From: Kinneretia aquatilis
Lineage (GTDB): Bacteria > Pseudomonadota > Gammaproteobacteria > Burkholderiales > Burkholderiaceae_C
Reading direction: 5' to 3'
Length of the DNA stretch: 64,000 bases
Assembly (NCBI RefSeq): GCF_002885975.1
Contig: NZ_POSP01000003.1
Coordinates: forward strand, 1,770,440-1,834,439
The notes under the pieces were generated by a model, which saw nothing but the letters and a program-made list of their open reading frames with translations, had not been told where the DNA came from and searched no databases. This document shows positions 1 to 64,000 of this stretch, in pieces. Position 1 is the first letter of the stretch; each line of letters starts with the position of its first letter. The position numbers were made by a program, and so were the translations under genes.

Positions 1-489
1 GCCTGCACCGTGGCCGTGATGCCCGAGCCCGACGAGGCCGAGGAAGTGACGCTGAACCCGGCCGAGCTGCGCATCGACACCTTCCGCGCCAGCGGCGCCG
101 GCGGCCAGCATGTCAACAAGACCGACTCGGCCATCCGCATCACCCACCTGCCCACCGGCCTGGTGGCCGAATGCCAGGATGACCGCAGCCAACATCGCAA
201 CAAGGCCAAGGCCATGGCCGTGCTGGCCGCCCGCCTGCGCGACAAGGACAAGAACGAACGCGCTGCCAAGGAAGCTGCCACACGCAAGGGCCTGATCGGC
301 AGCGGCGACCGCAGCGACCGCATCCGCACCTACAACTTCCCACAAGGCCGACTGACCGACCACCGCATCAATCTGACGCTGTACAAGCTCGGCGCCATCA
401 TGGACGGCGACCTCGACGATGTGGCCGCCGGCCTGCAAGCGGCCCAGGCGGCCGAACAGCTGGCCCTGCTGGAGGAGGGCCGGGCATGA
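1..489 (+). CDS. prfA: peptide chain release factor 1, C-terminal part (5' end lies outside the window)
   Basis: ORF 10..489 translation carries the GGQ peptidyl-hydrolase motif ([25 protein letters not shown]) and the RF-1 C-terminal region; the frame is open to the window edge; prmC follows with a 4-nt overlap as in the conserved prfA-prmC pair. Confidence 0.9.
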
Positions 490-1322
490 GCCTGAACCCG
501 CCCACCGACGTCAAAACCGCCCTGGCCCTGGCGCGCCAGTTGGACCTGGAGCGGGGTGATGCCCAGACCTTGCTGGCCGAGCGCCTGCAGCAAAGCCGCG
601 CCTGGCTGATCAGCCACGACGACGAGGCCCTGAGCCCCGCCCTGGCCGCCCAGCTGGCGAGTGAGATGCAGCAGATGGCCGAGGGCCTGCCCCTGGCCTA
701 TGTGCTGGGCGAAAAAGAATTCCACGGCCTGCGTCTGCGCCTCAGCCGCGACACCTTGATCCCGCGCGCCGACACCGAGACCCTGGTCGACTGGGCACTT
801 GAATTGCTGCCCGGCCTGGGCGCCGCGCCGCGCGTGGTGGACCTGGGTACCGGCAGCGGCGCCATTGCCCTGGCGATCAAGGCCGGCCATCCGGCGGCCG
901 AGCTGAGCGCCGTGGACCTGAGCGCCGGGGCGCTTGAGGTGGCGCGCGGCAATGCCGCGTGTCTGGGCTTGGCGGTGGAGTTTTTGCAAGGCAGCTGGTG
1001 GAACCCACTGCGCGACCGCAGCTTCGAGCTGATCGTCAGCAACCCGCCCTATATCGCCGGCCAGGACCCGCATCTGCCCGCCCTGCGCCACGAGCCGCTG
1101 AGCGCCCTCACCCCGGGCGGCGACGGCCTGAGCGACCTGATGGCCTTGATCGAAGGTGCACCGGCCCACCTGAGCCCAGGCGGCTGGCTGCTGCTGGAGC
1201 ATGGCTACGACCAGGCCGAGCCGGTGGCCCTGGCGCTGGAATGCCGCGGTTTTGTCGAAGTCAGCCTGCGTCGCGACCTGGGCGGCCAGCCGCGCGTCAG
1301 CGGTGGTCGCTGGCCTGGCTGA
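486..1322 (+). CDS. prmC: release factor glutamine N5-methyltransferase (HemK/PrmC)
   Basis: SAM-methyltransferase fold with GTGSGAI and the NPPY motif (IVSNPPYIA); ATGA overlap with the prfA stop. Confidence 0.9.
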
Positions 1323-1435
1323 TTCACACCACACAAAGTTTCATTTGCCGGGTTATTGCTGGCAATTTGACATGTCGCTTGTCCGCGGCAAGCAGTAGCA
1401 TGGGTTCCAAACCCCAACCGCTCTGGGAGACCGCC

Positions 1436-2035
1436 ATGTTCCACGCCCGCATCATGCGCCCGATCCTTGCCCTTCAGCTGGGCCTGGCTTACGCCTTGGC
1501 CGGCGCGACCAACCCCGCTCTGGCGCTGGATGGCAATGGCTTGCAGCTGGAGACCAGCCCCTGGCAGGCTCGGGTGCAGCTGAGCAGCCTGGAAGGCCGT
1601 GGCGCCCGTTTGCTGAGCGCCAATCTGCTGGGCGACTACTACCTGACCGGCTCGGGCCTGGGTGGCTTCAGCGGCGGCCTGCGCGCCACTGGCGGCATGT
1701 TGATGGGCGCGCCCAGCGCGTCCTTGAGCAGCGCCGGCTTGGCATTGAACCGCGATTTCCGGCAACGTCTGGCCGTAGGTCAGCGCAGCCTTAGCATGAT
1801 GGTGCCCGAGGCCGGCATGGGAGATGCCGGTGCGTCGCTGTCTTACTTGGGCATCGGCTACAGCGGCCAGTCCTTGCGCGGCGGCTGGGGCTTCAGCGCG
1901 GACCTGGGTCTGGTCAGCTCCCTGTCGCTGGGGGGCTTGCGTTTGGGGGCGAGCCGCAACAGCGGCGCCGAAGACCTGCTGCGTGATTTGCGCCTCAAAC
2001 CCGTACTGCAGCTCGGGCTGTCCTACAGCTATTGA
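1436..2035 (+). CDS. hypothetical Gly-rich secreted/outer-membrane beta-barrel-like protein
   Basis: Internal ATG at 1436 of ORF 959..2035 gives MFHARIMRPILALQLGLAYALAGA, a typical signal peptide with an AxA site. The mature part is Gly/Ser/Leu-rich with alternating hydrophobics and ends in an aromatic C-terminus (LSYSY). The upstream 160 codons of the ORF are Pro/Arg-rich junk overlapping prmC. Confidence 0.5.
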   Translation: MFHARIMRPILALQLGLAYALAGATNPALALDGNGLQLETSPWQARVQLSSLEGRGARLLSANLLGDYYLTGSGLGGFSGGLRATGGMLMGAPSASLSSAGLALNRDFRQRLAVGQRSLSMMVPEAGMGDAGASLSYLGIGYSGQSLRGGWGFSADLGLVSSLSLGGLRLGASRNSGAEDLLRDLRLKPVLQLGLSYSY

Positions 2036-2096
2036 GTCGGCCTTCGACGGCCTGGCCGATAATTGCCCCAGTTTTTCACTTTGGGGCAAGAAGACA

Positions 2097-2411
2097 ATGA
2101 ACGACGTTCAACAGCGCATCGACGATCTGGTCAAGAACAACCGCGTGGTGCTGTTCATGAAGGGCACGGCCCAGTTCCCCATGTGCGGCTTCTCCGGCCG
2201 CGCCATCCAGATCCTCAAGGCCTGCGGCGCCAGCGATCTGAAGACCTTCAATGTGCTGGAAGACGAAGGCGTGCGCCAGGGCATCAAGGAATACGCCAAC
2301 TGGCCCACCATCCCGCAGCTCTACATCAAGGGCGAATTCGTCGGCGGCTCGGACATCATGATGGAGATGTACGAAGCCGGCGAGCTGCAAGCCCTGCTGG
2401 GCGCTGAGTAA
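2097..2411 (+). CDS. grxD: Grx4-family monothiol glutaredoxin
   Basis: CGFS active site (FPMCGFSGRA) and conserved WPTIPQLYI motif; true start is the ATG at 2097 (MNDVQQRIDDLV) inside ORF 1824..2411. Confidence 0.9.
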   Translation: MNDVQQRIDDLVKNNRVVLFMKGTAQFPMCGFSGRAIQILKACGASDLKTFNVLEDEGVRQGIKEYANWPTIPQLYIKGEFVGGSDIMMEMYEAGELQALLGAE

Positions 2412-2446
2412 GCACGCGCCCCGCTTCTGCGCCTGCCCTTCCTCTC

Positions 2447-3016
2447 ATGACACAACGACTGGTCGTCGGCATCACCGGCGCCACTGGCGCTGCCTACGCG
2501 CTGCGCCTGCTGCGGCGCGGCCGCGAGCTGGGCCTGGAAACGCATCTGATCGTCACGCCCTCGGGCGTGCTCAATGCCCACCATGAGTTGGGCCTGGATC
2601 GCAAGGCGCTGGAGGCTGAGGCGTCTTACGCCCATGCGCCCGGCGATGTCGGCGCCTGCGTGGCCAGCGGCAGCTTTGCCACGGCGGCCATGGTGATCGC
2701 ACCCTGCTCGATGAAGACGCTGGCCTCGGTGGCCCACGGCTTCGGCGACAACCTGCTGACCCGGGCGGCCGATGTCACGCTGAAAGAGCGACGCCGCCTG
2801 ATTTTGATGGTGCGCGAAACGCCTTTCAACCTGGCCCATCTGCGCAATATGGTGGCTGCCACCGAGATGGGTGCCATCGTCTTTCCGCCGCTGCCGGCTT
2901 TCTACCACCACCCGCAAAGCATCGAGGAACTGGTCAACGAAAGCGCAGAACGGGTGCTGGAACTGGCCGGCGTCGCCGGCGCCGAACCCAAGCGCTGGGC
3001 CGGCCTCAAGCCCTGA
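2447..3016 (+). CDS. ubiX: flavin prenyltransferase UbiX
   Basis: 189 aa, N-terminal GITGATGAAYALRLL flavoprotein motif, UbiX/Pad1 family length and conservation. Confidence 0.85.
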   Translation: MTQRLVVGITGATGAAYALRLLRRGRELGLETHLIVTPSGVLNAHHELGLDRKALEAEASYAHAPGDVGACVASGSFATAAMVIAPCSMKTLASVAHGFGDNLLTRAADVTLKERRRLILMVRETPFNLAHLRNMVAATEMGAIVFPPLPAFYHHPQSIEELVNESAERVLELAGVAGAEPKRWAGLKP

Positions 3017-3049
3017 GCCGCGACCCCTGAGCAGAGCGCCGTCAGCGGC

Positions 3050-3706
3050 TCAGACCTCACCCGGCATCAGCCACTGCTTGCGTGCGGCGAACACCGCGCG
3101 CGGATACTCGGGCCGGCCACGGCTACCGTTGTAGCGGCCCAAGGCGAGGTAGAGATCGCCCTGCTCCCGGTCGAGGTAGTGGCGCAGGATCACGCAGCCA
3201 AAACGCAGATTGGTTTGCATATGAAACAGCCGTGAGGCTTGCCCATCACCGATCAGCTTGGCCCAGAAAGGCATCACCTGCATATAGCCGCGCGCGCCGG
3301 CAATGCTGATCGCGTACTTGCGAAACCCGCTTTCCACCTGCACCAGGCCCAGCACCAGGCTGGGCTCCAGGCCGGCCCGTTTGGACTCGTACCAGAGCGT
3401 CTCCAGAAATTCGATGCGGATCTGCGCCTCGCTCTTGCGCTTCTTGAGCTTCTCGCTCATCGCGCCCAGCCAGCGCAGATAGGCCAGGCGTTCGTCGATC
3501 TGATCGAAACGCGGGCGCGGGGGGGCACTGTTGGCGACCGAAGCCGCCAGGGCCGTGCGCACTGCATCGGCCAAGGGCTCTTCGACCTGCGCACCCGCGC
3601 AAGCAGTGCGAGGCAGGCACAGCAGCAAACCGGCGGCGGACAGCATCAGGCTGCGTCGGCCGGGCGTGAGCGGTGTGCCGGATGAGTTCATGGCGTGAAA
3701 GTTCAA
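3050..3706 (-). CDS. lytic transglycosylase, SLT-domain protein with signal peptide
   Basis: SLT motif block ESGFRKYAISIAGARGYMQVMP; N-terminal hydrophobic signal segment. Confidence 0.8.
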   Translation of the reverse strand: MNFHAMNSSGTPLTPGRRSLMLSAAGLLLCLPRTACAGAQVEEPLADAVRTALAASVANSAPPRPRFDQIDERLAYLRWLGAMSEKLKKRKSEAQIRIEFLETLWYESKRAGLEPSLVLGLVQVESGFRKYAISIAGARGYMQVMPFWAKLIGDGQASRLFHMQTNLRFGCVILRHYLDREQGDLYLALGRYNGSRGRPEYPRAVFAARKQWLMPGEV

Positions 3707-3725
3707 GGCGAAAGAGAGTTTGAAA

Positions 3726-4895
3726 TCAAGCCGAGCCCAGCCAGGTTTCCAAAGGCAAGCGCCGACGTGGCCCCAGCCTCCGGGCCAGAATCATCCAGCC
3801 AGCCCAGTACAGCAAGCTCGCCACCAACAACGCCAGCGTCCCCAAGGGCAGAGCCCAGCCCGCACCGCTGAGGCAGGCCAGGCTCAGCAGCGAGCTGCCG
3901 AGATAGAGGCTCAAGGTGTGGCGCCCAGCCGGTGCTAGCACGATCAGCCAGCGCTGGCCATGCAGCAGCAGCCAAGGCACCAGGCCAATCGGCATGAGCA
4001 CAGCGACAAACAGGGACAGCAGGCCGTAGATCGCATCCAGCTGATGGTTCTGATCACACAAAGCCTGAGACCAAGCCCAGCCAAAAATCGCATTGAACAG
4101 CAAGCCGGGCAGGAGCCAACGCTCGGCCCAGCGCTTGAGCAAGGGGCGCCAGCGCGCATGGGTGAAGAGCTGCAGGCGGCCCGCCATCAGCCCTGCCAGC
4201 ATCCAGGCCACGAACAAGGGCAGACCCTGCAGCACGAAACCCAGCTGCATCAGCAGGTAATGGCCCGCGTTGAGCGCCCACCAGTCTGCCCATGAGGCGG
4301 GCGCAGCCAGCGAGCGCGGGGCCTCGGGCGCAAACGAACTGTGGTCGAACACGAGCCAGAATAGGCTGGGCATCAGGAGCAGCGCCGCAACACCGGCCCA
4401 CACCCAGATGCGCCGGCGCAGCTGGCGCAAGCGCATCGTGGGCCCACGCAGCATCAGCACGCCGCACAGGGCATAGGCCGTCAGGATGTCGCCGGAATAC
4501 ACGAGCAGGCCATGAGCCAGGCCGATCCACAAGAGCCGGCGCATGCGCCGGCTGCGATGCCCATCCGGCTCCGCACACGAAGCAGCATGCCGACCCCGCT
4601 CACGAAAGGAAACTGCCTGGCTGTAACCGAACAGAAAGCTCAGCAGGGCCAGCCCCTTGCCGGCCAGCAAGGTAGCCACCAACGCCAGCACGGCCTGAGC
4701 GACCAGGGAGTCTGCCGGCTTCGGTGCCGCCAGGGGGCCACCGTCCGGCAGCGCCGCATAACCGATCCAGTTGACGGCAATCACCGGCAGCAGGGCCAGC
4801 GCCCGCAAGCCATCGAGGGGCGCGTGGCGCTGCGGCACCTGAATGCCCGTCGGCACGCCCGGAGGCGGCGCGGCAGGCAGCGCCGCGAGGGTCAC
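3726..4895 (-). CDS. DUF418-family (YeiB-like) polytopic membrane protein
   Basis: 389 aa with 8 or more hydrophobic segments; N-terminal [16 protein letters not shown] motif typical of the DUF418/acyltransferase_3-like family. Confidence 0.6.
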
Positions 4896-6634
4896 GCCGT
4901 CTTGGGCGTGAGCAAGTCCAGCACCTCGGCCAGGCTCAGCTTGCGGGCCTCGGCGTCACGGCGGCCCTGGTACTCGACCAGGCCTTCCTTGAGACCGCGG
5001 TCCGAGATCACCACGCGGTGCGGCACGCCGACCAGCTCCCAATCGGCAAACATGGCGCCCGGGCGCTCGCCGCGGTCGTCCAGCAGCACGTCCACGCCGA
5101 GGGCCAGCAGGTCCTCGTGCAGCTTGTGGGCGGCGGCCTTGACCTCTTCGCTGCGGTCCATGCCGATGGGGCAGACCACCACGCGGAATGGGGCGATGGA
5201 CTCGGGCCAGATGATGCCGCGATCGTCGTGGTTCTGCTCGATGGCAGCGCCAAGGATGCGCGTCACGCCAATGCCGTAGCAGCCCATCACCATCAGCTGC
5301 GGCTTGCCGTTTTCGTCCAGATAGGTGGCCTTCATATCGGCCGAGTACTTGGTGCCGAGCAGGAAGACATGGCCGACCTCAATGCCGCGCTGGATGGCGA
5401 GCACGCCCTGGCCGTCCGGCGAGGGGTCACCGGCCACCACATTGCGGATGTCGGCCACCAGGTCCGGCTCGGGCAGGTCGCGGCCCCAGTTGGCGCCGGT
5501 GTAGTGGAAATCGGCCTCGTTGGCGCCGCAGACGAAATCGCTCATCAGCGCGACCGTGCGATCAGCCACCACCTTGACCGGCTTGAGCAGCTGGATCGGG
5601 CCCAGATAGCCCGGCTTGCTGCCGAAATGGGCCTCGATCTCGCTGACGGTGGCGAAGCGGAAACCGGCCTTCAGGCCCGGCAGCTTGCCGACCTTGACCT
5701 CGTTCATCTCGTGATCGCCGCGCAGCAGCAGCAGCCAGACGGTGGTCTTGACGACCTCGCCTTGCTCGTTCAGCTCGTCAGCCGCCAGCACGATGGACTT
5801 GACCGTTTGCGTCAGCGGCAGGCCCAGCAGGGCAGCCACGTCTTCGCAGGTGCTCTTGCCCGGGGTCGCTGTCTTGCTCAAGGCCTGGCTGGCGGCGGCG
5901 CGCTCGGCCAGCAGCGGCAGGGCTTCGGCCAGCTCGATATTGGCAGCGTACTCGCTGCTCGGGCAGTAAACGATAGCGTCTTCGCCGGTGTCGGCGATGA
6001 CCTGGAACTCATGCGAGGCCTCGCCGCCGATGGCGCCGGTGTCCGCGGCCACGGCACGGAACTGCAGGCCGAAGCGCTCGAAGATGCGCTGGTAGGCCGC
6101 GTACATGTTCTGGTAGCTGACGGTGGCGGTGGCCACATCACGGTCGAAGGAGTAGGCGTCCTTCATGGTGAACTCACGGCCGCGCATGATGCCGAAGCGC
6201 GGGCGGCGCTCGTCGCGGAACTTGGTCTGGATGTGGAAGAAGTTCTTGGGCAGCTGCTTGTAGCTGCGCAGCTCCTGGCGGGCGATGTCGGTCATCACCT
6301 CTTCCGAGGTCGGCTGGATGATGAAGTCGCGGCCATGGCGGTCTTTCACGCGCATCAGCTCCGGGCCCATCTTGTCGAAGCGGCCAGTTTCCTGCCAGAG
6401 CTCGGCCGGCTGCACCACTGGCATCAGCAGCTCCACCGCGCCAGCGCGCACCATTTCCTCGCGGATGATGGCCTCGACCTTGCGGATCACCCGCAAGCCC
6501 ATGGGCATGTAGTTGTAAATGCCGGCGCCCAGACGCTTGATCATGCCGGCGCGCATCATCAGCTTGTGGCTGACAACCTCGGCGTCGGCCGGTGCTTCCT
6601 TGAGGGTGGAGACGAAAAACTGACTGGCTTTCAT
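4892..6634 (-). CDS. proS: proline--tRNA ligase
   Basis: Class II aaRS motifs, N-terminus [32 protein letters not shown] typical of bacterial ProS; start set at the internal ATG (6634), 44 codons inside ORF 4892..6766; product 580 aa. Confidence 0.92.
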
Positions 6635-6798
6635 GGCGGCGGCGGGGCTGGGCCACAAGGGCCAAACCGGATTCAAAAGTGGATGGAAACGCGCGCGGAC
6701 CGCGCGGGTCGACTCGCAGCTGGCTTGCGGGTTAGACAGTGATGCCAAGGCGGCACCGCAATGCAATAATCAAACCAACTATAGATTCGAGGTTGATT

Positions 6799-7467
6799 AT
6801 GCTCGACCGTGAAGGGTTCCGCCCCAACGTCGGCATCATCCTGCTCAACCACAGGAATGAAGTGTTCTGGGGCAAGCGCATTCGCACCCATTCCTGGCAG
6901 TTCCCGCAAGGGGGCATCAATTATGGCGAAACGCCTGAGCAGGCGATGTACCGTGAGCTCCACGAGGAAGTGGGGCTCGTTCCCGAGCATGTGCGCATCA
7001 TTGCGCGCACACGCGACTGGCTGCGCTATGAGGTGCCCGATCACTTCATCCGGCGCGATGCGCGCGGGCATTACCGCGGTCAGAAACAAATCTGGTTCCT
7101 GCTGCAGCTGCTCGGCCGCGATTCCGACATGAATCTGCGTGCCACCAACCACCCGGAGTTCGACGCCTGGCGCTGGAACGAATACTGGGTGCCGCTGGAT
7201 GCCGTGATCGAGTTCAAGCGCGGGGTTTACGAGAACGCACTGACCGAACTGGCCCGCTACCTGCCGCGCATCAACCACCACAACCGCTACCTGCGCTCGG
7301 GCATGCGCCCGCAGCATGGCCGCCAGGAAGGCCCGACGGGCGAGGGTCATGCCGAGGAGCGCCCCGGCGGCGCGGACTCGCGCACGCGCGCGGCGCCCAC
7401 CTCGGCTTCGCCGGCCGGCCCCCACCCTTCTGCGGACACGCAAGGCCAGGAAGCCCAGCCGGACTGA
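6799..7467 (+). CDS. rppH: RNA pyrophosphohydrolase (Nudix)
   Basis: Nudix box [23 protein letters not shown]; start at ATG 6799 ([17 protein letters not shown]), canonical RppH N-terminus; Gln/Pro/Arg-rich C-terminal tail. Confidence 0.88.
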
Positions 7468-7592
7468 GCCCACGGCGCTCAGTTGCTCGAGCGATCAAGC
7501 GGCGCCATGCAAACGCCGGCTTGAAAAAAGCCTGCCCGACCTTTCAGTCGCCGCAGGCTTTTCTTTTGAAGTGTGAACTCGACGCAGTCGAC

Positions 7593-9880
<2,288 letters not shown>

Positions 9881-9911
9881 TCAAAAAGCAAAAGCCCCGG
9901 CAAGCCGGGGC
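9881..9911 (-). terminator. intrinsic terminator/attenuator between rpmA and obg
   Basis: On the minus strand, hairpin AAGCCCCGG-CTT-GCCGGGGCTT followed by TTTGCTTTTTGA; a second hairpin CTGCAT-N5-ATGCAG lies just downstream (9861-9880). Confidence 0.45.
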
Positions 9912-9980
9912 TTTGGGCAACGGGTGGCCGGCTGCTGCCCTCCACCCGCGCTGTGCTTCGATGTGCTCGTTCGGAAACGA

Positions 9981-10238
9981 TCAGACCGGAGTCACGAACA
10001 CCGTCTGACGGCTGTTCTCACCCTTGATGGCGAACGACACTTGGCCGTCGACCAGCGCGAACAGCGTGTGGTCCTTGCCGATACCGACATTGGTGCCGGG
10101 ATGGAACTTGGTACCGCGCTGACGCACGATGATGGAACCTGCAGAGATGGTCTGGCCGCCGAAGGCCTTCACACCGAGCATCTTGGGTTTGGAGTCGCGG
10201 CCGTTCCGTGTGGAACCGCCGCCCTTTTTCTGTGCCAT
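9981..10238 (-). CDS. rpmA: 50S ribosomal protein L27
   Basis: 85 aa, [17 protein letters not shown]-terminus. Confidence 0.95.
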
Positions 10239-10287
10239 GGATTAGCTCCTTGAACTGTTGGCGAAGAAGTTAGCGTTTGACCGCTGC

Positions 10288-10599
10288 TCAGCCGTTCACC
10301 GCGCTGATTTGCAGCTCGGTGTAAGTCTGGCGATGGCCTTGGCTCTTCTTGTAATGCTTACGACGACGCAGCTTGAAGATGCGCACTTTGTCGTGCTTAC
10401 CGTGGGCCACAACCGTGGCAGTGATGCTAGCGCCAGCAACCAAGGGAGTGCCAACCTTCAGTTCAGCGCCGTTGCCGACAGCCAAAATTTGGTCGATCAC
10501 AATCTCTTGGCCAACATCCGCAGCAATCTGTTCTACTTTGATCTTTTCGCCAGCCGCAACTTTGTATTGCTTGCCGCCGGTTTTTATGACCGCGTACAT
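10288..10599 (-). CDS. rplU: 50S ribosomal protein L21
   Basis: [15 protein letters not shown]-terminus; start at ATG 10599 inside ORF 10288..10677; 103 aa. Confidence 0.95.
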
Positions 10600-10901
10600 A
10601 TCAGCCCTTTCAATTGAACCACCTGCGCTTGTTGCGCACCCCTTGCGGATTTCGGCAGGCCTCCAGAAGACACCCACCTCTCACGCACCAGCACAGGCCT
10701 AAGCTCTGCAGCAAGAACTGCGCAGAGCCCGCGAGTGTAGCACGGGGCAGCGCAGATCACAAGCGCCAAGCTCCCAGCGTTTCCTTGGCGACACCTCTGA
10801 CCTGCCTTCCATCGCACCAGCGCAGCAAGACTTGCACCTCCGGGCGAAAGGGCGGCAGCGCTGTTCCTATAATCGCAGCTTCGCCAAATTGAGAGCCGAG
10901 A

Positions 10902-11906
10902 GTGCACGCTGCGCCTGCTTCGTCCCCCTCCCCCAAGCCCGTGCTGAGCGAGGCCCTTGCCACGCTGAACGCCGAGATGCTCGAAGTCGACGCCGTCATC
11001 GGCCGCCGGCTTGGCTCTGACGTCGCGCTGATCAACCAGATCGCGGGTTACATCGTCCACGCCGGCGGCAAACGCATCCGCCCCAAGCTGGTGCTCTTGT
11101 TCGCCAATGCCCTCGGCTACGACAAGCCGGAGCGTTTCGAGCTGGCCGCCGTGATCGAATTCATCCACACCGCCACGCTGCTGCATGACGACGTGGTCGA
11201 TGAATCCTCGCTGCGCCGCGGCAAACAGACCGCCAACGCCCTGTTCGGCAACGCTGCCAGCGTCTTGGTCGGTGACTTCCTCTACTCGCGCGCCTTCCAG
11301 ATGATGGTGTCGGTGAACCGCATGCGCGTGCTGGAAGTGCTGGCGGAGGCGACCAATGTGATCGCCGAAGGCGAAGTGCTGCAGCTGATGAACATGCACG
11401 ACCCGGACATCACGGTCGACAGCTATCTGCGCGTGATTCGCTACAAGACCGCCAAGCTGTTCGAAGCCAGCGCCCGCCTCGGCGCCGTGCTGGCCGATGC
11501 CTCGCCCGTAGTGGAAGAAGCCTGCGCCGGCTACGGCCGCGCCCTGGGCACCGCTTTCCAACTGATCGACGATGTGCTGGACTACGAAGGTGACAGCCAG
11601 GCCCTGGGCAAAAACGTCGGCGACGACCTGCGCGAAGGCAAGACCACCCTGCCCTTGCTGATCGCCATGGAACGCGGCACGCCCGAGCAGCGCGCGCTGA
11701 TCCGCCATGCCATCGAGCATGGCGAGCTGGAGCGCCTGAGCGAGATCGTGGAAATCGTCCGCACAACCGGTGCGTTAGATGCCACCCGCGAAGCCGCTCG
11801 TGGCGAAGCCAAGCTGGCCCGAGATTGCCTGAATTTGTTGCCTGCTAGCAAATGGCAAGAATCTCTGCTAGAATTTGCGGCTCAGTCGGTTGAGCGGTCT
11901 TTTTAA
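10902..11906 (+). CDS. ispB: octaprenyl-diphosphate synthase (polyprenyl synthetase)
   Basis: Both Asp-rich motifs of trans-isoprenyl diphosphate synthases (LLHDDVVD and FQLIDDVLD); divergent from rplU as in many proteobacteria. Confidence 0.88.
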   Translation: MHAAPASSPSPKPVLSEALATLNAEMLEVDAVIGRRLGSDVALINQIAGYIVHAGGKRIRPKLVLLFANALGYDKPERFELAAVIEFIHTATLLHDDVVDESSLRRGKQTANALFGNAASVLVGDFLYSRAFQMMVSVNRMRVLEVLAEATNVIAEGEVLQLMNMHDPDITVDSYLRVIRYKTAKLFEASARLGAVLADASPVVEEACAGYGRALGTAFQLIDDVLDYEGDSQALGKNVGDDLREGKTTLPLLIAMERGTPEQRALIRHAIEHGELERLSEIVEIVRTTGALDATREAARGEAKLARDCLNLLPASKWQESLLEFAAQSVERSF

Positions 11907-11959
11907 ACCTCGTTTGAATAGCACCCGCGCAGAGCGGCAGAACAAGTCAAAAGACAAAT

Positions 11960-12036
11960 CGGGGTGTAGCTTAGCCTGGTAGAGCGCTACGTTCGGGACG
12001 TAGAGGCCGGAGGTTCGAATCCTCTCACCCCGACCA
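11960..12036 (+). tRNA. tRNA-Pro (anticodon CGG)
   Basis: 77-nt cloverleaf: acceptor CGGGGTG/CACCCCG, D-arm, anticodon stem CTACG/CGTAG with loop TTCGGGA (CGG, G37), T-arm GGAGG-TTCGAAT-CCTCT, discriminator A, encoded CCA. Confidence 0.9.
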
Positions 12037-12112
12037 GTTGATTCTTGTTCAAGTCGCTTTGACGACGTCCATCGGATTCCTCGCAATCCACGGCCACTGG
12101 CCCACACATCCG

Positions 12113-12136
12113 ACGCTGCATTCGCAGCGTTTTTTG
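12113..12136 (+). terminator. rho-independent terminator downstream of tRNA-Pro
   Basis: Hairpin ACGCTGC-ATTC-GCAGCGT followed by TTTTTTG. Confidence 0.6.
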
Positions 12137-12228
12137 TTTCCAGATCCCTTTTTTGTTTGCCTGCCTGCGCGTGCAACCGCGCACAGAGCCCGGGCATGCA
12201 CAAGACTGCACGCGCAGGCCACTTGCGA

Positions 12229-14901
12229 TCAACGCAAGCTGCGCTGGGCGACGCCGAGATCGCGCCAGTCCTCGGGGTGGCAGGTGAAGAGCAGCAGCTG
12301 GTGGCGCTGCGCGGCGTCGAAGATCACGCGCTTCATTTGCGCCAGGCGCTGCGCATCGCTGTGCACCAAGGCGTCGTCGAGGATGAGCAGGGTCGGCCGG
12401 CCGGCTTCTTGCAAGAGGTCGGCATAGGCAAAACGGCTGATCAGCCCGAGCTGCTCACGGGCGCCGAAGCTCAGTGCTTCGAAATCGCCGCTCTCCACGC
12501 CGCGCTGGAGCAAGCCCGGCGTCAAGGCCTCGTCCACATCGAGCCGGGCATCCGGGAACAGCAGTTGCACATAACGCTGCAAATGCTGCTGCAGCGGCGC
12601 TTGCAGGCGGGCCAGGCTGGCCTGGCGTTTGCCGTCGAGCTTGCGGCAGAGCAGATCGAGTGCAGCAGCGCGCAGCCGCAGCTCATGCCAGCGGCGCTGG
12701 GCGCGTGCAAGATCCCCGGCGCTTTGCTCGCGCTGCTCGTCCAAGCCCTGCGCGCCCGCCTGCTGCAGGCTCTGCTCGATCAGCTGGATCTGCACCGCAA
12801 GCTCCTGATGGGCCTGCTGCATTTGTTGAACGCTGCGCTGCAGGCGCGCGATGTCTTGCTGGACGATGTCCGGCCGCGCGCGGTCCAGGCTGGCTTGCAA
12901 AGTTTCGATGCGGGCAGCCACGGCCGCCAACTCAGCCTCCCCGGCCAGCCACTGCCGCTGATGCTCGCGCTGCCGCTCCAATCGACCGGGCTCGGCCAAC
13001 TGAGCTCGGGCCAGCTCCAGCTCGCGCTGCGCTTGCAGCTGCTGGGCCTCCATCGCGCTGTGCTGTTGTTCCAGGCGGCCGAGCTGCTGGCGGGCCGCTT
13101 CTTCCACGCGCTGGGTCGCATCGAGCGCAGATTCAGCCTCAGCCACACTGAGCGCAGTGGCCGCTTCACCGGCGGCCTGCTGCGCCAGCGCATCGTGCAA
13201 GGCCAAGAGCCGGGCCTGCAGATCGGCCTGCTCCTGCTGCAGCCGCGCCAGGCCCTGGGGCGCGCTCAAGGCCAGAGCCTGCTCGACCAGCTTGAGCTGG
13301 GCCAAGGCTTCCTGCTGGGCAGCAAACCGACTCTCCGCCTCGGCCAGGTCCTGCACGCCCAAACGCTCCATCGCTGCGGCATGTTCCGCTCGCGCCTCGC
13401 TCCAGCGAGCCTCCAGGCCGTCCAGATCCTGGCCGCCTGGCGTGATGCGCAAGCGCCCCAGACCCGGCAGATCGAGCACCCCAGGCGCAGCCAGCAAGAC
13501 CTGACCCTGGCCCGCGAGTGATTCCGCCTCGGCCTGCCCCTCCTGGCGCAAACGCAGCTGCTGGCCCGCATCCAGCTTGAACTCCAGCCGGGTGGCCAAA
13601 GCCTGGCGCTGCAAGCTCAGCTCGCGCAGACGCTGATCCAGCTTGCGCAAGGTATCCAGGTCAGCCTTGGTGAGCGGCCGCTGCTGCGCCTGCGGCGCAC
13701 GCAGCGCAGCCACGCTCTGCTGGGCCGCCTCGGCATGTTGCAAGGCCTCGGTCATGCGGGCTTGCTGATGCTGCGCGGCCTCCAGCTGCTGTCGGGTCTG
13801 GCGCGCGGCTTCGGCCTGGCGGGACTGTTGCAACTGGGCCTGGGCCTGGCGCACCTGGGCGCTGCTGTGCTTGAACTGATCGCGCGCCGGGGCCAGGCCA
13901 GCCTGCGCGCGCTGCAGCTGTTCGCTGGCCTGCGCCAAGGCCTGCTCGCGCTGTGTGGCAGCACGCTCCTGTTCGGCAAAAGCCTGCAGCTGGCGCTGCA
14001 GCAGTTGCTGCTGATTCTGCAACTGGTTCATGCGCTGGCGGGCCTCGCCCAGCTGCTGTTCGCTCTGCTGCAGGGCCGTTTGCGCCTGCTGGGCTTGAAG
14101 CAACTGCTGCTGCAGCTGCTCCCAAGGCCGCTCTTGCTCATCGCGCTGGTGCTGGCTGCGCAGCTGGGCCAAGCGGTCCACATCCTCGCGGTAACGGGCG
14201 ATCTGCAGGTCCAGATCCTGCAGCGATTGTTGCAAAGCCTGCACCCGCTGGGCGGCCTGCTCCAGCTCGGCGCGAGGCTTGCCGGTGGCCGTGAGCAGCT
14301 CGCCGCGCTGGGCGCGCAGCTCGCTCAGCAGCGCATCGCCACCGCTGGCCGCCACCTGGGCGGCCGCGCCCTGCCCCAAGCGCTCGGCCTGGCTTTGCAA
14401 GGCGCCGTGCAGATGTTCGCGAGCATGCTGGGCCGCCTCGCGCAGCTCTTGGCCTGTGCCCTGCTCCACCCAGAGCAGGCCCGGTATGCCCCAATGCTCG
14501 GTCTTGCTGGCGCCGCGGCTGGCGAAGCCGTAGCCGAAAAGCTGGGCCAGATGGTCCTCGGCCTCCGCGCCCTCCAGGCTGCGTGCATCGATGCGCAAGT
14601 CGCAGCGCGGCCGTTTGCCGAAGCTCTTGGCCAGACGGTACTGGTGGCCATCGAAAGCAAAGTCCAGCTCCACGCTGGGCGCGGCGCTGCTGTCGCCCCA
14701 GGGCAGCAGATCGCCCACGGCCGATGAGCGGTGCCGCTCAAAAAAAGCGGCACGGATGGCGCGCACCAGGCTGCTCTTGCCCGCCTCGTTCGGACCGCAA
14801 AAGATGTTGAGGCCGGGTTGCAGGTTCGCCAGCTCGAATCCTTGCCGGAACTGCCGCAGCTGCTCGACGCGCAGGCGGCTCAGTTGCAGAGGCGCGTTCA
14901 T
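12229..14901 (-). CDS. SbcC/Rad50-like coiled-coil AAA ATPase (YhaN-type)
   Basis: 890 aa; N-terminal Walker A FCGPNEAGKSS; ~600 aa of Q/A/L/E/R-rich heptad-like coiled coil; C-terminal Walker B/D-loop LLILDDALVHSD and H-loop LLLFTCH. The signature motif is degenerate (LSFGAREQ). 4-nt overlap with the upstream nuclease gene. Confidence 0.75.
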   Translation of the reverse strand: MNAPLQLSRLRVEQLRQFRQGFELANLQPGLNIFCGPNEAGKSSLVRAIRAAFFERHRSSAVGDLLPWGDSSAAPSVELDFAFDGHQYRLAKSFGKRPRCDLRIDARSLEGAEAEDHLAQLFGYGFASRGASKTEHWGIPGLLWVEQGTGQELREAAQHAREHLHGALQSQAERLGQGAAAQVAASGGDALLSELRAQRGELLTATGKPRAELEQAAQRVQALQQSLQDLDLQIARYREDVDRLAQLRSQHQRDEQERPWEQLQQQLLQAQQAQTALQQSEQQLGEARQRMNQLQNQQQLLQRQLQAFAEQERAATQREQALAQASEQLQRAQAGLAPARDQFKHSSAQVRQAQAQLQQSRQAEAARQTRQQLEAAQHQQARMTEALQHAEAAQQSVAALRAPQAQQRPLTKADLDTLRKLDQRLRELSLQRQALATRLEFKLDAGQQLRLRQEGQAEAESLAGQGQVLLAAPGVLDLPGLGRLRITPGGQDLDGLEARWSEARAEHAAAMERLGVQDLAEAESRFAAQQEALAQLKLVEQALALSAPQGLARLQQEQADLQARLLALHDALAQQAAGEAATALSVAEAESALDATQRVEEAARQQLGRLEQQHSAMEAQQLQAQRELELARAQLAEPGRLERQREHQRQWLAGEAELAAVAARIETLQASLDRARPDIVQQDIARLQRSVQQMQQAHQELAVQIQLIEQSLQQAGAQGLDEQREQSAGDLARAQRRWHELRLRAAALDLLCRKLDGKRQASLARLQAPLQQHLQRYVQLLFPDARLDVDEALTPGLLQRGVESGDFEALSFGAREQLGLISRFAYADLLQEAGRPTLLILDDALVHSDAQRLAQMKRVIFDAAQRHQLLLFTCHPEDWRDLGVAQRSLR

Positions 14902-16049
14902 GCCGACAGCTCCCTGCGGCGCTGGGCCAGAGTGGCAGTCAGCAAGGCCAGGGCCTCGCGGGCGATCTCGGCCTCGCCCGGCTCCTCAGAGCTTGGTGCC
15001 GGTCCGGCCGCTCCCAGTTCGCGCAGCTCCGCAATCACCTCGGCTAGATAGCCATCGGCCTGCAGGGCGGCGATGTCCTCGTCGGTCGGCGCCAAGCTCA
15101 GGGCCGAGGCCTCCACGCTCAGGTGGCGCAGGCGCCCCCGCAACACGGCCAGTGCGGCATTCAAGCGCTGATGCAGGTCCAGCGCCAGCTGGCCTTCGAG
15201 CCGCAAGCTCAACACGGTGTGGGCCGGCAAGGCCTCCAGGCGCTGCAGCAAGCCGTCCAGATCGCTGGCCACGCGCAGGCTGGCGGACAGCTCCAGCCAG
15301 TCGAACTGCGCCGTGCGCAGCGCCTGCACGCGCGGCTCCGCACCGGGTGCGTCGATCTCCACCAGCAGGGCCTGCCCCGAGTCATTGGCCTTGAATCGAT
15401 CCGGCTCGGGCGTGCCGCTGTACCAGCAGCGAGCCTCGATGCGCTTGCCGCCATGCCAGTCGCCCAGGGCCAGGTAGTCCAGGCGCGCACGCGCTGCGCG
15501 GTCCGGCGCGATCGGGTTGGTCGCGTCGACCATGGACTCGGCCAGGATGCCCTGCACGCTGCCATGCGCCAGGCCCAGGCGCAACCAGCCCGCCGGCGTC
15601 TCGACCGCGTCGAACCAGGCTGTGCTGTCCCCGTAGGTATGACGTTGGCTCAGCGGCGCCGGCAGGATGGCCGTGCGGCAGGCTTCCAGCAGCAAGGGCT
15701 CGGGCCGTAGGGCCAGATGCACATGGGCCGGCACCGCGCCCAGGCGCCGGGCACGCGTCCACACGCTTTCAGCCAGGGCCGCATCGTGGTTGCCCGAGAT
15801 CAGCACCCAGGGCCCGCTGAAGCCTGCCATGGCGTTGAACATGCGGCGTATCGTTCGCTCCGACACCGTCTGCGCATCGAACACATCGCCGGCCACCAGC
15901 ACCGCATCGACCTCGTGTGTACAGGCCAGTGCGGCCAGCCGCTCCACGGCCGCCAAGCGCGCTTCGGCCAGGGGCAAGGCATCCTCGGGATCGAAGCTGC
16001 TGAACCAGCGGCCGATCTGCCAATCGGCGGTGTGCAGGAATCTGGGCAT
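14898..16049 (-). CDS. SbcD/Mre11-like calcineurin-type phosphoesterase (YhaO-type nuclease subunit)
   Basis: 383 aa; phosphoesterase motifs LHTADWQIG (motif I, with Q where SbcD has H), AGDVFD (II), ISGNHD (III); sits immediately upstream of, and overlapping, the Rad50-like ATPase gene. Confidence 0.75.
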   Translation of the reverse strand: MPRFLHTADWQIGRWFSSFDPEDALPLAEARLAAVERLAALACTHEVDAVLVAGDVFDAQTVSERTIRRMFNAMAGFSGPWVLISGNHDAALAESVWTRARRLGAVPAHVHLALRPEPLLLEACRTAILPAPLSQRHTYGDSTAWFDAVETPAGWLRLGLAHGSVQGILAESMVDATNPIAPDRAARARLDYLALGDWHGGKRIEARCWYSGTPEPDRFKANDSGQALLVEIDAPGAEPRVQALRTAQFDWLELSASLRVASDLDGLLQRLEALPAHTVLSLRLEGQLALDLHQRLNAALAVLRGRLRHLSVEASALSLAPTDEDIAALQADGYLAEVIAELRELGAAGPAPSSEEPGEAEIAREALALLTATLAQRRRELSA

Positions 16050-16085
16050 GGGCTGCAGGCGTGAAAAAATTTCAGTGAGGAAGAC

Positions 16086-18065
16086 TCAAACAGCCAGCAA
16101 GTCCAGCAGGCCACTGGCCCGCCGGGTGCGCTGGCGCAAGGCTTGGTGGAAGGTCTGGGCCTGGGGGCTGACCAGGGTGAAGAACTTGCGGGCGCGGGTG
16201 ATGCCGGTGTAGACCAGCTCGCGGCTCAGATGGCTGCCACCCTGCTCGGGCAGCACCAACACCGTGTGCTCGAACTCTGAGCCCTGGGATTTGTGCACCG
16301 TCATCGCAAACGCCGTCTCCACATCGTTGAGGCGGCTCACGCCCACCGAGCGCAGCTGCGGGCCATCGAGGAAGTAGGCGCGCAGGGGAATCAGGCCCTG
16401 GGCATCGAGCAGCTTGTGCGGCTTGAGCGCGATGCCGATGTCGCCGTTGAACACGCCGACGCTGGGGTCGTTGCGCGTGACCATGAGGGGCCGGCCCTCG
16501 TACCACTCGCCGCGCCGGCTCAGCAGACCCGCCTCGGCGAGAGCCCGCTCCACCGCCAGATTGATCCCCTCGGTGCCCCAGACGCCGGCGCGCACGGCGC
16601 AGAGCAGGCGAAAGCGCTCGAATTCGCCCAACACCCAACGCGCCCAGTCCTCAAAGGCCAGCAGGCCGGCCTCCGCCGGCGGGCGCTGGCGCAAGGCTTG
16701 CAAATACGAGGCATAACCGCCCGGCGCACCGGGCCGCCCCTGCAGGGCCAGGCGCAAGACATCGGCCGGCTCGGGCGCTGGCAGCTGCAGCAAGGCCTGA
16801 TCTTCTGCTTGCGCCATCAAGCCTTGAGCCGCCGCCACATCGCCGCGGTTGACCGCCAAGGCCAGCTGGCCGATCGGCCCACCAAAACGCCGGCTTTCGC
16901 GAAGCATCACGGTGGCCTGGGCCAGGGCTTGAGGCCGCTCGGCCTGCAAGTACTCGGCAGGCAAGACCTGACCCGTCGCCGCCTGCGCAAAAGCCGCGGT
17001 GGCCGCGCTGTAGCCGCCACGCTCGGCCTCGCGGCAGAGATCCCCCAGCACCGCGCCGGCCTCCACCGAGGCGAGCTGGTCCTTGTCGCCCAGCAGGATC
17101 AAGCGTGCGCCGGGCGGCAAGGCCTCCAGCAAGGCCGCCATCATTTCCAGATGGACCATGGACGCCTCGTCCACGATCAGCACATCCAACTCCAGCGGAT
17201 GGGCCGCATCGGCGCGGAAGGCGCGCGTGTCCGGCCGCGCGCCCAGCAAGGCGTGCAGGGTGCGCGCGGGGCCGATGTGGGAGGCCAGCTCGCGCAGATC
17301 GAAGTCCGGCGCCAGCGCCTCGGCCAGGCCTTGCAGGGCCGACTCGATGGACTGCTTGAGCCGCGCCGCCGCCTTGCCCGTCGGGGCGGCTAGGGCCACG
17401 CGCAGGGTCTGGCGCTGCGCGTGGACGGCGAACAGCAGAGCCAGCAGGCGCGCGGCCGTGTAGGTCTTGCCCGTGCCCGGGCCGCCGGTGATGACGGCCA
17501 GGCGGCTGCGCAAGGCCACGGCACAGGCCAGTTGCTGCCAGTCCAGGCCCGCGGCCGGTATGGGGAACAAGCGGCACAGCCAGGCGCGCAAGGCCAAGGT
17601 GTCGAGCCGCTCGGTCGCGGACACGCGCGCCAGCACCTGGCTGGCCACGCGCTGCTCGTACTGCCAGTAACGGCGCAGATAAAGGCGCTGGCCTTGCAGC
17701 ACCAGCGGGCTGTGGTTGTCGGGCGCGCCGGGCTGCCAGACCAGGGGGCTGGCCGCCAAACACTGCGTCCACTCGGCCGGCGTCGTCGGCAGGTTCAGCT
17801 CCGCCAAACGTTGCGCCGGCTCGGCACCCCAGCCCAGCAGGTCGGGCGCGTCCTCGCAGAGCTGCGCCAGGGGCAGGCAGGCATGGCCACGCCCTTCCAG
17901 ATGGCTGAGCAAGGCCACGGCCAGCAGCACGGCCGCATCGGCCTGCGGGTCCAGCTCATGCATGAAGCCGGCCAGGGCCGCGTCCAGGCGGCGCAACCAC
18001 TTGTTCTGCACCCAGGCTTTCAACTCCTGCTGCAGCGCGGAGGGCGTGATCGGGTCCATGGTCAT
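16086..18065 (-). CDS. recD: exodeoxyribonuclease V alpha subunit
   Basis: 659 aa, SF1 helicase motifs (ITGGPGTGKTYTAARLL, DEASMV), RecD-type N-terminus; overlaps the recB stop. Confidence 0.9.
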   Translation of the reverse strand: MTMDPITPSALQQELKAWVQNKWLRRLDAALAGFMHELDPQADAAVLLAVALLSHLEGRGHACLPLAQLCEDAPDLLGWGAEPAQRLAELNLPTTPAEWTQCLAASPLVWQPGAPDNHSPLVLQGQRLYLRRYWQYEQRVASQVLARVSATERLDTLALRAWLCRLFPIPAAGLDWQQLACAVALRSRLAVITGGPGTGKTYTAARLLALLFAVHAQRQTLRVALAAPTGKAAARLKQSIESALQGLAEALAPDFDLRELASHIGPARTLHALLGARPDTRAFRADAAHPLELDVLIVDEASMVHLEMMAALLEALPPGARLILLGDKDQLASVEAGAVLGDLCREAERGGYSAATAAFAQAATGQVLPAEYLQAERPQALAQATVMLRESRRFGGPIGQLALAVNRGDVAAAQGLMAQAEDQALLQLPAPEPADVLRLALQGRPGAPGGYASYLQALRQRPPAEAGLLAFEDWARWVLGEFERFRLLCAVRAGVWGTEGINLAVERALAEAGLLSRRGEWYEGRPLMVTRNDPSVGVFNGDIGIALKPHKLLDAQGLIPLRAYFLDGPQLRSVGVSRLNDVETAFAMTVHKSQGSEFEHTVLVLPEQGGSHLSRELVYTGITRARKFFTLVSPQAQTFHQALRQRTRRASGLLDLLAV

Positions 18066-21000
18066 ACCTCTTCTACTTTTTCTTCTTCCTGGTGCTGCGC
18101 ATCGATCAGATCCTCAAGCCCCTCCAACAGCGCCAGCGGCGGCCGCACCCACAGGCAGCCAGCCTCGGGGCCGTCCATGCCGCGCATGAAGAGGTAGAGC
18201 GCGCCGCCCAGGTGCTGGGCCGGCTCGTAAAGCTCGCCCAGGCGCTGGCGCAGCAGGCGGTGCAGGGCCAGCAGGTAGAGCGCGGCCTGCACGTCATAAC
18301 GGTGTTCGGCCATGGCAGCCTCGAGGACCTCATGGTCGTAATCGGCATCGCGCTCACCCAGGGCATTGGACTTGTAGTCCAAGACCCAGAAACGCCCGCC
18401 CTGCTCGAAAACCAGGTCGGCAAAGCCCATCATCAAACCCTGCAGCGCCCGCTCCGGCAGGGCCGGACGCGGCCGGCCGCCGAGCAGATGCTGGCGGCAG
18501 AGCGCGTCGATGGACTGCGAGCTCAGCCCGCTGCTGGGGAACCAGAACTCCATTTCCGGCAGCAGCGCGTCCAGGCGCGCCAGCGAAGCGCCCTCGCTCA
18601 GCGGCGGCAGCGGCGTTTGCAGCAGGCGACTCAACCAGCTCAAGACCTCGTCCGACCAGTTGCCCCAGCCCTGACGCTCGCAGCGCGCTCGCAGCTGGGC
18701 TTGCAGGGCCGGAGACTCGGCCAGGGCAAAGCCCTCACCGGCCAACCATTCCAGCTGATCGTGCAGAAAATTGCCGGCAAAAGCGCCACGCGGGAAGCGG
18801 TGCCAGGCGGGCAACAGGCTGACGCTGCTTGATGTTTGGGTTTCAGCGGGCGCCTGCGCCGCCAGGGCCGCCGCCTCAGGGTCAGCCAGGCGGTCTTCGT
18901 CGTCGCGCGCGGCAGCGTCGCTGATCAGGCGGCCGGCATCCAGGGCCGGCGCCTTGGCGCTGCTCAGCGCGCGCACCAGGGCCGAGAAGCTGCTGACCGT
19001 CCAGCGGCGCTCGAACTGGGCCTCGTACACCTCGGCTTCGCGCAACGGCGGCGCCGACCCGCGCGCTTGCAAGGCGCTGCAGGGCCAGTCCGGGCGGTAG
19101 ATCAGGCGGCTCAAGTGAATGCCAGCCGGGTCGCCAGCGGCCAGATCCTCGGCCGAGCTCCAGAGCTCCTCCGGCGTCTGCGGCACACCGCCACCGAGCA
19201 CATAGCCCAGGGCGCTGCGGTGCACCTGGCAATCGTCGCTCTGCCCCACTTTCAAGGCCGAGACGCCCAGCCACAGGGCATGGCGGGCGCGGGTTAGGGC
19301 CACGTAGAACAAGCGCAGGTCCTCGCGCTGGCGCTCCAGATCGGCGGCGGCGATCTGCTCGGCATCGGGCTCCAGATGCAGCTGCTGCTCCAGCTTGACG
19401 TAGCGCGCGCGGCGCTTGTCCACGGCGCGGAAGCTGGCGGCAAAGGGCAGGAACACCAGTGGGTACTCCAGGCCCTTGGATTTGTGCACCGTCACCACCC
19501 TGACCAGATCGGCGTCGCTCTCCAGGCGCACGATCTGCTCCTCGCCGCCGGTGCTGCCGGGCTCGGCGATCTGGGCCGCCAGCCAGCGGATCAGGGCCTG
19601 CTCGCCGTCCAGTTGGCTGCTGGCCGACTGCAAGAGCTCGGCCAAGTGCAGCACATTGGTCAAGCGGCGCTCACCGCTGACCTGCAACGTCAGGCCTGCG
19701 GCCAGCCAACGGCTGGGCAGCTGCAAACGGTGCAGGGTCTGGCGCAACATGCTCAAGACACCCTGCTGCTGCCAGACACTGTGCAAGGCCTTGAGCTGCT
19801 CGCTGCGCAGATCAAAGGCTTCGTCGTCGCGGGCCAGTTCGGCCAGCTCAACCAGGCTCAGCCCCAAGGTCGGGCTGGCCAGGGCGGCGCGCACCAGGCG
19901 GGCATCGAGCGGGGAAGCCACGGCGCGCAGCCAGGCCAGCAGGTCGCGGGCCTCATCGCTGGCGAAGACCGAGTCCTTGTCCGACAGGTAGACCGAGGCC
20001 AGGCCACGGCGCCGCATGGCCTCGCGCACGGCCGAGGCCTCGCGGGCATTGCGCACCAGCACAGCGATGTCGGCCGGGCGCAGGCGCTGGAATCTGCCCT
20101 GGGTTTCATTCAAGAACCCGGCTTTCTCATCATTGAGCAGGCTGACGATGGTCTCGGCGCACACCTCACCAAAGCGCTGCAGGCTGGCGCGGCCGTCCTG
20201 CAAATCCAGGTCCAGCCACAGCTGCAACGCGGGAACGGCACCGCTGCTGCAGACGAACACCTCACCCCGCCCGCGCGCCGCCACGGGCTGGAAGGGCAAG
20301 GGACTGGCCAGCCCGGCGCTGCCCAGCAAGAAGGCGCCGGCGTCAAAGGCCTCGGCCCGGGCGAACACGCTGTTGACTGCCTGAACCAAGGCTTGCGTCG
20401 AGCGGTGGTTGGTGCCCAGCAGATAGTGGCGGCCCTCGGTCTGGCGGCGTACGTTCAGATAACTGTAAATATCGGCGCCACGGAAACCGTAGATCGATTG
20501 CTTGGGGTCGCCGATCAGCAAGAGCGTGCTGTCGCGCGCGTTGCCGGCGATGCGGTAGAGCCGGTCGAAGATGCGGGTCTGCAGCGGCGAGGTGTCCTGG
20601 AACTCATCGATCAAGGCCACCGGGTACTGGGCCCGCATGCGCTCGCGCAGGCGGCGCGCATGGTCGCCATGCCGCGCTTCATCGAGGGCCTCGTCCAGGC
20701 GCTGCAGCATGTCAGCAAAACCGAAGCTGCCGTCCTGGCGCTTGAGCTCGGCCAGGCGATCGCGGATGTGCAGGGCCGCATGCAGGCGCAGCGGCGCGCT
20801 GGCCGAGGGCAAGGCGGCCAGGCCGGCGAGCAACTCTTCGAAGGCGGCGAACTCGGGCGGCCAGTCGGGCTCCGCAGCATCGGGCTTGAGCGCTTCTTTC
20901 ATGCCGCGGAGCGGCAAGCGCTTGAGGGCCGAATCGCTGAGTTCCAGCGTCTCCTGCTCGGGATCGAGCGCCCATTCGGCCAGGGTTTTCAGCCAGGCGG

Positions 21001-21856
21001 TGTAATGCCGCGTCGCCAGCTTGCGCTTGTCGAAGGCGCATTGCTTGGGTGCTAGCTGCACATCAATCCAGCGTTGCATGGCCTCGGCGCGCTCGACCCA
21101 GCCATCCTTCAACAAGGCCAAGGCCTCACGCCGCCGGGCTTGCAGCGCCTCGATCAGCGCGCCCAGCGAGCCCGGCAGCGCCTGCTGAAAACCGGCGCCC
21201 TCACTCGCCTGGTCCAACTCCTGAGCCATCAAGGCCTGGGCATCGGCGCCCAGCGCGGCCACACCAGGCCAGACCTCGAACACGGCATCGAGCTGCTCGC
21301 CAGCAAGCGGGTAGACCTGCTGGCGCCAGTAGTCCTGGGTGGCGCCGTCCAGCAGCAGGCGCTCGTTGGCCACCAGCTCTTCGTCGAACAGGCAGCCGCT
21401 GTCGAAGGCATGCTCGCGCAGCATGCGCTGGCACCAGGCGTCGATGGTGTGCACGGCCGCTTCGTCCATGCCCTCGGCCGCGGCGGCCAGGCGCCAGGCT
21501 GCAGCGCGGCGGCCGGGGCCTTCGGGGTAGGCCTCGAGCAGGGCTTGCAGCAGCCCATCGGGGGCGGCCAACTCGCCGCGGAACACCCGCGCCGCCTCCA
21601 GCAAGCGTGCGCGGATGCGGTCAGACAGCTCGCGCGTGGCCGCGCGGGTGAAGGTCATCACCAGAATCTCGGCCGGCTGCAGCGGCCGCTCAAAAGCCGC
21701 CTCCTCGCCGCCATGGCCCAGCACCAGGCGCAGGTAGAGGGCCGCAATCGTCCAGGTCTTGCCGGTGCCGGCGCTGGCCTCAATCAGGCGGCTGCCCCAG
21801 AGCGGGAAGCTCAGGGGGTCGAGGGGAATGCCCGGGGTGTTCACGAAGGCGATCAT
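18062..21856 (-). CDS. recB: exodeoxyribonuclease V beta subunit
   Basis: 1264 aa, UvrD-like helicase N-terminus (LIEASAGTGKTWTIAALYLRL) and C-terminal PD-(D/E)xK nuclease domain; overlaps the recC stop. Confidence 0.9.
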   Translation of the reverse strand: MIAFVNTPGIPLDPLSFPLWGSRLIEASAGTGKTWTIAALYLRLVLGHGGEEAAFERPLQPAEILVMTFTRAATRELSDRIRARLLEAARVFRGELAAPDGLLQALLEAYPEGPGRRAAAWRLAAAAEGMDEAAVHTIDAWCQRMLREHAFDSGCLFDEELVANERLLLDGATQDYWRQQVYPLAGEQLDAVFEVWPGVAALGADAQALMAQELDQASEGAGFQQALPGSLGALIEALQARRREALALLKDGWVERAEAMQRWIDVQLAPKQCAFDKRKLATRHYTAWLKTLAEWALDPEQETLELSDSALKRLPLRGMKEALKPDAAEPDWPPEFAAFEELLAGLAALPSASAPLRLHAALHIRDRLAELKRQDGSFGFADMLQRLDEALDEARHGDHARRLRERMRAQYPVALIDEFQDTSPLQTRIFDRLYRIAGNARDSTLLLIGDPKQSIYGFRGADIYSYLNVRRQTEGRHYLLGTNHRSTQALVQAVNSVFARAEAFDAGAFLLGSAGLASPLPFQPVAARGRGEVFVCSSGAVPALQLWLDLDLQDGRASLQRFGEVCAETIVSLLNDEKAGFLNETQGRFQRLRPADIAVLVRNAREASAVREAMRRRGLASVYLSDKDSVFASDEARDLLAWLRAVASPLDARLVRAALASPTLGLSLVELAELARDDEAFDLRSEQLKALHSVWQQQGVLSMLRQTLHRLQLPSRWLAAGLTLQVSGERRLTNVLHLAELLQSASSQLDGEQALIRWLAAQIAEPGSTGGEEQIVRLESDADLVRVVTVHKSKGLEYPLVFLPFAASFRAVDKRRARYVKLEQQLHLEPDAEQIAAADLERQREDLRLFYVALTRARHALWLGVSALKVGQSDDCQVHRSALGYVLGGGVPQTPEELWSSAEDLAAGDPAGIHLSRLIYRPDWPCSALQARGSAPPLREAEVYEAQFERRWTVSSFSALVRALSSAKAPALDAGRLISDAAARDDEDRLADPEAAALAAQAPAETQTSSSVSLLPAWHRFPRGAFAGNFLHDQLEWLAGEGFALAESPALQAQLRARCERQGWGNWSDEVLSWLSRLLQTPLPPLSEGASLARLDALLPEMEFWFPSSGLSSQSIDALCRQHLLGGRPRPALPERALQGLMMGFADLVFEQGGRFWVLDYKSNALGERDADYDHEVLEAAMAEHRYDVQAALYLLALHRLLRQRLGELYEPAQHLGGALYLFMRGMDGPEAGCLWVRPPLALLEGLEDLIDAQHQEEEKVEEV

Positions 21857-24800
21857 GGCTGAGCCTCCAGGTTCGACACATCGCCCTGCACGGCTTCATG
21901 CAGCTGCATCACCACGCCTTGCTCGGCCCAGGCACGCAGAGGGCCGAAGAGGCGCTGGGCCAGATCGGCAAAGCGGCCGTCGGCGCTGAGTGCGGCGTAG
22001 CTGGGGTAGACGCGGGTGAGGCTCATCTCCTCGCCCTCGCCCGGCATGGCCTGGCGCCCCGCCGAGGCAAAGCCGCCGCCCTCGAAGACCTCGACCGGCT
22101 TGCCTTTTTCGGTATCGAGAAAAGCCAGCGCGGTCTTGGGCGCCAGCGGCAAAGGCTCCTGCATGCCTTGCTGCCACAGGGCGATCAGATCGGCCAGCAG
22201 GGGCTGCGCCTCCTCCTGGCCCAGCGGCTGCAGCTGCAGCCAGGCATCACGCCCGACCAGCACGCCGGGCACGGTGTCGAACCCGCAGCTGCTGGCCGCC
22301 AACATGCGCACCCAGGGGGCGATCAGGCGCTCCATGCGCAGCGCCGGCGGCTTGCCTTTGGCTGCGGCCTTGCCGCACAGGCGGCTGGGCAGCAGCTGCA
22401 GCCACACGCGCTCGGCAAACAGGCCTTCGCCGGCCTGTTGCAGCCCGTCGAGCCAATCGTCCAGCGGGCCCAGGCGCAGCGGGGCCTTGGGCGCGGCATC
22501 GGGGTAGTCGGCCTGCAGGCGCAGCCAGCGGTCGAGCATGGGCAACAGTTCCTCGGCCAGGCGCTGTTCTTCACGGCGGCCCAGCTCGGCCATGGGCAGG
22601 CGGCCGGCGCGCTGCAGGCGGGCAGCCTGCAGGCGGATCAGCGCGGCCAGATCGCCCTGATTGAGAGGCGGCGCAGCGCTTTGCAGGCGCTGCTCCTGGG
22701 CATTGAGCACCTGGTCCAGCAGACCGGCCAACAGGCTGTGGTCTTGCAAGCCATCGAGCGCGAAGGCCTCGGCGTCCTCGCCGGCCTCGTCTTCCGCATC
22801 CTCGAAGTGCACATTGAGCCGGCGGCGGAAGAACTCGCGCACCGGGTTGCGCAGAAAGCTGACCAGGGTGGCGAGCTTGAGCGGCGCTTGCTCCTCCTCG
22901 GCCGCGGCATCCATGCCGATGGACTCGCTGCTCAAGGGCTCCGCTTGCAGATGCGCATCGCGCCACTCACGGGCATGCGTGAAACGGCGCGGGTCGGCCG
23001 GCTGCTCGAAATAGCGGCGGCTGAAGGGCTGCAGCGGGTGCTCGGTGCTGAGCGCCTCGGGCAAGCCCTGACCCCAGCCGGCGGCCAGATAGTCGCGCAG
23101 CTGCGAGACCAGCACCGAGGGCGGCTGCTCGCTGTTGTCGCGCGCGCTGCGGCCGCTCCAGCTGATGTAGAGCTGGCGCCGCGCCGAGAGCAAGGCCTCC
23201 AGCAGCAGCTGGCGGTCGTCCAGCCGACGCGAGCGGTCGCCCGGGCGCAGCTGACCGGGCAGGCCCATCAAATCGAAATCGCTGCGGGTGCTGCGGCGCG
23301 GGTAGTCGCCATCGTTCATGCCGAGCAGGCAGACCACTTCAAACGGTACGGCGCGCATGGGCATCAAGGTGCAGAAGGTGACGCCACCGGCGCGGAAGCG
23401 CTTGTTCAGGCCGGGCTCGTCCACCCCGTCCAGCCAGGCCTCGCGGGCCACGGCCAGGTCCACCGGCTGATCCACAAAACCGGCCGCCTCGCAGGCCTCC
23501 AGCCAGGCCGAGAGGCCGGCGTTCAGCGCCGCCAGGCTCAGGCGTTCGCGCTCGTCGCTGGCTTCGAAGAAAGTCTCCAGCAAGGCGCGGCCGCGCGCCG
23601 CCCACTCGGCCGGCGTGGCCAGGCTGGCGCTCTGCGCCTGCCAGTCCAGCAAGGCGCCGAGCAGATCGGCGAGCGACCCGGCCAGATGCGCCTCCAGCCC
23701 GCCGATCTCGCCGTAGGGCTCGATGCCCTGGTAGGCCTCGCCCTGGCCGCTGGCAAAGCCCAGCAGCATGCGGCGCAGGCCGAAGGCCCAGCTGTTCTGC
23801 TCGCCACAGGCCGCCAGGCCCAGGCTGGCGCGCTGCTCGGCGTTCAGGCCCCAGCGGATGCCGGCGCCGCTGATCCACTGCGCCAGGCGCGGCAGATCGG
23901 CCGGCTCCAGACCGAAGCGCAGGGCCAGGCCCGGCACATCGAGCAGATCGCGCAGCTCGCTGGCGGTGCAGCGTGCTTGCGGCAGGCGCAGCAGCCACTC
24001 CAGCGCCACCATCAGCGGGTTGTTGCCGCGCTCGCTCAAGTCGGCAATGTCGAAAGGAATGTGGCGCGCATCGCTGCGCGCGTACTGGCCGAAGACCGAG
24101 CGGATGGCCGGCGCAAAGCCCTCGACATCAGGCAGCATGACGACGATGTCGCGCGGCTGCAGCTTCGGCAGGCCCGGCGGTGGCGGCGCGGCCAGCAGGC
24201 TCAAGAGCTGGTCGTGCAGGATCTCAACCTCGCGCTGGGCACCGTGGGCGATGTGGAAGACGATGGAGCGGTCCTGCAGCAGGGCCGGCTCGGGCGCACT
24301 GCGGCCGTAGCCGGCATGTTCGGCCAGGGGCACCAGGTCACGGATGCGGGCCTGCACCTGCTGCAGCAGGCTGCCGCCCTCGCCTTCAGCGGCAGCTTCA
24401 TCGAAGAGGTCGATCTTGGCCGCGGGAAAGCGGGCCTGGGTCTGCACCGCATCATCAAAGGCATCGAGCGCGCGCACGAAATCGCGGCCCTGGCGGCCCC
24501 AGGCGGCCAGCAAGGGGTGGGCGTGGGCATGCATCTCCTCCAGCGGCAGCTCGGCCAGATCGCGGCCCTGGCGCAGGGGCTGGCGGCGGCGCTGCTCGCG
24601 AAGCTGTTGGCGCAGCAGCTCGCGGCCGTCGATGATGTCTGCCCAGTGGTAGCGGCAGGGGTTGGGCAGGGCCAGGATGACCTGGCAGTGGCGGGCCAGC
24701 GCGGCCAGGGCCTGCAGCGTCTGCTGCGGCACATGGGTCATGCCGAACAGAACCAGGCGGCGCGGCAAGCCGCGCGGCGGCTGGCTCTCGTCCTGCAGCG

Positions 24801-25491
24801 CCTGCATGAAGCGCTGGTGCAGCACCGGCCGCGTGCCGGCCCGCTCGGCCGCCGAGAGCGGCTGCAGCAAGGCACGCCAGAGCCAGGCCTGCCAGCGTTG
24901 ATCGGGCGCCAGCGGCGGGGCTTGGCGCAGGTCCAGCTGTTCACCGGCCGGGGCCAGCTGGGCGGGCAGCACATCGTGGCCGAGGCCCCAAGCGTCCAGC
25001 CAGTCGCTGCGGTAGATCTGGTACTGGTCGTACAGGTCAGCCAGGCGCTGGGCCAGCTGCAGGCGCCGGTCCAGGCCACCGCGCCGCAGAAAATCAGCCA
25101 GGGGCGCGTAGACCTCGGCCGCTTGCGGGTCGGATGCCGCTGATTCCAGCAGTTCGGGCAACAAGCGCATCAGCCGCCAGGTCAGCGGCAGCTTGTCCAG
25201 CGGCGACTGCGGCGGCACGGTCTCGCGGCCCAGCAGCTGGCGGTAGCTGCGCCACATGAAGCGGGCGGGCAGCTCCACCCGGGTGGCGGCGCAAATGCCG
25301 CGCAGGCTGGCCAGCTGCATCTTCAGCCACTCGGCCACGCCATTGCTCTGCACCAGCAGCACTTCTTCTTCCAGCGGGCGCAAAGGGCTGCGGCGCAGCC
25401 ACTCGAACACCGCATCGCCCAGCAGCTCGGCGCGGTTGCCGTGCAGGACCAGCAGGCCGGGGGTGATGTCGGTGGATGGGAGTGCGCTCAT
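21853..25491 (-). CDS. recC: exodeoxyribonuclease V gamma subunit
   Basis: 1212 aa; RecC-type N-terminus MSALPS...GLLVLHGNRAELLGDAVFEWL; first gene of the rec operon. Confidence 0.9.
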   Translation of the reverse strand: MSALPSTDITPGLLVLHGNRAELLGDAVFEWLRRSPLRPLEEEVLLVQSNGVAEWLKMQLASLRGICAATRVELPARFMWRSYRQLLGRETVPPQSPLDKLPLTWRLMRLLPELLESAASDPQAAEVYAPLADFLRRGGLDRRLQLAQRLADLYDQYQIYRSDWLDAWGLGHDVLPAQLAPAGEQLDLRQAPPLAPDQRWQAWLWRALLQPLSAAERAGTRPVLHQRFMQALQDESQPPRGLPRRLVLFGMTHVPQQTLQALAALARHCQVILALPNPCRYHWADIIDGRELLRQQLREQRRRQPLRQGRDLAELPLEEMHAHAHPLLAAWGRQGRDFVRALDAFDDAVQTQARFPAAKIDLFDEAAAEGEGGSLLQQVQARIRDLVPLAEHAGYGRSAPEPALLQDRSIVFHIAHGAQREVEILHDQLLSLLAAPPPPGLPKLQPRDIVVMLPDVEGFAPAIRSVFGQYARSDARHIPFDIADLSERGNNPLMVALEWLLRLPQARCTASELRDLLDVPGLALRFGLEPADLPRLAQWISGAGIRWGLNAEQRASLGLAACGEQNSWAFGLRRMLLGFASGQGEAYQGIEPYGEIGGLEAHLAGSLADLLGALLDWQAQSASLATPAEWAARGRALLETFFEASDERERLSLAALNAGLSAWLEACEAAGFVDQPVDLAVAREAWLDGVDEPGLNKRFRAGGVTFCTLMPMRAVPFEVVCLLGMNDGDYPRRSTRSDFDLMGLPGQLRPGDRSRRLDDRQLLLEALLSARRQLYISWSGRSARDNSEQPPSVLVSQLRDYLAAGWGQGLPEALSTEHPLQPFSRRYFEQPADPRRFTHAREWRDAHLQAEPLSSESIGMDAAAEEEQAPLKLATLVSFLRNPVREFFRRRLNVHFEDAEDEAGEDAEAFALDGLQDHSLLAGLLDQVLNAQEQRLQSAAPPLNQGDLAALIRLQAARLQRAGRLPMAELGRREEQRLAEELLPMLDRWLRLQADYPDAAPKAPLRLGPLDDWLDGLQQAGEGLFAERVWLQLLPSRLCGKAAAKGKPPALRMERLIAPWVRMLAASSCGFDTVPGVLVGRDAWLQLQPLGQEEAQPLLADLIALWQQGMQEPLPLAPKTALAFLDTEKGKPVEVFEGGGFASAGRQAMPGEGEEMSLTRVYPSYAALSADGRFADLAQRLFGPLRAWAEQGVVMQLHEAVQGDVSNLEAQP

Positions 25492-25645
25492 GGAAGGGAT
25501 AGGGTCTTGTTCTGGCCGAAGGTCGGCGTTCCTCGCGCCGGGCCAAATTCAAGCACAGAACTGGGTCGGCTCTGGAAAAGAGTCCGCCATGCCCAGCGGC
25601 CATGACCTTGGGCGAGGGCGCCGCACTTGCGCACAATGGTGTCCC

Positions 25646-26425
25646 ATGAGCATGAACGTTGACGCCTATCTGCAGCGCTTGGCCTACTGCGGCGACCGCC
25701 AGCCCGATCTCGCCACCCTGGCCGCCTTGCAATGGGCCCATCTGCGCCAGATCCCGTTTGAGAACCTCAGCATCCATCGGGGCGAAGCCATCGTCCTCGA
25801 AGAGACCGCCTTGTTCCGCAAGATCGTCGAGCAGCGCCGCGGTGGCTTTTGCTACGAGCTGAACGGCTTGTTCGCGGCGCTGCTGCGTGAGCTGGGCTAC
25901 CGGGTCAGCTTGCTCTCGGCGCAGGTGGCCGGGGCCGATGGCATGTTTGGGCCGGAGTTCGACCACCTCTGCCTCGCCGTGCACCTGGAAGACGGCGCCT
26001 ACCTGGTCGATGTCGGTTTCGGCGATTGCTTCCTGCAGCCGCTGCCGCTTGAACCCGAAGCAGCACCGAGCCGACAGGGCCGCCATGTCTACCGCATTCA
26101 GGCGCTGGGCGGCGTTCGCACACTGCAGCAACTCCCCGCTGAGCACGAGGCCTGCGCGAGCTGGAGCGACGAATACCGCTTCAACTTGCAGGCACGAGAC
26201 TTGAGTGATTTCGAGCCGATGTGCCGCTTCCACCAAAGCTCGCCCGACTCGCACTTCACGCGCAAGCGCATCTGCTCTCGGGCCACGGACGATGGAGGCC
26301 GCATCAGCCTCAGTGATCGGCGCCTGATCCTCACCTCGGCCGAAGGCCTCAAGACCGAAAGCCTGCTGCCTTCGGAAGCGGCCTGTCAACAGGCCTTGCT
26401 CGACCATTTCGGAATCCAAGCATGA
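25646..26425 (+). CDS. arylamine N-acetyltransferase
   Basis: NAT family: N-terminus MSMNVDAYLQRLAYCGD...LATLAALQWAHLRQIPFENL and catalytic Cys motif RGGFCYELNGLF; start chosen at ATG 25646 inside ORF 25256..26425 (the upstream part is low-complexity). Confidence 0.8.
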   Translation: MSMNVDAYLQRLAYCGDRQPDLATLAALQWAHLRQIPFENLSIHRGEAIVLEETALFRKIVEQRRGGFCYELNGLFAALLRELGYRVSLLSAQVAGADGMFGPEFDHLCLAVHLEDGAYLVDVGFGDCFLQPLPLEPEAAPSRQGRHVYRIQALGGVRTLQQLPAEHEACASWSDEYRFNLQARDLSDFEPMCRFHQSSPDSHFTRKRICSRATDDGGRISLSDRRLILTSAEGLKTESLLPSEAACQQALLDHFGIQA

Positions 26426-27015
26426 GTGACACGCAACAAGCCACACATCAACCGCGCGGCAAGATCGTCGGCCTAGGCGGCAGCCTGCGAGCTGCCTCTC
26501 TGTCGGCAGCTGCCCTGCGCGCCGGCATGGCCATGGCGGCTGAACTGGGGCTGGATTGTGAAACCCTCGATGTGCGCGAGCTGCAGCTGCCCATGTACCG
26601 GCCCGACTGGGCGCTGGCGGACTACCCGGCCGAACACCAGGCTTCGCTGCAGCGCCTGGTCGCGGCATTCCGCAGCGCCGACGCCATGCTCTGGACCTGC
26701 CCGGCCTACCACGGCGCCATGAGCGGGGTTTTCAAGAACGCGCTGGACTTCATGCAGCTGCTGGCCCGCGACCCGCGGCCCTATCTGCAAGGCTGTGCGG
26801 TCGGCCTGGTGAGCCTGTCCGACAGCTCCCCCCTGGGCGGCATGGCCCATTGCGTGCAGGAGCTGCGTGCCTGGCTGGCGCCGACACGCCTGACCCTGGA
26901 CGACGGCGACTTTGATGACGCGCTGGCGCTGCGCGATGAAGCGGCACAGCGCCGGCTGCGGCGCCTGGTGGGCGAGCTGGCCGGCTTTGTGGCCAGCCAC
27001 CCCCTGACCCGCTGA
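26422..27015 (+). CDS. NADPH-dependent FMN reductase family protein (azoreductase/ArsH-like)
   Basis: 197 aa flavodoxin-like fold, KIVGLGGSLR...WTCPAYHGAMSGVFKNALD typical of pfam03358; ATGA overlap with the NAT stop. Confidence 0.75.
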   Translation: MSDTQQATHQPRGKIVGLGGSLRAASLSAAALRAGMAMAAELGLDCETLDVRELQLPMYRPDWALADYPAEHQASLQRLVAAFRSADAMLWTCPAYHGAMSGVFKNALDFMQLLARDPRPYLQGCAVGLVSLSDSSPLGGMAHCVQELRAWLAPTRLTLDDGDFDDALALRDEAAQRRLRRLVGELAGFVASHPLTR

Positions 27016-27017
27016 GT

Positions 27018-27686
27018 TCAGGCCTTGGCCGGCAGGGGTTTCTTGCTGTTCTTCTCGGCCAGCATCTTGATCAAGCCTTCGATGCCGTTGGCATTGACCT
27101 CTTGCGCAAAGGGATTGCGGTAGGTCTGCACCATGGAGGCGCCGAGCACATTGAAGTCCCAGATCTTCCAGACGCCGGCCTCCGATTTCTCGAGGCTGTA
27201 GTTCAGCTGCACCGGCTCGCCCTTGCCGACGATCTGGGTCTTGATCTCGACCTGGCCGCCTTCCGTGGCGCCAGGGCGCAGCGGCGCTTGGCGGATGGTT
27301 TGATCCTTGAACTGCGAGAGCGCACCAGCGTACACACGCAGCAGCAAGCCCTTGAACTCGGTCTTCAGGCGCTCGCGCTGCTCGGGCGTGGCCTGGTTCC
27401 AGTGGCGACCCAGGGCGCTGCGCGTGGTCTTGTCGAAGTCCACGTGCGGCATGATTTTCTCGTCGACCAGCTTGACGATGCGCTGCAAGTCACCGGCCTG
27501 GATGGCCTTGTCGGCCTTGATGGCTTCCACCGTCTCCTGCGAGAGCTCACGGATCAAGGTGTCGGGCGCGCTGGCATCGGCGGCCAGGGACAGGCCCGGA
27601 TTGATGGCCATCAGCGCCAGCAAGCCCGAGGCCAATGCGGCGCGGCCGCGGCGGGCCAGGGTGGAGGTGGATGAATGGACTTTCAT
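27018..27686 (-). CDS. MlaC/Ttg2D-family phospholipid-binding periplasmic protein
   Basis: 222 aa with signal peptide; MlaC/toluene-tolerance Ttg2D family signature over its length (e.g. HVDFDKTTRSALGRHWNQATPEQRERLKTEFKGLLLRVYAGAL). Confidence 0.7.
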   Translation of the reverse strand: MKVHSSTSTLARRGRAALASGLLALMAINPGLSLAADASAPDTLIRELSQETVEAIKADKAIQAGDLQRIVKLVDEKIMPHVDFDKTTRSALGRHWNQATPEQRERLKTEFKGLLLRVYAGALSQFKDQTIRQAPLRPGATEGGQVEIKTQIVGKGEPVQLNYSLEKSEAGVWKIWDFNVLGASMVQTYRNPFAQEVNANGIEGLIKMLAEKNSKKPLPAKA

Positions 27687-27934
27687 GGCGAATCGTCTTT
27701 CCTTGTGCTGCTGCGCCCGGGCAGATGCCCCGGCAGGGCCGCGTCAGCGGCGCCCTGGGCTCTCGCACATCGACCCACGAGAGGGCGCACGCCGGCTCGG
27801 CGGACGGCCGATTCTGAAAGCCGAGCCCTGAAAACAACAGCGCGCCGGAGGCAGTGCCGCGCGGCGCGCTCTTGGGCAGCGCCTGGCGCCACCCCGGTTC
27901 AAAAAACCAGAACAGGAGCTCGCGCGCCTGCGCC

Positions 27935-28513
27935 TCAGGCCTTGCCTTGGCTGCTGCGGCGGCCGCGGCCCACCACGCCGGCCAGGCCCAGGGCGGCCAG
28001 GGTCAAGGCCAGGGTGGCCGGCTCGGGCACATGGTTGTCCGGGCCGAAGGTGGCCTTGAGCTGGCCGATGGTGAAGGGGCCAGGAATGTCGAAGTGGTGC
28101 GTGCGGGCTTCATCGGCGCCCAGACCCTCGAAGTTCAGGCCTTGGCCACCACGCTGATCACCACGGACGTATTCCGTGCGCAAGTAGAAGTTGGTGAAGC
28201 CGCTGTTGTCCACGGTGGCCCAGAAATTACTCAGCTGATCCAGGCCGTAAAAGAAGTTTTCGGTCACACCATCCAGCTCGATCTGCAGATGGAAACTGAA
28301 GCTCTTGAGATCGGTATAGCTGATGTCGCCGCTGAACTGGCCCGAGTTGGTTTCAAAGGAGCCGGTGCCGGTGGCCTTGGCTGCGGTCCACCAGCTGCTG
28401 GTGCCATGGCCCGAATAGCTCAGGCTGACCGGTGCGGCCTGGGCCGACATCAGGGTCAGGGCGGCCGCGGCGCCGATCAAGGTCTTGCTGAAGATCGTGG
28501 ATGTAAAGGCCAT
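27935..28513 (-). CDS. PEP-CTERM sorting-domain secreted protein
   Basis: Start at ATG 28513 (MAFTSTIFSKTLIGAAAALTLMSAQA signal peptide); C-terminus VPEPATLALTLAALGLAGVVGRGRR is a textbook PEP-CTERM motif with TM helix and Arg cluster. Confidence 0.8.
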   Translation of the reverse strand: MAFTSTIFSKTLIGAAAALTLMSAQAAPVSLSYSGHGTSSWWTAAKATGTGSFETNSGQFSGDISYTDLKSFSFHLQIELDGVTENFFYGLDQLSNFWATVDNSGFTNFYLRTEYVRGDQRGGQGLNFEGLGADEARTHHFDIPGPFTIGQLKATFGPDNHVPEPATLALTLAALGLAGVVGRGRRSSQGKA

Positions 28514-28837
28514 GGTGTTGGTTCTCCCTCGGGGGTGAAATGCATCGATGCCGTGTGGTGTTCTCCGGCGTGTTCTCGGTCCTTGTTCGCGGCCGCCGGG
28601 CTGCCGCCAGCACCAGAAACAAGCGCTGCGGCAGGCCCCTGAAAGACACGGGTTTGACCGGATGCGAATTTTGCCGGCGCACCGACGCGCCACACCCCCC
28701 GCAACTGGGTGCTTGGGTTTATTCACGCGCCTGTTCAGCGCAGCCACGGGGCGCATGTCGCCCGCCCGATGTTTTCTACACTGGGTGCTGGCATGGCCTG
28801 TTGTCAAGCCAGCCAGCGAAAACTGAAGGGTCAAGTC

Positions 28838-29164
28838 ATGCGTGACGACGAAATTGCCCAGCACCTGCAAGAAGCACTGAAGTCGGGCGAACTGCAATCA
28901 GCCCAAGGCTTTGGGCAGCCCCTGCCCGAGGACGAGGCCTGGCAGGCCACGCCCGAGAGCCTGCGCATGAGCTTCAAGATCCTGAAAAACGCAGGCCACG
29001 CGCCGGCCGAGGTGGGCCTGTTTCGTGACAAGGCGGCGCTGCAAGCACGCATCGCCGCCTGCGAGGACGAGGCCCTGCGACGGGATCTGCAGACCCAGCT
29101 CAGCCAGCTCGAGCAAAGCCTGAGCCTGCGGCTGGAGTCGCTGCGCGTCCACAATCAGCTGTGA
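28838..29164 (+). CDS. DUF1992 (DnaJ-homolog subfamily C member 28-like) domain protein
   Basis: 108 aa, MRDDEIAQHLQEALKSGELQSAQGFGQPLP matches the conserved DUF1992 N-terminal block; GAAGGG Shine-Dalgarno 6 nt upstream of ATG 28838. Confidence 0.6.
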   Translation: MRDDEIAQHLQEALKSGELQSAQGFGQPLPEDEAWQATPESLRMSFKILKNAGHAPAEVGLFRDKAALQARIAACEDEALRRDLQTQLSQLEQSLSLRLESLRVHNQL

Positions 29165-29175
29165 GCGGATGTCCT

Positions 29176-29817
29176 TCAGCGATCCCGCACATGCGGGTTG
29201 CTGCGCCGTTCCGCGCCAAAGCTGCTCTCCGGCCCGTGGCCAGGGATGAACACGGTCTCATCGCCCATGGGCCAGAGCCGCTCGCGGATCGAAGCGAGTA
29301 AGGTGGCGTGGTCGCCACCGGGAAAATCCGTGCGGCCGATGCTGCCGGCGAACAGCACATCGCCCACAAAGGCACGCGCAATCTGTGGTGAATGGAACAC
29401 CACATGGCCCGGCGTGTGGCCCGGGCAATGGCGCACGTTCAAGGTCTGCCGGCCGATCTGCACCGTATCGCCGTCGGCCAGCCAGCGTGTCGGCGTGAAG
29501 GGCTCGGCGGCGGGAAAACCGAACATCTGGCTCTGCTGCGGCAGCCCATCGATCCAGAACTGATCGCCCGGATGCGGCCCGATGATGGGCAGCTGCAGCT
29601 CACGCGAGAGCTGCCCTGTGCCGCCGGCATGATCGATGTGCGCATGGGTCAACCAGATCGCTTGGAGCGTCACACCCTGCTGCTGCACCGCCGCCCGGAT
29701 GCGCGCCAGATCACCGCCGGGGTCGATCACCGCCGCCTCCAGCGTCTCGTCACACCAGACCAAGGAACAGTTCTGCTGGAAGGCGGTGACGGGAATGATT
29801 TGGTAGCGCAGGGTCAT
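29176..29817 (-). CDS. MBL-fold metallo-hydrolase (glyoxalase II-like)
   Basis: THAHIDHAGG and downstream His/Asp ligands (HCPGHTPGHVVF, GDVLFAGSIGRTDFPGGDH); start at ATG 29817 (MTLRYQIIPV). Confidence 0.8.
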   Translation of the reverse strand: MTLRYQIIPVTAFQQNCSLVWCDETLEAAVIDPGGDLARIRAAVQQQGVTLQAIWLTHAHIDHAGGTGQLSRELQLPIIGPHPGDQFWIDGLPQQSQMFGFPAAEPFTPTRWLADGDTVQIGRQTLNVRHCPGHTPGHVVFHSPQIARAFVGDVLFAGSIGRTDFPGGDHATLLASIRERLWPMGDETVFIPGHGPESSFGAERRSNPHVRDR

Positions 29818-30140
29818 GATGAAGGAGGCTGAGAACAAAGTTTCGAAGTGACTGGCAAATTATCGAAGTCTCAGGGGGCGGCAGCGAACGGCGTGAAGTC
29901 AAAGTTTCGAAGTGAGTTGTCGCGCTTGGGAAAAGCGGGCGGGGAGCTGTGTGGGAGGGGGCAGCTGCGGTGATGGATGCCGGCTGAGGCCACATTCGGC
30001 GTGGCCACCAGTTAACCGGCTCCAACCAGCGCAAAACCGCCCTGCAGCATCGAACGATTCCAGGGCGCATGCCCGACTGCGGCCGAGCGCGGGTTGAGCG
30101 ACCTTTGCATCGGCATGGTGGTATCGATCAACCCAGAAGT

Positions 30141-31367
30141 TCAGCCCTTCACACAAACCACCTGCTTCAGGGTATGCACCACGTCGACTAGATCCGCCTG
30201 CGCGGCCATGACGGCGTCAATGTCCTTGTAGGCTGCAGGCGTCTCGTCAAGAACGTCTTTGTCCTTGCGGCATTCCACACCTTCAGTGGCGGCACGATGG
30301 TCAGCCAAGGTGAAGCTGCGTTTGGCATCGCCACGGCTCATGACACGGCCGGCGCCATGCGAGCAGGATTCGAAAGACTCCGGATTGCCCTTGCCGCGCA
30401 CGATGAAGCTGCGCGCGCCCATGCTGCCTGGGATGATGCCCAGTTGGCCAGCCTTGGCGCTCACGGCGCCCTTGCGGGTGACGAATACGTCCTCGCCAAA
30501 GTGCTGCTCGCGCTGCACATAGTTGTGGTGGCAGTTCACCGCCTCGATATGGCTCTGGAAGTTCTTGTGCAGCACCGTTTTCGCTGCTTCGATCACGCGG
30601 CGCATCATGACCTCTCGGTTCATCGCGGCGTACTTCTGTGCCCAGCTCACGGCGCGCACGTAGTCGCCGAAGTAGCGGCTGCCTTCCTCAAAGTAGGCCA
30701 GGTCGCGATCCGGCAGATTGGCCTGGTGGCGCATCGCGTCCTTCTTGGCCAGTTCGATGAACATGGTGCCGATGGCATTGCCCACGCCTCGCGAGCCCGA
30801 GTGCAGCATGAACCAAACGGCACCAGCCTCGTCGAGACAGACCTCAATGAAGTGATTGCCGCTTCCGAGCGTGCCCAGATGCTTGTGGTGGTTGGTTTTA
30901 TCCAGCTTGGGATAGCTTCGGCAGATCTCCTTGAATTCAGGCTCGAGCTGCGCCCAAGCCGTGTCTACAGAACCTGGCGGCTTCTGCCAAGCACCCGGGT
31001 CACGGTTGCCTGGCGCGCGTCCATGCGGCACCGCTCGCTCAATCGCCGCGCGCAGTGGGGCGAGGTTGTCGGGCAGGTCCTCAGCGCGCAGCGTGGTCTT
31101 GCAGGCCATCATGCCGCAGCCGATGTCCACACCCACGGCGGCCGGAATGATGGCCTTGATGGTCGGGATGACCGAACCCACGGTAGCGCCGATACCGAAG
31201 TGCACGTCCGGCATCGCAGCCACATGCTTGAAGACGATGGGCAGGCGTGCCGCGTTGGTGAGTTGGCGCTTGGCTTCGGGCTCGATGGGCACGCCACGCG
31301 TCCACATCTTCAGCGGCACACCGCCGGGGACGTCCTCGTGGATATGTTGAGTTTGTTCTTGTTCCAT
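30141..31367 (-). CDS. rtcB: RNA-splicing ligase RtcB
   Basis: 408 aa, RtcB hallmark blocks (GSGNHFIEVC, CHHNYV, SCSHGAGR) along the full length. Confidence 0.9.
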   Translation of the reverse strand: MEQEQTQHIHEDVPGGVPLKMWTRGVPIEPEAKRQLTNAARLPIVFKHVAAMPDVHFGIGATVGSVIPTIKAIIPAAVGVDIGCGMMACKTTLRAEDLPDNLAPLRAAIERAVPHGRAPGNRDPGAWQKPPGSVDTAWAQLEPEFKEICRSYPKLDKTNHHKHLGTLGSGNHFIEVCLDEAGAVWFMLHSGSRGVGNAIGTMFIELAKKDAMRHQANLPDRDLAYFEEGSRYFGDYVRAVSWAQKYAAMNREVMMRRVIEAAKTVLHKNFQSHIEAVNCHHNYVQREQHFGEDVFVTRKGAVSAKAGQLGIIPGSMGARSFIVRGKGNPESFESCSHGAGRVMSRGDAKRSFTLADHRAATEGVECRKDKDVLDETPAAYKDIDAVMAAQADLVDVVHTLKQVVCVKG

Positions 31368-31432
31368 GATCTAGTTTCCAATGTAGAGCCCCGGCCGAGC
31401 GAGATTCAAGTTGCGCCCAGCCGGGGCGGTGA

Positions 31433-32569
31433 TCAACGCAGCTTCACGAGCCCGTTGAGCACCTGGTCCAGACCTCCGAAAACGGAGATCTTGTCAATGC
31501 GCTCCGCCACACGCTCCAGGGTTTCCAGTTCCTTGAGGCGCAGGGCGACGGGGTTGTCCTCCATCACCTTGGCGGTGTTCAGCAGCGAGCGCGTTGCAGC
31601 GGTTTCCTCGCGGCGGCGGATCACGTTGGCTTCGGCCGCTTTCCCGGCCTCCACCACCTGAGCGAGGATGGTCTTCATCTCGCCCGGCAGCACGATGTCC
31701 TTGACGCCGACGCTGGTCAGCTCGAGCCCGAGGGCGGCGAGCTTGTCCTTGACCTGGGCGGTCACGACCTCATCGATGACGCTCTTGTTCTCAAGAAGCT
31801 CATCGAGCGAGCGTGTGCCCACCGCAGCGCGTAAGCCGAGTTGCAGTTCGCGGTACAGGTGCTCGGCCGGCTTGGCCAGCGCCTTGTAGGCGCTGAGCAC
31901 GTCCGAATAGCGCCAGGTGGCCGAGAGATTGAGTCGCAGCGCCACCTTGTCTCGGGTCAGGATTTCCTGGCCCGTGACTTCAACGGACTGCAAGCGCAGG
32001 TCCACCAGCTCCACGTTCACACTGCGGTTGAACTTCCAGAAGGCGAACGAACCCGCACCGAGCAAGCGCTCGATCTTGCCGTCGACCCACAGAATGCCCG
32101 CGCCGTGTTCCGGCACGACCACCTGCAGCACACCAGCCAGGCCGGTGATGCTGCGCGGACGCAGCTGGGTCTGCAACAGGCGGGCGGTGAGCGCAGGCGA
32201 CAGTTCTGGGGTGCTGGCCAGGTCGATCACCTCAAGCTGCACATCCACCAAGCCCTTCCAGTACAGCCGGCGGGTTTCAGGCGGCAGCAGCTCAACCAGC
32301 ACACCGTTCTCACTGCGCAGGCCGACCTGCGTCGCATTCAACTCAACACGAACGAACTCGGCCTCGACCACCGCCGGCTCTTTGGCCAGCAAGTAGTCCG
32401 TCAGCGGGTGCACGAAAGCCGGAGCTCCGATGGCGACCAGTTCGACCTGAAGCCGATCCAGTCCAGACAGGAGCCAATGTGTGCCAGGTTGCAGCACACG
32501 CTCGAAGTCGCCATTGCGCAGCAGCAGGCCGCGCTCGTTCTTCTTCACATTGACACGCTTGATCGTCAT
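31433..32569 (-). CDS. SPFH/band-7 domain protein (slipin-like)
   Basis: 378 aa, N-terminal band-7 domain followed by a long Ala/Glu/Lys-rich helical tail. Confidence 0.7.
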   Translation of the reverse strand: MTIKRVNVKKNERGLLLRNGDFERVLQPGTHWLLSGLDRLQVELVAIGAPAFVHPLTDYLLAKEPAVVEAEFVRVELNATQVGLRSENGVLVELLPPETRRLYWKGLVDVQLEVIDLASTPELSPALTARLLQTQLRPRSITGLAGVLQVVVPEHGAGILWVDGKIERLLGAGSFAFWKFNRSVNVELVDLRLQSVEVTGQEILTRDKVALRLNLSATWRYSDVLSAYKALAKPAEHLYRELQLGLRAAVGTRSLDELLENKSVIDEVVTAQVKDKLAALGLELTSVGVKDIVLPGEMKTILAQVVEAGKAAEANVIRRREETAATRSLLNTAKVMEDNPVALRLKELETLERVAERIDKISVFGGLDQVLNGLVKLR

Positions 32570-32821
32570 GGTGTTCTCCTTGTTGCAGCGTGTGTTTCAA
32601 ATAGGGTGCCGTTACAGCGCGGACACGGACCTCGGATGCCTGGGACTGGGTGCCACGGTGCGTCGTCGGCATGCCCTTTCTGGACAAGCCTCGGACTGAC
32701 CGTGGACGCAGACCCCGCGTGCCCGAAGCTCAGGTGGCCGCGCTGATGCCGTTCAAACCCGAAGGCAGACCGGCACGTTCGGCGGGGTGGTCTTTCGACC
32801 GTTTTTCACTGGCGTGACAGG

Positions 32822-32898
32822 CCATTTGTGGAGTGGGAGTCGAACCCACGACACACGGATTCCAAATCCGTTGCTCTACCCGACTGAGCTATCCAGTG
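32822..32898 (-). pseudogene. tRNA-like pseudogene (D, anticodon and T arms intact; anticodon UGG with A37; acceptor stem broken)
   Basis: Reverse complement reads CACTGGA-TA-GCTCAGTCGGGTAGAGC-A-ACGGA-TTTGGAA-TCCGT-GTGTC-GTGGG-TTCGACT-CCCAC-TCCACAA. Only 4 of 7 acceptor pairs form, there is no CCA, and A37 is atypical for tRNA-Pro. Confidence 0.55.
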
Positions 32899-32951
32899 GT
32901 GGCGAAACCGGGAGTCGAACCCGGACCCTTGCGGGACAACCGTGCTTCACC
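32897..32951 (-). pseudogene. tRNA 3' fragment / minimal tRNA-like element (variable hairpin + T-arm + acceptor + CCA)
   Basis: Reverse complement ends ...GTCCCGCAAGGGT-CCGGG-TTCGACT-CCCGG-TTTCGCC-A-CCA. It abuts the previous element, so its CCA overlaps that element's 5' end. The 5' side can only be closed by a G-U-containing GGTGAAG, giving a 55-nt mini-structure with no D or anticodon arm. Confidence 0.5.
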
Positions 32952-33092
32952 GTATCGGCCTCTTCCAGCAGAGCGGCATGCGCCGCAGCGACGGGACGGA
33001 CCCGGCCACAGCGCACCGGTGGGGTGGTACCCCCTACCTGTGAGCCCTGCCTTCCAAGGCAGATCTGTTGGCGCCTGGGCCGACCTCGTGGA

Positions 33093-33653
33093 TCAACTCA
33101 GGCGCGATTCTTTCGGCAGCCGTGCGGCCAGCCACTCATGCACGTCCGCACGAATCCGCCTGCCCTTGAGCAGGAAGTCCTCGAAGCGGCTGGGCACATA
33201 AGGCGTGAACAGCAGCGGCATCCCGGCCTCCTCCGGCGTGCGGTCGGCCTTGCGCGCATTGCAAGCGCGGCAGGCAGCGACCGTGTTCATCCAGCTGAGA
33301 GGGCCGCCACGCGAGGCCGGCAGGATGTGGTCGACCGTGAGTTCGCGCAGGTCATGCGCATCGCCACAGTAGGCACAGGTCTGTCGGTCACGCCGGATCA
33401 GCTTGAGCTTGTTGAAGCCCGGCTCTCGCTCGAAGAGGTTCAAGCGCGAACTGCCGCTCAAGGCCAGGATGGCTGGAACTTCAATCCTGGACTGAAGGCC
33501 GGAGTGGACGTTCATGCCGCCGCGCAGGACGGCCAGCGGCGTATCACCGAGCGACCAGGCCACGGAGCGGGAGGCCACATGGACCGCCCCCTGCTCGACC
33601 GAGATCCAGGCCTGGGGCTGGCCGGTGATGTCCAACTGCAATACATCGTGCAT
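33093..33653 (-). CDS. HNH endonuclease
   Basis: 186 aa with zinc-finger/HNH core CAYCGDAHDLRELTVDHILPASRGGPLSWMNTVAACRACNARK; start at ATG 33653 with AGGAGG SD; lies inside the tRNA hotspot. Confidence 0.8.
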   Translation of the reverse strand: MHDVLQLDITGQPQAWISVEQGAVHVASRSVAWSLGDTPLAVLRGGMNVHSGLQSRIEVPAILALSGSSRLNLFEREPGFNKLKLIRRDRQTCAYCGDAHDLRELTVDHILPASRGGPLSWMNTVAACRACNARKADRTPEEAGMPLLFTPYVPSRFEDFLLKGRRIRADVHEWLAARLPKESRLS

Positions 33654-33801
33654 GGCGTCCTCCTTTCTGCGACTGGGCACGACTGAAATTCAACGACGAA
33701 GGCGGCGAGGCTCCAAGCTGCGCCCAGCGGATTCAAGGCTTAGTGCTCTTCCAGCAGAGCGAGGCCACGACTGACCAATGGGCGGCAGCGCTGCTCAACG
33801 C

Positions 33802-33880
33802 TGGTAGTGATGGCGGTTCTGCTCCCAAAGCAGTTGCGCTTTCCACTTGCGCCACACACGGGTCCTGCTCCCAAGGGTTG
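33802..33880 (-). pseudogene. scrambled tRNA-Pro(UGG) fragments (D-stem 3' half + canonical anticodon arm, then a second partial copy)
   Basis: Reverse complement contains GGAAAGCGCAACTGCTTTGGGAGCAGAACCGCCATCACTACCA, i.e. the canonical Pro anticodon stem-loop CTGC-TTTGGGA-GCAG with G37 but no T-arm; a partial repeat CTTGGGAGCAGG sits ~40 nt away. Confidence 0.5.
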
Positions 33881-33962
33881 TCGGTGACGGGTTCCGACGC
33901 CGCCCAATCTTTGCGGCCGGTTTGCGCCTATCGAAGCGAGAGCTCGACGACAGGCTTGGGTT

Positions 33963-34037
33963 TGGCATCCCGTGCGGGAGTCGAACCCGCCTCTTCGGCT
34001 TGAAGGGCCGAGGACCTCACCGGAAGTCCAACGGGAC
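33963..34037 (-). tRNA. tRNA-Glu (anticodon UUC)
   Basis: 75-nt cloverleaf GTCCCGT...anticodon stem TCGGC/GCCGA loop CCTTCAA...T-arm GCGGG-TTCGACT-CCCGC, acceptor ACGGGAT, G, CCA. Confidence 0.85.
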
Positions 34038-34049
34038 AGAAATGAAAGC

Positions 34050-34126
34050 TGGCGCCTCGTGGAGGATTCGAACCTCCGGCCTCCGGTTTCGTAGACCGGC
34101 GCTCTGCTCCGCTGAGCTAACGAGGC
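34050..34126 (-). tRNA. tRNA-Arg (anticodon ACG)
   Basis: 77-nt cloverleaf GCCTCGT-TA-GCTCAGCGG...anticodon stem CCGGT/ACCGG loop CTACGAA...T-arm GGAGG-TTCGAAT-CCTCC, acceptor ACGAGGC, G, CCA; 12 nt from tRNA-Glu. Confidence 0.85.
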
Positions 34127-34651
34127 CATGCACTCTCGGCTGTGTCCGCACGCGATCTCGACATGGTTGCCGAGATCGCTGCATGCCGGCTCCGTCTGCA
34201 GAACGTGCTTGGCACACATGCACACCGAGCTGGCCGGTGCTTGTGCACGGGCACACCCGAGAGGGCATCAATCCGATTTGCAAGAGCCAAACAAAAAGCC
34301 CGGTTCCTGCAGGAGACCGGGCTTCAGGGGATCGGAGATGGATCCCTGGAATGTAAGAACTTCAGTAGGCTGAAGTTCCTCCCGGTAACGGTGAGTCACC
34401 CTCAAATCGGTCATGCCGCGGCTGGCTCAGTGCGAACAGCATCGCGAACTCATGGCGACCCGCAGCGACGCACAAAGCCATCTCGACCGACATGGGTCGT
34501 TTGGCGTTGGCGATGGAGACTGTGCGGAGCATGATGAGATCTGGCGGGTTGGGGTGAATCAACGAATAGAAGAATTGTGAAGAGTGTTCACGCGTTCGTC
34601 AACACATTCGATCACATAGAATGCATGTGAAGTGTTTTAACAACACCAGCC

Positions 34652-35017
34652 GTGTCCAGCATCACTACGTTCCGCCGACTCAACGCCATCGCGCTCTTCC
34701 AGACTTTCGCGGAAGAACGCATCGCCGCAGGCGATCCGCCCAAGGGGCTTGAATCCACCTGGGCTAAACAAGTCGAGATGAGTGGCGCAACATGGTCGAT
34801 GGCCAAGAGTGGCGCACGCCCCATCGGCGACAAACTGGCGCGACAGATTGAACAACATTGCGGCAAGGAGCCAGGTTGGCTCGATGTGGAGCGTGAACCA
34901 ACTGGGCTGTCTCCAGGAGAGCAGCAGTTCCTTGCACTCGCCCTCAAGGTCTATCGCGAAACAAACAGCGATGGGCGAAAGCGCTTGAAGCAGGCGCTGA
35001 AAACTTTCCAAAAATAG
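34652..35017 (+). CDS. putative phage/island-type DNA-binding regulator (atypical XRE-like HTH)
   Basis: 121 aa; segment TWAKQVEMSGATWSMAKSGARPIGDKLARQIEQ resembles Cro/CI-type HTH; GTG start with weak SD; gene sits in a ~45% GC stretch preceded by TGTGAAG repeats. Confidence 0.4.
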   Translation: MSSITTFRRLNAIALFQTFAEERIAAGDPPKGLESTWAKQVEMSGATWSMAKSGARPIGDKLARQIEQHCGKEPGWLDVEREPTGLSPGEQQFLALALKVYRETNSDGRKRLKQALKTFQK

Positions 35018-35677
35018 GCCGCTGTCCGAGCAAGATGTGGGGCGCCCTGCGGGTGATGCTGTGCTCGCGCCGGGCTTTTGCCTTCAATCTTTGCGAGAAC
35101 ACGGTTGTGGTTGATCGATCTTCAAGCAGACCCAAACCCTCGATGGCGTAGTCAATGCTCTGCGCGGGCTTCCCGGCGATTGACCTGCTGTTTCGACTGT
35201 GTGCACCCGCACGGTCGGATGCCATCGCCGACAGGTGGCCACTCCCTCCCGTCTGTACCCAAGCTAAACGAGCGATCGACCGCCCTCTGCAGGCTGCCGG
35301 CAGATCCGTGCAGGATCGGCTCAGCCTGCGACTTGGCCGCCCGCCTTCCCTGCCCGGCGCGGCACACGGAACTTGCCCTGGTTGCCGAGCGGGCTGGCCG
35401 CTGCGGCCTGTTTGGGCGAGGCAAAACGAACAAAGCGAATGTCAGGCGGCACTGCCGGGCGCAGGAGGTCAGCCATGGCCGCCTGTGCGGCGTCGCAGTT
35501 GGAAAGCACCACAGACCAAGCGGCCAGGCCGCACAGGGCCCTGCGCTTTCGGTTGGCTCGAAACTGAATCCATGCCACGCAGGAAAGGCCACCACCAATT
35601 CACGCGTTATGTCACGCCAGCTACATCCGCGGGCAGGCGGAGGCACGAGCCGGAAACGGCACCACCCCATACCGGCA

Positions 35678-36088
35678 TCAACTGGCCATGGTCAGCGCAG
35701 CGTCCGCACGCACCGGCCGGTGCTCGCTGCCCCGGCCGCGCGTGATGTGCAACAAGCGGCTGGGACTGCTCACCCGCGCCGTGTGCCAGACACCCCGGGG
35801 CACGAGCACGGCAGCTCGCCCTTCCAAGGAGAGGGTCTGCAGGCCATCGGGCAGTTCCAGCAGCAGCTGAACGGAACCGGTGAGCAGGTAGACGTACTCA
35901 TCGCCCTCAGGGTGGCGCTCCCAATTGGGCCAGTCCTCGCTGCACTCGAACTCAGTGACCAACCAGCCGAGGTCGAACGCCTCCATCTGTGCGGCAGGCA
36001 AGCTCCAGAAGGCATCGCCACCGGGCAACTCGATGGCATGGCCGTCTTCGGCCAGGTGGACATAGCGCTGTTGCGGGTCGAAGGGCAT
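35678..36088 (-). CDS. cupin-domain protein
   Basis: 136 aa from ATG 36088 (MPFDPQQRYVHLAEDGHAIELPGG...); cupin-like beta-strand pattern and conserved His/Glu (WERHPEGDEYVYLLTGSVQL...VPRGVWHTARV). Confidence 0.55.
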   Translation of the reverse strand: MPFDPQQRYVHLAEDGHAIELPGGDAFWSLPAAQMEAFDLGWLVTEFECSEDWPNWERHPEGDEYVYLLTGSVQLLLELPDGLQTLSLEGRAAVLVPRGVWHTARVSSPSRLLHITRGRGSEHRPVRADAALTMAS

Positions 36089-36596
36089 GGTGCAGGCTCC
36101 AGAGCAAGCAGGGGTGGCACATTGTGGCAAGGCAGACGGCGCGGCTGCCACGCAACATTGCCCTGCTCGGCAATCCGGCCGCCCAGTCGCGTAAGGAGGC
36201 GCGCATCCAGGGTGACAAAGCCAGTGCGGTCTAGCTCGAAACCTCGGCCAAGCGCGGCTGACCAGACGGCAGCGACCAGGGCCTCTTGGAACTCAAGCTA
36301 GCTGACACTGTCCAGACAGCCTGAAGCCCGGCCGGGCTGAGCGCAGCGATGGCCCACAACACCATCACATGAGCGCGGCAACCAGCACGGCGGGGCTCGC
36401 AAGCGCACACCCCGCTTTGGTGGGATAGACACCCCGCGAGTTTTCGCTCAATGCTGTCCCGTTGCCAGAAGCCACGCTCGCAAGCAAGCCGAGCCAGCGC
36501 CGCCGCGGCAGCAGTCACCAAGATACGGACCCACCATGCCACTCTGCCCTGCTCCGCTGCGTCGCGCCCACAGGCACTGAGCATCCGTCCACGCGC

Positions 36597-37499
36597 ATGA
36601 GCGATCGTCGCCGCATCCTCCTGGCCCTGGCCGGCAGCAGCCTGCTCACGGTGCCGCCTCTGCGGGCCCAGGCCTTACCGGGCACTGGCACGGGCAAGGG
36701 TGTGAGCTTTCCCGTGGCCGACCCGCGCGAGGACCCGCGACGCGTCTACCCCTTGCAGCTGTTGCAGCTGGTGCTGGAGCAGTCAGGCCGCGAGCCGCGC
36801 GTCGAGGAGCGCTACCACTACACCCAGCTACGCGCCATGGCCGAGCTGCGCCAGGGCCGCCTGGATGTCACCATGGTCACGCGCCGCGACCTGCCGGCCA
36901 GCGAAGGCTTGGTCGTGCCCATTCCGCTGCGGCGCGGCCTGCTGGGCCTGCGCCTGCTGCTCTGTCGCGCCGAGCGCGCACAGACTCTGTCCCAGCTGCG
37001 CGACCTGTCCGAGCTCAAGGCCCTGGGCCTGGGTTATGGCGTCGACTGGACCGATCGCCCCGTGTTCGAGCGCCTGGGCTTCAAGGTCGTCAGCGCCTCC
37101 AACTACGCCGGCTTGTTCGGCATGCTGCAGGCGCGGCGCAGCGATTACCTCTCGCGCGGCCTGAACGAAATTTGGGAAGAGCTGGCCAATGGCAAGCTGG
37201 TGGGCGCTGGCCTCGCGGTGGTGCCGGGCCTGGGCCTGCGCTACCCGCTGGACGACTATTTCGTCGTGCGCCCGGACGAGCCCGAGCTGGCCGAAGCCCT
37301 GCACCTGGGCCTGCAGAATGCCCTGCGCAACGGCAGCTACCAGCGCCTGTTCGATGAGCATTTCAGCCAGGCCCTGCGCCGCGCCGCCCTGCACGAACGC
37401 CGCCTGCTGCGCGTGGACGGCTACCCCGAGGACGAACTGGTGGAGCTGGCCCAGCAACAGCTGCTGGCTCCCCTGAGCGGCAAGCTCAAGAAGACCTGA
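36597..37499 (+). CDS. orphan periplasmic substrate-binding-domain protein (family 3 SBP-like)
   Basis: 300 aa from ATG 36597 with signal peptide (MSDRRRILLALAGSSLLTVPPLRAQA); SBP_bac_3-like pattern (YPLQLLQLVLEQSG, DVTMVTRRDLP, LGYGVDWTD, RSDYLSRGLNE). No permease or ATPase genes adjacent. Confidence 0.55.
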   Translation: MSDRRRILLALAGSSLLTVPPLRAQALPGTGTGKGVSFPVADPREDPRRVYPLQLLQLVLEQSGREPRVEERYHYTQLRAMAELRQGRLDVTMVTRRDLPASEGLVVPIPLRRGLLGLRLLLCRAERAQTLSQLRDLSELKALGLGYGVDWTDRPVFERLGFKVVSASNYAGLFGMLQARRSDYLSRGLNEIWEELANGKLVGAGLAVVPGLGLRYPLDDYFVVRPDEPELAEALHLGLQNALRNGSYQRLFDEHFSQALRRAALHERRLLRVDGYPEDELVELAQQQLLAPLSGKLKKT

Positions 37500-37500
37500 G

Positions 37501-37546
37501 GGCGCGGCGGCCGCGGCGCCCCTTGCTGCGCGCCCGGCCGGGCGCG
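37501..37546. terminator. GC-rich palindromes between convergent genes (bidirectional terminator candidates)
   Basis: GGGCGCGGCGGCCGCGGCGCCC near-palindrome followed by the perfect 16-bp palindrome GCGCCCGGCCGGGCGC, between the SBP gene stop and the eCIS last-gene stop. Confidence 0.4.
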
Positions 37547-37573
37547 GCCGCAATCCAGACCTTGGCCCGAGGC

Positions 37574-40500
37574 TCAGGCCGCCACGATATTGAGCGGCCC
37601 GTTGCCGAACTTCTCCGGCACATGGCCGAAGGCGAACAGCCGGAAATCGTTGTGGGCGAAGTTGCCGAGGTACTTGCCCTGATCGGCAATGACCACGCCG
37701 ACATCGTCGTTGCGCTCGAACGCCGTGGTGCTGAGGCTGAGCTCGTAGGCCAGCAGATCCAGGCTCAGGGCGCTGGCGATATTGGCATCGCCCACCAGGC
37801 TGCGGTAGCACCCATCCAGCACACCGCCGTTCTTGATCAAGCTGTCGATGCGCTGAACCCATTCGTCCGCCAGGCGCACGCCACGCAAGCGGTTGTTGCG
37901 CAGGCGCAGCCGGCCGTTGCCATGGGCCAGGCTGACCCGTCCGGCCTTCAGGGCCTGGCTCAGGCCCTGGAACAGGGCTTGCGGGAACTCGGGCAGGCTG
38001 GCGTCGCCGTACAAGGCCAGCTGGCCGTGGAACAGGTTGTCGGCCAACAAGGTGTCTGCGCGCGCATCGGCCAGGGTCAGGGCCGAGCCACCCTGGCTCA
38101 GCAGCACGCCGACACGCCAGCGCTCCAGCGTGGCCAACAGCTGCTGAGCCGGCACCTGCTCATCCTGCAGCTCTCGCTGGAACTGCTGCAGCGCCTCGCG
38201 CTCCTCGGGGGCCAGCGCCAAGGCGCCCGTGTCGGCCATGCGCAGGTAGTTGGCGATCTGGGCTCCCAGGCTCTTGCGCTGGGCTGCGCTGAGCTGGGCA
38301 TAGGCCTCGGCCACCCGCAGATCGAGCGGCTCGAACACCCGCCCTTCCTTGACCTCGAAGCTGGACTGCAAGGGCTTGAAGTCGGGCAGCAGCTCAAACA
38401 CCTGCTTCAGACGCGCCGGCAGGCCCTCGCCCGTGTAGGCCTTGATGCGGCAGGAGCTGATCTCCAGCGCGCTGGCGCCGGCAATCTGCAGCAGGCTCAA
38501 TCCCTTGGGGGTGAAGCCGCTTAAGCCCAGACGGCTCAGGCGCACCTGGCTGCAGCCTTCGATGCGCAACGAAGCCCAGCTCTCGCTCCACACCAGCTCG
38601 AACTGGTCCAGCTCCACCGAGGCGAAGTTGAAGAGATTGAACTCCTGCTCCTGCACGAACAGGCGACTGGCCTGCCCGGCGCCATGCACATGCAGGCGCG
38701 TGCCGCTGGGCGCTTGCACATCGATGCTGTCCTTGAAGTGGTGATCACCGGGCAGCAGGCAGAGCACGAGGTCACGCTGCTTCTCATTGATGAGCCGCTC
38801 GATGGCCTCGTCGAGCGTGGCGAAATCACCGCCCTCGCCCACCGTCTTGCTGCAGCCACCGCCATGGCCGCGCTTGCACAAGGCATCGATCGCGTCCTGC
38901 ACCGTGTGGACCTGAGCCGCCTGGGCCTCGGCGCAGTTGCTGGGGTCATAAGCGACCTGGGCGGCGGTGAGCAGGCTGGCGTTGAAATGGATGCGATTGA
39001 ACTTGCCCGCTGCCGGCGCACCGGCCTCCAGCAGCTCGGCGCTGCAGGTCTGCGACAGCACCGTGGGCGAGAGCGACCAGCTCACACTGGCCAGACCGTC
39101 CGGCCCCGTGTCCACCTCGGCCACCAGGCCACCGCCCGGAAGCTGACCGTGGCTGGCGGTGAAACGCACTCGCGCCCCGGCCACCGGAAACTGGCCGTTG
39201 AACACCGCCACCTCCAGCGGCCGCGGCAAGGGCACGGGCGCCGGCGCGATCGGGTTGGGCGCGATCTGCTGGCCATCACCGCCGACGTAGACGAGGTTGC
39301 GCAGCTCGCTCAAGCTGGGAAAGAGCTGGCGGCAGTCATGCAGCCTCGTCCATTGATTGCCCTGGTAGCGCAGCACGGCCAGGCGCGCAAAAGCGCGCAG
39401 CACGCCCAGCGGCGCGAGGAAGCGGGGCTTGTCGGCGCTGTCCAGTGGCCACTCGATGTTGGCCGTGGCGGTGCGGGCCGGGATCTGCCAGAAATCGCCG
39501 ATGCGGTAGCGGCCGGGCGCGAACTTGAGCTCCACCCCGTCTTCCAGCTCGACCCAGCCGGTGTTGGTGTTGGGCGCGGCGGGGTTGATTTGGCCCCAGC
39601 CTTCCCAGCGCCGCACGCGCGGGTTGACACTGAACAAGCCCTTGTCCAGCGGCCCGGTCTTGCTGCTCAAATCCACCGTCACGACATTGCCGGCCGTCTT
39701 GAGCACCTGCACCAGGGTGCCGGGCTGGCCGGTCTGCTCGTGCAGCTCGCTGTAGAACTCGATCCAGCTGCCGGCCTGGATGGCGAGCACGGCGTCGCGC
39801 CCCAGGCTGGCCACTTCGAACTCATTGGCCGTGGGCTCGCCCAGCCAGCGCGTCACGCGGCTGACGATGCTGCCGTTGTCACGCGACCATTTGAAACGCG
39901 GCTTGCCCGAAATACTGCCGTCGTCATGGATCTCGACGCGGTAGAGCTGGTTCTCCAGGCGCCGGTAGCCGGCCTCGGGGGTCAGCAGGCAGGGGTCTTT
40001 GGGCGGCACCGTGGGTTCGGCGCGCGCGGCCATGCGGCCATCGGGCGCCTGGCTGAAGCTGGCCCAGGGCTCGACGCTCAGGCAGTTCAACGAGGTGCTG
40101 ACATCGCCGGCGCGTAGCAGCTTGACCTGCCAGACCAGCTGGTCGCGCGTGCTGGTGTCCGGCAGGCCCAGAGCCACCTCACGGATGTGCGGCGCCTCCA
40201 GCGGCGTGATGTGGCGCAGCCAGGCCTCGACATAGCCGATGTAGACGCCCTCGCTTGGCGCCACGGCGGCACCGGCTGCGTTGTAGACGCGGATCTGGCT
40301 CAGCGGCGCGGCCTGGGCCGGCGGCAGGGCCAGCAAGCTCTGGCCCGCCGGCTGTGTAGGCAGCACCGGCGAGATGGCGCTGGCCAGGCCGGGCTGGGTG
40401 ATCAGCGTCTGGCCGGTGGCCGCCTCGCAGAGCAGGCCCTGCACATAGCAACGGCCGGCGCTGATGCTGATGTTCTCGCCGGCACCGGTGAGCAAAAAGC

Positions 40501-40687
40501 CGGCCGCATCAATGGGCACGGCCGCGCCTGCGCCCAGGCTGTCCACGGTCTCGGTTTCGATGCGGCGGTTCAGGATGTCCTGCTGCTCATTCCACTCGGC
40601 ATCCAGCTGCACCCGCCCCTGCTGCATGCGCACCGCGCGGTAATGCTGGTCGGGCCGGTCGGTCGATCGGGTCAGGTCGGCTTTCAT
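37574..40687 (-). CDS. eCIS distal protein, putative tail fibre/tailspike (beta-helix-like)
   Basis: 1037 aa, last gene of the operon. The central region has short Gly/Ser-rich repeats and Cys pairs compatible with a right-handed beta-helix (ALCKRGHGGGCSKTVGEGGDFATLDEAIERL...HVHGAGQASRLFVQ...). Position matches Afp13/Pvc13-type fibres. Confidence 0.45.
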   Translation of the reverse strand: MKADLTRSTDRPDQHYRAVRMQQGRVQLDAEWNEQQDILNRRIETETVDSLGAGAAVPIDAAGFLLTGAGENISISAGRCYVQGLLCEAATGQTLITQPGLASAISPVLPTQPAGQSLLALPPAQAAPLSQIRVYNAAGAAVAPSEGVYIGYVEAWLRHITPLEAPHIREVALGLPDTSTRDQLVWQVKLLRAGDVSTSLNCLSVEPWASFSQAPDGRMAARAEPTVPPKDPCLLTPEAGYRRLENQLYRVEIHDDGSISGKPRFKWSRDNGSIVSRVTRWLGEPTANEFEVASLGRDAVLAIQAGSWIEFYSELHEQTGQPGTLVQVLKTAGNVVTVDLSSKTGPLDKGLFSVNPRVRRWEGWGQINPAAPNTNTGWVELEDGVELKFAPGRYRIGDFWQIPARTATANIEWPLDSADKPRFLAPLGVLRAFARLAVLRYQGNQWTRLHDCRQLFPSLSELRNLVYVGGDGQQIAPNPIAPAPVPLPRPLEVAVFNGQFPVAGARVRFTASHGQLPGGGLVAEVDTGPDGLASVSWSLSPTVLSQTCSAELLEAGAPAAGKFNRIHFNASLLTAAQVAYDPSNCAEAQAAQVHTVQDAIDALCKRGHGGGCSKTVGEGGDFATLDEAIERLINEKQRDLVLCLLPGDHHFKDSIDVQAPSGTRLHVHGAGQASRLFVQEQEFNLFNFASVELDQFELVWSESWASLRIEGCSQVRLSRLGLSGFTPKGLSLLQIAGASALEISSCRIKAYTGEGLPARLKQVFELLPDFKPLQSSFEVKEGRVFEPLDLRVAEAYAQLSAAQRKSLGAQIANYLRMADTGALALAPEEREALQQFQRELQDEQVPAQQLLATLERWRVGVLLSQGGSALTLADARADTLLADNLFHGQLALYGDASLPEFPQALFQGLSQALKAGRVSLAHGNGRLRLRNNRLRGVRLADEWVQRIDSLIKNGGVLDGCYRSLVGDANIASALSLDLLAYELSLSTTAFERNDDVGVVIADQGKYLGNFAHNDFRLFAFGHVPEKFGNGPLNIVAA

Positions 40688-40716
40688 GGTGGTGTCCCGT
40701 GATGGTTCGCTTCAGA

Positions 40717-42816
40717 TCAATTGACAAAAATCAGCCCGGCTTCGAGGCCGAAACGCAGGTATTCATCGAGGGCCTGGCGCAGATTGGCCTCGCGCTGCGG
40801 TTCTTGGAGCAGGTTCCAGACGCCCATCTCGCCACCGTCCTCGGCGCCGCGGCGGATCTCTGGCGCACAGCTCAGGCGCAGCTGGGCATAGGCCGCATGG
40901 CCGTGGCGCAGCGAGCTGAAACTGGGCGTGATGCGCAGCAGCTCGCCCTTTTTTTGTGCCGGCGACAAGCCCTGCAGCGCCAGCTCGGGCTGGCAGCGGT
41001 AGCGCCGCGGTGTGAGGGCATCGATGGGCAGGTAGCAAAAGCGCACACAGCCCTGCTGGCGCCGCTCGATCTCGACCGCGCCGTTGAACAGGCTGTTGCC
41101 CGCCTCCAGCTGGCCGGCGCTGCAGGCGCCGAGCACGGTGCAGCGGTCGATCTCGAGCGCGGTGTCGGGCAGGACCAGGGCTTGCGGGTCGATCGGCGCC
41201 GGCTGCGCGGCCACATCGGCATCGATGATGGAGGCACTCAGGCTCACGCCGCCGAGGGCCTTGGCCGCTTGAATCGGCCCGCAGATGCTGTGGCTCAGGC
41301 GGATCTGCAACTCCGGCCCATTGCCGCTGTGGCGGATGCCGCCGCGGCTGGGCCGCAGGCTGCAGTGGCGCACATCGAGCGCGCGCAAACCACCTTGCAG
41401 CTGCAGCTCGCCATCGATCCACAGGCCGGAGAAGCCAAAGCGTGTGCTGCTGTTGCCGCGCAGCTTCCAGCTGCCCACCAGCACCGGGCGGCGCTGGTTC
41501 ACCGCCTCGATCAGCAGCTCGCTGTCGGGCAGGTTGAGGTTGGGCATGAGCGCCTCGGTGGCATCGCTGTCGATGCGGATCAGGGTGCGCTGGCCAGCCT
41601 GCACTTGGGCCAGGGCGGCGGCCAGGCTCGGTTGATCCATGGGCACACGGATCAGACGCGCACCCTCGGCCGAGAACAGACCTTGCCTGGCCTCGTCCTC
41701 GGCGCGGGCCGGGCGACGGTCGTAGGGGCCACCGCCGATGTCACCGGGGAAGCCGTAGGCATAGGCCACCTCGACCCGAGCAACCGCCTGACCCGCCGGC
41801 AGAGCGATGCGGCCCAGCACCGGGTCAAAGCCCACGCAGCCGGCCGGCGGGCGACGCCACTGCGGCGGCGCCAGGCCCGGGATCGTGCCCAGATGGCAGA
41901 CGCGCAAGGCCGTCTCGGCCACCTCCACCCCATCGAGCCACACACGCAGCACCGGCCCGCCCGATTCCTGCGAGAAGTAGCGCCGTTGCGGTTCGCGGCC
42001 CTGGGCCAGGTCGGCCTGGATGGCGCTCAGCTCCTCATGCAGGGCACGGCGGGAGAGCGGCTCCGGCACATGGATGGGCTGGGCCAGATCGCTGATCTGC
42101 GCCTCGGTGCGCGGGCGGTTGAAGAGCCAGGATTCGCCGGCCGGCGCCGCTTCGCCGACATCGCGGCCCAGCGGATCGAAGCTGAAAAAGCCCGCCACGC
42201 TGCCCACCGCCGCCGTGCCCCGCTGCACGGCATAGGCCTGCAGGCGCCAGATGTGCAGGCCGATGTGCGGGATGTTGTAGCGACCGGCCGGCAGGGCCCG
42301 CACTTCGGCCGTGTGGGCGCTGGTGTCGAAGGCGCCGTCCACACGCTCCAGGGCCAGGGCCTGGCGCAGATCGGGCGTGCGGACATTGAAGGCCCTCACA
42401 TGGTTGAGATGCTGGGTCCAGCCCAGTTGCTGGAAATACTCGACCGCATGGGCGCGCCAGCCAGTGGTGTCCTGGGCCAGTTGCTCCAGCACCGGCAGCG
42501 TGCCTTTGCGCCGCCGCAGGGCCAGGGTGTTGGCCACGTGGGCGCGCTGGCCAAAAGCCTGGGTGCCCGTCACCGAGTACAGGCCGCGCACACCGAGCAA
42601 GTCACCGATGTAGGGGATCAGCCAGTCCTCGCAGGTCTCGATGAACCAGTTGTCGTAGAGCTGGGAAATGTCCTCATCGAGCAGCTGCCCCTGGCTGGCC
42701 AGCACCTCCAGCAGGGCACGCAGCGGGCCACCCTGCTCGGAATCGCGGGTTTGGTAAAAGGCCGGCAGCCGGCTGAACAGAAAGTCGACATCCAGGGTCT
42801 TGCTGGGGCTTGTCAT
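40717..42816 (-). CDS. eCIS baseplate protein, phage tail protein I (gpI)-like
   Basis: 699 aa; N-terminal block LRALLEVLASQGQLLDEDISQLYDNWFIETCEDWLIPYIGDLLGV resembles the conserved gpI/baseplate-wedge N-terminus; ATGA overlap with the upstream gene. Confidence 0.5.
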   Translation of the reverse strand: MTSPSKTLDVDFLFSRLPAFYQTRDSEQGGPLRALLEVLASQGQLLDEDISQLYDNWFIETCEDWLIPYIGDLLGVRGLYSVTGTQAFGQRAHVANTLALRRRKGTLPVLEQLAQDTTGWRAHAVEYFQQLGWTQHLNHVRAFNVRTPDLRQALALERVDGAFDTSAHTAEVRALPAGRYNIPHIGLHIWRLQAYAVQRGTAAVGSVAGFFSFDPLGRDVGEAAPAGESWLFNRPRTEAQISDLAQPIHVPEPLSRRALHEELSAIQADLAQGREPQRRYFSQESGGPVLRVWLDGVEVAETALRVCHLGTIPGLAPPQWRRPPAGCVGFDPVLGRIALPAGQAVARVEVAYAYGFPGDIGGGPYDRRPARAEDEARQGLFSAEGARLIRVPMDQPSLAAALAQVQAGQRTLIRIDSDATEALMPNLNLPDSELLIEAVNQRRPVLVGSWKLRGNSSTRFGFSGLWIDGELQLQGGLRALDVRHCSLRPSRGGIRHSGNGPELQIRLSHSICGPIQAAKALGGVSLSASIIDADVAAQPAPIDPQALVLPDTALEIDRCTVLGACSAGQLEAGNSLFNGAVEIERRQQGCVRFCYLPIDALTPRRYRCQPELALQGLSPAQKKGELLRITPSFSSLRHGHAAYAQLRLSCAPEIRRGAEDGGEMGVWNLLQEPQREANLRQALDEYLRFGLEAGLIFVN

Positions 42817-45521
42817 GAGCTCAACTCCGTCAGGCGCACATCGGCCAGATCGATCAGCAGCAGCTGGGCCGGCAGGATCTGCGTGCCCTGCCAGCGGGCG
42901 CCGCGCGCACGCAGCCGGCCATCGGGCCCGGCCACCGAGGTTCCGGGCTGGGCACGCAGGCGGTCGAGGTCCACCCGTTCGACGCCGGGCACGCGCTGCA
43001 TCACGCTCAGGACCTCGCTGCCGGCCAGCGACTGGCCATAGCCGCGCGCCTGGAAGCCAAAGGCCTCGGCCAGAGCCTGACGCAGGGCCGGGAACACCGT
43101 CTCGGCGGCATAGGCCGGCTGCAGACGCACCCCCGCGCTGAGGCCAAAACGCAGCAGCTCGCCGGTGGCCACGCGCAGCGGCTGGTGGGCCGGCCGCACC
43201 TGGTCGATGGCGGCCAGCAGATGGGCGTAGAGGGCCGAGCTGGGGGCAATGTCGGCGCCGTCCAGGCCGACCACGGTCAGGTGCACCAGACGCTGCTCGC
43301 CATCCCAGAGCCAGACCGCCTGGGCCTTGCCAATGCCGGCGAAGGCCGCGGCGAAGTCCTCGAAATCACGCAGGGACACGATGCGGTCCAGGGCCAGCAC
43401 GGTCAGCGGCGCATTGCGGCGCGCATCCTCCAGGCGCTCGGGGTCGGCGCCGCCCGCGGCCGGAACCGGGTTGCTGACCTCCTTCACACCCAGCGGCCGC
43501 TCCAGCAGCAGGCTGATCTGCCCGGCCGGCAGATTGCCCTCGCTGCCAATGCCCACGCGGTAGCGGGCCTGCACATTCATGCTGCCGCTGGGCAGGCGCC
43601 GGCCATGGTGGCCATCGCCGAAGATCACGCTGACCGTGCCGTCATCGGCGCGGCGCAGCAGGTAGCGGCTGTCCCGCGGGCCCATCTCGCTGATGCGGGC
43701 GGCCTCCTGCCAGCGCACGCCGTCCACGCGCAGCTCCAGCGTCGATTCGGTGCCCGAGGGTGTGGCGGCGGAGATGTAGGTCAGAGGCTTTTGCTGCAAG
43801 TTGAAGCGCTGGAAAGCGGCGCTGCCGCGGCCGCTGCCCAGCACCTCGGCCTGCACCTTCATCTGCCGGCTGTCGCCATGGCTGGCGGCCACCACATTGG
43901 CATTGATACGCAGGGTCAAAGGCAGGTAGTCATGCACCAGATCGCTGGCCAGCAGCAGGCGGCTGCGGCCCTCGATCAAGTCCTGGCGCAGCAGCTGCAC
44001 CACCTCGCTGACACGCTCCAGATGGCCGAGCAGGCGATCGCCATTGCTGAAGCTGAACACAGCGCTGCGCTCGTCGCGCGCCAGCTCGACCGCGGCCAGG
44101 TGCTCGCCGGTGCGCAGCCGGCGGCGCAGCACGCGGTTCTCTTCGCGCTCGGCCAGCACATGGCCGCTGAAGGCCAGCCAGCGCCCGGCCTCCAGCTCGG
44201 GCTCCGTGCCGGCCAGGCTCAGCTCATGGCCGCTGATGAAGCCCGAGCGCGGCCGCTGCGCCCAGGTCAGCTCCACCGATTCGCCCCAGACCGAGGTTTC
44301 GCGCAGCGCGTTGTTGAACTTGTCGTACAGCTGCTCGCCCATCAGCTTCAGGCGTGTGCTCTTGCCGGCCAGGCCGAAGGCGGCACGCGCATCCTCCTGC
44401 ACCGCCTCGACCTCGTAGACCTCTTCATAGCCTGGCCGCGACAGCACGACCCAGCTGCCGCGCGTAATGCGCGGATAGCTGGCATCCAGATGAATGACCG
44501 TCTCCTGATCCCCCGAGACGCCGGTGATCCTGAAGGCCGGCCACTCGGGCTGCGTCTGGATGTTGACCTTGGAGTCGTCCGGGTCGTCAAGGCCCAGAAA
44601 GGCCGCACGCAGGCTGCGCGGCATGGCCCGCCAATCGGCCGCCGCATGGCCGAACAAGGCCGCCTTGCTGCGCAAGGCATAACAGCGAGGCTGCACGCGT
44701 GCCGGATGGACCGTGGGCGAGTGGTTGCCCAGCGGCCGGTCCAGGGTGACCACGGTGTAGCCGCCCTGCGGATCGACACCGGGGTTCTCGGGCGCCACCA
44801 GCTGCACGCGGGCGACGCGGCGGAAGTCCCAGTTCTCGTTGTCGGGCTGCAGGCGGCGCTCCTCACCGATGATGAGCAAGGCATCGCCCGGCGCCAGGCG
44901 TGTGGACTGGCCGGCCAGGTACAAGGTGGTGCCGCCCCAGTGCGGCGGCACGGCCTCCATGCTCAGCACCGGCATGGCATTCCAGGCCGCGCGGGCCTGC
45001 AGCGGCGCCAGGGTCTCGAAGACCTGGGGCTTCTCGTCCTGGGCCGGGATGCTTTGGGTCTTGCTGCCGGCCGCTATGCGCGCCTGCAGCGGCGCGCCGG
45101 GCGAGGTTTCCAGGTTGAAGGCCAAATAGGTGGAGGCCGCCACGCCGGGGCGCAGCTCGTAGCCGATGGCACGGGCCAGCTCCAGCACCGAGCGGCGCTC
45201 GGTGGCGGTGCGCAGAAAACCTTCGTTGAGCAGGCGCTCCTGGTAGAAGCTCAGCACATCGAGCACGCCGGCCCAGGCCTCCAGCAAGGCCAGGGCCGGG
45301 TCGCTGCGCTCGCGCGTGCTCAGGGCTTGAAGGGCCGGCGCCTGGGACAGCAGGGCCAGCTGGCTTTCCATGAAACGCGCCTGGCTGCCGACCCGGGCTG
45401 AGAGGCTGCGCTGACCCGGCGGGTTGATGGCATCCACAGGCGTCAGCACCGACACGCCGGCACAGCAGCCGCATTGCGCATCCGCGCCGCTGAAGTTCGA
45501 GGGTGACGATGGGGCGCTCAC
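42813..45521 (-). CDS. eCIS putative baseplate assembly protein (gp7/Afp12-like)
   Basis: 902 aa, GTG start overlapping the upstream stop; N-terminal Cys cluster (AQCGCCAGVS) and architecture typical of the large baseplate-assembly proteins following gp6-like genes in eCIS loci. Confidence 0.55.
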   Translation of the reverse strand: MSAPSSPSNFSGADAQCGCCAGVSVLTPVDAINPPGQRSLSARVGSQARFMESQLALLSQAPALQALSTRERSDPALALLEAWAGVLDVLSFYQERLLNEGFLRTATERRSVLELARAIGYELRPGVAASTYLAFNLETSPGAPLQARIAAGSKTQSIPAQDEKPQVFETLAPLQARAAWNAMPVLSMEAVPPHWGGTTLYLAGQSTRLAPGDALLIIGEERRLQPDNENWDFRRVARVQLVAPENPGVDPQGGYTVVTLDRPLGNHSPTVHPARVQPRCYALRSKAALFGHAAADWRAMPRSLRAAFLGLDDPDDSKVNIQTQPEWPAFRITGVSGDQETVIHLDASYPRITRGSWVVLSRPGYEEVYEVEAVQEDARAAFGLAGKSTRLKLMGEQLYDKFNNALRETSVWGESVELTWAQRPRSGFISGHELSLAGTEPELEAGRWLAFSGHVLAEREENRVLRRRLRTGEHLAAVELARDERSAVFSFSNGDRLLGHLERVSEVVQLLRQDLIEGRSRLLLASDLVHDYLPLTLRINANVVAASHGDSRQMKVQAEVLGSGRGSAAFQRFNLQQKPLTYISAATPSGTESTLELRVDGVRWQEAARISEMGPRDSRYLLRRADDGTVSVIFGDGHHGRRLPSGSMNVQARYRVGIGSEGNLPAGQISLLLERPLGVKEVSNPVPAAGGADPERLEDARRNAPLTVLALDRIVSLRDFEDFAAAFAGIGKAQAVWLWDGEQRLVHLTVVGLDGADIAPSSALYAHLLAAIDQVRPAHQPLRVATGELLRFGLSAGVRLQPAYAAETVFPALRQALAEAFGFQARGYGQSLAGSEVLSVMQRVPGVERVDLDRLRAQPGTSVAGPDGRLRARGARWQGTQILPAQLLLIDLADVRLTELSS

Positions 45522-47983
45522 AAACCACCTCGCATGCTCAGCCGCAGCCGGCCGTTCTCAGGGAAATTGGGGTCGTTGTCCAGGCGCAGCACTTCCAGAC
45601 TGGCCGCGAGGATCACGCCCGCTGCCCGCTCGCCCTGGGCCGTGCGGCCCCAGCGCTGGAAGCGCAGCACCTCGACCGAGGCCACCCCCACCAGGGACTG
45701 CGCCGCCTCGACCAGGGCCGAGAGCGCCAGGCTGCCGCCGAAGCTGAAGTGATCGGGGTGGAAGAAAGCCGGCTGGCCCTGGGCATCGAGGCCATTGGAG
45801 AGGCGCGCCAGCAGGCTTTGCTCCACCGCCGCGGCCATGAAGCCGGGCAGCACGCAGACCGCCAGCTCGATGTCCAGCGGCACATAGGCCGGCTCCTGCA
45901 GTTCCAGGTCGTAGCCGGCCAGGCGGTAGCGGTCGAGATGGGCCAGCATCTCGGCGCGAAAGGCGGCATCGAGAGGCAGTCCGCCGCGCCGGTCGATGCT
46001 GACGAAGACCGTGTACCAGCTGCCGGTCCAGCGCAGGCGGGCGGCCGCGCGCTGCACCTGCGGGTGGCGCTCGGCCATGCGGGCGTAATCGTCTTCAGTG
46101 ACGGCGCGCTCCTGGCTGCGGAAGGACTCGGGCGCAAACAGGCGCACGGTGTCGGCGCTCTCGGGATCGCAGCCCCCCTGGGCTGAGAGGGGGTTGCGCA
46201 CGCGCAGCACAAAGGGCCGGATCAGGGGCTCGTCGCAGACCAGCCGGACGATGCTGTCCGGCCCGACATTGCCGGCCGCGCCGCCGCCCTGGCGGTAGCT
46301 GGCCAGCAGGCGCGCGCCGGGCTCGGGCCGGCGGCCAAACTGGTTGTCGCCGAAGCGCAGGCTGGCGCGGCCATCGGCCTCGGTTTCCAGCACGAACTCC
46401 TGCGCAAAGCGGTCGCTGGCCAGCAGATCCCGGCGCGGCGTCCAGCGGCTGGCGCCAAGCAGGATCTGGTCGCCAAACTGGGCCGGGTCATCCTGCTCCA
46501 GATGCATATCGGCCGGCACCGCCCGGCGCGGATCCTGGCGCAGGGCGCGCGCGGCCGACCCGGCCTGGGCCTGATCGTGGCTGTAGGGCTCGGCAAAGGC
46601 AATGCCGGGCTCTTGCAGCCGCGGCCGATAGGGGCGCGCCGCACGGCCGGGGCGATCGGCCGGCACTTCGGGCGGCAGCAGGCTCTCGGCTCGCCGGCTC
46701 AGGCCCTGGTCGGCCAGCACCACATTGCCGCGCATCACTGAGATGGCGCGCCGCACCAGACTGCCGCCTTCCTCGAACTCGGCGCTGACGCACAGCGGGA
46801 AGGGCAAGGCATCGTCCTCATGCCAGCGCAGCAGCCGCAGATCGGTGCCGGTCAGCTCATCGCGGGCTGGCTCGACGGCCAGCAGGCGCAGGGCGTGGCG
46901 GTGGCTGCGCTCGCGGTCGGCCTCGCGGCCCGTCGTGGCGCTGCGGATCTCCTCGGCAATCAGCACCTGGCCCGGCAGCAAGGCCAGCACCGGGCTGTTG
47001 ACCACGGCCGCGCTGGTGGCGCCGCGCGGCAGGCAGTACCGCAGCTCGCCCCAGTCGTGCAGGGCGATACGGTTGTGGGCCGAATGCAGGCTCAGGGCAT
47101 GCAGGGTTTCGAACACCAGGCTGCCGTCCTCGGGCAGGCGGGCCAGCTCGTCACTGCGCAGCACCGGAGCATCCGGGTCGCCGCCACGGGTCAGCAGCAT
47201 GCTGCGCGCGGGCAGGCTGCGACCATCGGCCTGGGGCGCCACCTCCACGCAGACAAAGGCCCGGCTGTTGCAGCCCTCGTGCACCGCGTAGTCCAGCAGG
47301 CGGGCATGGCGGCGCAGCGAAACACGCCGGCGCGCCGTGCCCAGATAGGCCTCGGTGGCCACGGCGTCCTGGCGGTAGCTGAGCAGGTCGCCGACATGGG
47401 CCAGCATCTCGACCAGGGCGGTGGAGAAATCGGCCGGATGGGCGTCCTGCCCGCCGGGAATCAGCTGGCCCATGCGGTCCAGCATCAGGCGGCGGAAGCT
47501 GGCGTAGTCCTTGGCCAGGTAATCGAGCAAGGGCTCGGGCAGGCTGGCGGGTGGACAGTGGTGGGCGCTCTCGCAATCGAAATCCGAGGGGCATTGCGCC
47601 TTGAAGCTGAAGCGGATGCTGGCCAGCACCGGGTCGATGCCGGCGGGCGCAAACTCGGGCGCGGCCGGGTCGATCAGCTGCAGCTCGTACCAGGAGAAAT
47701 CCCCGGCCTGGTCCACCGTCAGGGTCAGCACCTTGCCGCTGGCCTGGGCCGTCAGCACGCGGACGCCCTGGATGCGCACGCCGCCGACGATGCGGCAATG
47801 CGCGACGCTCAGACCGCTGACCGGGAACACGAAGACGAGCTTGAGCGTGCGCTGGTCCTTGCTGGCCACCTCGAGGTAGTCGATGCCGTTGAGGGCGGGC
47901 GGCAGCGTCTGCTCGCGCAGCAGCTGCAGACGGCGCGGGTTCTCGCTGCGGGCCTGGCGGCGCTGGCTGCTGGCGCCGCTCAT
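45518..47983 (-). CDS. eCIS baseplate wedge protein (gp6/baseplate J-like, Afp11 family)
   Basis: 821 aa immediately after gp25 as in T4/Pvc (gp25-gp6-gp7 order); ATGA overlap with the gp25 stop. Confidence 0.55.
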   Translation of the reverse strand: MSGASSQRRQARSENPRRLQLLREQTLPPALNGIDYLEVASKDQRTLKLVFVFPVSGLSVAHCRIVGGVRIQGVRVLTAQASGKVLTLTVDQAGDFSWYELQLIDPAAPEFAPAGIDPVLASIRFSFKAQCPSDFDCESAHHCPPASLPEPLLDYLAKDYASFRRLMLDRMGQLIPGGQDAHPADFSTALVEMLAHVGDLLSYRQDAVATEAYLGTARRRVSLRRHARLLDYAVHEGCNSRAFVCVEVAPQADGRSLPARSMLLTRGGDPDAPVLRSDELARLPEDGSLVFETLHALSLHSAHNRIALHDWGELRYCLPRGATSAAVVNSPVLALLPGQVLIAEEIRSATTGREADRERSHRHALRLLAVEPARDELTGTDLRLLRWHEDDALPFPLCVSAEFEEGGSLVRRAISVMRGNVVLADQGLSRRAESLLPPEVPADRPGRAARPYRPRLQEPGIAFAEPYSHDQAQAGSAARALRQDPRRAVPADMHLEQDDPAQFGDQILLGASRWTPRRDLLASDRFAQEFVLETEADGRASLRFGDNQFGRRPEPGARLLASYRQGGGAAGNVGPDSIVRLVCDEPLIRPFVLRVRNPLSAQGGCDPESADTVRLFAPESFRSQERAVTEDDYARMAERHPQVQRAAARLRWTGSWYTVFVSIDRRGGLPLDAAFRAEMLAHLDRYRLAGYDLELQEPAYVPLDIELAVCVLPGFMAAAVEQSLLARLSNGLDAQGQPAFFHPDHFSFGGSLALSALVEAAQSLVGVASVEVLRFQRWGRTAQGERAAGVILAASLEVLRLDNDPNFPENGRLRLSMRGGL

Positions 47984-48348
47984 GGCAAGGCCCTCGAAAA
48001 GTTGGCGAGCTGGCGCTCGCGATCACGGCGCACGATGTACTGCACGCTGACCTGCAAGCGCTCGTCCACATGCTCGATCTGCACACCCTCGACCTCGATC
48101 AGCTCGCCCAGCCACTGCTGCAGCGAGCCTTGCACGGTGGACTGCAGGGCGGCGGCCAGGGCATCGCTGTTGGGCGCGAACACCAGCTGCAAGAGGCCGC
48201 AGCCGAAATCGGGCCGGTTGACGCGCTCGCCCGGCTGGGTGAAGAGCACCTGCTCGATCATCTGGCGGATGCGCGCATCGGCCTCGCGCTCGGCGCTGCG
48301 GCCTCGGCTGTCGATGCGGTAGGGGAACTCGAGGGTCATCGCTGCCAT
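47980..48348 (-). CDS. GPW/gp25-family baseplate wedge protein
   Basis: 122 aa, GPW/gp25 signature RPDFGCGLLQLVF and the conserved EPRV-like segment. Confidence 0.8.
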   Translation of the reverse strand: MAAMTLEFPYRIDSRGRSAEREADARIRQMIEQVLFTQPGERVNRPDFGCGLLQLVFAPNSDALAAALQSTVQGSLQQWLGELIEVEGVQIEHVDERLQVSVQYIVRRDRERQLANFSRALP

Positions 48349-48355
48349 TCCTCAC

Positions 48356-48679
48356 TCAGAGTGCCGACGCGCGCAGCTGCGTCATGGCGATGATCAAGGG
48401 CGTGCCGGTGGGCGCACAGACGGAGCTGCTGGACTGCAGCACCAGCGGCTGGCCGCCGGCCAGCACCCGCGTGCTGCCGGTCAGCCATTGGCCGGTGACG
48501 CAGGGGCCATTGCCGGCGGTTGGTGGCGGCATGGAGCAGCCGGCAACTAGATAGGGCGCAGCGATGGTGACCACCGGCTGGCCCGAGACCAGCACGCGCG
48601 GAAAAGGCACGCTGGGATTGGCCTGGCCGCCGTGCGAGCACAGCACCGTGGCGCCGACATGAACGATGAAGCCTGGCAT
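48356..48679 (-). CDS. PAAR-domain spike tip protein
   Basis: 107 aa, Gly/Cys/Pro-rich PAAR-like repeats (VLCSHGG, GNGPCVTGQ, SSSVCAP). Confidence 0.7.
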   Translation of the reverse strand: MPGFIVHVGATVLCSHGGQANPSVPFPRVLVSGQPVVTIAAPYLVAGCSMPPPTAGNGPCVTGQWLTGSTRVLAGGQPLVLQSSSSVCAPTGTPLIIAMTQLRASAL

Positions 48680-48702
48680 GGCGGTCGAAGCTCCTGTTGC
48701 GC

Positions 48703-49218
48703 TCAGATCACCGTCAAGGCGCCGGCGTTGATGTTGACGCTGGGGCCGTTGAGCATGATGGTGGCGCCCTGGCCGTTGCTGATGGTGATGCCCAGCTCGT
48801 TGATCGAGATCAGGGCGCCCGCGGTGGTCTTGAGCAGGATGCCGCCGGCCGGGCCGGGCAGGTCGGAAATCATCAAGGCGTTCTGGTTACCGGTCTGCAG
48901 CACGATGCTGGGCGAGACCGGCAGGCCGGCCAAGGCCAGGGCCGGCACATCGGCCGCACTGCCCCAGAAGCCGCCGACCCAGACCGGATGGTCCGGGTCG
49001 CCCTGCTCGAACTCCACCCAGACGCCCGCGCCGATCTGCGGCAGGCAGAACAAGCCGGCCTGCTTGCCGGTGAAGGGCACGCAGGCCATGGCCCAGCTGG
49101 ACAGGCCCAGGCCCATGACATCGGGCACCTGCACCTGCAGGCGCCCCATCTGCATGGGGTCGATGTTGTTGAGCACCACACCGCGGTACTTGCCGTAGTA
49201 CTTGCCTTCGCTGCTCAT
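48703..49218 (-). CDS. phage baseplate assembly protein V (gpV/gp5-like spike)
   Basis: 171 aa; N-terminus MSSEGKYYGKYRGVVLNNIDPMQMGRLQVQVP is the classic gpV OB-fold start; ATGA overlap with gpD. Confidence 0.8.
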   Translation of the reverse strand: MSSEGKYYGKYRGVVLNNIDPMQMGRLQVQVPDVMGLGLSSWAMACVPFTGKQAGLFCLPQIGAGVWVEFEQGDPDHPVWVGGFWGSAADVPALALAGLPVSPSIVLQTGNQNALMISDLPGPAGGILLKTTAGALISINELGITISNGQGATIMLNGPSVNINAGALTVI

Positions 49219-50327
49219 GGGGGCACCATCGGAAGGGTTGAGATGAGACCGTTGCGGGTCAGAGTGAAGTTCTGCTTGAACTCGCCGGGTTTGAAGCTGC
49301 TGGTGACCGACTTGACGTAGTACATGCCGTCGAAGGCCACGCCAGCGCCGCGCACGCCGACCAGCTCGCGCGCGCGCAGCACCGTGCCATAGCGCAGCAC
49401 ATCGACGGAGCCCGTGGCCTGCACCACATCGGCCGAGCCGGCCGCCGCCGCCATGCCCTTGGACAGCGCGGCCATGGGCGAAAGCTTGGCCGTGTCGCTC
49501 ATCAGGTTGATGGACTTGGGCAAGGACTGCAGCAGGCCCAGCGGCGGATTGAGCAGGCTGACATCGGGAATCGGCAGCGGGATCGGGAACTTGGTCAGCG
49601 AGTTCTGGATGAAGACCACGGGCATGGCCTTCTTGGCATGGTCGATGCTGAAGTTCAGCGACTCGACATTGCTGTGCGCATCCATGCCCAGATTGAGCGC
49701 AGGCTGGGGCAGGCCGATCTTGATCTCCGGGCCCCAGTAGGCGGTGTTCATGCCGGGCGCCGGGCCGGGCACGATGTAGAAGACATGGCCGGCGTCCTTG
49801 GCCAGCTTTTCCAGATAGGACAGATCGGTGCCCTGGTGGGTGGGGATCTTCTCCACCGGCACCGGCACATCGTTGAAGACCTGGGGGATGACCAGGGGCA
49901 CCATGCCGAACATGGCGTACTTGGCCACGATCAGGGCCACGCGAGCCTCGGCCGGCATGGCGGGGTAAGGCAGGCCGTTGAACTGCTGCTGGTCCATGGC
50001 CACCGACAGGTCTTCGCCGGTGATGGTCAGGGTGCTAACGCCGGGCTCGTTGGAGCCGCTGATCTCCTGCTTGGTGATCAGCCCGTCCATCAGCACGCGC
50101 GGCAGGCTGTTGATGGTCAGCACGATCAGCACGCGCAGCCAGGGCACCTGGCCGCCGGCCAGCACCAGCAAGGTGTGCAGAGGGGAACGGTTCTCGATGG
50201 CAAAGCTGATCTGGAAGCCGCTGCGCGAGCCGGCCGCCGAGGTCACCTGGAAGCTCTGCAAGGCCTCCATCACCGGCTGCGGCACGGGCACCGGCACGGC
50301 CGGCCCGACCAGCAGGGTGACATGCAT
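49215..50327 (-). CDS. phage late control gene D-like baseplate hub protein (gp27/VgrG-N-like)
   Basis: ~370 aa from ATG 50327 (MHVTLLVGPAVPVP...); the Phage_GPD-family pattern and the position directly upstream of gpV match P2 gpD and eCIS Afp8-N. Confidence 0.6.
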   Translation of the reverse strand: MHVTLLVGPAVPVPVPQPVMEALQSFQVTSAAGSRSGFQISFAIENRSPLHTLLVLAGGQVPWLRVLIVLTINSLPRVLMDGLITKQEISGSNEPGVSTLTITGEDLSVAMDQQQFNGLPYPAMPAEARVALIVAKYAMFGMVPLVIPQVFNDVPVPVEKIPTHQGTDLSYLEKLAKDAGHVFYIVPGPAPGMNTAYWGPEIKIGLPQPALNLGMDAHSNVESLNFSIDHAKKAMPVVFIQNSLTKFPIPLPIPDVSLLNPPLGLLQSLPKSINLMSDTAKLSPMAALSKGMAAAAGSADVVQATGSVDVLRYGTVLRARELVGVRGAGVAFDGMYYVKSVTSSFKPGEFKQNFTLTRNGLISTLPMVPP

Positions 50328-50331
50328 GCCT

Positions 50332-50676
50332 TTAAGCACCGCCCGCCCCTCCCCAGCCACCCGAGCCGCCACCCATGCCCTCGGGCAGGGTCAGGCGGAT
50401 GCGGCGGCCGATCTCTTCCAGATCGCGCGCATCAAGATCACCGTTGGCATCGGGCAGGCGCCAGAACTGCTCGGGGTCGCCGAGCACGGCCGCGGCCATG
50501 CGGTCGATGTGGTCGCCCTCCACCACCCGGTACTCCTGAAAGCCGACAAAGCGCGCCGGGTCGGGCACGAAGCGGCGCCGCAGATAGACCACGGTGCGGC
50601 CGTCGGCCTCGCTCCACTCGGCGGTTTCGATGCCGTGGTAGCGGCTGTTGGGCGGGTAGCGCTGGTCGGTGCTCAT
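50332..50676 (-). CDS. LysM-like tail protein X (gpX-like)
   Basis: 114 aa; LysM-like core YRVVEGDHIDRMAAAVLGDPEQFWRLPDANG...GRRIRLTLPE; Gly-rich tail. Confidence 0.55.
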   Translation of the reverse strand: MSTDQRYPPNSRYHGIETAEWSEADGRTVVYLRRRFVPDPARFVGFQEYRVVEGDHIDRMAAAVLGDPEQFWRLPDANGDLDARDLEEIGRRIRLTLPEGMGGGSGGWGGAGGA

Positions 50677-50704
50677 GGTGTGCTTCTCGGTGGGGGCGCA
50701 GGTC

Positions 50705-51361
50705 TCAGAACAAGGCGTTCAGGCCCAGGCTGGCCAGCGAGGCGCTGGAGGCCTTGCGGGCCAGGCGCTCGCGACCCTGGTGGTAGACCATGTAGAGGTG
50801 GCCGGCCTTGCTGCCAAAACCCAGGTCGTTGATATTGAGCACCCGCATGCCCAGCGAAACGCGCGCACGGATGGGGTTGAGCTGGGCGTCGAAGGCCTCC
50901 TCGACGATGGAGAAATCGGTGATGCGCACCGGCACTACCCGCTCCTTGCTCCACACAAACAGGGGCAGCGGCGCCTCCACCGGCGCAATCTCCAGTGTGC
51001 CGACGCTGGCCAGGGCGTTGTTGCGGATCAAGGTGCCGCTGTCGGGGTAGACCATCACCTCGAGCGCGGCCAGTTGGGCATGAAGACCCACCTCGACCAC
51101 GGCGGCATGCTGGTCGGGCGCTGCGAGCTGGTCGGTGGCGTCGATGTCGGCGTCGAGCTTGAGGGTCTCGATCGGCGGGCCCTTGAGCCGCAGCGGCTGG
51201 CTCAGCGCCGTGCTGCTGCCGGCGCCCTGGGGCGTCAGCGAGCGGGTCAGCAGATCGGGGTTGTACTGCAGGGCGATCACGCGCTGCACCGCACCGCTGG
51301 ACGGGTCGATCAAGATGATGCCGCCCTTGAGCAGCTTGGGCGAGCGGGTCAGGCCGGTCAC
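50705..51361 (-). CDS. phage tail tube-family paralog (tube initiator/Afp5-Afp7-like), uncertain
   Basis: 218 aa, GTG start overlapping the effector stop (GTGA); beta-rich with ILIDPSSGAVQRVIALQYNPD block; sits between cargo and the LysM/gpD/gpV hub genes where tube-initiator genes occur. Confidence 0.4.
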   Translation of the reverse strand: MTGLTRSPKLLKGGIILIDPSSGAVQRVIALQYNPDLLTRSLTPQGAGSSTALSQPLRLKGPPIETLKLDADIDATDQLAAPDQHAAVVEVGLHAQLAALEVMVYPDSGTLIRNNALASVGTLEIAPVEAPLPLFVWSKERVVPVRITDFSIVEEAFDAQLNPIRARVSLGMRVLNINDLGFGSKAGHLYMVYHQGRERLARKASSASLASLGLNALF

Positions 51362-54300
51362 TTTTCCTTCTCCTCGCTGCTGGCGGCACCGAACAGATTG
51401 CCGAGCATTTTTTGCGTGTCGAGCTTGAACTCGGCGGGCTCGGGCTGGATGTCCGAGAGCTTGGGCATGCGGAAGCCCTCGACGCTGTCATAGTGCAGCG
51501 GCATGCGCACACCCAGGCTCAGGCCGGTGTCGAACTTGGCCTCCTTGAGCGTCCAGACCTTTTCGGTGCTGACCTTGAAGACCGAGACGCCAGCCTCGGC
51601 AAACACCTTGGCCTTGAGCGCCGCACCGAGCTCGATGCTGCCGCCGATGTAGGCGCTGGCATCGACGCTGAAACGGTCCTTGGCGTAGGCGATCTCGCCG
51701 CCCAACTCGGCCTTGCCCTTGAGCCCCGCACGCGCCTCCACGCTGAGCCCGCCGCCGACCTTGCCGATGAAGGCATCGAGCACCACATTGGCGCCCACCG
51801 TCCCGGTGATGCCGCCGCCGGCCGGGATGCTGGCCTTGGCCTTCATGCTGAAGGCGAAGTCAGGGTCGGGCTCGAAGGGGCTGAACTTGACCGTGGCCTT
51901 GATGCCGGTGAGCACACCCGGGCCGACGTAGTAGTAATAGCCCAGGCCGCCGTAGAGCTCGACCTTGAGGCCGATGGGGCCGATGGACGCGCCGGGGATG
52001 GGGATGCTGCCCGAGGCGCTGAACAGGCTCTTGGGCGTCTCGTCCTTCGGAAAGCGCGGGAACAGGGTGATGTCGGGAAAGCTCAGCTCGCCATCGAAAG
52101 TGATCTTCTGCTTCTCGTCGATGGTGATGGCGGCCGAGGCCACCATGTCTTTCTTGATCTCGTAGCTGAGCTTGCCGCTGCCGGTGAGGGTCTGGTTGGG
52201 GTGGAGCTTGACGTCGATGGAACCCTTGGCCCGGCCCTTGTCGATCTTGATATTGCCGTCGCCGTAGACCTTTTCCTTGCCGCCCTGGTTCTCGTAGGTC
52301 GCGCTGACCGTGCCGTCCAGGCCGGAGAAGGCAATGCCGGTGCTGCCGGTGGCACGGAAGAGATCGCCATCGACCGAGAGCTTGGCATCGATGGGCTTCA
52401 GATACTTGCTCTTGGTTTCGATGCGTCCGCGGCCCGAGTAGCTGAAGCGGTTGTTGGCGTACTTGACCTCGAGCGACGCCGGGTTCTTGCCAGGCAGCTC
52501 CAGATCGACCCGGCCGTTGGCATCGAGCTTGCCGTTCTTCAGGCTGACATCGACCGCACCCCCGGTGACAAAAGGCAGCTTGAGCTTGCTGGCCTCGACC
52601 TTGGCGCCGCCGCTCCACTGCCCTGCCTGGTAGAGCACCGTGCCCTTGGCCTCGTCGACACCGGGGATGTAGACGAAGAGATCGCCCTTGAGCACCAGGC
52701 CCTGATCGTCGGCGCTGGCCGTCAGCTTCACATCGGCCACCTTCTTGGCCCCGCCGATCTCGAAAGCCAGGGTGCCCACCGGCTTGAAGGCCGGCGCCAG
52801 CTCCATCATCACGCTGGCCTCGGTGACCTTCATCCCCGGGAAGGGCGGCTTGATCTTCTTGGGATCGAGCGCCTTGCCCATGCGGAAGCCTTGGGGGTCC
52901 AGCACCACATCGAGCGTGGGCAGCAGGGGCAGCGAGGGCTTGATGGTGCCTGCGGCCGTCACGCCCGAGGCGTCCATGCTCAGGGTGGTGAAGGTGATGG
53001 GGCTGAGCTTGGCGAACTCGGCCTTGATGGGCGCCGGCAGCTTGCCTGAAAGAGGCTTGACCACACCATCCGGGCCGATGGCCAGGGTCACGACCGTGCT
53101 CTTGGTGCCGGGCTTGGCACCAATGGCGGCATCGTCCAGCGTGGCCTTGAGCTTGTCGTGACCCTTGCCCTTGGGATCGCGCTCGTAGCTGATGATCGTC
53201 AGACCCTTGACGCTGCTGGCGATGGCGGCATTGACCCCGGTCAGCGGAATGGACTTGCTCTTGTCCGCCGGCAGCTTGAGCGTGAAGGGCTTGCCCAGCA
53301 CACTCACTTCGACATCGACCGAAGGCTTGTCGGTGGCGGCCGTGACGGCCGGATCGACAAAGCGTTGAGAGAGCTGGCAGCAGATGCCACAGGTCGGCGA
53401 GCCCTGCATCAGCACACCGCCAAAGGTCAACGACACCCGCTTGGGCCGCTTGCCGCCAAGCGCGTCCTTGGCATCGGCAAAAGCCTGCTCGGCCAGCTGG
53501 CGCAGCTGCTGCTGGATCAGGCCGCCGCTGGAGGCGTTGTCCACCTTGTCGATGACTTGCAGATTGCTGCCGGCGTTCGTGCCACCGACCTGCAGCTCCT
53601 GCATATGGTCGAGTTCGCAGCTGGGGCCGATGGGCGGCTTGGGGAACTGTTTTTCACCCCCGACCTCGGCCCAGCGCGCATGGGCTTTCTTGTCGAGCTT
53701 GTGGCCCACGGTTTCCAGCCAGGAGCGTTGCAGCTTCTCGGTTGGATCACGGGCCTCGTTCTTGCCGGCCTTGTTCTGCGTCGGCACCGGGCCGCCCGAC
53801 CAGTCGAACACCGCGTGCAAGGCACTGGTGTTCTTCTTGCAATAGTCCAGGGCCTTCTGGCCTTTCTGCGGCGGCAGGACCAGGGTGTCCACCTTGTAGG
53901 CCGCCTCGGTCTTGTCCACGGTACCGGTGGCCTGCTCGGGCACCGCCGTTCCCGTCAGCGAGAACTTGCGGTTGTAGGTGGTGGTTTCGTAATTGGCCTC
54001 GAAGCTGGGCGGCTTGGCCTTGCCCGTGTCTTCATCCTTGGCCTCTGCGGGCTTGGCGGCCGGCGTGGCGCTGGGCTTGCGCGACAGGCGCGGGCCGCTG
54101 CGGCTCAGGCCTTGGCCCAGGTTCAAACCCTCCGTCAGCCCGCCGCGCATCACCCGGTCGGCCGTCTGGTCGGCCTCCATTTCCAGGCGGCGGTAGTCGG
54201 GGCCGTGATCGGCCAGATTGCTGATGCCGCTGCGCTGCAGGCCCTGCTGCTGCACCGTGTGGGCCAGTTCATGGGCCAGCAGGTGGCGGCCCGGCTCGCT

Positions 54301-54756
54301 GTGCGGCTGGTAGGCGCCATCGCCGAACACGATGTGCTGGCCGACGGTGTAGGCCTGGGCATCGACATCACGGGCCGAAGCGGCCGCCGCGCTGTCGTCG
54401 TGCACGCGCACGGCCGAGAAATCGCTGCCGGGGCCGAAGCGCGATTCCATGAAGCTGCGCGTGTCGGCATCGAGCGGCCGGCCGGCACGCGACAAGGTGT
54501 CGCTGACCGAGCCGGGCCAGGCGGCCTCGTTCTGGCTGGAGGCAGGGCTGCCGCTGCTGCTGTAACGCTGCAACAAGGCCTTGGCCGCGCAGCTCTCGCA
54601 TTCGCCGCCGGCACCGGCGCCGCTGCCGCAGGCGCAGCGGCGTTGCAGCAAGGGGCGAACCGCCGGCTCTTTGCCAGGCGGGCGCCTCTCGCCGCGCGGC
54701 GCCTGCTCGCGCTCCGCAACCTTGGGGCTGGCGGCGTGGACGGCACTGCTGCTCAT
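51358..54756 (-). CDS. DUF4157 (HExxH zinc-metallopeptidase-like) domain protein, candidate eCIS cargo/effector
   Basis: 1132 aa. The N-terminal ~200 aa carry a Cys cluster (RRCACGSGAGAGGECESCAAK) and the DUF4157 block SFMESRFGPGSDFSAVRVHDDSAAAASARDVDAQAYTVGQHIVFGDGAYQPHSEPGRHLLAHELAHTVQQ, i.e. HELAH = HExxH. The remainder is a long Gly/Lys/Thr-rich beta-repeat region. ATGA overlap with the upstream small ORF. Confidence 0.7.
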   Translation of the reverse strand: MSSSAVHAASPKVAEREQAPRGERRPPGKEPAVRPLLQRRCACGSGAGAGGECESCAAKALLQRYSSSGSPASSQNEAAWPGSVSDTLSRAGRPLDADTRSFMESRFGPGSDFSAVRVHDDSAAAASARDVDAQAYTVGQHIVFGDGAYQPHSEPGRHLLAHELAHTVQQQGLQRSGISNLADHGPDYRRLEMEADQTADRVMRGGLTEGLNLGQGLSRSGPRLSRKPSATPAAKPAEAKDEDTGKAKPPSFEANYETTTYNRKFSLTGTAVPEQATGTVDKTEAAYKVDTLVLPPQKGQKALDYCKKNTSALHAVFDWSGGPVPTQNKAGKNEARDPTEKLQRSWLETVGHKLDKKAHARWAEVGGEKQFPKPPIGPSCELDHMQELQVGGTNAGSNLQVIDKVDNASSGGLIQQQLRQLAEQAFADAKDALGGKRPKRVSLTFGGVLMQGSPTCGICCQLSQRFVDPAVTAATDKPSVDVEVSVLGKPFTLKLPADKSKSIPLTGVNAAIASSVKGLTIISYERDPKGKGHDKLKATLDDAAIGAKPGTKSTVVTLAIGPDGVVKPLSGKLPAPIKAEFAKLSPITFTTLSMDASGVTAAGTIKPSLPLLPTLDVVLDPQGFRMGKALDPKKIKPPFPGMKVTEASVMMELAPAFKPVGTLAFEIGGAKKVADVKLTASADDQGLVLKGDLFVYIPGVDEAKGTVLYQAGQWSGGAKVEASKLKLPFVTGGAVDVSLKNGKLDANGRVDLELPGKNPASLEVKYANNRFSYSGRGRIETKSKYLKPIDAKLSVDGDLFRATGSTGIAFSGLDGTVSATYENQGGKEKVYGDGNIKIDKGRAKGSIDVKLHPNQTLTGSGKLSYEIKKDMVASAAITIDEKQKITFDGELSFPDITLFPRFPKDETPKSLFSASGSIPIPGASIGPIGLKVELYGGLGYYYYVGPGVLTGIKATVKFSPFEPDPDFAFSMKAKASIPAGGGITGTVGANVVLDAFIGKVGGGLSVEARAGLKGKAELGGEIAYAKDRFSVDASAYIGGSIELGAALKAKVFAEAGVSVFKVSTEKVWTLKEAKFDTGLSLGVRMPLHYDSVEGFRMPKLSDIQPEPAEFKLDTQKMLGNLFGAASSEEKEK

Positions 54757-55070
54757 CGCGGCAGCCCCTGGATCAAGGCGCGGGCCAGGCGCTGGCCGGT
54801 GCGCTCAGGCGACTCGGCGGCCGAGCGGCGAAAACGCGGGATGCGCAGCAGATCGGCCTCCATGCTGGGCTGCAGGGCCAGCTGCGAAGCCTGCTGAGCC
54901 AGCAGGCGCCCGAGCTCCTGCTCGAAGGCTCCGGCCAGCCGCGCGCCTTCTCGCGCCGTGTAGCCCGGCAAGGCGAGGCTGCCGATATGCAGCTGCACCC
55001 GAGGAGCCGGCGCGGCGCTGCTCCGCGGCACAGCCTGAACCGAGGTGGCCACTGAGACAGGCTTGTTCAC
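54753..55070 (-). CDS. small eCIS-associated hypothetical protein (105 codons, GTG start)
   Basis: The only part of ORF 54753..55838 that does not overlap the ATPase gene. A GTG at 55070 overlaps the ATPase stop (GTGA) and its own stop overlaps the effector ATG (ATGA). Confidence 0.4.
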   Translation of the reverse strand: MNKPVSVATSVQAVPRSSAAPAPRVQLHIGSLALPGYTAREGARLAGAFEQELGRLLAQQASQLALQPSMEADLLRIPRFRRSAAESPERTGQRLARALIQGLPR

Positions 55071-57130
55071 AGCCAATCTCCCACATCGGCGGCGGGCAAG
55101 GGCCGCTCCAGCTTGGCGAACTCGGCCGCGGCGGCATCGCGCAGATGGCGCATGGTGATGACCGAGTCTTCGTCGGCGGCCAGAAACGCGGCATTGAGCG
55201 CCAGATTGCGGATGTGGCCGCCCGAGAGCGAGAGCCGCATCAGCTTGCCGATGTCGATGGCCCCCAGCGGCGCGGCGGCCGGGAAGGCGCGCTCCCAGAT
55301 CGCGGCGCGGGCCGCCTCGTCCGGGAAGGGGAACTGGACGATGAAGCGGATGCGGCGCTGGAAGGCCGGGTCGATGGCCTGCTTGAGATTGGTGGTCAGA
55401 ATGGCCAGGCCGCGGTAGCTCTCCACCCGCTGCAAGAGGTAGCTGACCTCGATATTGGCGTAGCGGTCGTGGCTGTCCTTGACCTCGCTGCGCTTGCCGA
55501 ACAAGGCATCGGCCTCGTCGAACAAGAGGATGGCGCCGCTGGCTTCGGCGGCGGCAAAGACGCGGGCCAGGTTCTTCTCGGTCTCGCCGATGTACTTGCT
55601 GACCAGGCTGGCCAGATCGATGCGGTAGAGATCGAGCTGAAGCTCGCGCGCCAGCACCTCGGCGGCCAGGGTCTTGCCCGTGCCGCTGCCGCCGCTGAAC
55701 AGAGCGCTCAGGCCCAGGCCGCGGCTGCTGCGCTCGGCAAAGCCCCAGCTCTGGTAGACCCGGTGGCGCTGGCGCAGCTGGGCGGCCATGCTGCGCAGGC
55801 TGTGCAGGGCCGGCTCGGGCAGGACCAGATCGGCCCATTGCGCGCGCGCCTCGATGCGCTGGGCCAGGTCGTCCAGCCCGGCGCCCCCCGAACCCGCAGT
55901 CATGCCCGGCGCCGTGCGCGTGGAGGGCCGCAGCAGCTCACCTGCGGCCTCGCGCGCCGCCTCGCGTGCGGCCTGCCACAAGCGGCTGGCCCGGGCACGC
56001 TCGTCCTCCCCCGCATGATCGTCCAGCGCAGCGCGCCATTGCCCGGCCAGCTGCAGAACCTGGGTCTGGGACAGCTGGAACTGCTCGGCCAGGGCCGGCA
56101 TCTGGCGCTGCAGCTCGGTGCTCACATCCCTCTGGCCCAGACTGTCCCGCCACAAGGCCAGGCGGCGTTCCGCGCTCAGCTCGGTGGAAGGCAGCAAGCG
56201 CTGCGCCCGGCGCAGCGGCAGGCGACCCGCCTCGCCGCGGCTGCTGAGCAGCAGCAGACTGGGCAGGCCGTCGAGCCAGACGGCCAACTGCCCCCCGGAC
56301 GCTCCGCCCTCCTCCATGGCATCCAGATCCACCCAGAGCAGGCCGCGGTGCAAAAGCGCCTCGCGGGCCCAGAGCCGGGTCATGGCCTCGCGCTCGGCCG
56401 ATGGGGGCAGCTCTTGCAGGCGGTAGAGGCTCAGGCCCAGGCGCTGCGCCAAAGTGTGGACCAGCACCTCGGCCTCACGGCCGGCGTAGTGGGCCACCGG
56501 GGTCTGGAGCAGTGAAGGTGCCGCCTCCCAGGCGGCGGCCAGTGCGGCCAGGCCGGCATCCTGCTGCGCCCCCAGCTCCGCCTCCGACTCCATACCACGC
56601 CGCGCCGCTTGGCGCTGCAACCAAGGCGCCAGGCGCGGGTCGGCATAGCGGACCCCGGCGAGGGCGTGCAGCACGGTCTCGTCCACCGCCCAGCGTGCGT
56701 CGAGCGGGCCCAGTCCGCCGACCAACTCGATCAGCTGCCAGCGGCGCAGCGGCGCCACCGGCGTCAGGGCTTCCCAACGCGACTCGGCCAGCAAGGCCAG
56801 GGCCAGGCGGCCGTTCAGCCAGGGTTGCCCGCCCTCGCCCTGCGCTTGCGCCAGCAGCGGGCCGATGCGGGCATCGAGCTGCGGCGCCACGGCGAGCAAC
56901 AAAGCATCGCGCTCAAACGGACTCAGGCCCAGGCTGTGCGCCAGTTGCCCCAGGGCCGGCGGCACCTGCTCGCCCGACAGCAAAGGCATGGGCTGGCCCG
57001 GCGCCTGCTGCAGATGCTGCTCGATGCGCGCCAGGGCTTGCGTGAGCACGCGGGCATTGCGCGCCTGCTCGCGGTGGCTGCTGCTGCCCTTGCCGATCGG
57101 CGAGCTCGATGGGGCCGAGGCGGTGTTCAC
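55067..57130 (-). CDS. eCIS AAA+ ATPase (Afp15/Pvc15-like)
   Basis: 687 aa; C-terminal AAA+ module with Walker A GGSGTGKT, Walker B ILLFDEAD, sensor/arginine finger; long N-terminal extension; GTG start overlapping the DUF4255 gene stop. Confidence 0.8.
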   Translation of the reverse strand: MNTASAPSSSPIGKGSSSHREQARNARVLTQALARIEQHLQQAPGQPMPLLSGEQVPPALGQLAHSLGLSPFERDALLLAVAPQLDARIGPLLAQAQGEGGQPWLNGRLALALLAESRWEALTPVAPLRRWQLIELVGGLGPLDARWAVDETVLHALAGVRYADPRLAPWLQRQAARRGMESEAELGAQQDAGLAALAAAWEAAPSLLQTPVAHYAGREAEVLVHTLAQRLGLSLYRLQELPPSAEREAMTRLWAREALLHRGLLWVDLDAMEEGGASGGQLAVWLDGLPSLLLLSSRGEAGRLPLRRAQRLLPSTELSAERRLALWRDSLGQRDVSTELQRQMPALAEQFQLSQTQVLQLAGQWRAALDDHAGEDERARASRLWQAAREAAREAAGELLRPSTRTAPGMTAGSGGAGLDDLAQRIEARAQWADLVLPEPALHSLRSMAAQLRQRHRVYQSWGFAERSSRGLGLSALFSGGSGTGKTLAAEVLARELQLDLYRIDLASLVSKYIGETEKNLARVFAAAEASGAILLFDEADALFGKRSEVKDSHDRYANIEVSYLLQRVESYRGLAILTTNLKQAIDPAFQRRIRFIVQFPFPDEAARAAIWERAFPAAAPLGAIDIGKLMRLSLSGGHIRNLALNAAFLAADEDSVITMRHLRDAAAAEFAKLERPLPAADVGDWL

Positions 57131-58434
57131 AGCAGCAACTCCGGGCCGGCAAAGCGGCCATCGGCCGCCACCGTCAGCGGGCTGACGCCGGCATCGACCT
57201 GCAGGCGCGCGAGATAGCGGCCGGGCAGCACATGCTGGAACGGAATGCGCAGCACGCCATTGCTGGGGGCCGGCGCAATCACCCCATTGCCCTCGGGCGC
57301 ATCAAAGCTGTAGGCTCGGGCCGGCCGGTCGGCGGGCGGGTCTTTCTCGTTGAGCAGCAGGCGCACCCGCTGGCGCGCGCCGACCGGAGGCGTCACCGTG
57401 GCCCTGATGCGGCCCTTGGCATAGGCCTGGCCGTCGATCACGTCCTGACCCGCACCGGGCTCCAGCGCAAACAGCGCTTGCGGATGCAACACCAGGGCGC
57501 CGAGATTGGACTCCACCACCCCATGCGGCTGCGGTGGCGAACCCATCAGATGGGCATGGCAGACCTGCACGCTGCACAGGCCCGCGCGCAAGTCCAGGGC
57601 GGGGCTGAGCTGCAGGCGGATCTCTTCGTCGCTGACCGAGAGCAGGCTAGCCGGCGGCAGCGACACGCCGTTGAGCTTGAGCGTCAGCTGTGGCGACTTC
57701 AGCAATGCGCCGCTGATGCGCACGATGCTGTTGGGCAGGATGGGCGTGCCCGCCGGCCCTTCGGCTTCCACCCGGTCGATGCGGGGGCTGCGCAGGGTCA
57801 GCACATGCACCTGGCGGCTGCTCACAGGCAGCGGTGTGCGCACACTGCGCGGCGTCTGCGTCAGCAAGACGCTGACCGAATAGGCTGCACTGGGCCGCGC
57901 TGGCAGCTGGATGGCCCCCCAGAGCCGCGAGACCTCGTCCATGCCCAGGTTCATGGCCGTGATGCGCAGCTGCTCCAGCTGGTCGGCCAGGCCCGCCAGC
58001 TCCAGCTGCTTGGGAAGATTGGGTTTATTGGCTTCCGGCTTGAGCGCACGGCGAATGGCCTCACGCCCCAGGGCCGGCGTGTCGTGCAAGACCTGCATGG
58101 CGGCGCCAAGCAGGATCTCGGCATGGAAATCCTGCAGGCCGTAGGCCACCAGCAGGTAGTGCAGGTCCAGGGCCAGGGCCGGATTGGCGCTGCGCTCGCC
58201 GCGCCCATCGCGGCTGGGCAGGTCGAGATTGGCCCAACCGGTGTTGCGGGTCTGGTTGTAGAGCACGATGTTCAGCGAAGGCAGGTCCGCCTGGGCCTGG
58301 GCTTTCTCGGGCGGCAAGCAGGTCACCGCCGGGCTGGCGCCCAGCACATCGGCCAGCTTGAGCGCGACAAAGCCATCGCTGATCAGTTGCTGCAAGACCG
58401 CCGAGGTGGCGGCCAATCCCAGGGCCGAGCTCAT
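57127..58434 (-). CDS. DUF4255-domain protein (Afp16/Pvc16-like tail terminator/cap)
   Basis: 435 aa; N-terminal DUF4255 block MSSALGLAATSAVLQQLISDGF...VTCLPPEKA...LNIVLYNQTRN; ATGA overlap with the previous gene. Confidence 0.75.
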   Translation of the reverse strand: MSSALGLAATSAVLQQLISDGFVALKLADVLGASPAVTCLPPEKAQAQADLPSLNIVLYNQTRNTGWANLDLPSRDGRGERSANPALALDLHYLLVAYGLQDFHAEILLGAAMQVLHDTPALGREAIRRALKPEANKPNLPKQLELAGLADQLEQLRITAMNLGMDEVSRLWGAIQLPARPSAAYSVSVLLTQTPRSVRTPLPVSSRQVHVLTLRSPRIDRVEAEGPAGTPILPNSIVRISGALLKSPQLTLKLNGVSLPPASLLSVSDEEIRLQLSPALDLRAGLCSVQVCHAHLMGSPPQPHGVVESNLGALVLHPQALFALEPGAGQDVIDGQAYAKGRIRATVTPPVGARQRVRLLLNEKDPPADRPARAYSFDAPEGNGVIAPAPSNGVLRIPFQHVLPGRYLARLQVDAGVSPLTVAADGRFAGPELLL

Positions 58435-59345
58435 GAGCGCCGCCGTTCTGCCAGATAGGACTCCAGCGACTGCGGCGCACGCGCCTGCGCCTGCGCGGGG
58501 TTCGGCTGCGGAGCGGCCGCAGGCGCCGGGGCCCCGATCGGCTGCACTTCGATGCGGCCGATGTGGATCTCGATCTGCGGTGCCAGAGCTTCATGCCGCA
58601 TGGAGTGCGCCGAAGCGGCGCTCTCGCGCCGTTCAGGCAGCGTATGCAGGGAAGCTTCGCGCGGGGCCTGCACGGCATCCAGCGGCTGAAGCTTCAAGGA
58701 TGCCAGCGATGGCAGCGCTGGACCGCGCGCCGCCGAGCTGTCGTCCGCAGTGGCTGCCGGCTCCAGGCGATCCAGCGCGGCCATGCGTGATGGACGCGAT
58801 GGCGTCACAGCTGTCGAGCGGCCCCGCTGTGAATCGGCCGGTTGCAGCGCGGCCTCAGATTCCAGCCCGCGATCGCGCGCAGGACGGCGTTCAGCCGGGC
58901 TCCGGCTGGCATCGGCCCAGCCACTCTCCTGGGGCCGCGACGGGGCCGTCACGTGATGCCAAGGCTGCTGCACACGAGCCTCCGCAGGAGACGACTGCGC
59001 GGTTGCGGCGCGCGGCGCCGGGTCACGCTCGCTCGTCGCCGGGGCGGAGCGCGCCGATGAACCGGCGTCTGACAAGGCCTGCATCACAGGGCCGTGCGGC
59101 TGAGGCGCAGCATCTGCGCGGGGGCTGGTCCAGGGCTGCGGGGACGGGCCGCGCGCCGGCACGCCGAGGCCATCGCCCTCACCCGGCTCGGCCCACGCAG
59201 CAGGATCCGCCCCCCATCGCGCAGGTCCGTTCGGCGCTGGAGCGTCCTCAAAACGCGAGGCACGGCGCGGCTGCAAGCCGGGCGCTTGCACGGCCTTGCG
59301 GGCCAGCGCGGCGAAGAAGTCCGAGGCCATGCCCTGGGTCTTCAT
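58431..59345 (-). CDS. Pro/Ala-rich protein at the tape-measure position (putative tail length determinant)
   Basis: 304 aa from ATG 59345 (MKTQGMASDFFAALARK...), overlapping the upstream stop. Mostly Pro/Ala/Ser/Arg low complexity, then a conserved-looking C-terminus APQIEIHIGRIEVQPIG...SLESYLAERRRS. Lies between tube/chaperone-like genes and the cap gene. Confidence 0.4.
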   Translation of the reverse strand: MKTQGMASDFFAALARKAVQAPGLQPRRASRFEDAPAPNGPARWGADPAAWAEPGEGDGLGVPARGPSPQPWTSPRADAAPQPHGPVMQALSDAGSSARSAPATSERDPAPRAATAQSSPAEARVQQPWHHVTAPSRPQESGWADASRSPAERRPARDRGLESEAALQPADSQRGRSTAVTPSRPSRMAALDRLEPAATADDSSAARGPALPSLASLKLQPLDAVQAPREASLHTLPERRESAASAHSMRHEALAPQIEIHIGRIEVQPIGAPAPAAAPQPNPAQAQARAPQSLESYLAERRRS

Positions 59346-60079
59346 GCCAGCACCCGTTCCAGATAGCGCGCCCGGCGGCCGGGGCTCAGGGCCAGCACCT
59401 GGGCCTCGCTCCAACCATAGGCCCGGGCCAGCAGATGCACCTGATCGAGGCAGCGCTCGGACCAGCTCGCCAGGGCGCTGAGCAAATGGCTTGCAATGTC
59501 AAAGCCCTCGCTCCAGCCATGCTCGCAAGCCGGGCATTGCAGGGCCAGCTCGGTGTGGGCCTGCGGGTCGGCGTCGCTGAGCGCCGCGCTCAGCCGCTGC
59601 ACTGCCTCCTCGCTCAGAGCCAGCGGCGCGGCGGCCTCGGCCTGGTCTTGCTCGCTCAGCTGCAGGCAGCGCGCCATCAGCAAGGCGCGGGCCTGGCCCT
59701 CGTCTGCCTGCTGCGCCGCGTCCCAGAGGTCGCGACTATCTGGCAGGCGGCAGCGCAACAGGCGTCCGTCGAGTTCCAGCGTCAGGGCTTCTGCGCTGCC
59801 CGAGGTTTGCTCCGGCACCATCAGCTCGGGCACTTGCAAGGCCAGCTCCAAGCTCTCACCACAACGCGGGCATATGGCCAGCAGCTCCAGCTGTGGGCCG
59901 AACAAGGCCTGTTGCAGCTCCAGGAGCTGGCGGTCGCGCTGGCCCAGGGGCAGGCTCGCGGCCCAGCCGGGCTCGGCCTGCCAGACGCGGTCCAGCAAGG
60001 CACAGGCGCGCAGCGGCGGCGGCAGGCCGTGGCTGCTGTCGAGCAGGTCCAGCCAGTCGGCGGAGCTCAGGGAAGCCAT
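59342..60079 (-). CDS. zinc-ribbon-like hypothetical protein (possible tail assembly chaperone)
   Basis: 245 aa, ATG at 60079; two CxxC pairs (CPRCGES ... CPACEHG) ~110 aa apart; follows the tube gene. Confidence 0.45.
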   Translation of the reverse strand: MASLSSADWLDLLDSSHGLPPPLRACALLDRVWQAEPGWAASLPLGQRDRQLLELQQALFGPQLELLAICPRCGESLELALQVPELMVPEQTSGSAEALTLELDGRLLRCRLPDSRDLWDAAQQADEGQARALLMARCLQLSEQDQAEAAAPLALSEEAVQRLSAALSDADPQAHTELALQCPACEHGWSEGFDIASHLLSALASWSERCLDQVHLLARAYGWSEAQVLALSPGRRARYLERVLA

Positions 60080-60115
60080 GATTCAAAGACCCTCGGTGCG
60101 ATCAGGCGCGAAGGT

Positions 60116-60640
60116 TCAGCTCGGCTCGGTGAAGCTGACTTCGTTGGGCTCGGCCACTTCGTAATCACGCTCCCAGCCCTCGTTCTCGAGCTTGAGGCGG
60201 GCGATGGCCACGGCATTGGCATTGGCGTCCAGGTCCGGCAGGGCCTGGAACTCGCTGACCCAGGCACGGAAGACCTTGTAGGCCAGCACCAGCTGCCCGG
60301 TCTCGTTGTAGAGCTCGATGATCAGGTCCTTGCGGAAGTCCTTGAGCGAGACCTCGGCGCCCAGGCCGGAACCATAGTTCCAGACCTTGTTGGCCCATTT
60401 CTCGAACTCGGTGTCGTGCGTGACGCCACGCTCCAGGGTGATGGCATCGAACTCGGTACGGCCGGGTGATTTGCGGCTGCTGCTCTGGTCGCCGCCCTCG
60501 CGGTGCTTGACCACTTCGGTGCTGCGCTTGAGCGCCGAGACCTTGCTGATGCCGGCGACATAACGTCCATCCCACTTGACGCGGAACTTGAAGTTCTTGT
60601 AGGGATCGAAACGCTGGGCATTGACGGTGAACTGGGCCAT
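60116..60640 (-). CDS. contractile tail tube protein (Afp1/Pvc1, T4 gp19 family)
   Basis: 174 aa from ATG 60640 with AAGGAG SD; MAQFTVNAQRFDPYKNFKFRVKWDGRYVAGISKVSALKRSTEVVKHREGGDQSSSRKSPGRTEFDAITLERGV is the canonical eCIS/T6SS-like tube signature. Confidence 0.85.
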   Translation of the reverse strand: MAQFTVNAQRFDPYKNFKFRVKWDGRYVAGISKVSALKRSTEVVKHREGGDQSSSRKSPGRTEFDAITLERGVTHDTEFEKWANKVWNYGSGLGAEVSLKDFRKDLIIELYNETGQLVLAYKVFRAWVSEFQALPDLDANANAVAIARLKLENEGWERDYEVAEPNEVSFTEPS

Positions 60641-60656
60641 GACGCGACTCCTTGAC

Positions 60657-62942
60657 TCAAACCTGGATCTGACCAGCCAGCTGCTGGATGCGGATGACGA
60701 CGAACTCCGCCGGCTTGAGCGGCGCGAAGGCGACGAGGATGTTGACGACACCGCGGTTGATGTCGTCCTGGGTGGTGGTCTCGCGGTCGCACTTGACGAG
60801 GTAGGCTTCCTTGGCGCTCTTGCCCTGGAAGGCGCCGAGGCGGAACAGGCTGTTCATGAAGGCGCCAAGGTTGAGCCGGATCTGCGCCCAGAGCGGCTCG
60901 TCATTGGGCTCGAAGACCACCCACTGGGTGCCGCGGTAGAGGCTTTCCTCTAGGAACAGGGCCAGGCGACGCACCGGCACGTACTTGTACTCCGAGCTCA
61001 TCTGATCGGCGCCGCGCAAGGTGCGCGCGCCCCAGGACACGGCGCCGTAGACCGGCAGCACCCGCAGGCAGTTGACGCCCAGGGGGTTGAGCGCGCCGCA
61101 CTCGCCATCGGTCAGGGTGTAGGCGGTCTTCTGCACGCCGCTGAGCGTGGCCTCGGTGCCGGCCGGCGCCTTCCAGACGCCGCGCTCGGCATCGGTGCGG
61201 GCGAACAGGCCGGCCACCGTGCCGCTGGGCGGGGTCAGGCGCAGCTTGCCATTGCGCAGCGGGTCGGCGATGTAAACCCAGGGGTAGTAGACCGCCGCAT
61301 GGTCGGACTTGGGCAGGCCGGTGCCGTTGACGGCCGCCACCATCTGGGCCGGGTCCTGCGCCGAGGGCGGCGCGTCGATCACGAAGAAGGCGCGGCGCTC
61401 CTCGCAGTAGGCGGCCGCATCGGCCAGCACGCCGGGTTCGGTCACACCGGGCAGGCTGAGCAAGGTGAACAGATCCACCTCTTCCAGCGCATAGATGCCT
61501 TGGCGCTTGGCGCGGTCGGCAATGAAGGTGGGGTAGAGATCGGCCTCGGCGTAGGGCGTCTCGGTGCCGCCGGCCAGGTAGAGATTACCCGGCTGGGTGC
61601 TGGTGGCGCCGGCCAGCAGGTGCAGCTCGTTGGCAATGCTCTTGGCCGGGGCAGCGCTGACGGCGATGCTGCTGCCGGCACCCCGCGAACCGGTGGCCAG
61701 CACCAGGCTTGTGCCGCTGACCTTGACCGTGAAATCACGGTAGCTCGGGTGGCCCGGCTTCAAAGCACGCACGGCGGCTTGCAGGCGCGCCGCCACATCG
61801 TCGAGCTTGGCAGCCAGGTCAGCGCCTGCGGCGGCTGCGCTGCCGATATCGACCACATCAGGGCCATAGCCATCGAGGCTGATGCGCAGCGCGCTGTGCG
61901 TGGCATCCGGCAGGGTGTTGAGGTCATTGGCCGCAAACACAGCACTGCTCAGCGTGGCCGGATCGGGCACGGGTGCCGGGCGGATGGTCGCCACCGCGTC
62001 CACCTCCAGACCGCCCGAGGCAGCGCCCAGCTTGAGCACGCCGCTGGCATTGTTCTTCTGGCCGGCCAGCACCCGCAGCTGCGAGAACTCGCCGCCTTGG
62101 CCCGAGGTCATCAAGATCTGCTGGGTGCCCGGCGGGCGGGCGCAGGTGAACAGGTCGTAGGCCTGCTGGCTGTTGGCCTGGGCGCGCACCTGGAGCTGGA
62201 TGGCGGCGCACAAGCTATCCAACCGCTGCGTGGCCGTGCCGCCGCCGATGTCGCCCGGCAAAGCGATCAGCACCTTGACCGGCGGCAGGCCGTTGACCGA
62301 GACCCGGAACTCGTTGTGGTTGGCGTCCAGCAATGTCGCAACATCGGCCAGGGGCAGGCTTCGCGAAGTGCCAGCCGGCAGGGCATCGAGCGCAGCCTTG
62401 CTGACCAGGCGGCTGAGCTTGACCAGCTGCGAGCTGGCATTGACCAGATCCAGCACATAGCGCGCATCGGCGGAGTTCATCGAGACATTGGCATAGCTCT
62501 CGGCCGCCCCATCCTCGGCGCGGAACAGCGAGAGGTTGAAGCTGCTGCCCGGGTTGGCGCTCTGGTGATCGACGCGGATCTCGATGCCATTGCCCGAGGC
62601 CCCCGCGTCCAGCGCCGTGAGCTTGAGCACATCGGCGGCGGCGGCATTGCGCAGGCTGCGTTCGGCCGTGCTGGCGTCCTTGACCAGGCGGATGGCATAG
62701 GCCTCGGTGCCGCCGTTCTGGAAGTACTGGCGCACGGCATAGCCCAGCTCGGAGTCGAGGGCCAGGCCGCCGAAGCGGCGCTCGTAGTCCGAGAAGCTGA
62801 ACAGGCGCACCGCCTTGTTGATCGGCCCCCGGGGCGCGGAGCCGGCGAAGGCCGCGATGGCCGTCGCCACGCCGCTGATGGTGCGCACCCCGCTGGGCAG
62901 CTCCTCGATGTAGACGCCAGGATAGTTCAGTTGCGCAGGCAT
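60657..62942 (-). CDS. contractile tail sheath protein
   Basis: 761 aa from ATG 62942 with AGGAG SD; N-terminus MPAQLNYPGVYIEELPSGVRTISGVATAIAAFAG and C-terminal sheath domain (GVNCLRVLPVYGAVSWGARTL) are the conserved sheath signatures; first gene of the operon. Confidence 0.85.
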   Translation of the reverse strand: MPAQLNYPGVYIEELPSGVRTISGVATAIAAFAGSAPRGPINKAVRLFSFSDYERRFGGLALDSELGYAVRQYFQNGGTEAYAIRLVKDASTAERSLRNAAAADVLKLTALDAGASGNGIEIRVDHQSANPGSSFNLSLFRAEDGAAESYANVSMNSADARYVLDLVNASSQLVKLSRLVSKAALDALPAGTSRSLPLADVATLLDANHNEFRVSVNGLPPVKVLIALPGDIGGGTATQRLDSLCAAIQLQVRAQANSQQAYDLFTCARPPGTQQILMTSGQGGEFSQLRVLAGQKNNASGVLKLGAASGGLEVDAVATIRPAPVPDPATLSSAVFAANDLNTLPDATHSALRISLDGYGPDVVDIGSAAAAGADLAAKLDDVAARLQAAVRALKPGHPSYRDFTVKVSGTSLVLATGSRGAGSSIAVSAAPAKSIANELHLLAGATSTQPGNLYLAGGTETPYAEADLYPTFIADRAKRQGIYALEEVDLFTLLSLPGVTEPGVLADAAAYCEERRAFFVIDAPPSAQDPAQMVAAVNGTGLPKSDHAAVYYPWVYIADPLRNGKLRLTPPSGTVAGLFARTDAERGVWKAPAGTEATLSGVQKTAYTLTDGECGALNPLGVNCLRVLPVYGAVSWGARTLRGADQMSSEYKYVPVRRLALFLEESLYRGTQWVVFEPNDEPLWAQIRLNLGAFMNSLFRLGAFQGKSAKEAYLVKCDRETTTQDDINRGVVNILVAFAPLKPAEFVVIRIQQLAGQIQV

Positions 62943-63104
62943 GATGGAAAACTCCTTCTGGCGCCGTTTCGACAAGGCGCACGACGCGACGCTCGGGACT
63001 CGATCCGCCCACCGCAGCACCGGGCCGCGGCGGCACGCTGCCTGTCACGACCGGGAATGGCTGCATCAGGCCCGCGCAGCCTATGAGGGGCGTTGACCGC
63101 ACAA

Positions 63105-63124
63105 CATCATTAGATTTGATGATG
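63105..63124. promoter_or_regulatory. AT-rich inverted repeat CATCAT-N8-ATGATG in the eCIS operon leader (operator candidate)
   Basis: Only AT-rich patch in the ~600-nt region upstream of the sheath gene; perfect 6-bp arms; a TTGACC hexamer sits 7 nt upstream on the plus strand. Confidence 0.3.
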
Positions 63125-64000
63125 CGCGGTGCACCGACCTGGCAGGCGCGTGCGGGGGTTTTCGTTGTCGATCGCCCGCAAGCCCCGCCAGCATTGGGCA
63201 AAGCAGTGCAGGGCCTCGCGCCGAAAGCGCTGCCATGAGGGGCACTGAGGTTCTAGGGGGATGGGGGGCTCAACGCGCGATCGCGGCCACAGAACCAGGC
63301 GGCAAAGGCACAAAAGCACGCCCGGCCAGCGATCGCGCCCGCACGAGTTGCCAGGCCAAACCCTGCCCGAGCGCTCAGCCCCCCCGCGGCATGCCGAGGG
63401 TCGCGGCCACGCCCCGCCCCGATATCTGCCGCGCGCATGAGCTCTCGCGTTTCGCTTCGTTTCCTGACTGAAACCGCGTCCTAAGCTGGCAACTCTCGAA
63501 GGCCAAAGCGCCAACACAACCTCATCAGGAGACTGCCATGAGCATCACCGCCATCAATGTGCGCAACTAGGTCCGCGGCACCAGGCACAACGCCGCCATG
63601 CCACCCGACATGATCTGTCCAAGCCCCACCGGGTCAGAGCTCACTGACGGACGCGCCAGACCTATTTCTGCTGATGGAGGGTCAGGTCTTGCTGCAGCTG
63701 CAGGGGCTCGACCAGCGCTGGACCCTGCAGCTCGATGCCGGCGATTGGGCGGTCATCCCACCGGCCTTGCTGCTCCATCTGGCGGCCCGGCCCTCGCTCA
63801 ACTTTGCCGAACGCGTGGATCTGCTGCGCTGGCGCCAGGAACCCGCACCACCGCCGTGCCCGAGCTGCGCCCCTCGCTGCAGCAAAGGCCCGATTGGACC
63901 CCGGCGCGCGCACCGCGCGCCGTGGCCTGGCCCGCTGCAGCACGGCAGGAAATCGCCGCCGAGCTGGCCGCTGCGGCCTGAACCGCGCAGCAGCGCCTGA

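Follow-up and report, generated by a model that had tools for sequence, protein, structure and literature searches.

The locus analysed here raises the question of why a co-directional pair of genes for an SbcCD-like nuclease and ATPase comes directly after those for the RecBCD helicase-nuclease, and whether the two sets of products act together. It lies in a stretch of 64,000 nt from Kinneretia aquatilis (NZ_POSP01000003.1:1770440-1834439; hereafter the window).

Organisation of the cluster

Five ORFs on the minus strand are found in the order recC, recB, recD, metallophosphoesterase (nuclease) and SMC-like ATPase (Table 1). The initial annotation had described a tight, co-directional five-gene cluster, and a reading of the ORFs confirmed both this layout and its coordinates. 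Three junctions are ATGA overlaps, in which the start codon of recB, recD or the ATPase gene overlaps the preceding stop codon, with GGAGG, GAGG and GGGAG, respectively, read upstream. Only between recD and the nuclease gene is there no overlap. The spacer there was seen to contain no clear Shine-Dalgarno sequence before the nuclease gene, has neither a terminator-like hairpin nor a promoter-like signal, and folds no better than shuffled sequences (z = +0.9). The same 36 nt are found unchanged in a 95%-related Roseateles genome (L081).

Table 1. Features of the recCBD-nuclease-ATPase cluster and its boundaries (window coordinates).
Feature	Position (nt)	Strand	Description
recC	21853-25491	-	RecBCD gamma subunit, 1212 aa
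recB	18062-21856	-	helicase-nuclease beta subunit, 1264 aa
recD	16086-18065	-	alpha subunit, SF1B helicase, 659 aa
recD-nuclease spacer	16050-16085	-	36 nt, GTCTTCCTCACTGAAATTTTTTCACGCCTGCAGCCC, recD stop to nuclease ATG
Nuclease (phosphoesterase)	14898-16049	-	Mre11/SbcD-fold, unnamed family, 383 aa
ATPase	12229-14901	-	Rad50/SbcC-like, no zinc hook, 890 aa
Divergent intergenic region	25492-25642	.	~150 bp; recC vs + strand arylamine N-acetyltransferase gene
GC-rich hairpin, strong	12163-12219	-	directly 3' of ATPase stop; without U-tract
tRNA-Pro terminator, convergent	12112-12131		beyond ATPase-end hairpin
tRNA-Pro, convergent	11960-12036		downstream boundary of cluster

A scan of nt 11000-27000 returned no sigma-70-like promoter, and its 11 terminator-like matches are not enriched over the 8.3 expected from shuffles; all of those within the five genes lie inside coding sequence. 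The divergent intergenic region upstream of recC is presumed to be the promoter region of the cluster; neither a sigma-70 consensus nor a LexA box was found there. Its far limit is set by the plus-strand ORF, in which the Pfam Acetyltransf_2 match begins at residue 151, placing the real start near nt 25643. At the other end, RNA folding of nt 12090-12240, a segment containing the hairpin that follows the ATPase gene, gave a minimum free energy of -69 kcal/mol (z = -2.8 against shuffles), and this hairpin is likely to mark the 3' end of the transcription unit. The convergent tRNA-Pro gene and ispB form the downstream boundary. The same five-gene arrangement occurs in a 5.66-Mb Roseateles genome, where it is followed by ispB, rplU, rpmA, obg and proB, and the composition and codon usage of the window at the cluster are native. 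On these sequence features the five genes most likely form one operon; an internal promoter serving the last two could still lie inside recD.

The first three products are identified by their profile matches as full-length orthologues of the RecBCD subunits, all of them scoring above the cut-offs of the models for this complex. RecC matched TIGR01450 with 963 bits (cut-off 583) over residues 14-1131, as well as Pfam RecC_N and RecC_C. RecB matched TIGR00609 over its full length with 928 bits (cut-off 696), and its matches to UvrD-helicase, UvrD_C and PDDEXK_1 correspond to an SF1A helicase with a C-terminal PD-(D/E)XK nuclease. RecD scored 545 bits against TIGR01447 (cut-off 310), and matches to RecD_N and AAA_19/AAA_30 place it with the RecD1 type.

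The nuclease and the hook-less ATPase

The nuclease consists of a nuclease core, a capping domain and C-terminal helices, giving an Mre11-type fold with cap. Its metal-site residues are D9, Q11, D55, N87/H88, H162, D197 and H199, which depart from the Mre11 ligand set (D, H, D, N, H, H, H) at two histidines: Gln11 stands in place of SbcD His10, and Asp197 in place of the first His of GHIH. Both substitutions hold without exception in 51 relatives, there is likewise no variation in motifs II-IV or at the catalytic His, and the motif I His is retained in about 27 of the best 150 family representatives. With two metal-binding histidines replaced, metal use and nuclease activity are putative. Existing sources sometimes label relatives of this protein 'exonuclease SbcCD subunit D'.

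The ATPase carries a Walker A motif (GPNEAGKSS), signature (LSFGAREQL), Walker B (LLILDD) and H-loop (FTCH). Pfam AAA_23, AAA_27 and SMC_N match its N-terminus only, the AAA_27 match being weak (24.1 bits against 22) and covering just 35 positions of the profile (18-52 of 206). Predicted coiled-coil arms at residues ~150-434 and 493-781 fold back on each other and, in an AlphaFold2 model (overall pLDDT 80.5), are joined at the apex by a six-stranded beta domain (residues 437-486, pLDDT 84-91). Foldseek returned Rad50 and SMC proteins as structural matches. The apex motif ITPGG is conserved, with P488-G489-G490 invariant. No CxxC zinc hook is present in the translation, which contains four cysteines, none of them within the arms, and CxxC is absent also from the four relatives examined.

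Like E. coli SbcCD, the pair is encoded by two genes, of which that for the nuclease comes first and overlaps that for the ATPase, and long antiparallel coiled coils divide the ABC-type head of the ATPase. This gene order, overlap and fold, and the labels given to some relatives, would fit a reading in which the pair is simply the divergent SbcCD orthologue of this lineage, having replaced the canonical genes and keeping a hairpin-cleaving role only. It would also fit that the best 120 relatives of a canonical SbcD from Cupriavidus (Burkholderiales) include no named Comamonadaceae or Sphaerotilaceae. We consider this very unlikely. The nuclease reached only 54.4 bits against the SbcD model TIGR00619 (cut-off 77.65), over residues 3-91, and 40 bits against NF008206 (cut-off 450), whereas the Cupriavidus control matched TIGR00619 over its full length with 177.6 bits. 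Pfam SbcD_C found no match in the nuclease, nor is one on record for its relatives, unlike the listed relatives of the control, every one of which has this domain. E. coli SbcC exceeds the ATPase in length by about 160 aa; the ATPase has the apex beta domain of about 50 aa instead of the hook, and matched neither SbcC model (TIGR00618, NF007600). BLASTP alignments were limited to the first 95 residues of the nuclease for SbcD and to the Walker A region for SbcC. In addition, both families occur in the Rhodocyclales at the level of the order, and this favours paralogy over replacement. The YhaON-type architecture suggested in the initial annotation fits a pair that has a central domain and no zinc hook; the pair, an Mre11/SbcD-fold nuclease with a Rad50/SbcC-like ATPase, does not fall within canonical SbcCD.

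Distribution and genomic context of the pair

Together, the two genes make up an autonomous module. The nuclease gene directly precedes the ATPase gene in 79 of 80 genome loci, and the ATGA overlap between them is kept in 49 of 56. At least 585 beta- and gammaproteobacterial species carry it, relatives are present on plasmids of Alphaproteobacteria, and the family comprises 889 clusters at 50% identity (E <= 1e-30). This is a large proteobacterial family, unnamed, distinct from canonical SbcCD and apparently unstudied. Most copies stand alone: recBCD genes lie within 10 kb of the pair in only five of 80 representative genomes. Because about 74 of the 80 loci are without recBCD at this distance, RecBCD is not an obligate partner. 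Unrelated metabolic genes predominate among the immediate neighbours in 80 chromosomal loci (138 scanned), and the context is variable, without a conserved neighbour.

Such a variable context could also be expected of a defence or anti-mobile-element module, in which the Rad50-like protein would sense foreign ends and the Mre11-like protein act as effector, parked beside RecBCD (itself an anti-phage nuclease) or exploiting it. A few copies are found in defence islands, and others on conjugative plasmids. The one in Roseateles toxinivorans has a NERD/UvrD-like helicase on one side and a block of HNH, type I restriction-modification and McrB-like genes on the other; a copy carried by a Burkholderia aenigmatica plasmid lies next to DUF4297-HerA anti-phage genes, integrases and an IS element; and around the copies on conjugative plasmids of sphingomonads there are WYL regulators, HEPN, DUF3883 and methyltransferase genes. 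TIR- or AAA_13-type neighbours occur at single loci, and relatives are carried on 113 plasmid records, 65 of them conjugative. A defence role had been raised as an alternative in the initial annotation, but a search of PADLOC-DB 2.0 did not bear it out, since no defence model (Lamassu, Gabija, PARIS, Wadjet, Septu or others) matches the pair over its full length. The nuclease matched no family, and the ATPase matches (16-26 bits) were mostly to the Walker A region, the best being GajA (25.9 bits, residues 7-55). Lamassu LmuB, Gabija GajA, PARIS AriA and Wadjet JetC share the Rad50/SMC-like ATPase head, but to our knowledge none of these systems uses a partner with the Mre11 fold. Viral contigs yielded no family members, only Mre11-like genes of 23-35% identity. 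The 25 commonest neighbour families in the chromosomal loci include no integrase, transposase or restriction-modification family, gamma- and betaproteobacterial lineages are largely separate in the tree, and within Marinobacter the synteny is stable. The setting in the window is also core, with rplU, rpmA, obg, proB and ispB nearby and native composition. Overall, a defence role appears unlikely.

Linkage to recBCD takes more than one form. The order recCBD-pair is seen in the window, in the related Roseateles genome (L081) and probably in a Rubrivivax genome (L079). The reverse order, pair-recC-recB(-recD), occurs in Variovorax (L001, L003, L006) and in two further loci (L103, L104) that have tight junctions and gmk-rpoZ-spoT alongside, and in another locus (L009) recBD is convergent to the pair. 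Linkage to recCBD exists in no fewer than three independent forms, of which two are five-gene clusters joined by tight junctions, and in a neighbour-joining tree the recBCD-linked copies do not form one clade. For a 20-30 kb target and genomes of roughly 5 Mb, chance alone would give approximately 0.5 linked loci per 80, against the five observed. Other members of the family adjoin other RecB/UvrD-type helicase-nucleases: on eight sphingomonad plasmids the gene just upstream of the pair encodes a TM0106 RecB-nuclease/helicase fusion, and the NERD/UvrD-like helicase of R. toxinivorans is likewise upstream. These recurrent associations weigh against a neutral juxtaposition, in which an independent housekeeping operon of two genes came to lie behind recD through a rearrangement, each unit being expressed and working on its own. 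So does the spacer, with neither terminator nor promoter-like signal. A neutral origin would agree with the stand-alone state of most family members, with the recD-nuclease junction alone being non-overlapping and lacking a Shine-Dalgarno sequence, and with the neighbour-joining tree, in which the pair of the window groups with unlinked Aquabacterium copies. Taken together, we regard it as distinctly improbable.

Related systems and a proposed role with RecBCD

SbcCD is functionally tied to RecBCD, cutting hairpins to leave a break that RecBCD repairs. In archaea, herA-mre11-rad50-nurA operons encode a resection helicase and nuclease together with the Mre11-Rad50 pair, although HerA and NurA belong to unrelated families and the archaeal Rad50 is canonical, with a zinc hook. 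The closest architectural match to the present module, as judged from described architecture, is SbcE/SbcF (YhaN/YhaO) of Bacillus subtilis, a pair implicated in double-strand-break repair, whose SMC-like ATPase lacks CxxC, contains a distinct central domain with a conserved proline and has an SbcD-like nuclease encoded next to it (PMC2811018). Three architectural features of that type, an ATPase without CxxC, a central domain and a nuclease gene upstream, are found in the window, where the ITPGG apex motif of the ATPase likewise holds a conserved proline. SbcEF is, however, a Gram-positive system encoded in a yhaO-yhaN-yhaM operon, and the cluster in the window has no yhaM-like gene.

For gene order, the nearest parallel is the putative addB-addA-sbcD-sbcC operon of B. 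subtilis, in which genes for a resecting helicase-nuclease are followed by Mre11/Rad50-type genes in the same orientation and order (PMC1533848). It differs in specifying AddAB rather than RecBCD and a canonical, hook-bearing SbcC, and in belonging to Firmicutes rather than Betaproteobacteria; the proteobacterial clusters, unlike it, also occur in reverse order. SbcCD moreover co-occurs statistically with RecBCD/AddAB (PMC1193525). The arrangement had initially been called unusual. It is indeed uncommon by the count given above, but the B. subtilis operon, this co-occurrence and the reverse order in Variovorax and its relatives soften that view.

On balance we lean, with modest confidence, towards the five genes encoding an SbcCD-like complex for opening DNA ends and hairpins that is co-expressed with RecBCD. 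By analogy with SbcCD and Mre11-Rad50, the nuclease and the hook-less ATPase would form an ATP-driven complex that clamps DNA ends, hairpins or protein-blocked termini and cuts them open. The product would be a clean duplex end, which RecBCD needs as its substrate if it is to resect the DNA and load RecA. [quoted passage not shown] The cluster places the genes of the break-repair enzyme RecBCD beside those of an end nuclease and its long-armed ATPase, a pairing of functions for which there are precedents, and does so with a nuclease/ATPase family that is widespread.

Organisation and boundaries of the gene cluster

The facts stated in the initial annotation, among them the five genes and their tight junctions, all hold. 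ATGA stop/start overlaps occur at three of the junctions, with a purine-rich, Shine-Dalgarno-like stretch before each, while the fourth, between recD and the gene for the 383-aa nuclease, is a 36-nt spacer that folds no better than shuffled sequence. Upstream of recC lies a divergent arylamine N-acetyltransferase gene, separated by an intergenic gap of about 150 bp. At the opposite end there is a strong hairpin 3' of the ATPase stop codon (z = -2.8), past which tRNA-Pro and ispB are convergent to the cluster. A sigma-70 scan, uninformative at the G+C content of the window (about 69%), found no promoter-like site inside the cluster, and the few terminator-like matches there all fall within coding sequence, at a frequency not above that of shuffles. 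The nuclease and ATPase genes match recCBD in GC3 and codon preferences. Given these junctions and boundaries, the lack of internal signals and the native composition, co-transcription of all five genes is likely. The interpretation in the initial annotation is supported in part: the five genes are a likely transcription unit, and its last two products differ from canonical SbcCD (see below). LexA boxes (CTGT-N8-ACAG, one mismatch) are less frequent than in shuffled sequence, and none lies close to the cluster.

The nearest relatives of the window are Roseateles/Paucibacter (ATPase identity 95%). A 5.66-Mb Roseateles genome carries the same five-gene arrangement followed by ispB, rplU, rpmA, obg and proB, and the context there is core chromosome.

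Features of the window and of related loci discussed in the text
Feature	Sequence	Position	Strand	Remarks
RecC	window	21853-25491	-	1212 aa; full-length, far over NCBIfam cut-off
RecB	window	18062-21856	-	1264 aa; full-length, far over NCBIfam cut-off
RecD	window	16086-18065	-	659 aa; full-length, far over NCBIfam cut-off
Nuclease	window	14898-16049	-	383-aa ORF
ATPase	window	12229-14901	-	890-aa ORF
Two hairpins at cluster 3' end	window	12163-12239	-	
First hairpin	window	12221-12239	-	spans ATPase stop codon
Second hairpin	window	12163-12219	-	long, GC-rich; tract after it A-rich, not U-rich
Antisense ORF	window	21898-25143	+	1081 aa; antisense to recC
Antisense ORF	window	25094-26668	-	524 aa; antisense to N-acetyltransferase gene; no Pfam match
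MlaC-family gene	window	27018-27686		adjoins the 320-aa ORF
PEP-CTERM ORF	window	27935-28897	-	320 aa; C-terminal sorting motif
Partial tRNA	window	32829-32895	-	Rfam, 55 bits, model positions 4-67 of 71
tRNA-Glu/tRNA-Arg pair	window	near 33963-34126		
WYL-domain regulator	L001 (Variovorax davisae)	8967-9905	-	divergent from pair-recC-recB cluster
Plasmid module	L092 (Sphingobium plasmid pNIN3)	4607-13817		
Pair and DUF4297/HerA genes	L094 (Burkholderia aenigmatica plasmid)	7992-14834		
Block with pair and R-M genes	L100 (Roseateles toxinivorans)	7204-22667		

The two antisense ORFs look like artefacts arising from the high G+C content. The partial tRNA, which ARAGORN does not report, lies about 1.1 kb from the tRNA-Glu/tRNA-Arg pair and inside a stretch of lower G+C (28-36 kb; 0.62-0.64, compared with 0.68-0.72 in the rest). 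Possibly it is what remains of a site where an island integrated.

Comparison of the nuclease and ATPase with SbcCD and related complexes

Sequence models match only the first ~90 residues of the nuclease (Pfam Metallophos), its score against TIGR00619 (sbcd) is 54 bits (cut-off 77.65), and BLASTP with E. coli SbcD aligns 95 residues and no more. SbcC models gave no match to the ATPase, and BLASTP with E. coli SbcC was limited to the Walker A region. The control, a canonical Burkholderiales pair from a Cupriavidus megaplasmid, behaved as expected, with a full-length match to TIGR00619 and SbcD_C in all its relatives. No named Comamonadaceae or Sphaerotilaceae are among the 120 best relatives of this Cupriavidus SbcD, which is suggestive as to whether the window's genome has a canonical sbcCD elsewhere. 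Judged by these sequence comparisons, the pair is Mre11/Rad50-like and not canonical SbcCD. That it is nevertheless a divergent SbcCD orthologue is contradicted by the failed family tests and seems very improbable, although the pair may have replaced it in function.

In profile alignments, two metal-ligand positions of SbcD are substituted: Gln11 of the nuclease aligns with SbcD His10, and Asp197 with the first His of the SbcD 'GHIH' motif. Both residues are conserved without exception across 51 relatives. Motif I reads D-[WL]-Q in about 110 and D-[WL]-H in about 27 of the 150 best family representatives; the Gln is therefore derived, and characterises a large subclade. Two C-terminal helices (residues 334-347 and 359-382) probably occupy the place of the Rad50-binding helices of Mre11. 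The ATPase has Walker A (GPNEAGKSS), signature (LSFGAREQL) and Walker B (LLILDD) motifs and an H-loop, and its arms are predicted to be long coiled coils folding back on each other. A CxxC zinc hook is absent from the protein. At the apex, a six-strand beta-domain is confidently predicted for residues 437-486, directly followed by a conserved P-G-G motif (488-490). Foldseek searches of the PDB with the ATPase returned generic SMC/Rad50 matches only, which do not discriminate between families.

The SbcE/SbcF (YhaN/YhaO) system of B. subtilis lacks CxxC, has a unique central domain that contains a conserved proline, is paired with an adjacent SbcD-like nuclease, and plays a role in double-strand-break repair (PMC2811018). 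In architecture, the window pair matches this description. B. subtilis also carries addB-addA-sbcD-sbcC as a putative operon of the same arrangement (PMC1533848), and SbcCD co-occurs with RecBCD/AddAB (PMC1193525). Encoding a resection machine together with an Mre11/Rad50-type complex is precedented; what is new here is the specific unnamed family, which is hook-less and has an altered metal site. In P. aeruginosa, PA4281/PA4282 (sbcD/sbcC) may adjoin recD/recB/recC; of these genes, recD (PA4283) and recB (PA4284) were confirmed, and the case is kept out of the evidence.

Distribution of the family and linkage to helicase-nucleases

When one genome per species was scanned with a pattern, relatives of the nuclease appeared in at least 585 genomes, the best 80 of which belong to Betaproteobacteria (Burkholderiales, Rhodocyclales, Thiobacillus, Alcaligenaceae) and Gammaproteobacteria (Marinobacter, Halomonas, Halopseudomonas, Saccharophagus and others). 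The ATPase gene directly follows the nuclease gene in 79 of the 80 loci, and the ATGA overlap between them is kept in 49 of 56 measurable cases. A full-library profile search returned 889 representative clusters (50% identity, E <= 1e-30), nearly all of 365-400 aa. Source labels read only 'DNA repair exonuclease', 'metallophosphoesterase' or 'AAA family ATPase', and literature searches on COG4717/PF13514, WYL with metallophosphoesterase, and Mre11-/Rad50-like defence systems found nothing on the family. Plasmid or chromid records with relatives of ~40% identity number 113, most of them chromids of Rhizobium or conjugative plasmids of sphingomonads.

At most loci the pair stands alone, its immediate neighbours being mostly metabolic genes, and clustering of neighbouring ORFs (called by a GC1/GC2/GC3 criterion) found no conserved neighbour. 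Linkage to recBCD was counted by tblastn, independently of ORF calls. The order recCBD-pair is found in the window and in the 95%-related Roseateles genome (L081), and probably also in Rubrivivax gelatinosus, whose contig ends within a recD-like gene that abuts the nuclease gene. Three Variovorax species have the order pair-recC-recB, and two metagenomic contigs (nuclease identity to that of the window, 72%) carry a full pair-recC-recB-recD cluster next to gmk-rpoZ-spoT, its junctions being overlaps and a 23-nt gap. At a further locus, L009, a convergent recD-recB lies 3 kb from the pair. The recBCD-linked copies are not monophyletic in a neighbour-joining tree; there have therefore been at least three juxtapositions, against ~0.5 expected by chance among 80 loci. 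This repeated, order-variable fusion of the pair with recCBD in Comamonadaceae and Sphaerotilaceae is the second new observation. That the linkage recurs, and does so in different orders, weakens the case for a neutral juxtaposition, which we consider rather improbable. The divergent WYL regulator of Variovorax davisae hints at LexA-independent, ssDNA-sensing control of the pair-recC-recB version.

Other helicases and nucleases also occur beside the pair. A 1100-aa TM0106 RecB-nuclease/DNA2-like helicase fusion lies directly upstream in eight near-identical sphingomonad plasmids, and a TM0106 fusion is near the pair at locus L004; the fusion was rejected as a general third partner, being adjacent only in that one plasmid lineage. 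A NERD/UvrD-like helicase is upstream of the pair in Roseateles toxinivorans and UvrD-DUF5710 helicases are near it in Achromobacter, while Carnimonas has a DnaE2-like polymerase nearby.

Defence contexts and proposed role

On pNIN3 and seven near-identical sphingomonad plasmids, all conjugative, the pair forms a compact module in the order divergent WYL regulator, TM0106 fusion, nuclease, ATPase and second WYL regulator, with HEPN, DUF3883 and methyltransferase genes in the vicinity. The R. toxinivorans block combines the NERD/UvrD-like helicase, nuclease and ATPase with an HNH protein, a type I R-M system (two HsdM, HsdS, HsdR) and a McrB-like ATPase; in this congener it looks like a defence island holding the family. 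On the B. aenigmatica plasmid, where integrases and an IS element flank the pair, DUF4297 and HerA anti-phage genes directly follow it. These islands lend real but minority support to the pair being a defence module. A PADLOC scan of all five cluster proteins, however, gave only generic helicase and Walker-A matches, and no family members were found on viral contigs, only distant phage Mre11-like genes; nor do the core context in the window or the bulk of the neighbourhoods lend support, and a defence module is considered unlikely.

On balance, our analysis favours an end-opening, SbcCD-like complex co-expressed with RecBCD. The pair would assemble like Mre11-Rad50/SbcCD, clamp DNA termini in an ATP-dependent manner and cleave hairpins or blocked ends, and the free duplex end so produced would be a loading site for RecBCD; placing the module and recCBD in one cluster would coordinate the synthesis of both activities. 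More tentatively, the pair may belong to a third, uncharacterised class of bacterial Mre11-Rad50-type complexes, marked by an ATPase that lacks the hook and has a beta-domain at its apex, and by Gln and Asp substitutions in the dinuclear metal site. Such a class would have evolved as a portable accessory that provides 'end-opening' to SF1 helicase-nuclease machines (RecBCD, TM0106-type RecB-nuclease/helicase fusions, NERD/UvrD-like helicases), serving chromosome repair in some genomes and plasmid or phage restriction in others.

Ends capped by a hairpin or blocked by protein do not let RecBCD load, and some activity has to open them. To our knowledge, the link between SbcCD and RecBCD in E. 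coli is genetic only. Here, both functions sit physically in one gene cluster, in two gene orders, a natural system in which to test the hand-off between end opening and RecBCD. The module represents a large family (889 clusters, at least 585 species) with only generic database labels. Having an altered metal site and no zinc hook, it offers a way to ask which features of Mre11-Rad50 can be dispensed with. As the family is also found in defence islands and next to other helicase-nucleases, it may help to show where the line between DNA repair and immunity runs.

What the first reader, a model, noticed from the sequence alone, without database searches (positions are those of the whole stretch)
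37574..63020. Complete ~25.5-kb extracellular contractile injection system (eCIS) operon with a non-Afp gene order
Eighteen co-directional, largely overlapping (ATGA/GTGA-coupled) genes on the minus strand make up a full phage-tail-like injection machine with no capsid, portal, terminase or lysis genes, so this is an eCIS rather than a prophage. The order is sheath-tube-chaperone-like-TMP-like-DUF4255 cap-AAA ATPase-small ORF-DUF4157 cargo-tube paralog-LysM-gpD-gpV-PAAR-gp25-gp6-gp7-gpI-fibre. This differs from the Afp/PVC layout in three ways: the cargo is mid-operon, there is a single sheath gene, and the ATPase/cap module sits before the baseplate genes. A betaproteobacterial eCIS of this layout is, to my knowledge, not experimentally characterised.
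Basis: partly seen in the sequence, partly recalled or inferred. Interest (0 to 1): 0.85.

Follow-up and report, generated by a model that had tools for sequence, protein, structure and literature searches.

The report
Common-type phage-tail-like injection system operon
This is a complete 18-gene operon for a phage-tail-like protein-injection machine in a freshwater betaproteobacterium, but its "unusual" gene order is the standard, already catalogued layout of a very widespread lineage, so it is a correct but ordinary find.

Summary
Eighteen co-directional minus-strand genes (37574-62942) encode sheath, tube, cap, AAA+ ATPase, a DUF4157 protein, hub, spike, PAAR-like tip, gp25, two baseplate-J proteins, a Tail_P2_I adaptor and a DUF6519 fibre. 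Ten of 17 junctions are ATGA/GTGA overlaps. No head, terminase, integrase, lysis or T6SS membrane-complex genes lie in the window.

The novelty claim does not hold. The same gene order occurs in every related locus examined, from about ten phyla and two actinobacterial plasmids. Its composition (split VgrG, two Afp11 copies, PAAR, one sheath) matches published lineage II, subtype IIc-like. The DUF6519/Tail_P2_I baseplate is the catalogued "eBAP5" type. The mid-operon DUF4157 position is a lineage-wide cargo bay holding 0 to 5 or more such genes. Streptomyces davawensis carries an experimentally studied system with the same slot order.

"Extracellular" is unproven. The nearest solved sheaths belong to a cytoplasmic (Streptomyces) and a membrane-bound (haloarchaeal) system.

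One detail is worth noting. The 1132-aa DUF4157 protein belongs to a conserved ~1.1-kaa family with invariant HExxH and HNH-like motifs. Its central ~400 aa differ sharply from those of a near-identical strain.

Verdict: new member of a known kind, low interest.

The parts
60657..62942 (-). Single sheath gene (761 aa). The true start is the ATG at 62942.
   Evidence: Phage_sheath_1 and Phage_sheath_1C match residues 492-753. The nearest solved chains are the S. coelicolor CIS sheath 8BKY (2e-76) and the Halogeometricum CIS sheath 9EZM (1e-74). Pvc2 (2e-45), Afp2/3 and tCIS (1e-33) are much further. An RBS (AGGAG) lies upstream.
60116..60640 (-). Inner tube protein (174 aa)
   Evidence: Phage_T4_gp19 at 5e-46. 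Nearest solved chains are tCIS All3324 and AlgoCIS Alg1. Identity to relatives in other phyla is 63-93%. This exact protein occurs on 23 public contigs.
59342..60079 (-). Conserved 245-aa protein with two CxxC pairs. It resembles T4 gp51-type 'T4_baseplate', so an assembly-factor role is possible.
   Evidence: PF12322 at 6.7e-6, 26.4 bits against a cut-off of 24.5. PHROG 150 'baseplate hub' at 0.0036. It holds the same slot in all loci. Its function is inferred, not shown.
58431..59345 (-). Ala/Pro-rich, low-complexity 304-aa protein with a conserved C-terminal motif. It is the best positional candidate for the tape measure.
   Evidence: It has no Pfam, PHROG or NCBIfam hit. The slot is occupied in 21 loci by proteins of 277-454 aa. 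These share only a C-terminal 'I-x-I-G-R-I-E-V ... S-L-D-D-Y-L' motif. The slot is filled even where no DUF4157 gene is present. The junction with gene 3 is an ATGA overlap.
57127..58434 (-). Tube/sheath terminator cap (Afp16/Pvc16-like, 435 aa)
   Evidence: Pvc16_N (DUF4255) at 3.4e-39.
55067..57130 (-). AAA+ ATPase (Afp15/Pvc15-like, 687 aa)
   Evidence: AAA at 3e-24 plus a winged-helix domain at 4e-13. Homologues load cargo in PVC and AlgoCIS (bioRxiv 10.64898/2026.05.27.728243).
54753..55070 (-). Small conserved ORF (105 aa) coupled to the ATPase stop codon
   Evidence: It has no family hit. An 80-130-aa ORF with the N-terminal motif 'x-L-H-I-E-E-L-V-L-H-G-F' follows the ATPase in nearly all related loci. 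RefSeq annotates it in the two plasmid copies.
51358..54756 (-). DUF4157 ('eCIS core domain') protein of 1132 aa, the largest ORF in the operon. Layout: disordered N-terminus, zincin-like DUF4157, variable middle with an HNH-like motif, and a ~630-aa all-beta C-terminal region. It is the probable cargo.
50705..51361 (-).
   Evidence: It has no Pfam or PHROG hit. A profile of 25 relatives matches 9RCE_H (a chain of the Salmonella salamae CIS entry deposited as 'peptidoglycan-binding protein'; I infer it is the Afp7 counterpart, not shown) at 0.0026 and tCIS All3321 at 0.5. Identity across phyla is 44-88%.
50332..50676 (-). Small LysM/tail-X-like baseplate protein (114 aa)
   Evidence: The window copy has no hit. 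Among 18 relatives, Phage_tail_X matches 7 (best 0.026), Phage_gp53 matches 3 (best 0.00096) and LysM matches 1. Support is weak.
49215..50339 (-). gp27/gpD-like baseplate hub (374 aa)
   Evidence: A profile of 24 relatives matches residues 78-347 of the CIS VgrG chain 9RCE_F at 1.7e-4. Some sources name homologues 'Phage protein D'. More than 7,800 clusters match at E<=1e-5. No phage genome holds a relative.
48703..49218 (-). gp5/gpV-like spike (171 aa)
   Evidence: Phage_base_V at 2e-22.
48356..48679 (-). PAAR-like spike tip (107 aa)
   Evidence: DUF4280 at 3.8e-6, above its cut-off, and PAAR_motif at 0.0098. DUF4280 is the PAAR_H type; its subtype PAAR_H3 is over 80% eCIS-linked (PMC8651086). 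The subtype of this copy was not determined.
47980..48348 (-). gp25/gpW baseplate wedge protein (122 aa)
   Evidence: GPW_gp25 at 1.4e-18.
45518..47983 (-). First baseplate-J (Afp11/gp6-like) protein (821 aa)
   Evidence: Baseplate_J at 3.9e-5. The nearest solved chain is the S. coelicolor CIS baseplate J protein 9GTP_1K (2.5e-10), then T4 gp6.
42813..45521 (-). Second baseplate-J protein (902 aa)
   Evidence: TIGR02243 'putative baseplate assembly protein' at 1.7e-73 and Baseplate_J at 3.8e-12.
40717..42816 (-). Tail_P2_I-like fibre adaptor (699 aa)
   Evidence: Tail_P2_I at 1e-3, 19.4 bits against a cut-off of 20.6, and TIGR02242 at 0.0015. The position and pairing with DUF6519 match the published eBAP5 baseplate type.
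37574..40687 (-). DUF6519 (eBAP5) fibre / receptor-binding protein (1037 aa)
   Evidence: DUF6519 at 7e-48. It is 98% identical to a Kinneretia aquatilis protein. The AF2 model has pLDDT 81.7. Foldseek hits are weak: intimin Ig domains, macroglobulin-domain proteins and phage tailspikes P22 and CBA120 TSP3. This agrees with 'macroglobulin and pectin lyase' reported for the Pseudogulbenkiania orthologue.
62943..63342 (-). Conserved leader / probable promoter region
   Evidence: About 400 nt upstream of the sheath ATG are retained in four relatives whose further-upstream genes differ. The last ~160 nt are virtually identical. A CATCAT-N8-ATGATG palindrome lies at about 63104-63123. No sigma-70 consensus was found, there is no Rfam hit, and the RNA fold z-score is 0.11. 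Function is not shown.

Best explanation
The locus is a complete chromosomal gene cluster for a lineage-II contractile injection system. Its composition is subtype IIc-like, and it has the 'DUF4157/Tme-slot' and 'Tail_P2_I + DUF6519/eBAP5' baseplate type. The host is a Kinneretia/Roseateles-like betaproteobacterium.

Inferred mechanism, from homology to solved CIS and phage tails:
1. A hub forms from the gp27-like protein, the gp5/V spike, the PAAR-like tip, a LysM-like protein and a tube initiator.
2. A wedge assembles around it from gp25, two J-type proteins and a P2-I-like adaptor carrying DUF6519 fibres.
3. The gp19-like tube and the single sheath polymerise on this baseplate. Length is probably set by the Ala/Pro-rich protein in the phage tape-measure position.
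4. The Pvc16-like terminator caps the structure.
5. The AAA+ ATPase loads the 1132-aa DUF4157 protein through its disordered N-terminus.
6. Fibre binding triggers sheath contraction, which expels the tube, spike and cargo into a target.

The gene order is essentially the two phage-P2 tail operons joined (FI-FII-E-T-U-D and V-W-J-I-H), with a CIS-specific block of ATPase, small ORF, cargo bay, initiator and LysM inserted between U and D. The P2 order is from my own knowledge, not from a tool.

Shown here: gene content, order, family membership and lineage-wide conservation. Inferred: assembly, cargo loading, the nuclease activity of the cargo, and release outside the cell. I rate the extracellular mode at only about 55%.
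For: - Family hits for 13 of 18 products are above curated cut-offs. Profile hits support the hub and the initiator.
- The sheath is closest to lineage-II solved sheaths.
- The composition matches Chen 2019 for IIa/IIc: split afp8, two afp11 copies, PAAR present, no Afp12/13/14 homologues detected, subtype-specific synteny.
- The order is identical in all related loci that cover those genes. These comprise 36 genome loci spanning Pseudomonadota (alpha, beta, gamma), Acidobacteriota, Nitrospirota, Methylomirabilota, Verrucomicrobiota, Bacteroidota, Gemmatimonadota and a MAG labelled Deltaproteobacteria, plus plasmids of Mycobacterium and Streptomyces.
- The bay between the ATPase/small ORF and the initiator varies from 0.3 kb with no DUF4157 gene to more than 9 kb with five. 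This behaviour fits accessory cargo.
- AlgoCIS cargos share the layout of disordered N-terminus, DUF4157 and C-terminal domain, sit in the tube lumen, and need only the disordered N-terminal domain for loading.
- The S. davawensis DUF4157 protein Tme occupies the same slot and co-purifies with spike, tip and initiator.
- The flanks are housekeeping genes, and no phage genome holds a hub relative.
Against: - No particle, transcript or activity data exist for this organism.
- The characterised systems with the nearest sheaths are not extracellular.
- No lysis or release genes are in the window.
- The tape-measure assignment is positional only.
- LysM and initiator assignments rest on weak hits.
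- The window's own HNH-like region misses Pfam HNH. It keeps the invariant residues, but nuclease activity is untested.
- Subtype IIc is inferred from composition, not from an Afp11 phylogeny.
Confidence: 0.85

Rival explanations
1. The machine is real but does not act extracellularly. It would fire from inside the producer, either free in the cytoplasm or attached to the inner face of the envelope. That would make it a T6SS-like contact-dependent weapon or a cell-death/development device, as in its nearest studied relatives.
For: The closest solved sheaths are from the cytoplasmic S. coelicolor CIS and the membrane-bound Halogeometricum CIS. The same-layout S. davawensis CIS was proposed to act on the producer's own envelope. 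No holin, endolysin or other release gene lies in or next to the operon.
Against: None of the 18 proteins has a predicted transmembrane helix, and no membrane-anchor gene is adjacent. This contrasts with the conserved membrane protein that correlates with the T6SS mode in haloarchaea. A large fibre with Ig/macroglobulin and tailspike-like parts is retained and conserved, which fits target binding from outside.
Confidence: 0.35
2. The 1132-aa DUF4157 protein is mainly a structural tape-measure-like or plug component rather than a toxin cargo.
For: It is the largest ORF and lies immediately upstream of the hub genes, as argued for Tme. Family length is tightly kept at 1034-1189 aa, mostly 1090-1146, over 33-80% identity. 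A Streptomyces plasmid copy with an unrelated C-terminal part is 1164 aa. No immunity gene is obvious.
Against: Several loci with the full structural gene set have no DUF4157 gene in the bay, and others have two to five of very different sizes. A tape measure should be single and universal. The Ala/Pro-rich gene-4 slot is the universal one. The protein has no predicted TM or long coiled-coil segments. The central module differs sharply between near-identical strains, as in polymorphic toxins.
Confidence: 0.2
3. It is a defective prophage tail module or an R-type tailocin that kills by depolarisation without cargo.
For: The gene order resembles fused P2 tail operons (own knowledge). tRNA genes lie 3.4 kb beyond the fibre gene.
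Against: The locus has the CIS-specific Pvc16_N cap, an AAA+ ATPase and the DUF4157 'eCIS core' domain. The hub has no relative in 50,697 phage genomes. There are no head, lysis or integrase genes and no flanking repeats. The 18-gene unit is conserved across phyla.
Confidence: 0.03

Closest known systems
Streptomyces davawensis CIS with the DUF4157 'tape-measure-related effector' Tme (Nagakubo et al. 2024, PMC11126660)
   Same: The slot order by locus tag is the same: sheath 7569, tube 7570, five genes, DUF4157 protein 7576 as the largest ORF directly upstream of the hub genes, initiator 7578, spike 7580, PAAR 7582, and fibre at the end. The group is described as spread across distant phyla including Proteobacteria. 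Actinobacterial plasmid copies I fetched have exactly the window's 18-19-gene order.
   Different: Tme is about 2250 aa with predicted TM helices, coiled coils and a C-terminal EndA-like nuclease. The window protein is 1132 aa with no TM helix, a central HNH-like motif and a beta-rich C-terminus. I could not obtain the S. davawensis sequences, so direct homology was not measured.
Lineage II eCIS, subtype IIc/IIa (Chen et al. 2019, dbeCIS, PMC6899500)
   Same: The locus has a single sheath, afp8 split into gp27-like and gp5-like ORFs, two afp11 (baseplate J) genes, a PAAR gene, no classical Afp12/13/14/6, and extra subtype-specific conserved genes of unknown function.
   Different: The subtype was assigned here by composition only. 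The defining Afp11 phylogeny was not run.
eBAP5 (DUF6519) fibre with Tail_P2_I adaptor baseplate type (PMC12923769)
   Same: A Tail_P2_I gene is followed by a DUF6519 fibre as the last gene. The predicted fibre has Ig/macroglobulin-like and tailspike/pectin-lyase-like parts. The Pseudogulbenkiania ferrooxidans orthologue is a published example.
   Different: That paper finds eBAP5 correlated with Actinobacteriota. This copy is betaproteobacterial.
AlgoCIS of Algoriphagus machipongonensis (clade Ib) and its cargos Cgo1/Cgo2
   Same: The cargo layout is disordered N-terminus, DUF4157, then a C-terminal domain. Cgo2 is 1228 aa. The cargo sits in the tube lumen, loading needs the disordered N-terminus, and the ATPase Alg15 is proposed to mediate it.
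   Different: It belongs to a different lineage, with much lower sheath similarity (4e-32 against 2e-76). Its baseplate (cage, Alg19 fibres) and gene order also differ.
Afp / PVC (subtype Ia)
   Same: The core parts list is shared: tube, sheath, hub/spike, gp25, baseplate J, AAA+ ATPase and DUF4255 cap.
   Different: Afp/PVC have three sheath paralogues, a fused VgrG, Afp12/13/14, payload genes at the 3' end, and the ATPase and cap at the end of the structural genes. None of these applies here.
S. coelicolor CIS (8BKY/9GTP) and Halogeometricum borinquense T6SS-like CIS (9EZM)
   Same: These are the nearest solved sheath and baseplate-J proteins. The haloarchaeal cluster also has a mid-cluster region holding DUF4157 genes.
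   Different: Those systems act in the cytoplasm or at the membrane, and a membrane protein is required (CisA in S. coelicolor) or implicated (the haloarchaeal Hbor_38620). No membrane protein is in this operon.

Membership tests
eCIS/CIS superfamily (core set of Chen 2019) | Afp1/5-type tube (gp19) and Afp2/3/4-type sheath | tested here: met
   Phage_T4_gp19 at 5e-46; Phage_sheath_1 and Phage_sheath_1C.
eCIS/CIS superfamily (core set of Chen 2019) | Afp8 spike (gp27 + gp5), Afp9 (gp25), Afp11 (baseplate J) | tested here: met
   Phage_base_V, GPW_gp25 and Baseplate_J in two genes. The gp27-like hub is supported by a profile hit to 9RCE_F at 1.7e-4.
eCIS/CIS superfamily (core set of Chen 2019) | Afp15 AAA+ ATPase and Afp16 (DUF4255) terminator, which are absent from phages and canonical T6SS | tested here: met
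   AAA at 3e-24; Pvc16_N at 3e-39.
eCIS/CIS superfamily (core set of Chen 2019) | Afp7 LysM / tube initiator | tested here: inconclusive
   Only weak hits were found. Gene 9 profile against 9RCE_H gives 0.0026. Gene 10 relatives hit Phage_tail_X, gp53 and LysM at sub-threshold level.
eCIS/CIS superfamily (core set of Chen 2019) | No capsid, portal or terminase genes; not part of a phage | tested here: met
   The flanks are housekeeping genes. The hub has no match in 50,697 phage genomes.
Extracellular mode of action (the 'e' in eCIS) | Particles are released from the producer and act on other cells from outside | not testable with these tools
   A fibre is present and no membrane anchor is found. 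However, no release genes are present, and the systems with the nearest sheaths are intracellular or membrane-bound.
Lineage II subtype IIc (Chen 2019) | afp8 split into two ORFs, two afp11 copies, PAAR present, afp12/13/14/6 absent | tested here: met
   Searches compared with the text of PMC6899500.
Lineage II subtype IIc (Chen 2019) | Placement in the IIc clade of the Afp11 tree | not tested
   Reference Afp11 sequences from dbeCIS were not available. Sheath similarity only places the system nearer to IId/IIa structures than to Ia, Ib or tCIS.
Tme-type CIS clusters (Nagakubo 2024) | A DUF4157-N-terminal protein that is the largest ORF, sits immediately upstream of the baseplate hub genes, and shows conserved cluster synteny | tested here: met
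   The 1132-aa protein is the largest of the 18 and is GTGA-coupled to the initiator gene. The slot order equals the BN159_7569-7588 numbering.
Tme-type CIS clusters (Nagakubo 2024) | Tme-like features: TM helices, coiled coil, remote tape-measure homology, C-terminal EndA-like nuclease | tested here: not met
   No hydrophobic 19-mer was found. The C-terminal region is all-beta. No tape-measure hit appears in Pfam or PDB. An HNH-like motif sits centrally instead.
Afp/PVC (subtype Ia) | Three sheath paralogues, fused VgrG, Afp12/13/14, payloads at the 3' end | tested here: not met
   The locus has one sheath, a split hub and spike, no Afp12/13/14 hits, and DUF4157 mid-operon.
Canonical T6SS | TssB/C sheath, Hcp tube, TssJLM membrane complex, ClpV | tested here: not met
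   Sheath and tube hit phage-type families, and no membrane-complex gene lies in the 64-kb window.

The most novel reading that the evidence does not exclude
The conserved ~1.1-kaa family would define an undescribed class of CIS cargo. Its layout is a disordered N-terminus, a DUF4157 zincin-like domain, a variable middle with an invariant HNH-type D-H...N...N motif, and a ~630-aa beta-meander. It would be a polymorphic nuclease whose central ~400-aa module is exchanged between strains. The large beta-rich C-terminus would serve as a translocation or membrane-insertion device, or double as a length-setting scaffold inside the tube.
Probability: 0.2. Interest if true: 0.5.

Novelty: new member of a known kind. 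Interest (0 to 1): 0.25.

Why it matters
The finding adds one more well-preserved, complete example of a very common environmental CIS lineage, in a culturable freshwater genus (Kinneretia/Roseateles). Its value is practical rather than conceptual.

- No proteobacterial member of this lineage appears to have been purified or imaged.
- No solved structure exists for the double-J / P2-I / DUF6519 baseplate or for the ~1.1-kaa DUF4157 family.
- A tractable Gram-negative host could therefore answer how lineage-II systems are released, what sets their length, and what DUF4157 does.

The gene order itself is not new.

Tried and rejected
- **Prophage or tailocin reading.** Rejected: no head, lysis or integrase genes, no phage relatives of the hub, and no flanking direct repeats beyond chance GC-rich matches.
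- **T6SS reading.** Rejected on the family hits.
- **Structured leader RNA or riboswitch.** There is no Rfam hit and the fold z-score is 0.11. No sigma-70 or terminator consensus appears at either end.
- **Shared motif between the gene-4 C-terminus and the small-ORF N-terminus.** hhalign aligned 14 columns at 32% probability, which is too weak to build on.
- **NCBIfam and PHROGs on the unnamed genes.** These added almost nothing.
- **Direct comparison with S. davawensis proteins.** This was not possible.
- **Literature.** One search was mis-specified and returned nothing relevant.

Full report
**Observation**

The minus strand between 37574 and 62942 carries 18 uninterrupted ORFs with the high third-position GC of real genes in this 68% GC genome. 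Of the 17 junctions, ten are 4-nt ATGA/GTGA overlaps, one is an 8-nt overlap, and six are gaps of 7-36 nt. The real sheath start is the ATG at 62942, behind an AGGAG, and it gives the same 761-aa product annotated in four close relatives.

**Gene identities**

Pfam and NCBIfam name most products above curated cut-offs:
- Sheath: Phage_sheath_1 and Phage_sheath_1C.
- Tube: gp19 type, 5e-46.
- Gene 3: a T4 'baseplate' (gp51-like) Zn-ribbon protein.
- Cap: Pvc16_N/DUF4255, 3e-39.
- ATPase: winged-helix domain plus AAA.
- DUF4157 protein: PF13699, which Pfam now names 'eCIS core domain', 8e-32.
- Spike: gpV type.
- Tip: DUF4280 PAAR-like.
- gp25.
- Two Baseplate_J proteins, the second also TIGR02243 at 2e-73.
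- Fibre: DUF6519, 7e-48.
- A near-threshold Tail_P2_I protein.

- The 'gpD' product has no Pfam hit, but a profile of 24 relatives matches the gp27-like part of a CIS VgrG (9RCE_F, 1.7e-4).
- The 'tube paralog' profile weakly matches tube-initiator chains rather than tube proteins (9RCE_H, 0.0026).
- The 'LysM' protein is supported only by sub-threshold Phage_tail_X, gp53 and LysM hits among relatives.

'Chaperone-like' and 'TMP-like' remain positional guesses.

**Surroundings**

The rest of the window is housekeeping. It holds PrmC, glutaredoxin, ProRS, ProB, Obg, polyprenyl synthase, SbcCD, RecBCD, MlaC, a metallo-beta-lactamase, RtcB, an SPFH protein, an HNH endonuclease, two tRNAs and a periplasmic binding protein. 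It contains no capsid, portal, terminase, integrase, lysis or T6SS membrane-complex gene, and no flanking repeats. The hub protein has no relative in 50,697 phage genomes.

The source is a Sphaerotilaceae betaproteobacterium close to Kinneretia aquatilis:
- The fibre is 98% identical to the K. aquatilis protein.
- The operon DNA is 96-97% identical to the relatives' loci.
- The upstream kilobase is 99% identical to GCA_027863535.1.

**Is the layout unusual? No.**

The hub protein alone has more than 7,800 90%-identity clusters at E<=1e-5. I fetched 36 genome loci around it. They come from Beta-, Gamma- and Alphaproteobacteria, Acidobacteriota, Nitrospirales, Methylomirabilota, Verrucomicrobiota, Bacteroidota, Gemmatimonadales and a MAG labelled Deltaproteobacteria. 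Every one that covers the region has the same order:

sheath - tube - gene 3 - gene 4 - cap - ATPase - small ORF - [DUF4157 slot] - initiator - LysM-like - hub - spike - PAAR - gp25 - J - J - P2-I - DUF6519

RefSeq-annotated copies on a mobilizable Mycobacterium plasmid and a linear Streptomyces plasmid show the same 18-19 genes in the same order.

The literature already describes this.
- Chen et al. 2019 state that lineage II subtypes have conserved subtype-specific organisation. IIa, IIb and IIc split afp8 into gp27 and gp5 ORFs. IIa and IIc carry two afp11 copies. Afp12/13/14 are largely absent. The window matches the IIc-type composition.
- Geller et al. 2021 made DUF4157 a core eCIS domain and tested toxins from betaproteobacterial loci.
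- The 2026 receptor-binding-domain catalogue defines DUF6519 as eBAP5, anchored by Tail_P2_I. It depicts the Pseudogulbenkiania ferrooxidans orthologue, a betaproteobacterium present in my locus set as L026.
- Nagakubo et al. 2024 characterised the S. davawensis CIS. Its locus tags map one-to-one onto the window's slots, including the DUF4157 protein Tme as the largest ORF directly upstream of the hub genes. They note that this group spans distant phyla including Proteobacteria.

**Reading the order**

From my own knowledge of the phage P2 map, the order equals the two P2 tail operons joined. FI-FII-E-T-U-D corresponds to sheath, tube, gene 3, gene 4, cap and hub. V-W-J-I-H corresponds to spike, gp25, J, I and fibre. 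A CIS-specific block sits between the cap and the hub. The layout is therefore phage-like and probably ancestral, not derived.

**The mid-operon 'cargo'**

With an HMM of the DUF4157 domain I mapped the space between the ATPase/small ORF and the initiator gene in all loci. It ranges from 0.3 kb with no DUF4157 gene (four loci: two Bacteroidota, one Rhodobacteraceae, one Acidobacteriota) to more than 9 kb with five DUF4157 genes. A variable bay of this kind fits accessory cargo and argues against an essential structural role for DUF4157 proteins.

By contrast, the gene-4 slot is filled in all 21 loci where it could be read (20 related loci plus the window itself), by Ala/Pro-rich proteins of 277-454 aa. 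These share only a C-terminal I-x-I-G-R-I-E-V...S-L-D-D-Y-L motif. That makes gene 4 the better tape-measure candidate, by inference only.

**The window's DUF4157 protein**

It belongs to a coherent full-length family.
- 624 clusters match, and the 120 listed have typical lengths of 1090-1146 aa.
- The beta-rich C-terminal half has 468 representatives at 50% clustering. It almost always lies at the end of ~1.0-1.15-kaa proteins.

In a 34-member alignment, HExxH (H162, E163, H166) is invariant. So is a D383-H384...N398...N407 motif. Pfam HNH matches 26 of 34 members at sub-threshold level, though not the window copy itself.

The AlphaFold2 model (pLDDT 74.8) shows these regions:
- A disordered N-terminus at residues 1-80.
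- A beta-beta-alpha element exactly at the HNH-like motif.
- A long beta meander at 480-1110 with no confident fold match.

This layout of disordered N-terminus, DUF4157 and C-terminal domain matches the AlgoCIS cargos Cgo1 and Cgo2. Those sit in the tube lumen and need only the disordered N-terminus for loading, which is proposed to be mediated by the ATPase Alg15.

In the Burkholderiales PBB2 genome the other operon products are 94-100% identical to the window, apart from gene 4 at 88%. There, this protein is 92-100% identical in residues 1-200 and 600-1132 but only 22-56% identical in residues 200-600. This mosaic resembles polymorphic toxins. No immunity gene is evident.

**Mode of action**

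The sheath's nearest solved relatives are the cytoplasmic S. coelicolor CIS (8BKY, 2e-76) and the membrane-bound haloarchaeal CIS (9EZM, 1e-74). Pvc2 (2e-45), Afp, tCIS and AlgoCIS are much further. Sequence alone therefore cannot show that this system is extracellular.

Points for an extracellular mode:
- No product has a predicted transmembrane helix, and no anchor gene is adjacent.
- A large conserved fibre has Ig/macroglobulin-like and tailspike-like parts.

Point against: no release or lysis genes are present. I put the extracellular mode at roughly 55%.

**Leader**

About 400 nt upstream of the sheath ATG are retained in four relatives whose further-upstream genes differ. One relative has a PAS histidine kinase plus a GerE response regulator inserted directly upstream, the regulator type that Geller et al. 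link to eCIS. The last ~160 nt are virtually invariant, and a CATCAT-N8-ATGATG palindrome precedes them. I found no sigma-70 consensus, Rfam family or unusual RNA stability.

**Verdict**

The identification as a contractile injection system is right. The claimed novelty of the layout is not: this is the standard architecture of a catalogued, horizontally mobile lineage with an experimentally studied member.

What remains open is shared with the whole lineage. No proteobacterial member has been purified or imaged in the literature I could search. Also unknown are the release mode, the tape measure, the baseplate structure (the fibre has no relative among solved structures) and the role of the ~1.1-kaa DUF4157 family.

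Novelty: new member of a known kind. Interest: 0.25.

Noticed in passing
window 51358-54756 (residues ~200-600 of the product), compared with L005/L041: The central ~400 aa of the DUF4157 protein are only 22-56% identical to the copy in Burkholderiales bacterium PBB2. Both ends of the protein are 92-100% identical, and most other operon products are 94-100% identical (gene 4 is 88%). This looks like a swapped internal module that still keeps the invariant HNH-like residues.
   Followed up: partly
window 58431-59345 and 54753-55070, and the same slots in L002-L038: Two lineage-wide conserved short motifs occur in otherwise unconserved proteins. One is 'I-x-I-G-R-I-E-V ... S-L-D-D-Y-L' at the C-terminus of the Ala/Pro-rich gene-4 product. 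The other is 'x-L-H-I-E-E-L-V-L-H-G-F' at the N-terminus of the small ORF after the ATPase. The two motifs align weakly with each other (hhalign 14 columns, probability 32%).
   Followed up: partly
window 62943-63342; L041-L044 7240-7698: The sheath leader is conserved across relatives with different upstream neighbours. Its last ~160 nt are virtually identical, which is more conserved than the coding DNA (95-97%). A CATCAT-N8-ATGATG palindrome lies at about 63104-63123. One relative (L042) has a PAS histidine kinase plus a GerE response regulator inserted just upstream. No RNA structure signal was found.
   Followed up: partly
window 63519-63551 (+): A 10-codon ORF (MSITAINVRN*) with an AGGAG in front may be the remnant of a TOBE-domain gene; this rests on my recollection that TOBE proteins start 'M-x-I-S-A-R-N', not on a tool result. 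In K. aquatilis and PBB2, a TOBE-domain gene and a serine-hydrolase gene lie upstream of the sheath. Both are absent here and in GCA_027863535.1 (L044).
   Followed up: partly
window 32829-34126: Rfam reports a partial tRNA-like match (32829-32895, model positions 4-67, 55 bits) that ARAGORN does not call. It lies beside an HNH endonuclease gene (33093-33680) and tRNA-Glu and tRNA-Arg (33963-34126). The same HNH / Band7 / RtcB neighbourhood occurs in K. aquatilis, where a tyrosine integrase follows RtcB. The window has no integrase there.
   Followed up: no
window 28000-36000: GC content drops to 0.62-0.64 here, against 0.67-0.72 in the operon and in the RecBCD region. Several ORFs at 34.1-36.4 kb have no family hit.
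   Followed up: no
window 12229-25491 (-): SbcC-like and SbcD-like genes are followed directly by RecD, RecB and RecC on the same strand. This forms one 13-kb block of DNA-end-processing genes.
   Followed up: no
L013, L014, L016, L021 (Acidobacteriota loci), upstream of the initiator gene: In these loci the cargo bay exceeds 7.8-9 kb and holds three to five separate DUF4157-domain genes. In L024, L027, L029 and L036 the bay is 0.3-0.7 kb with none.
   Followed up: partly
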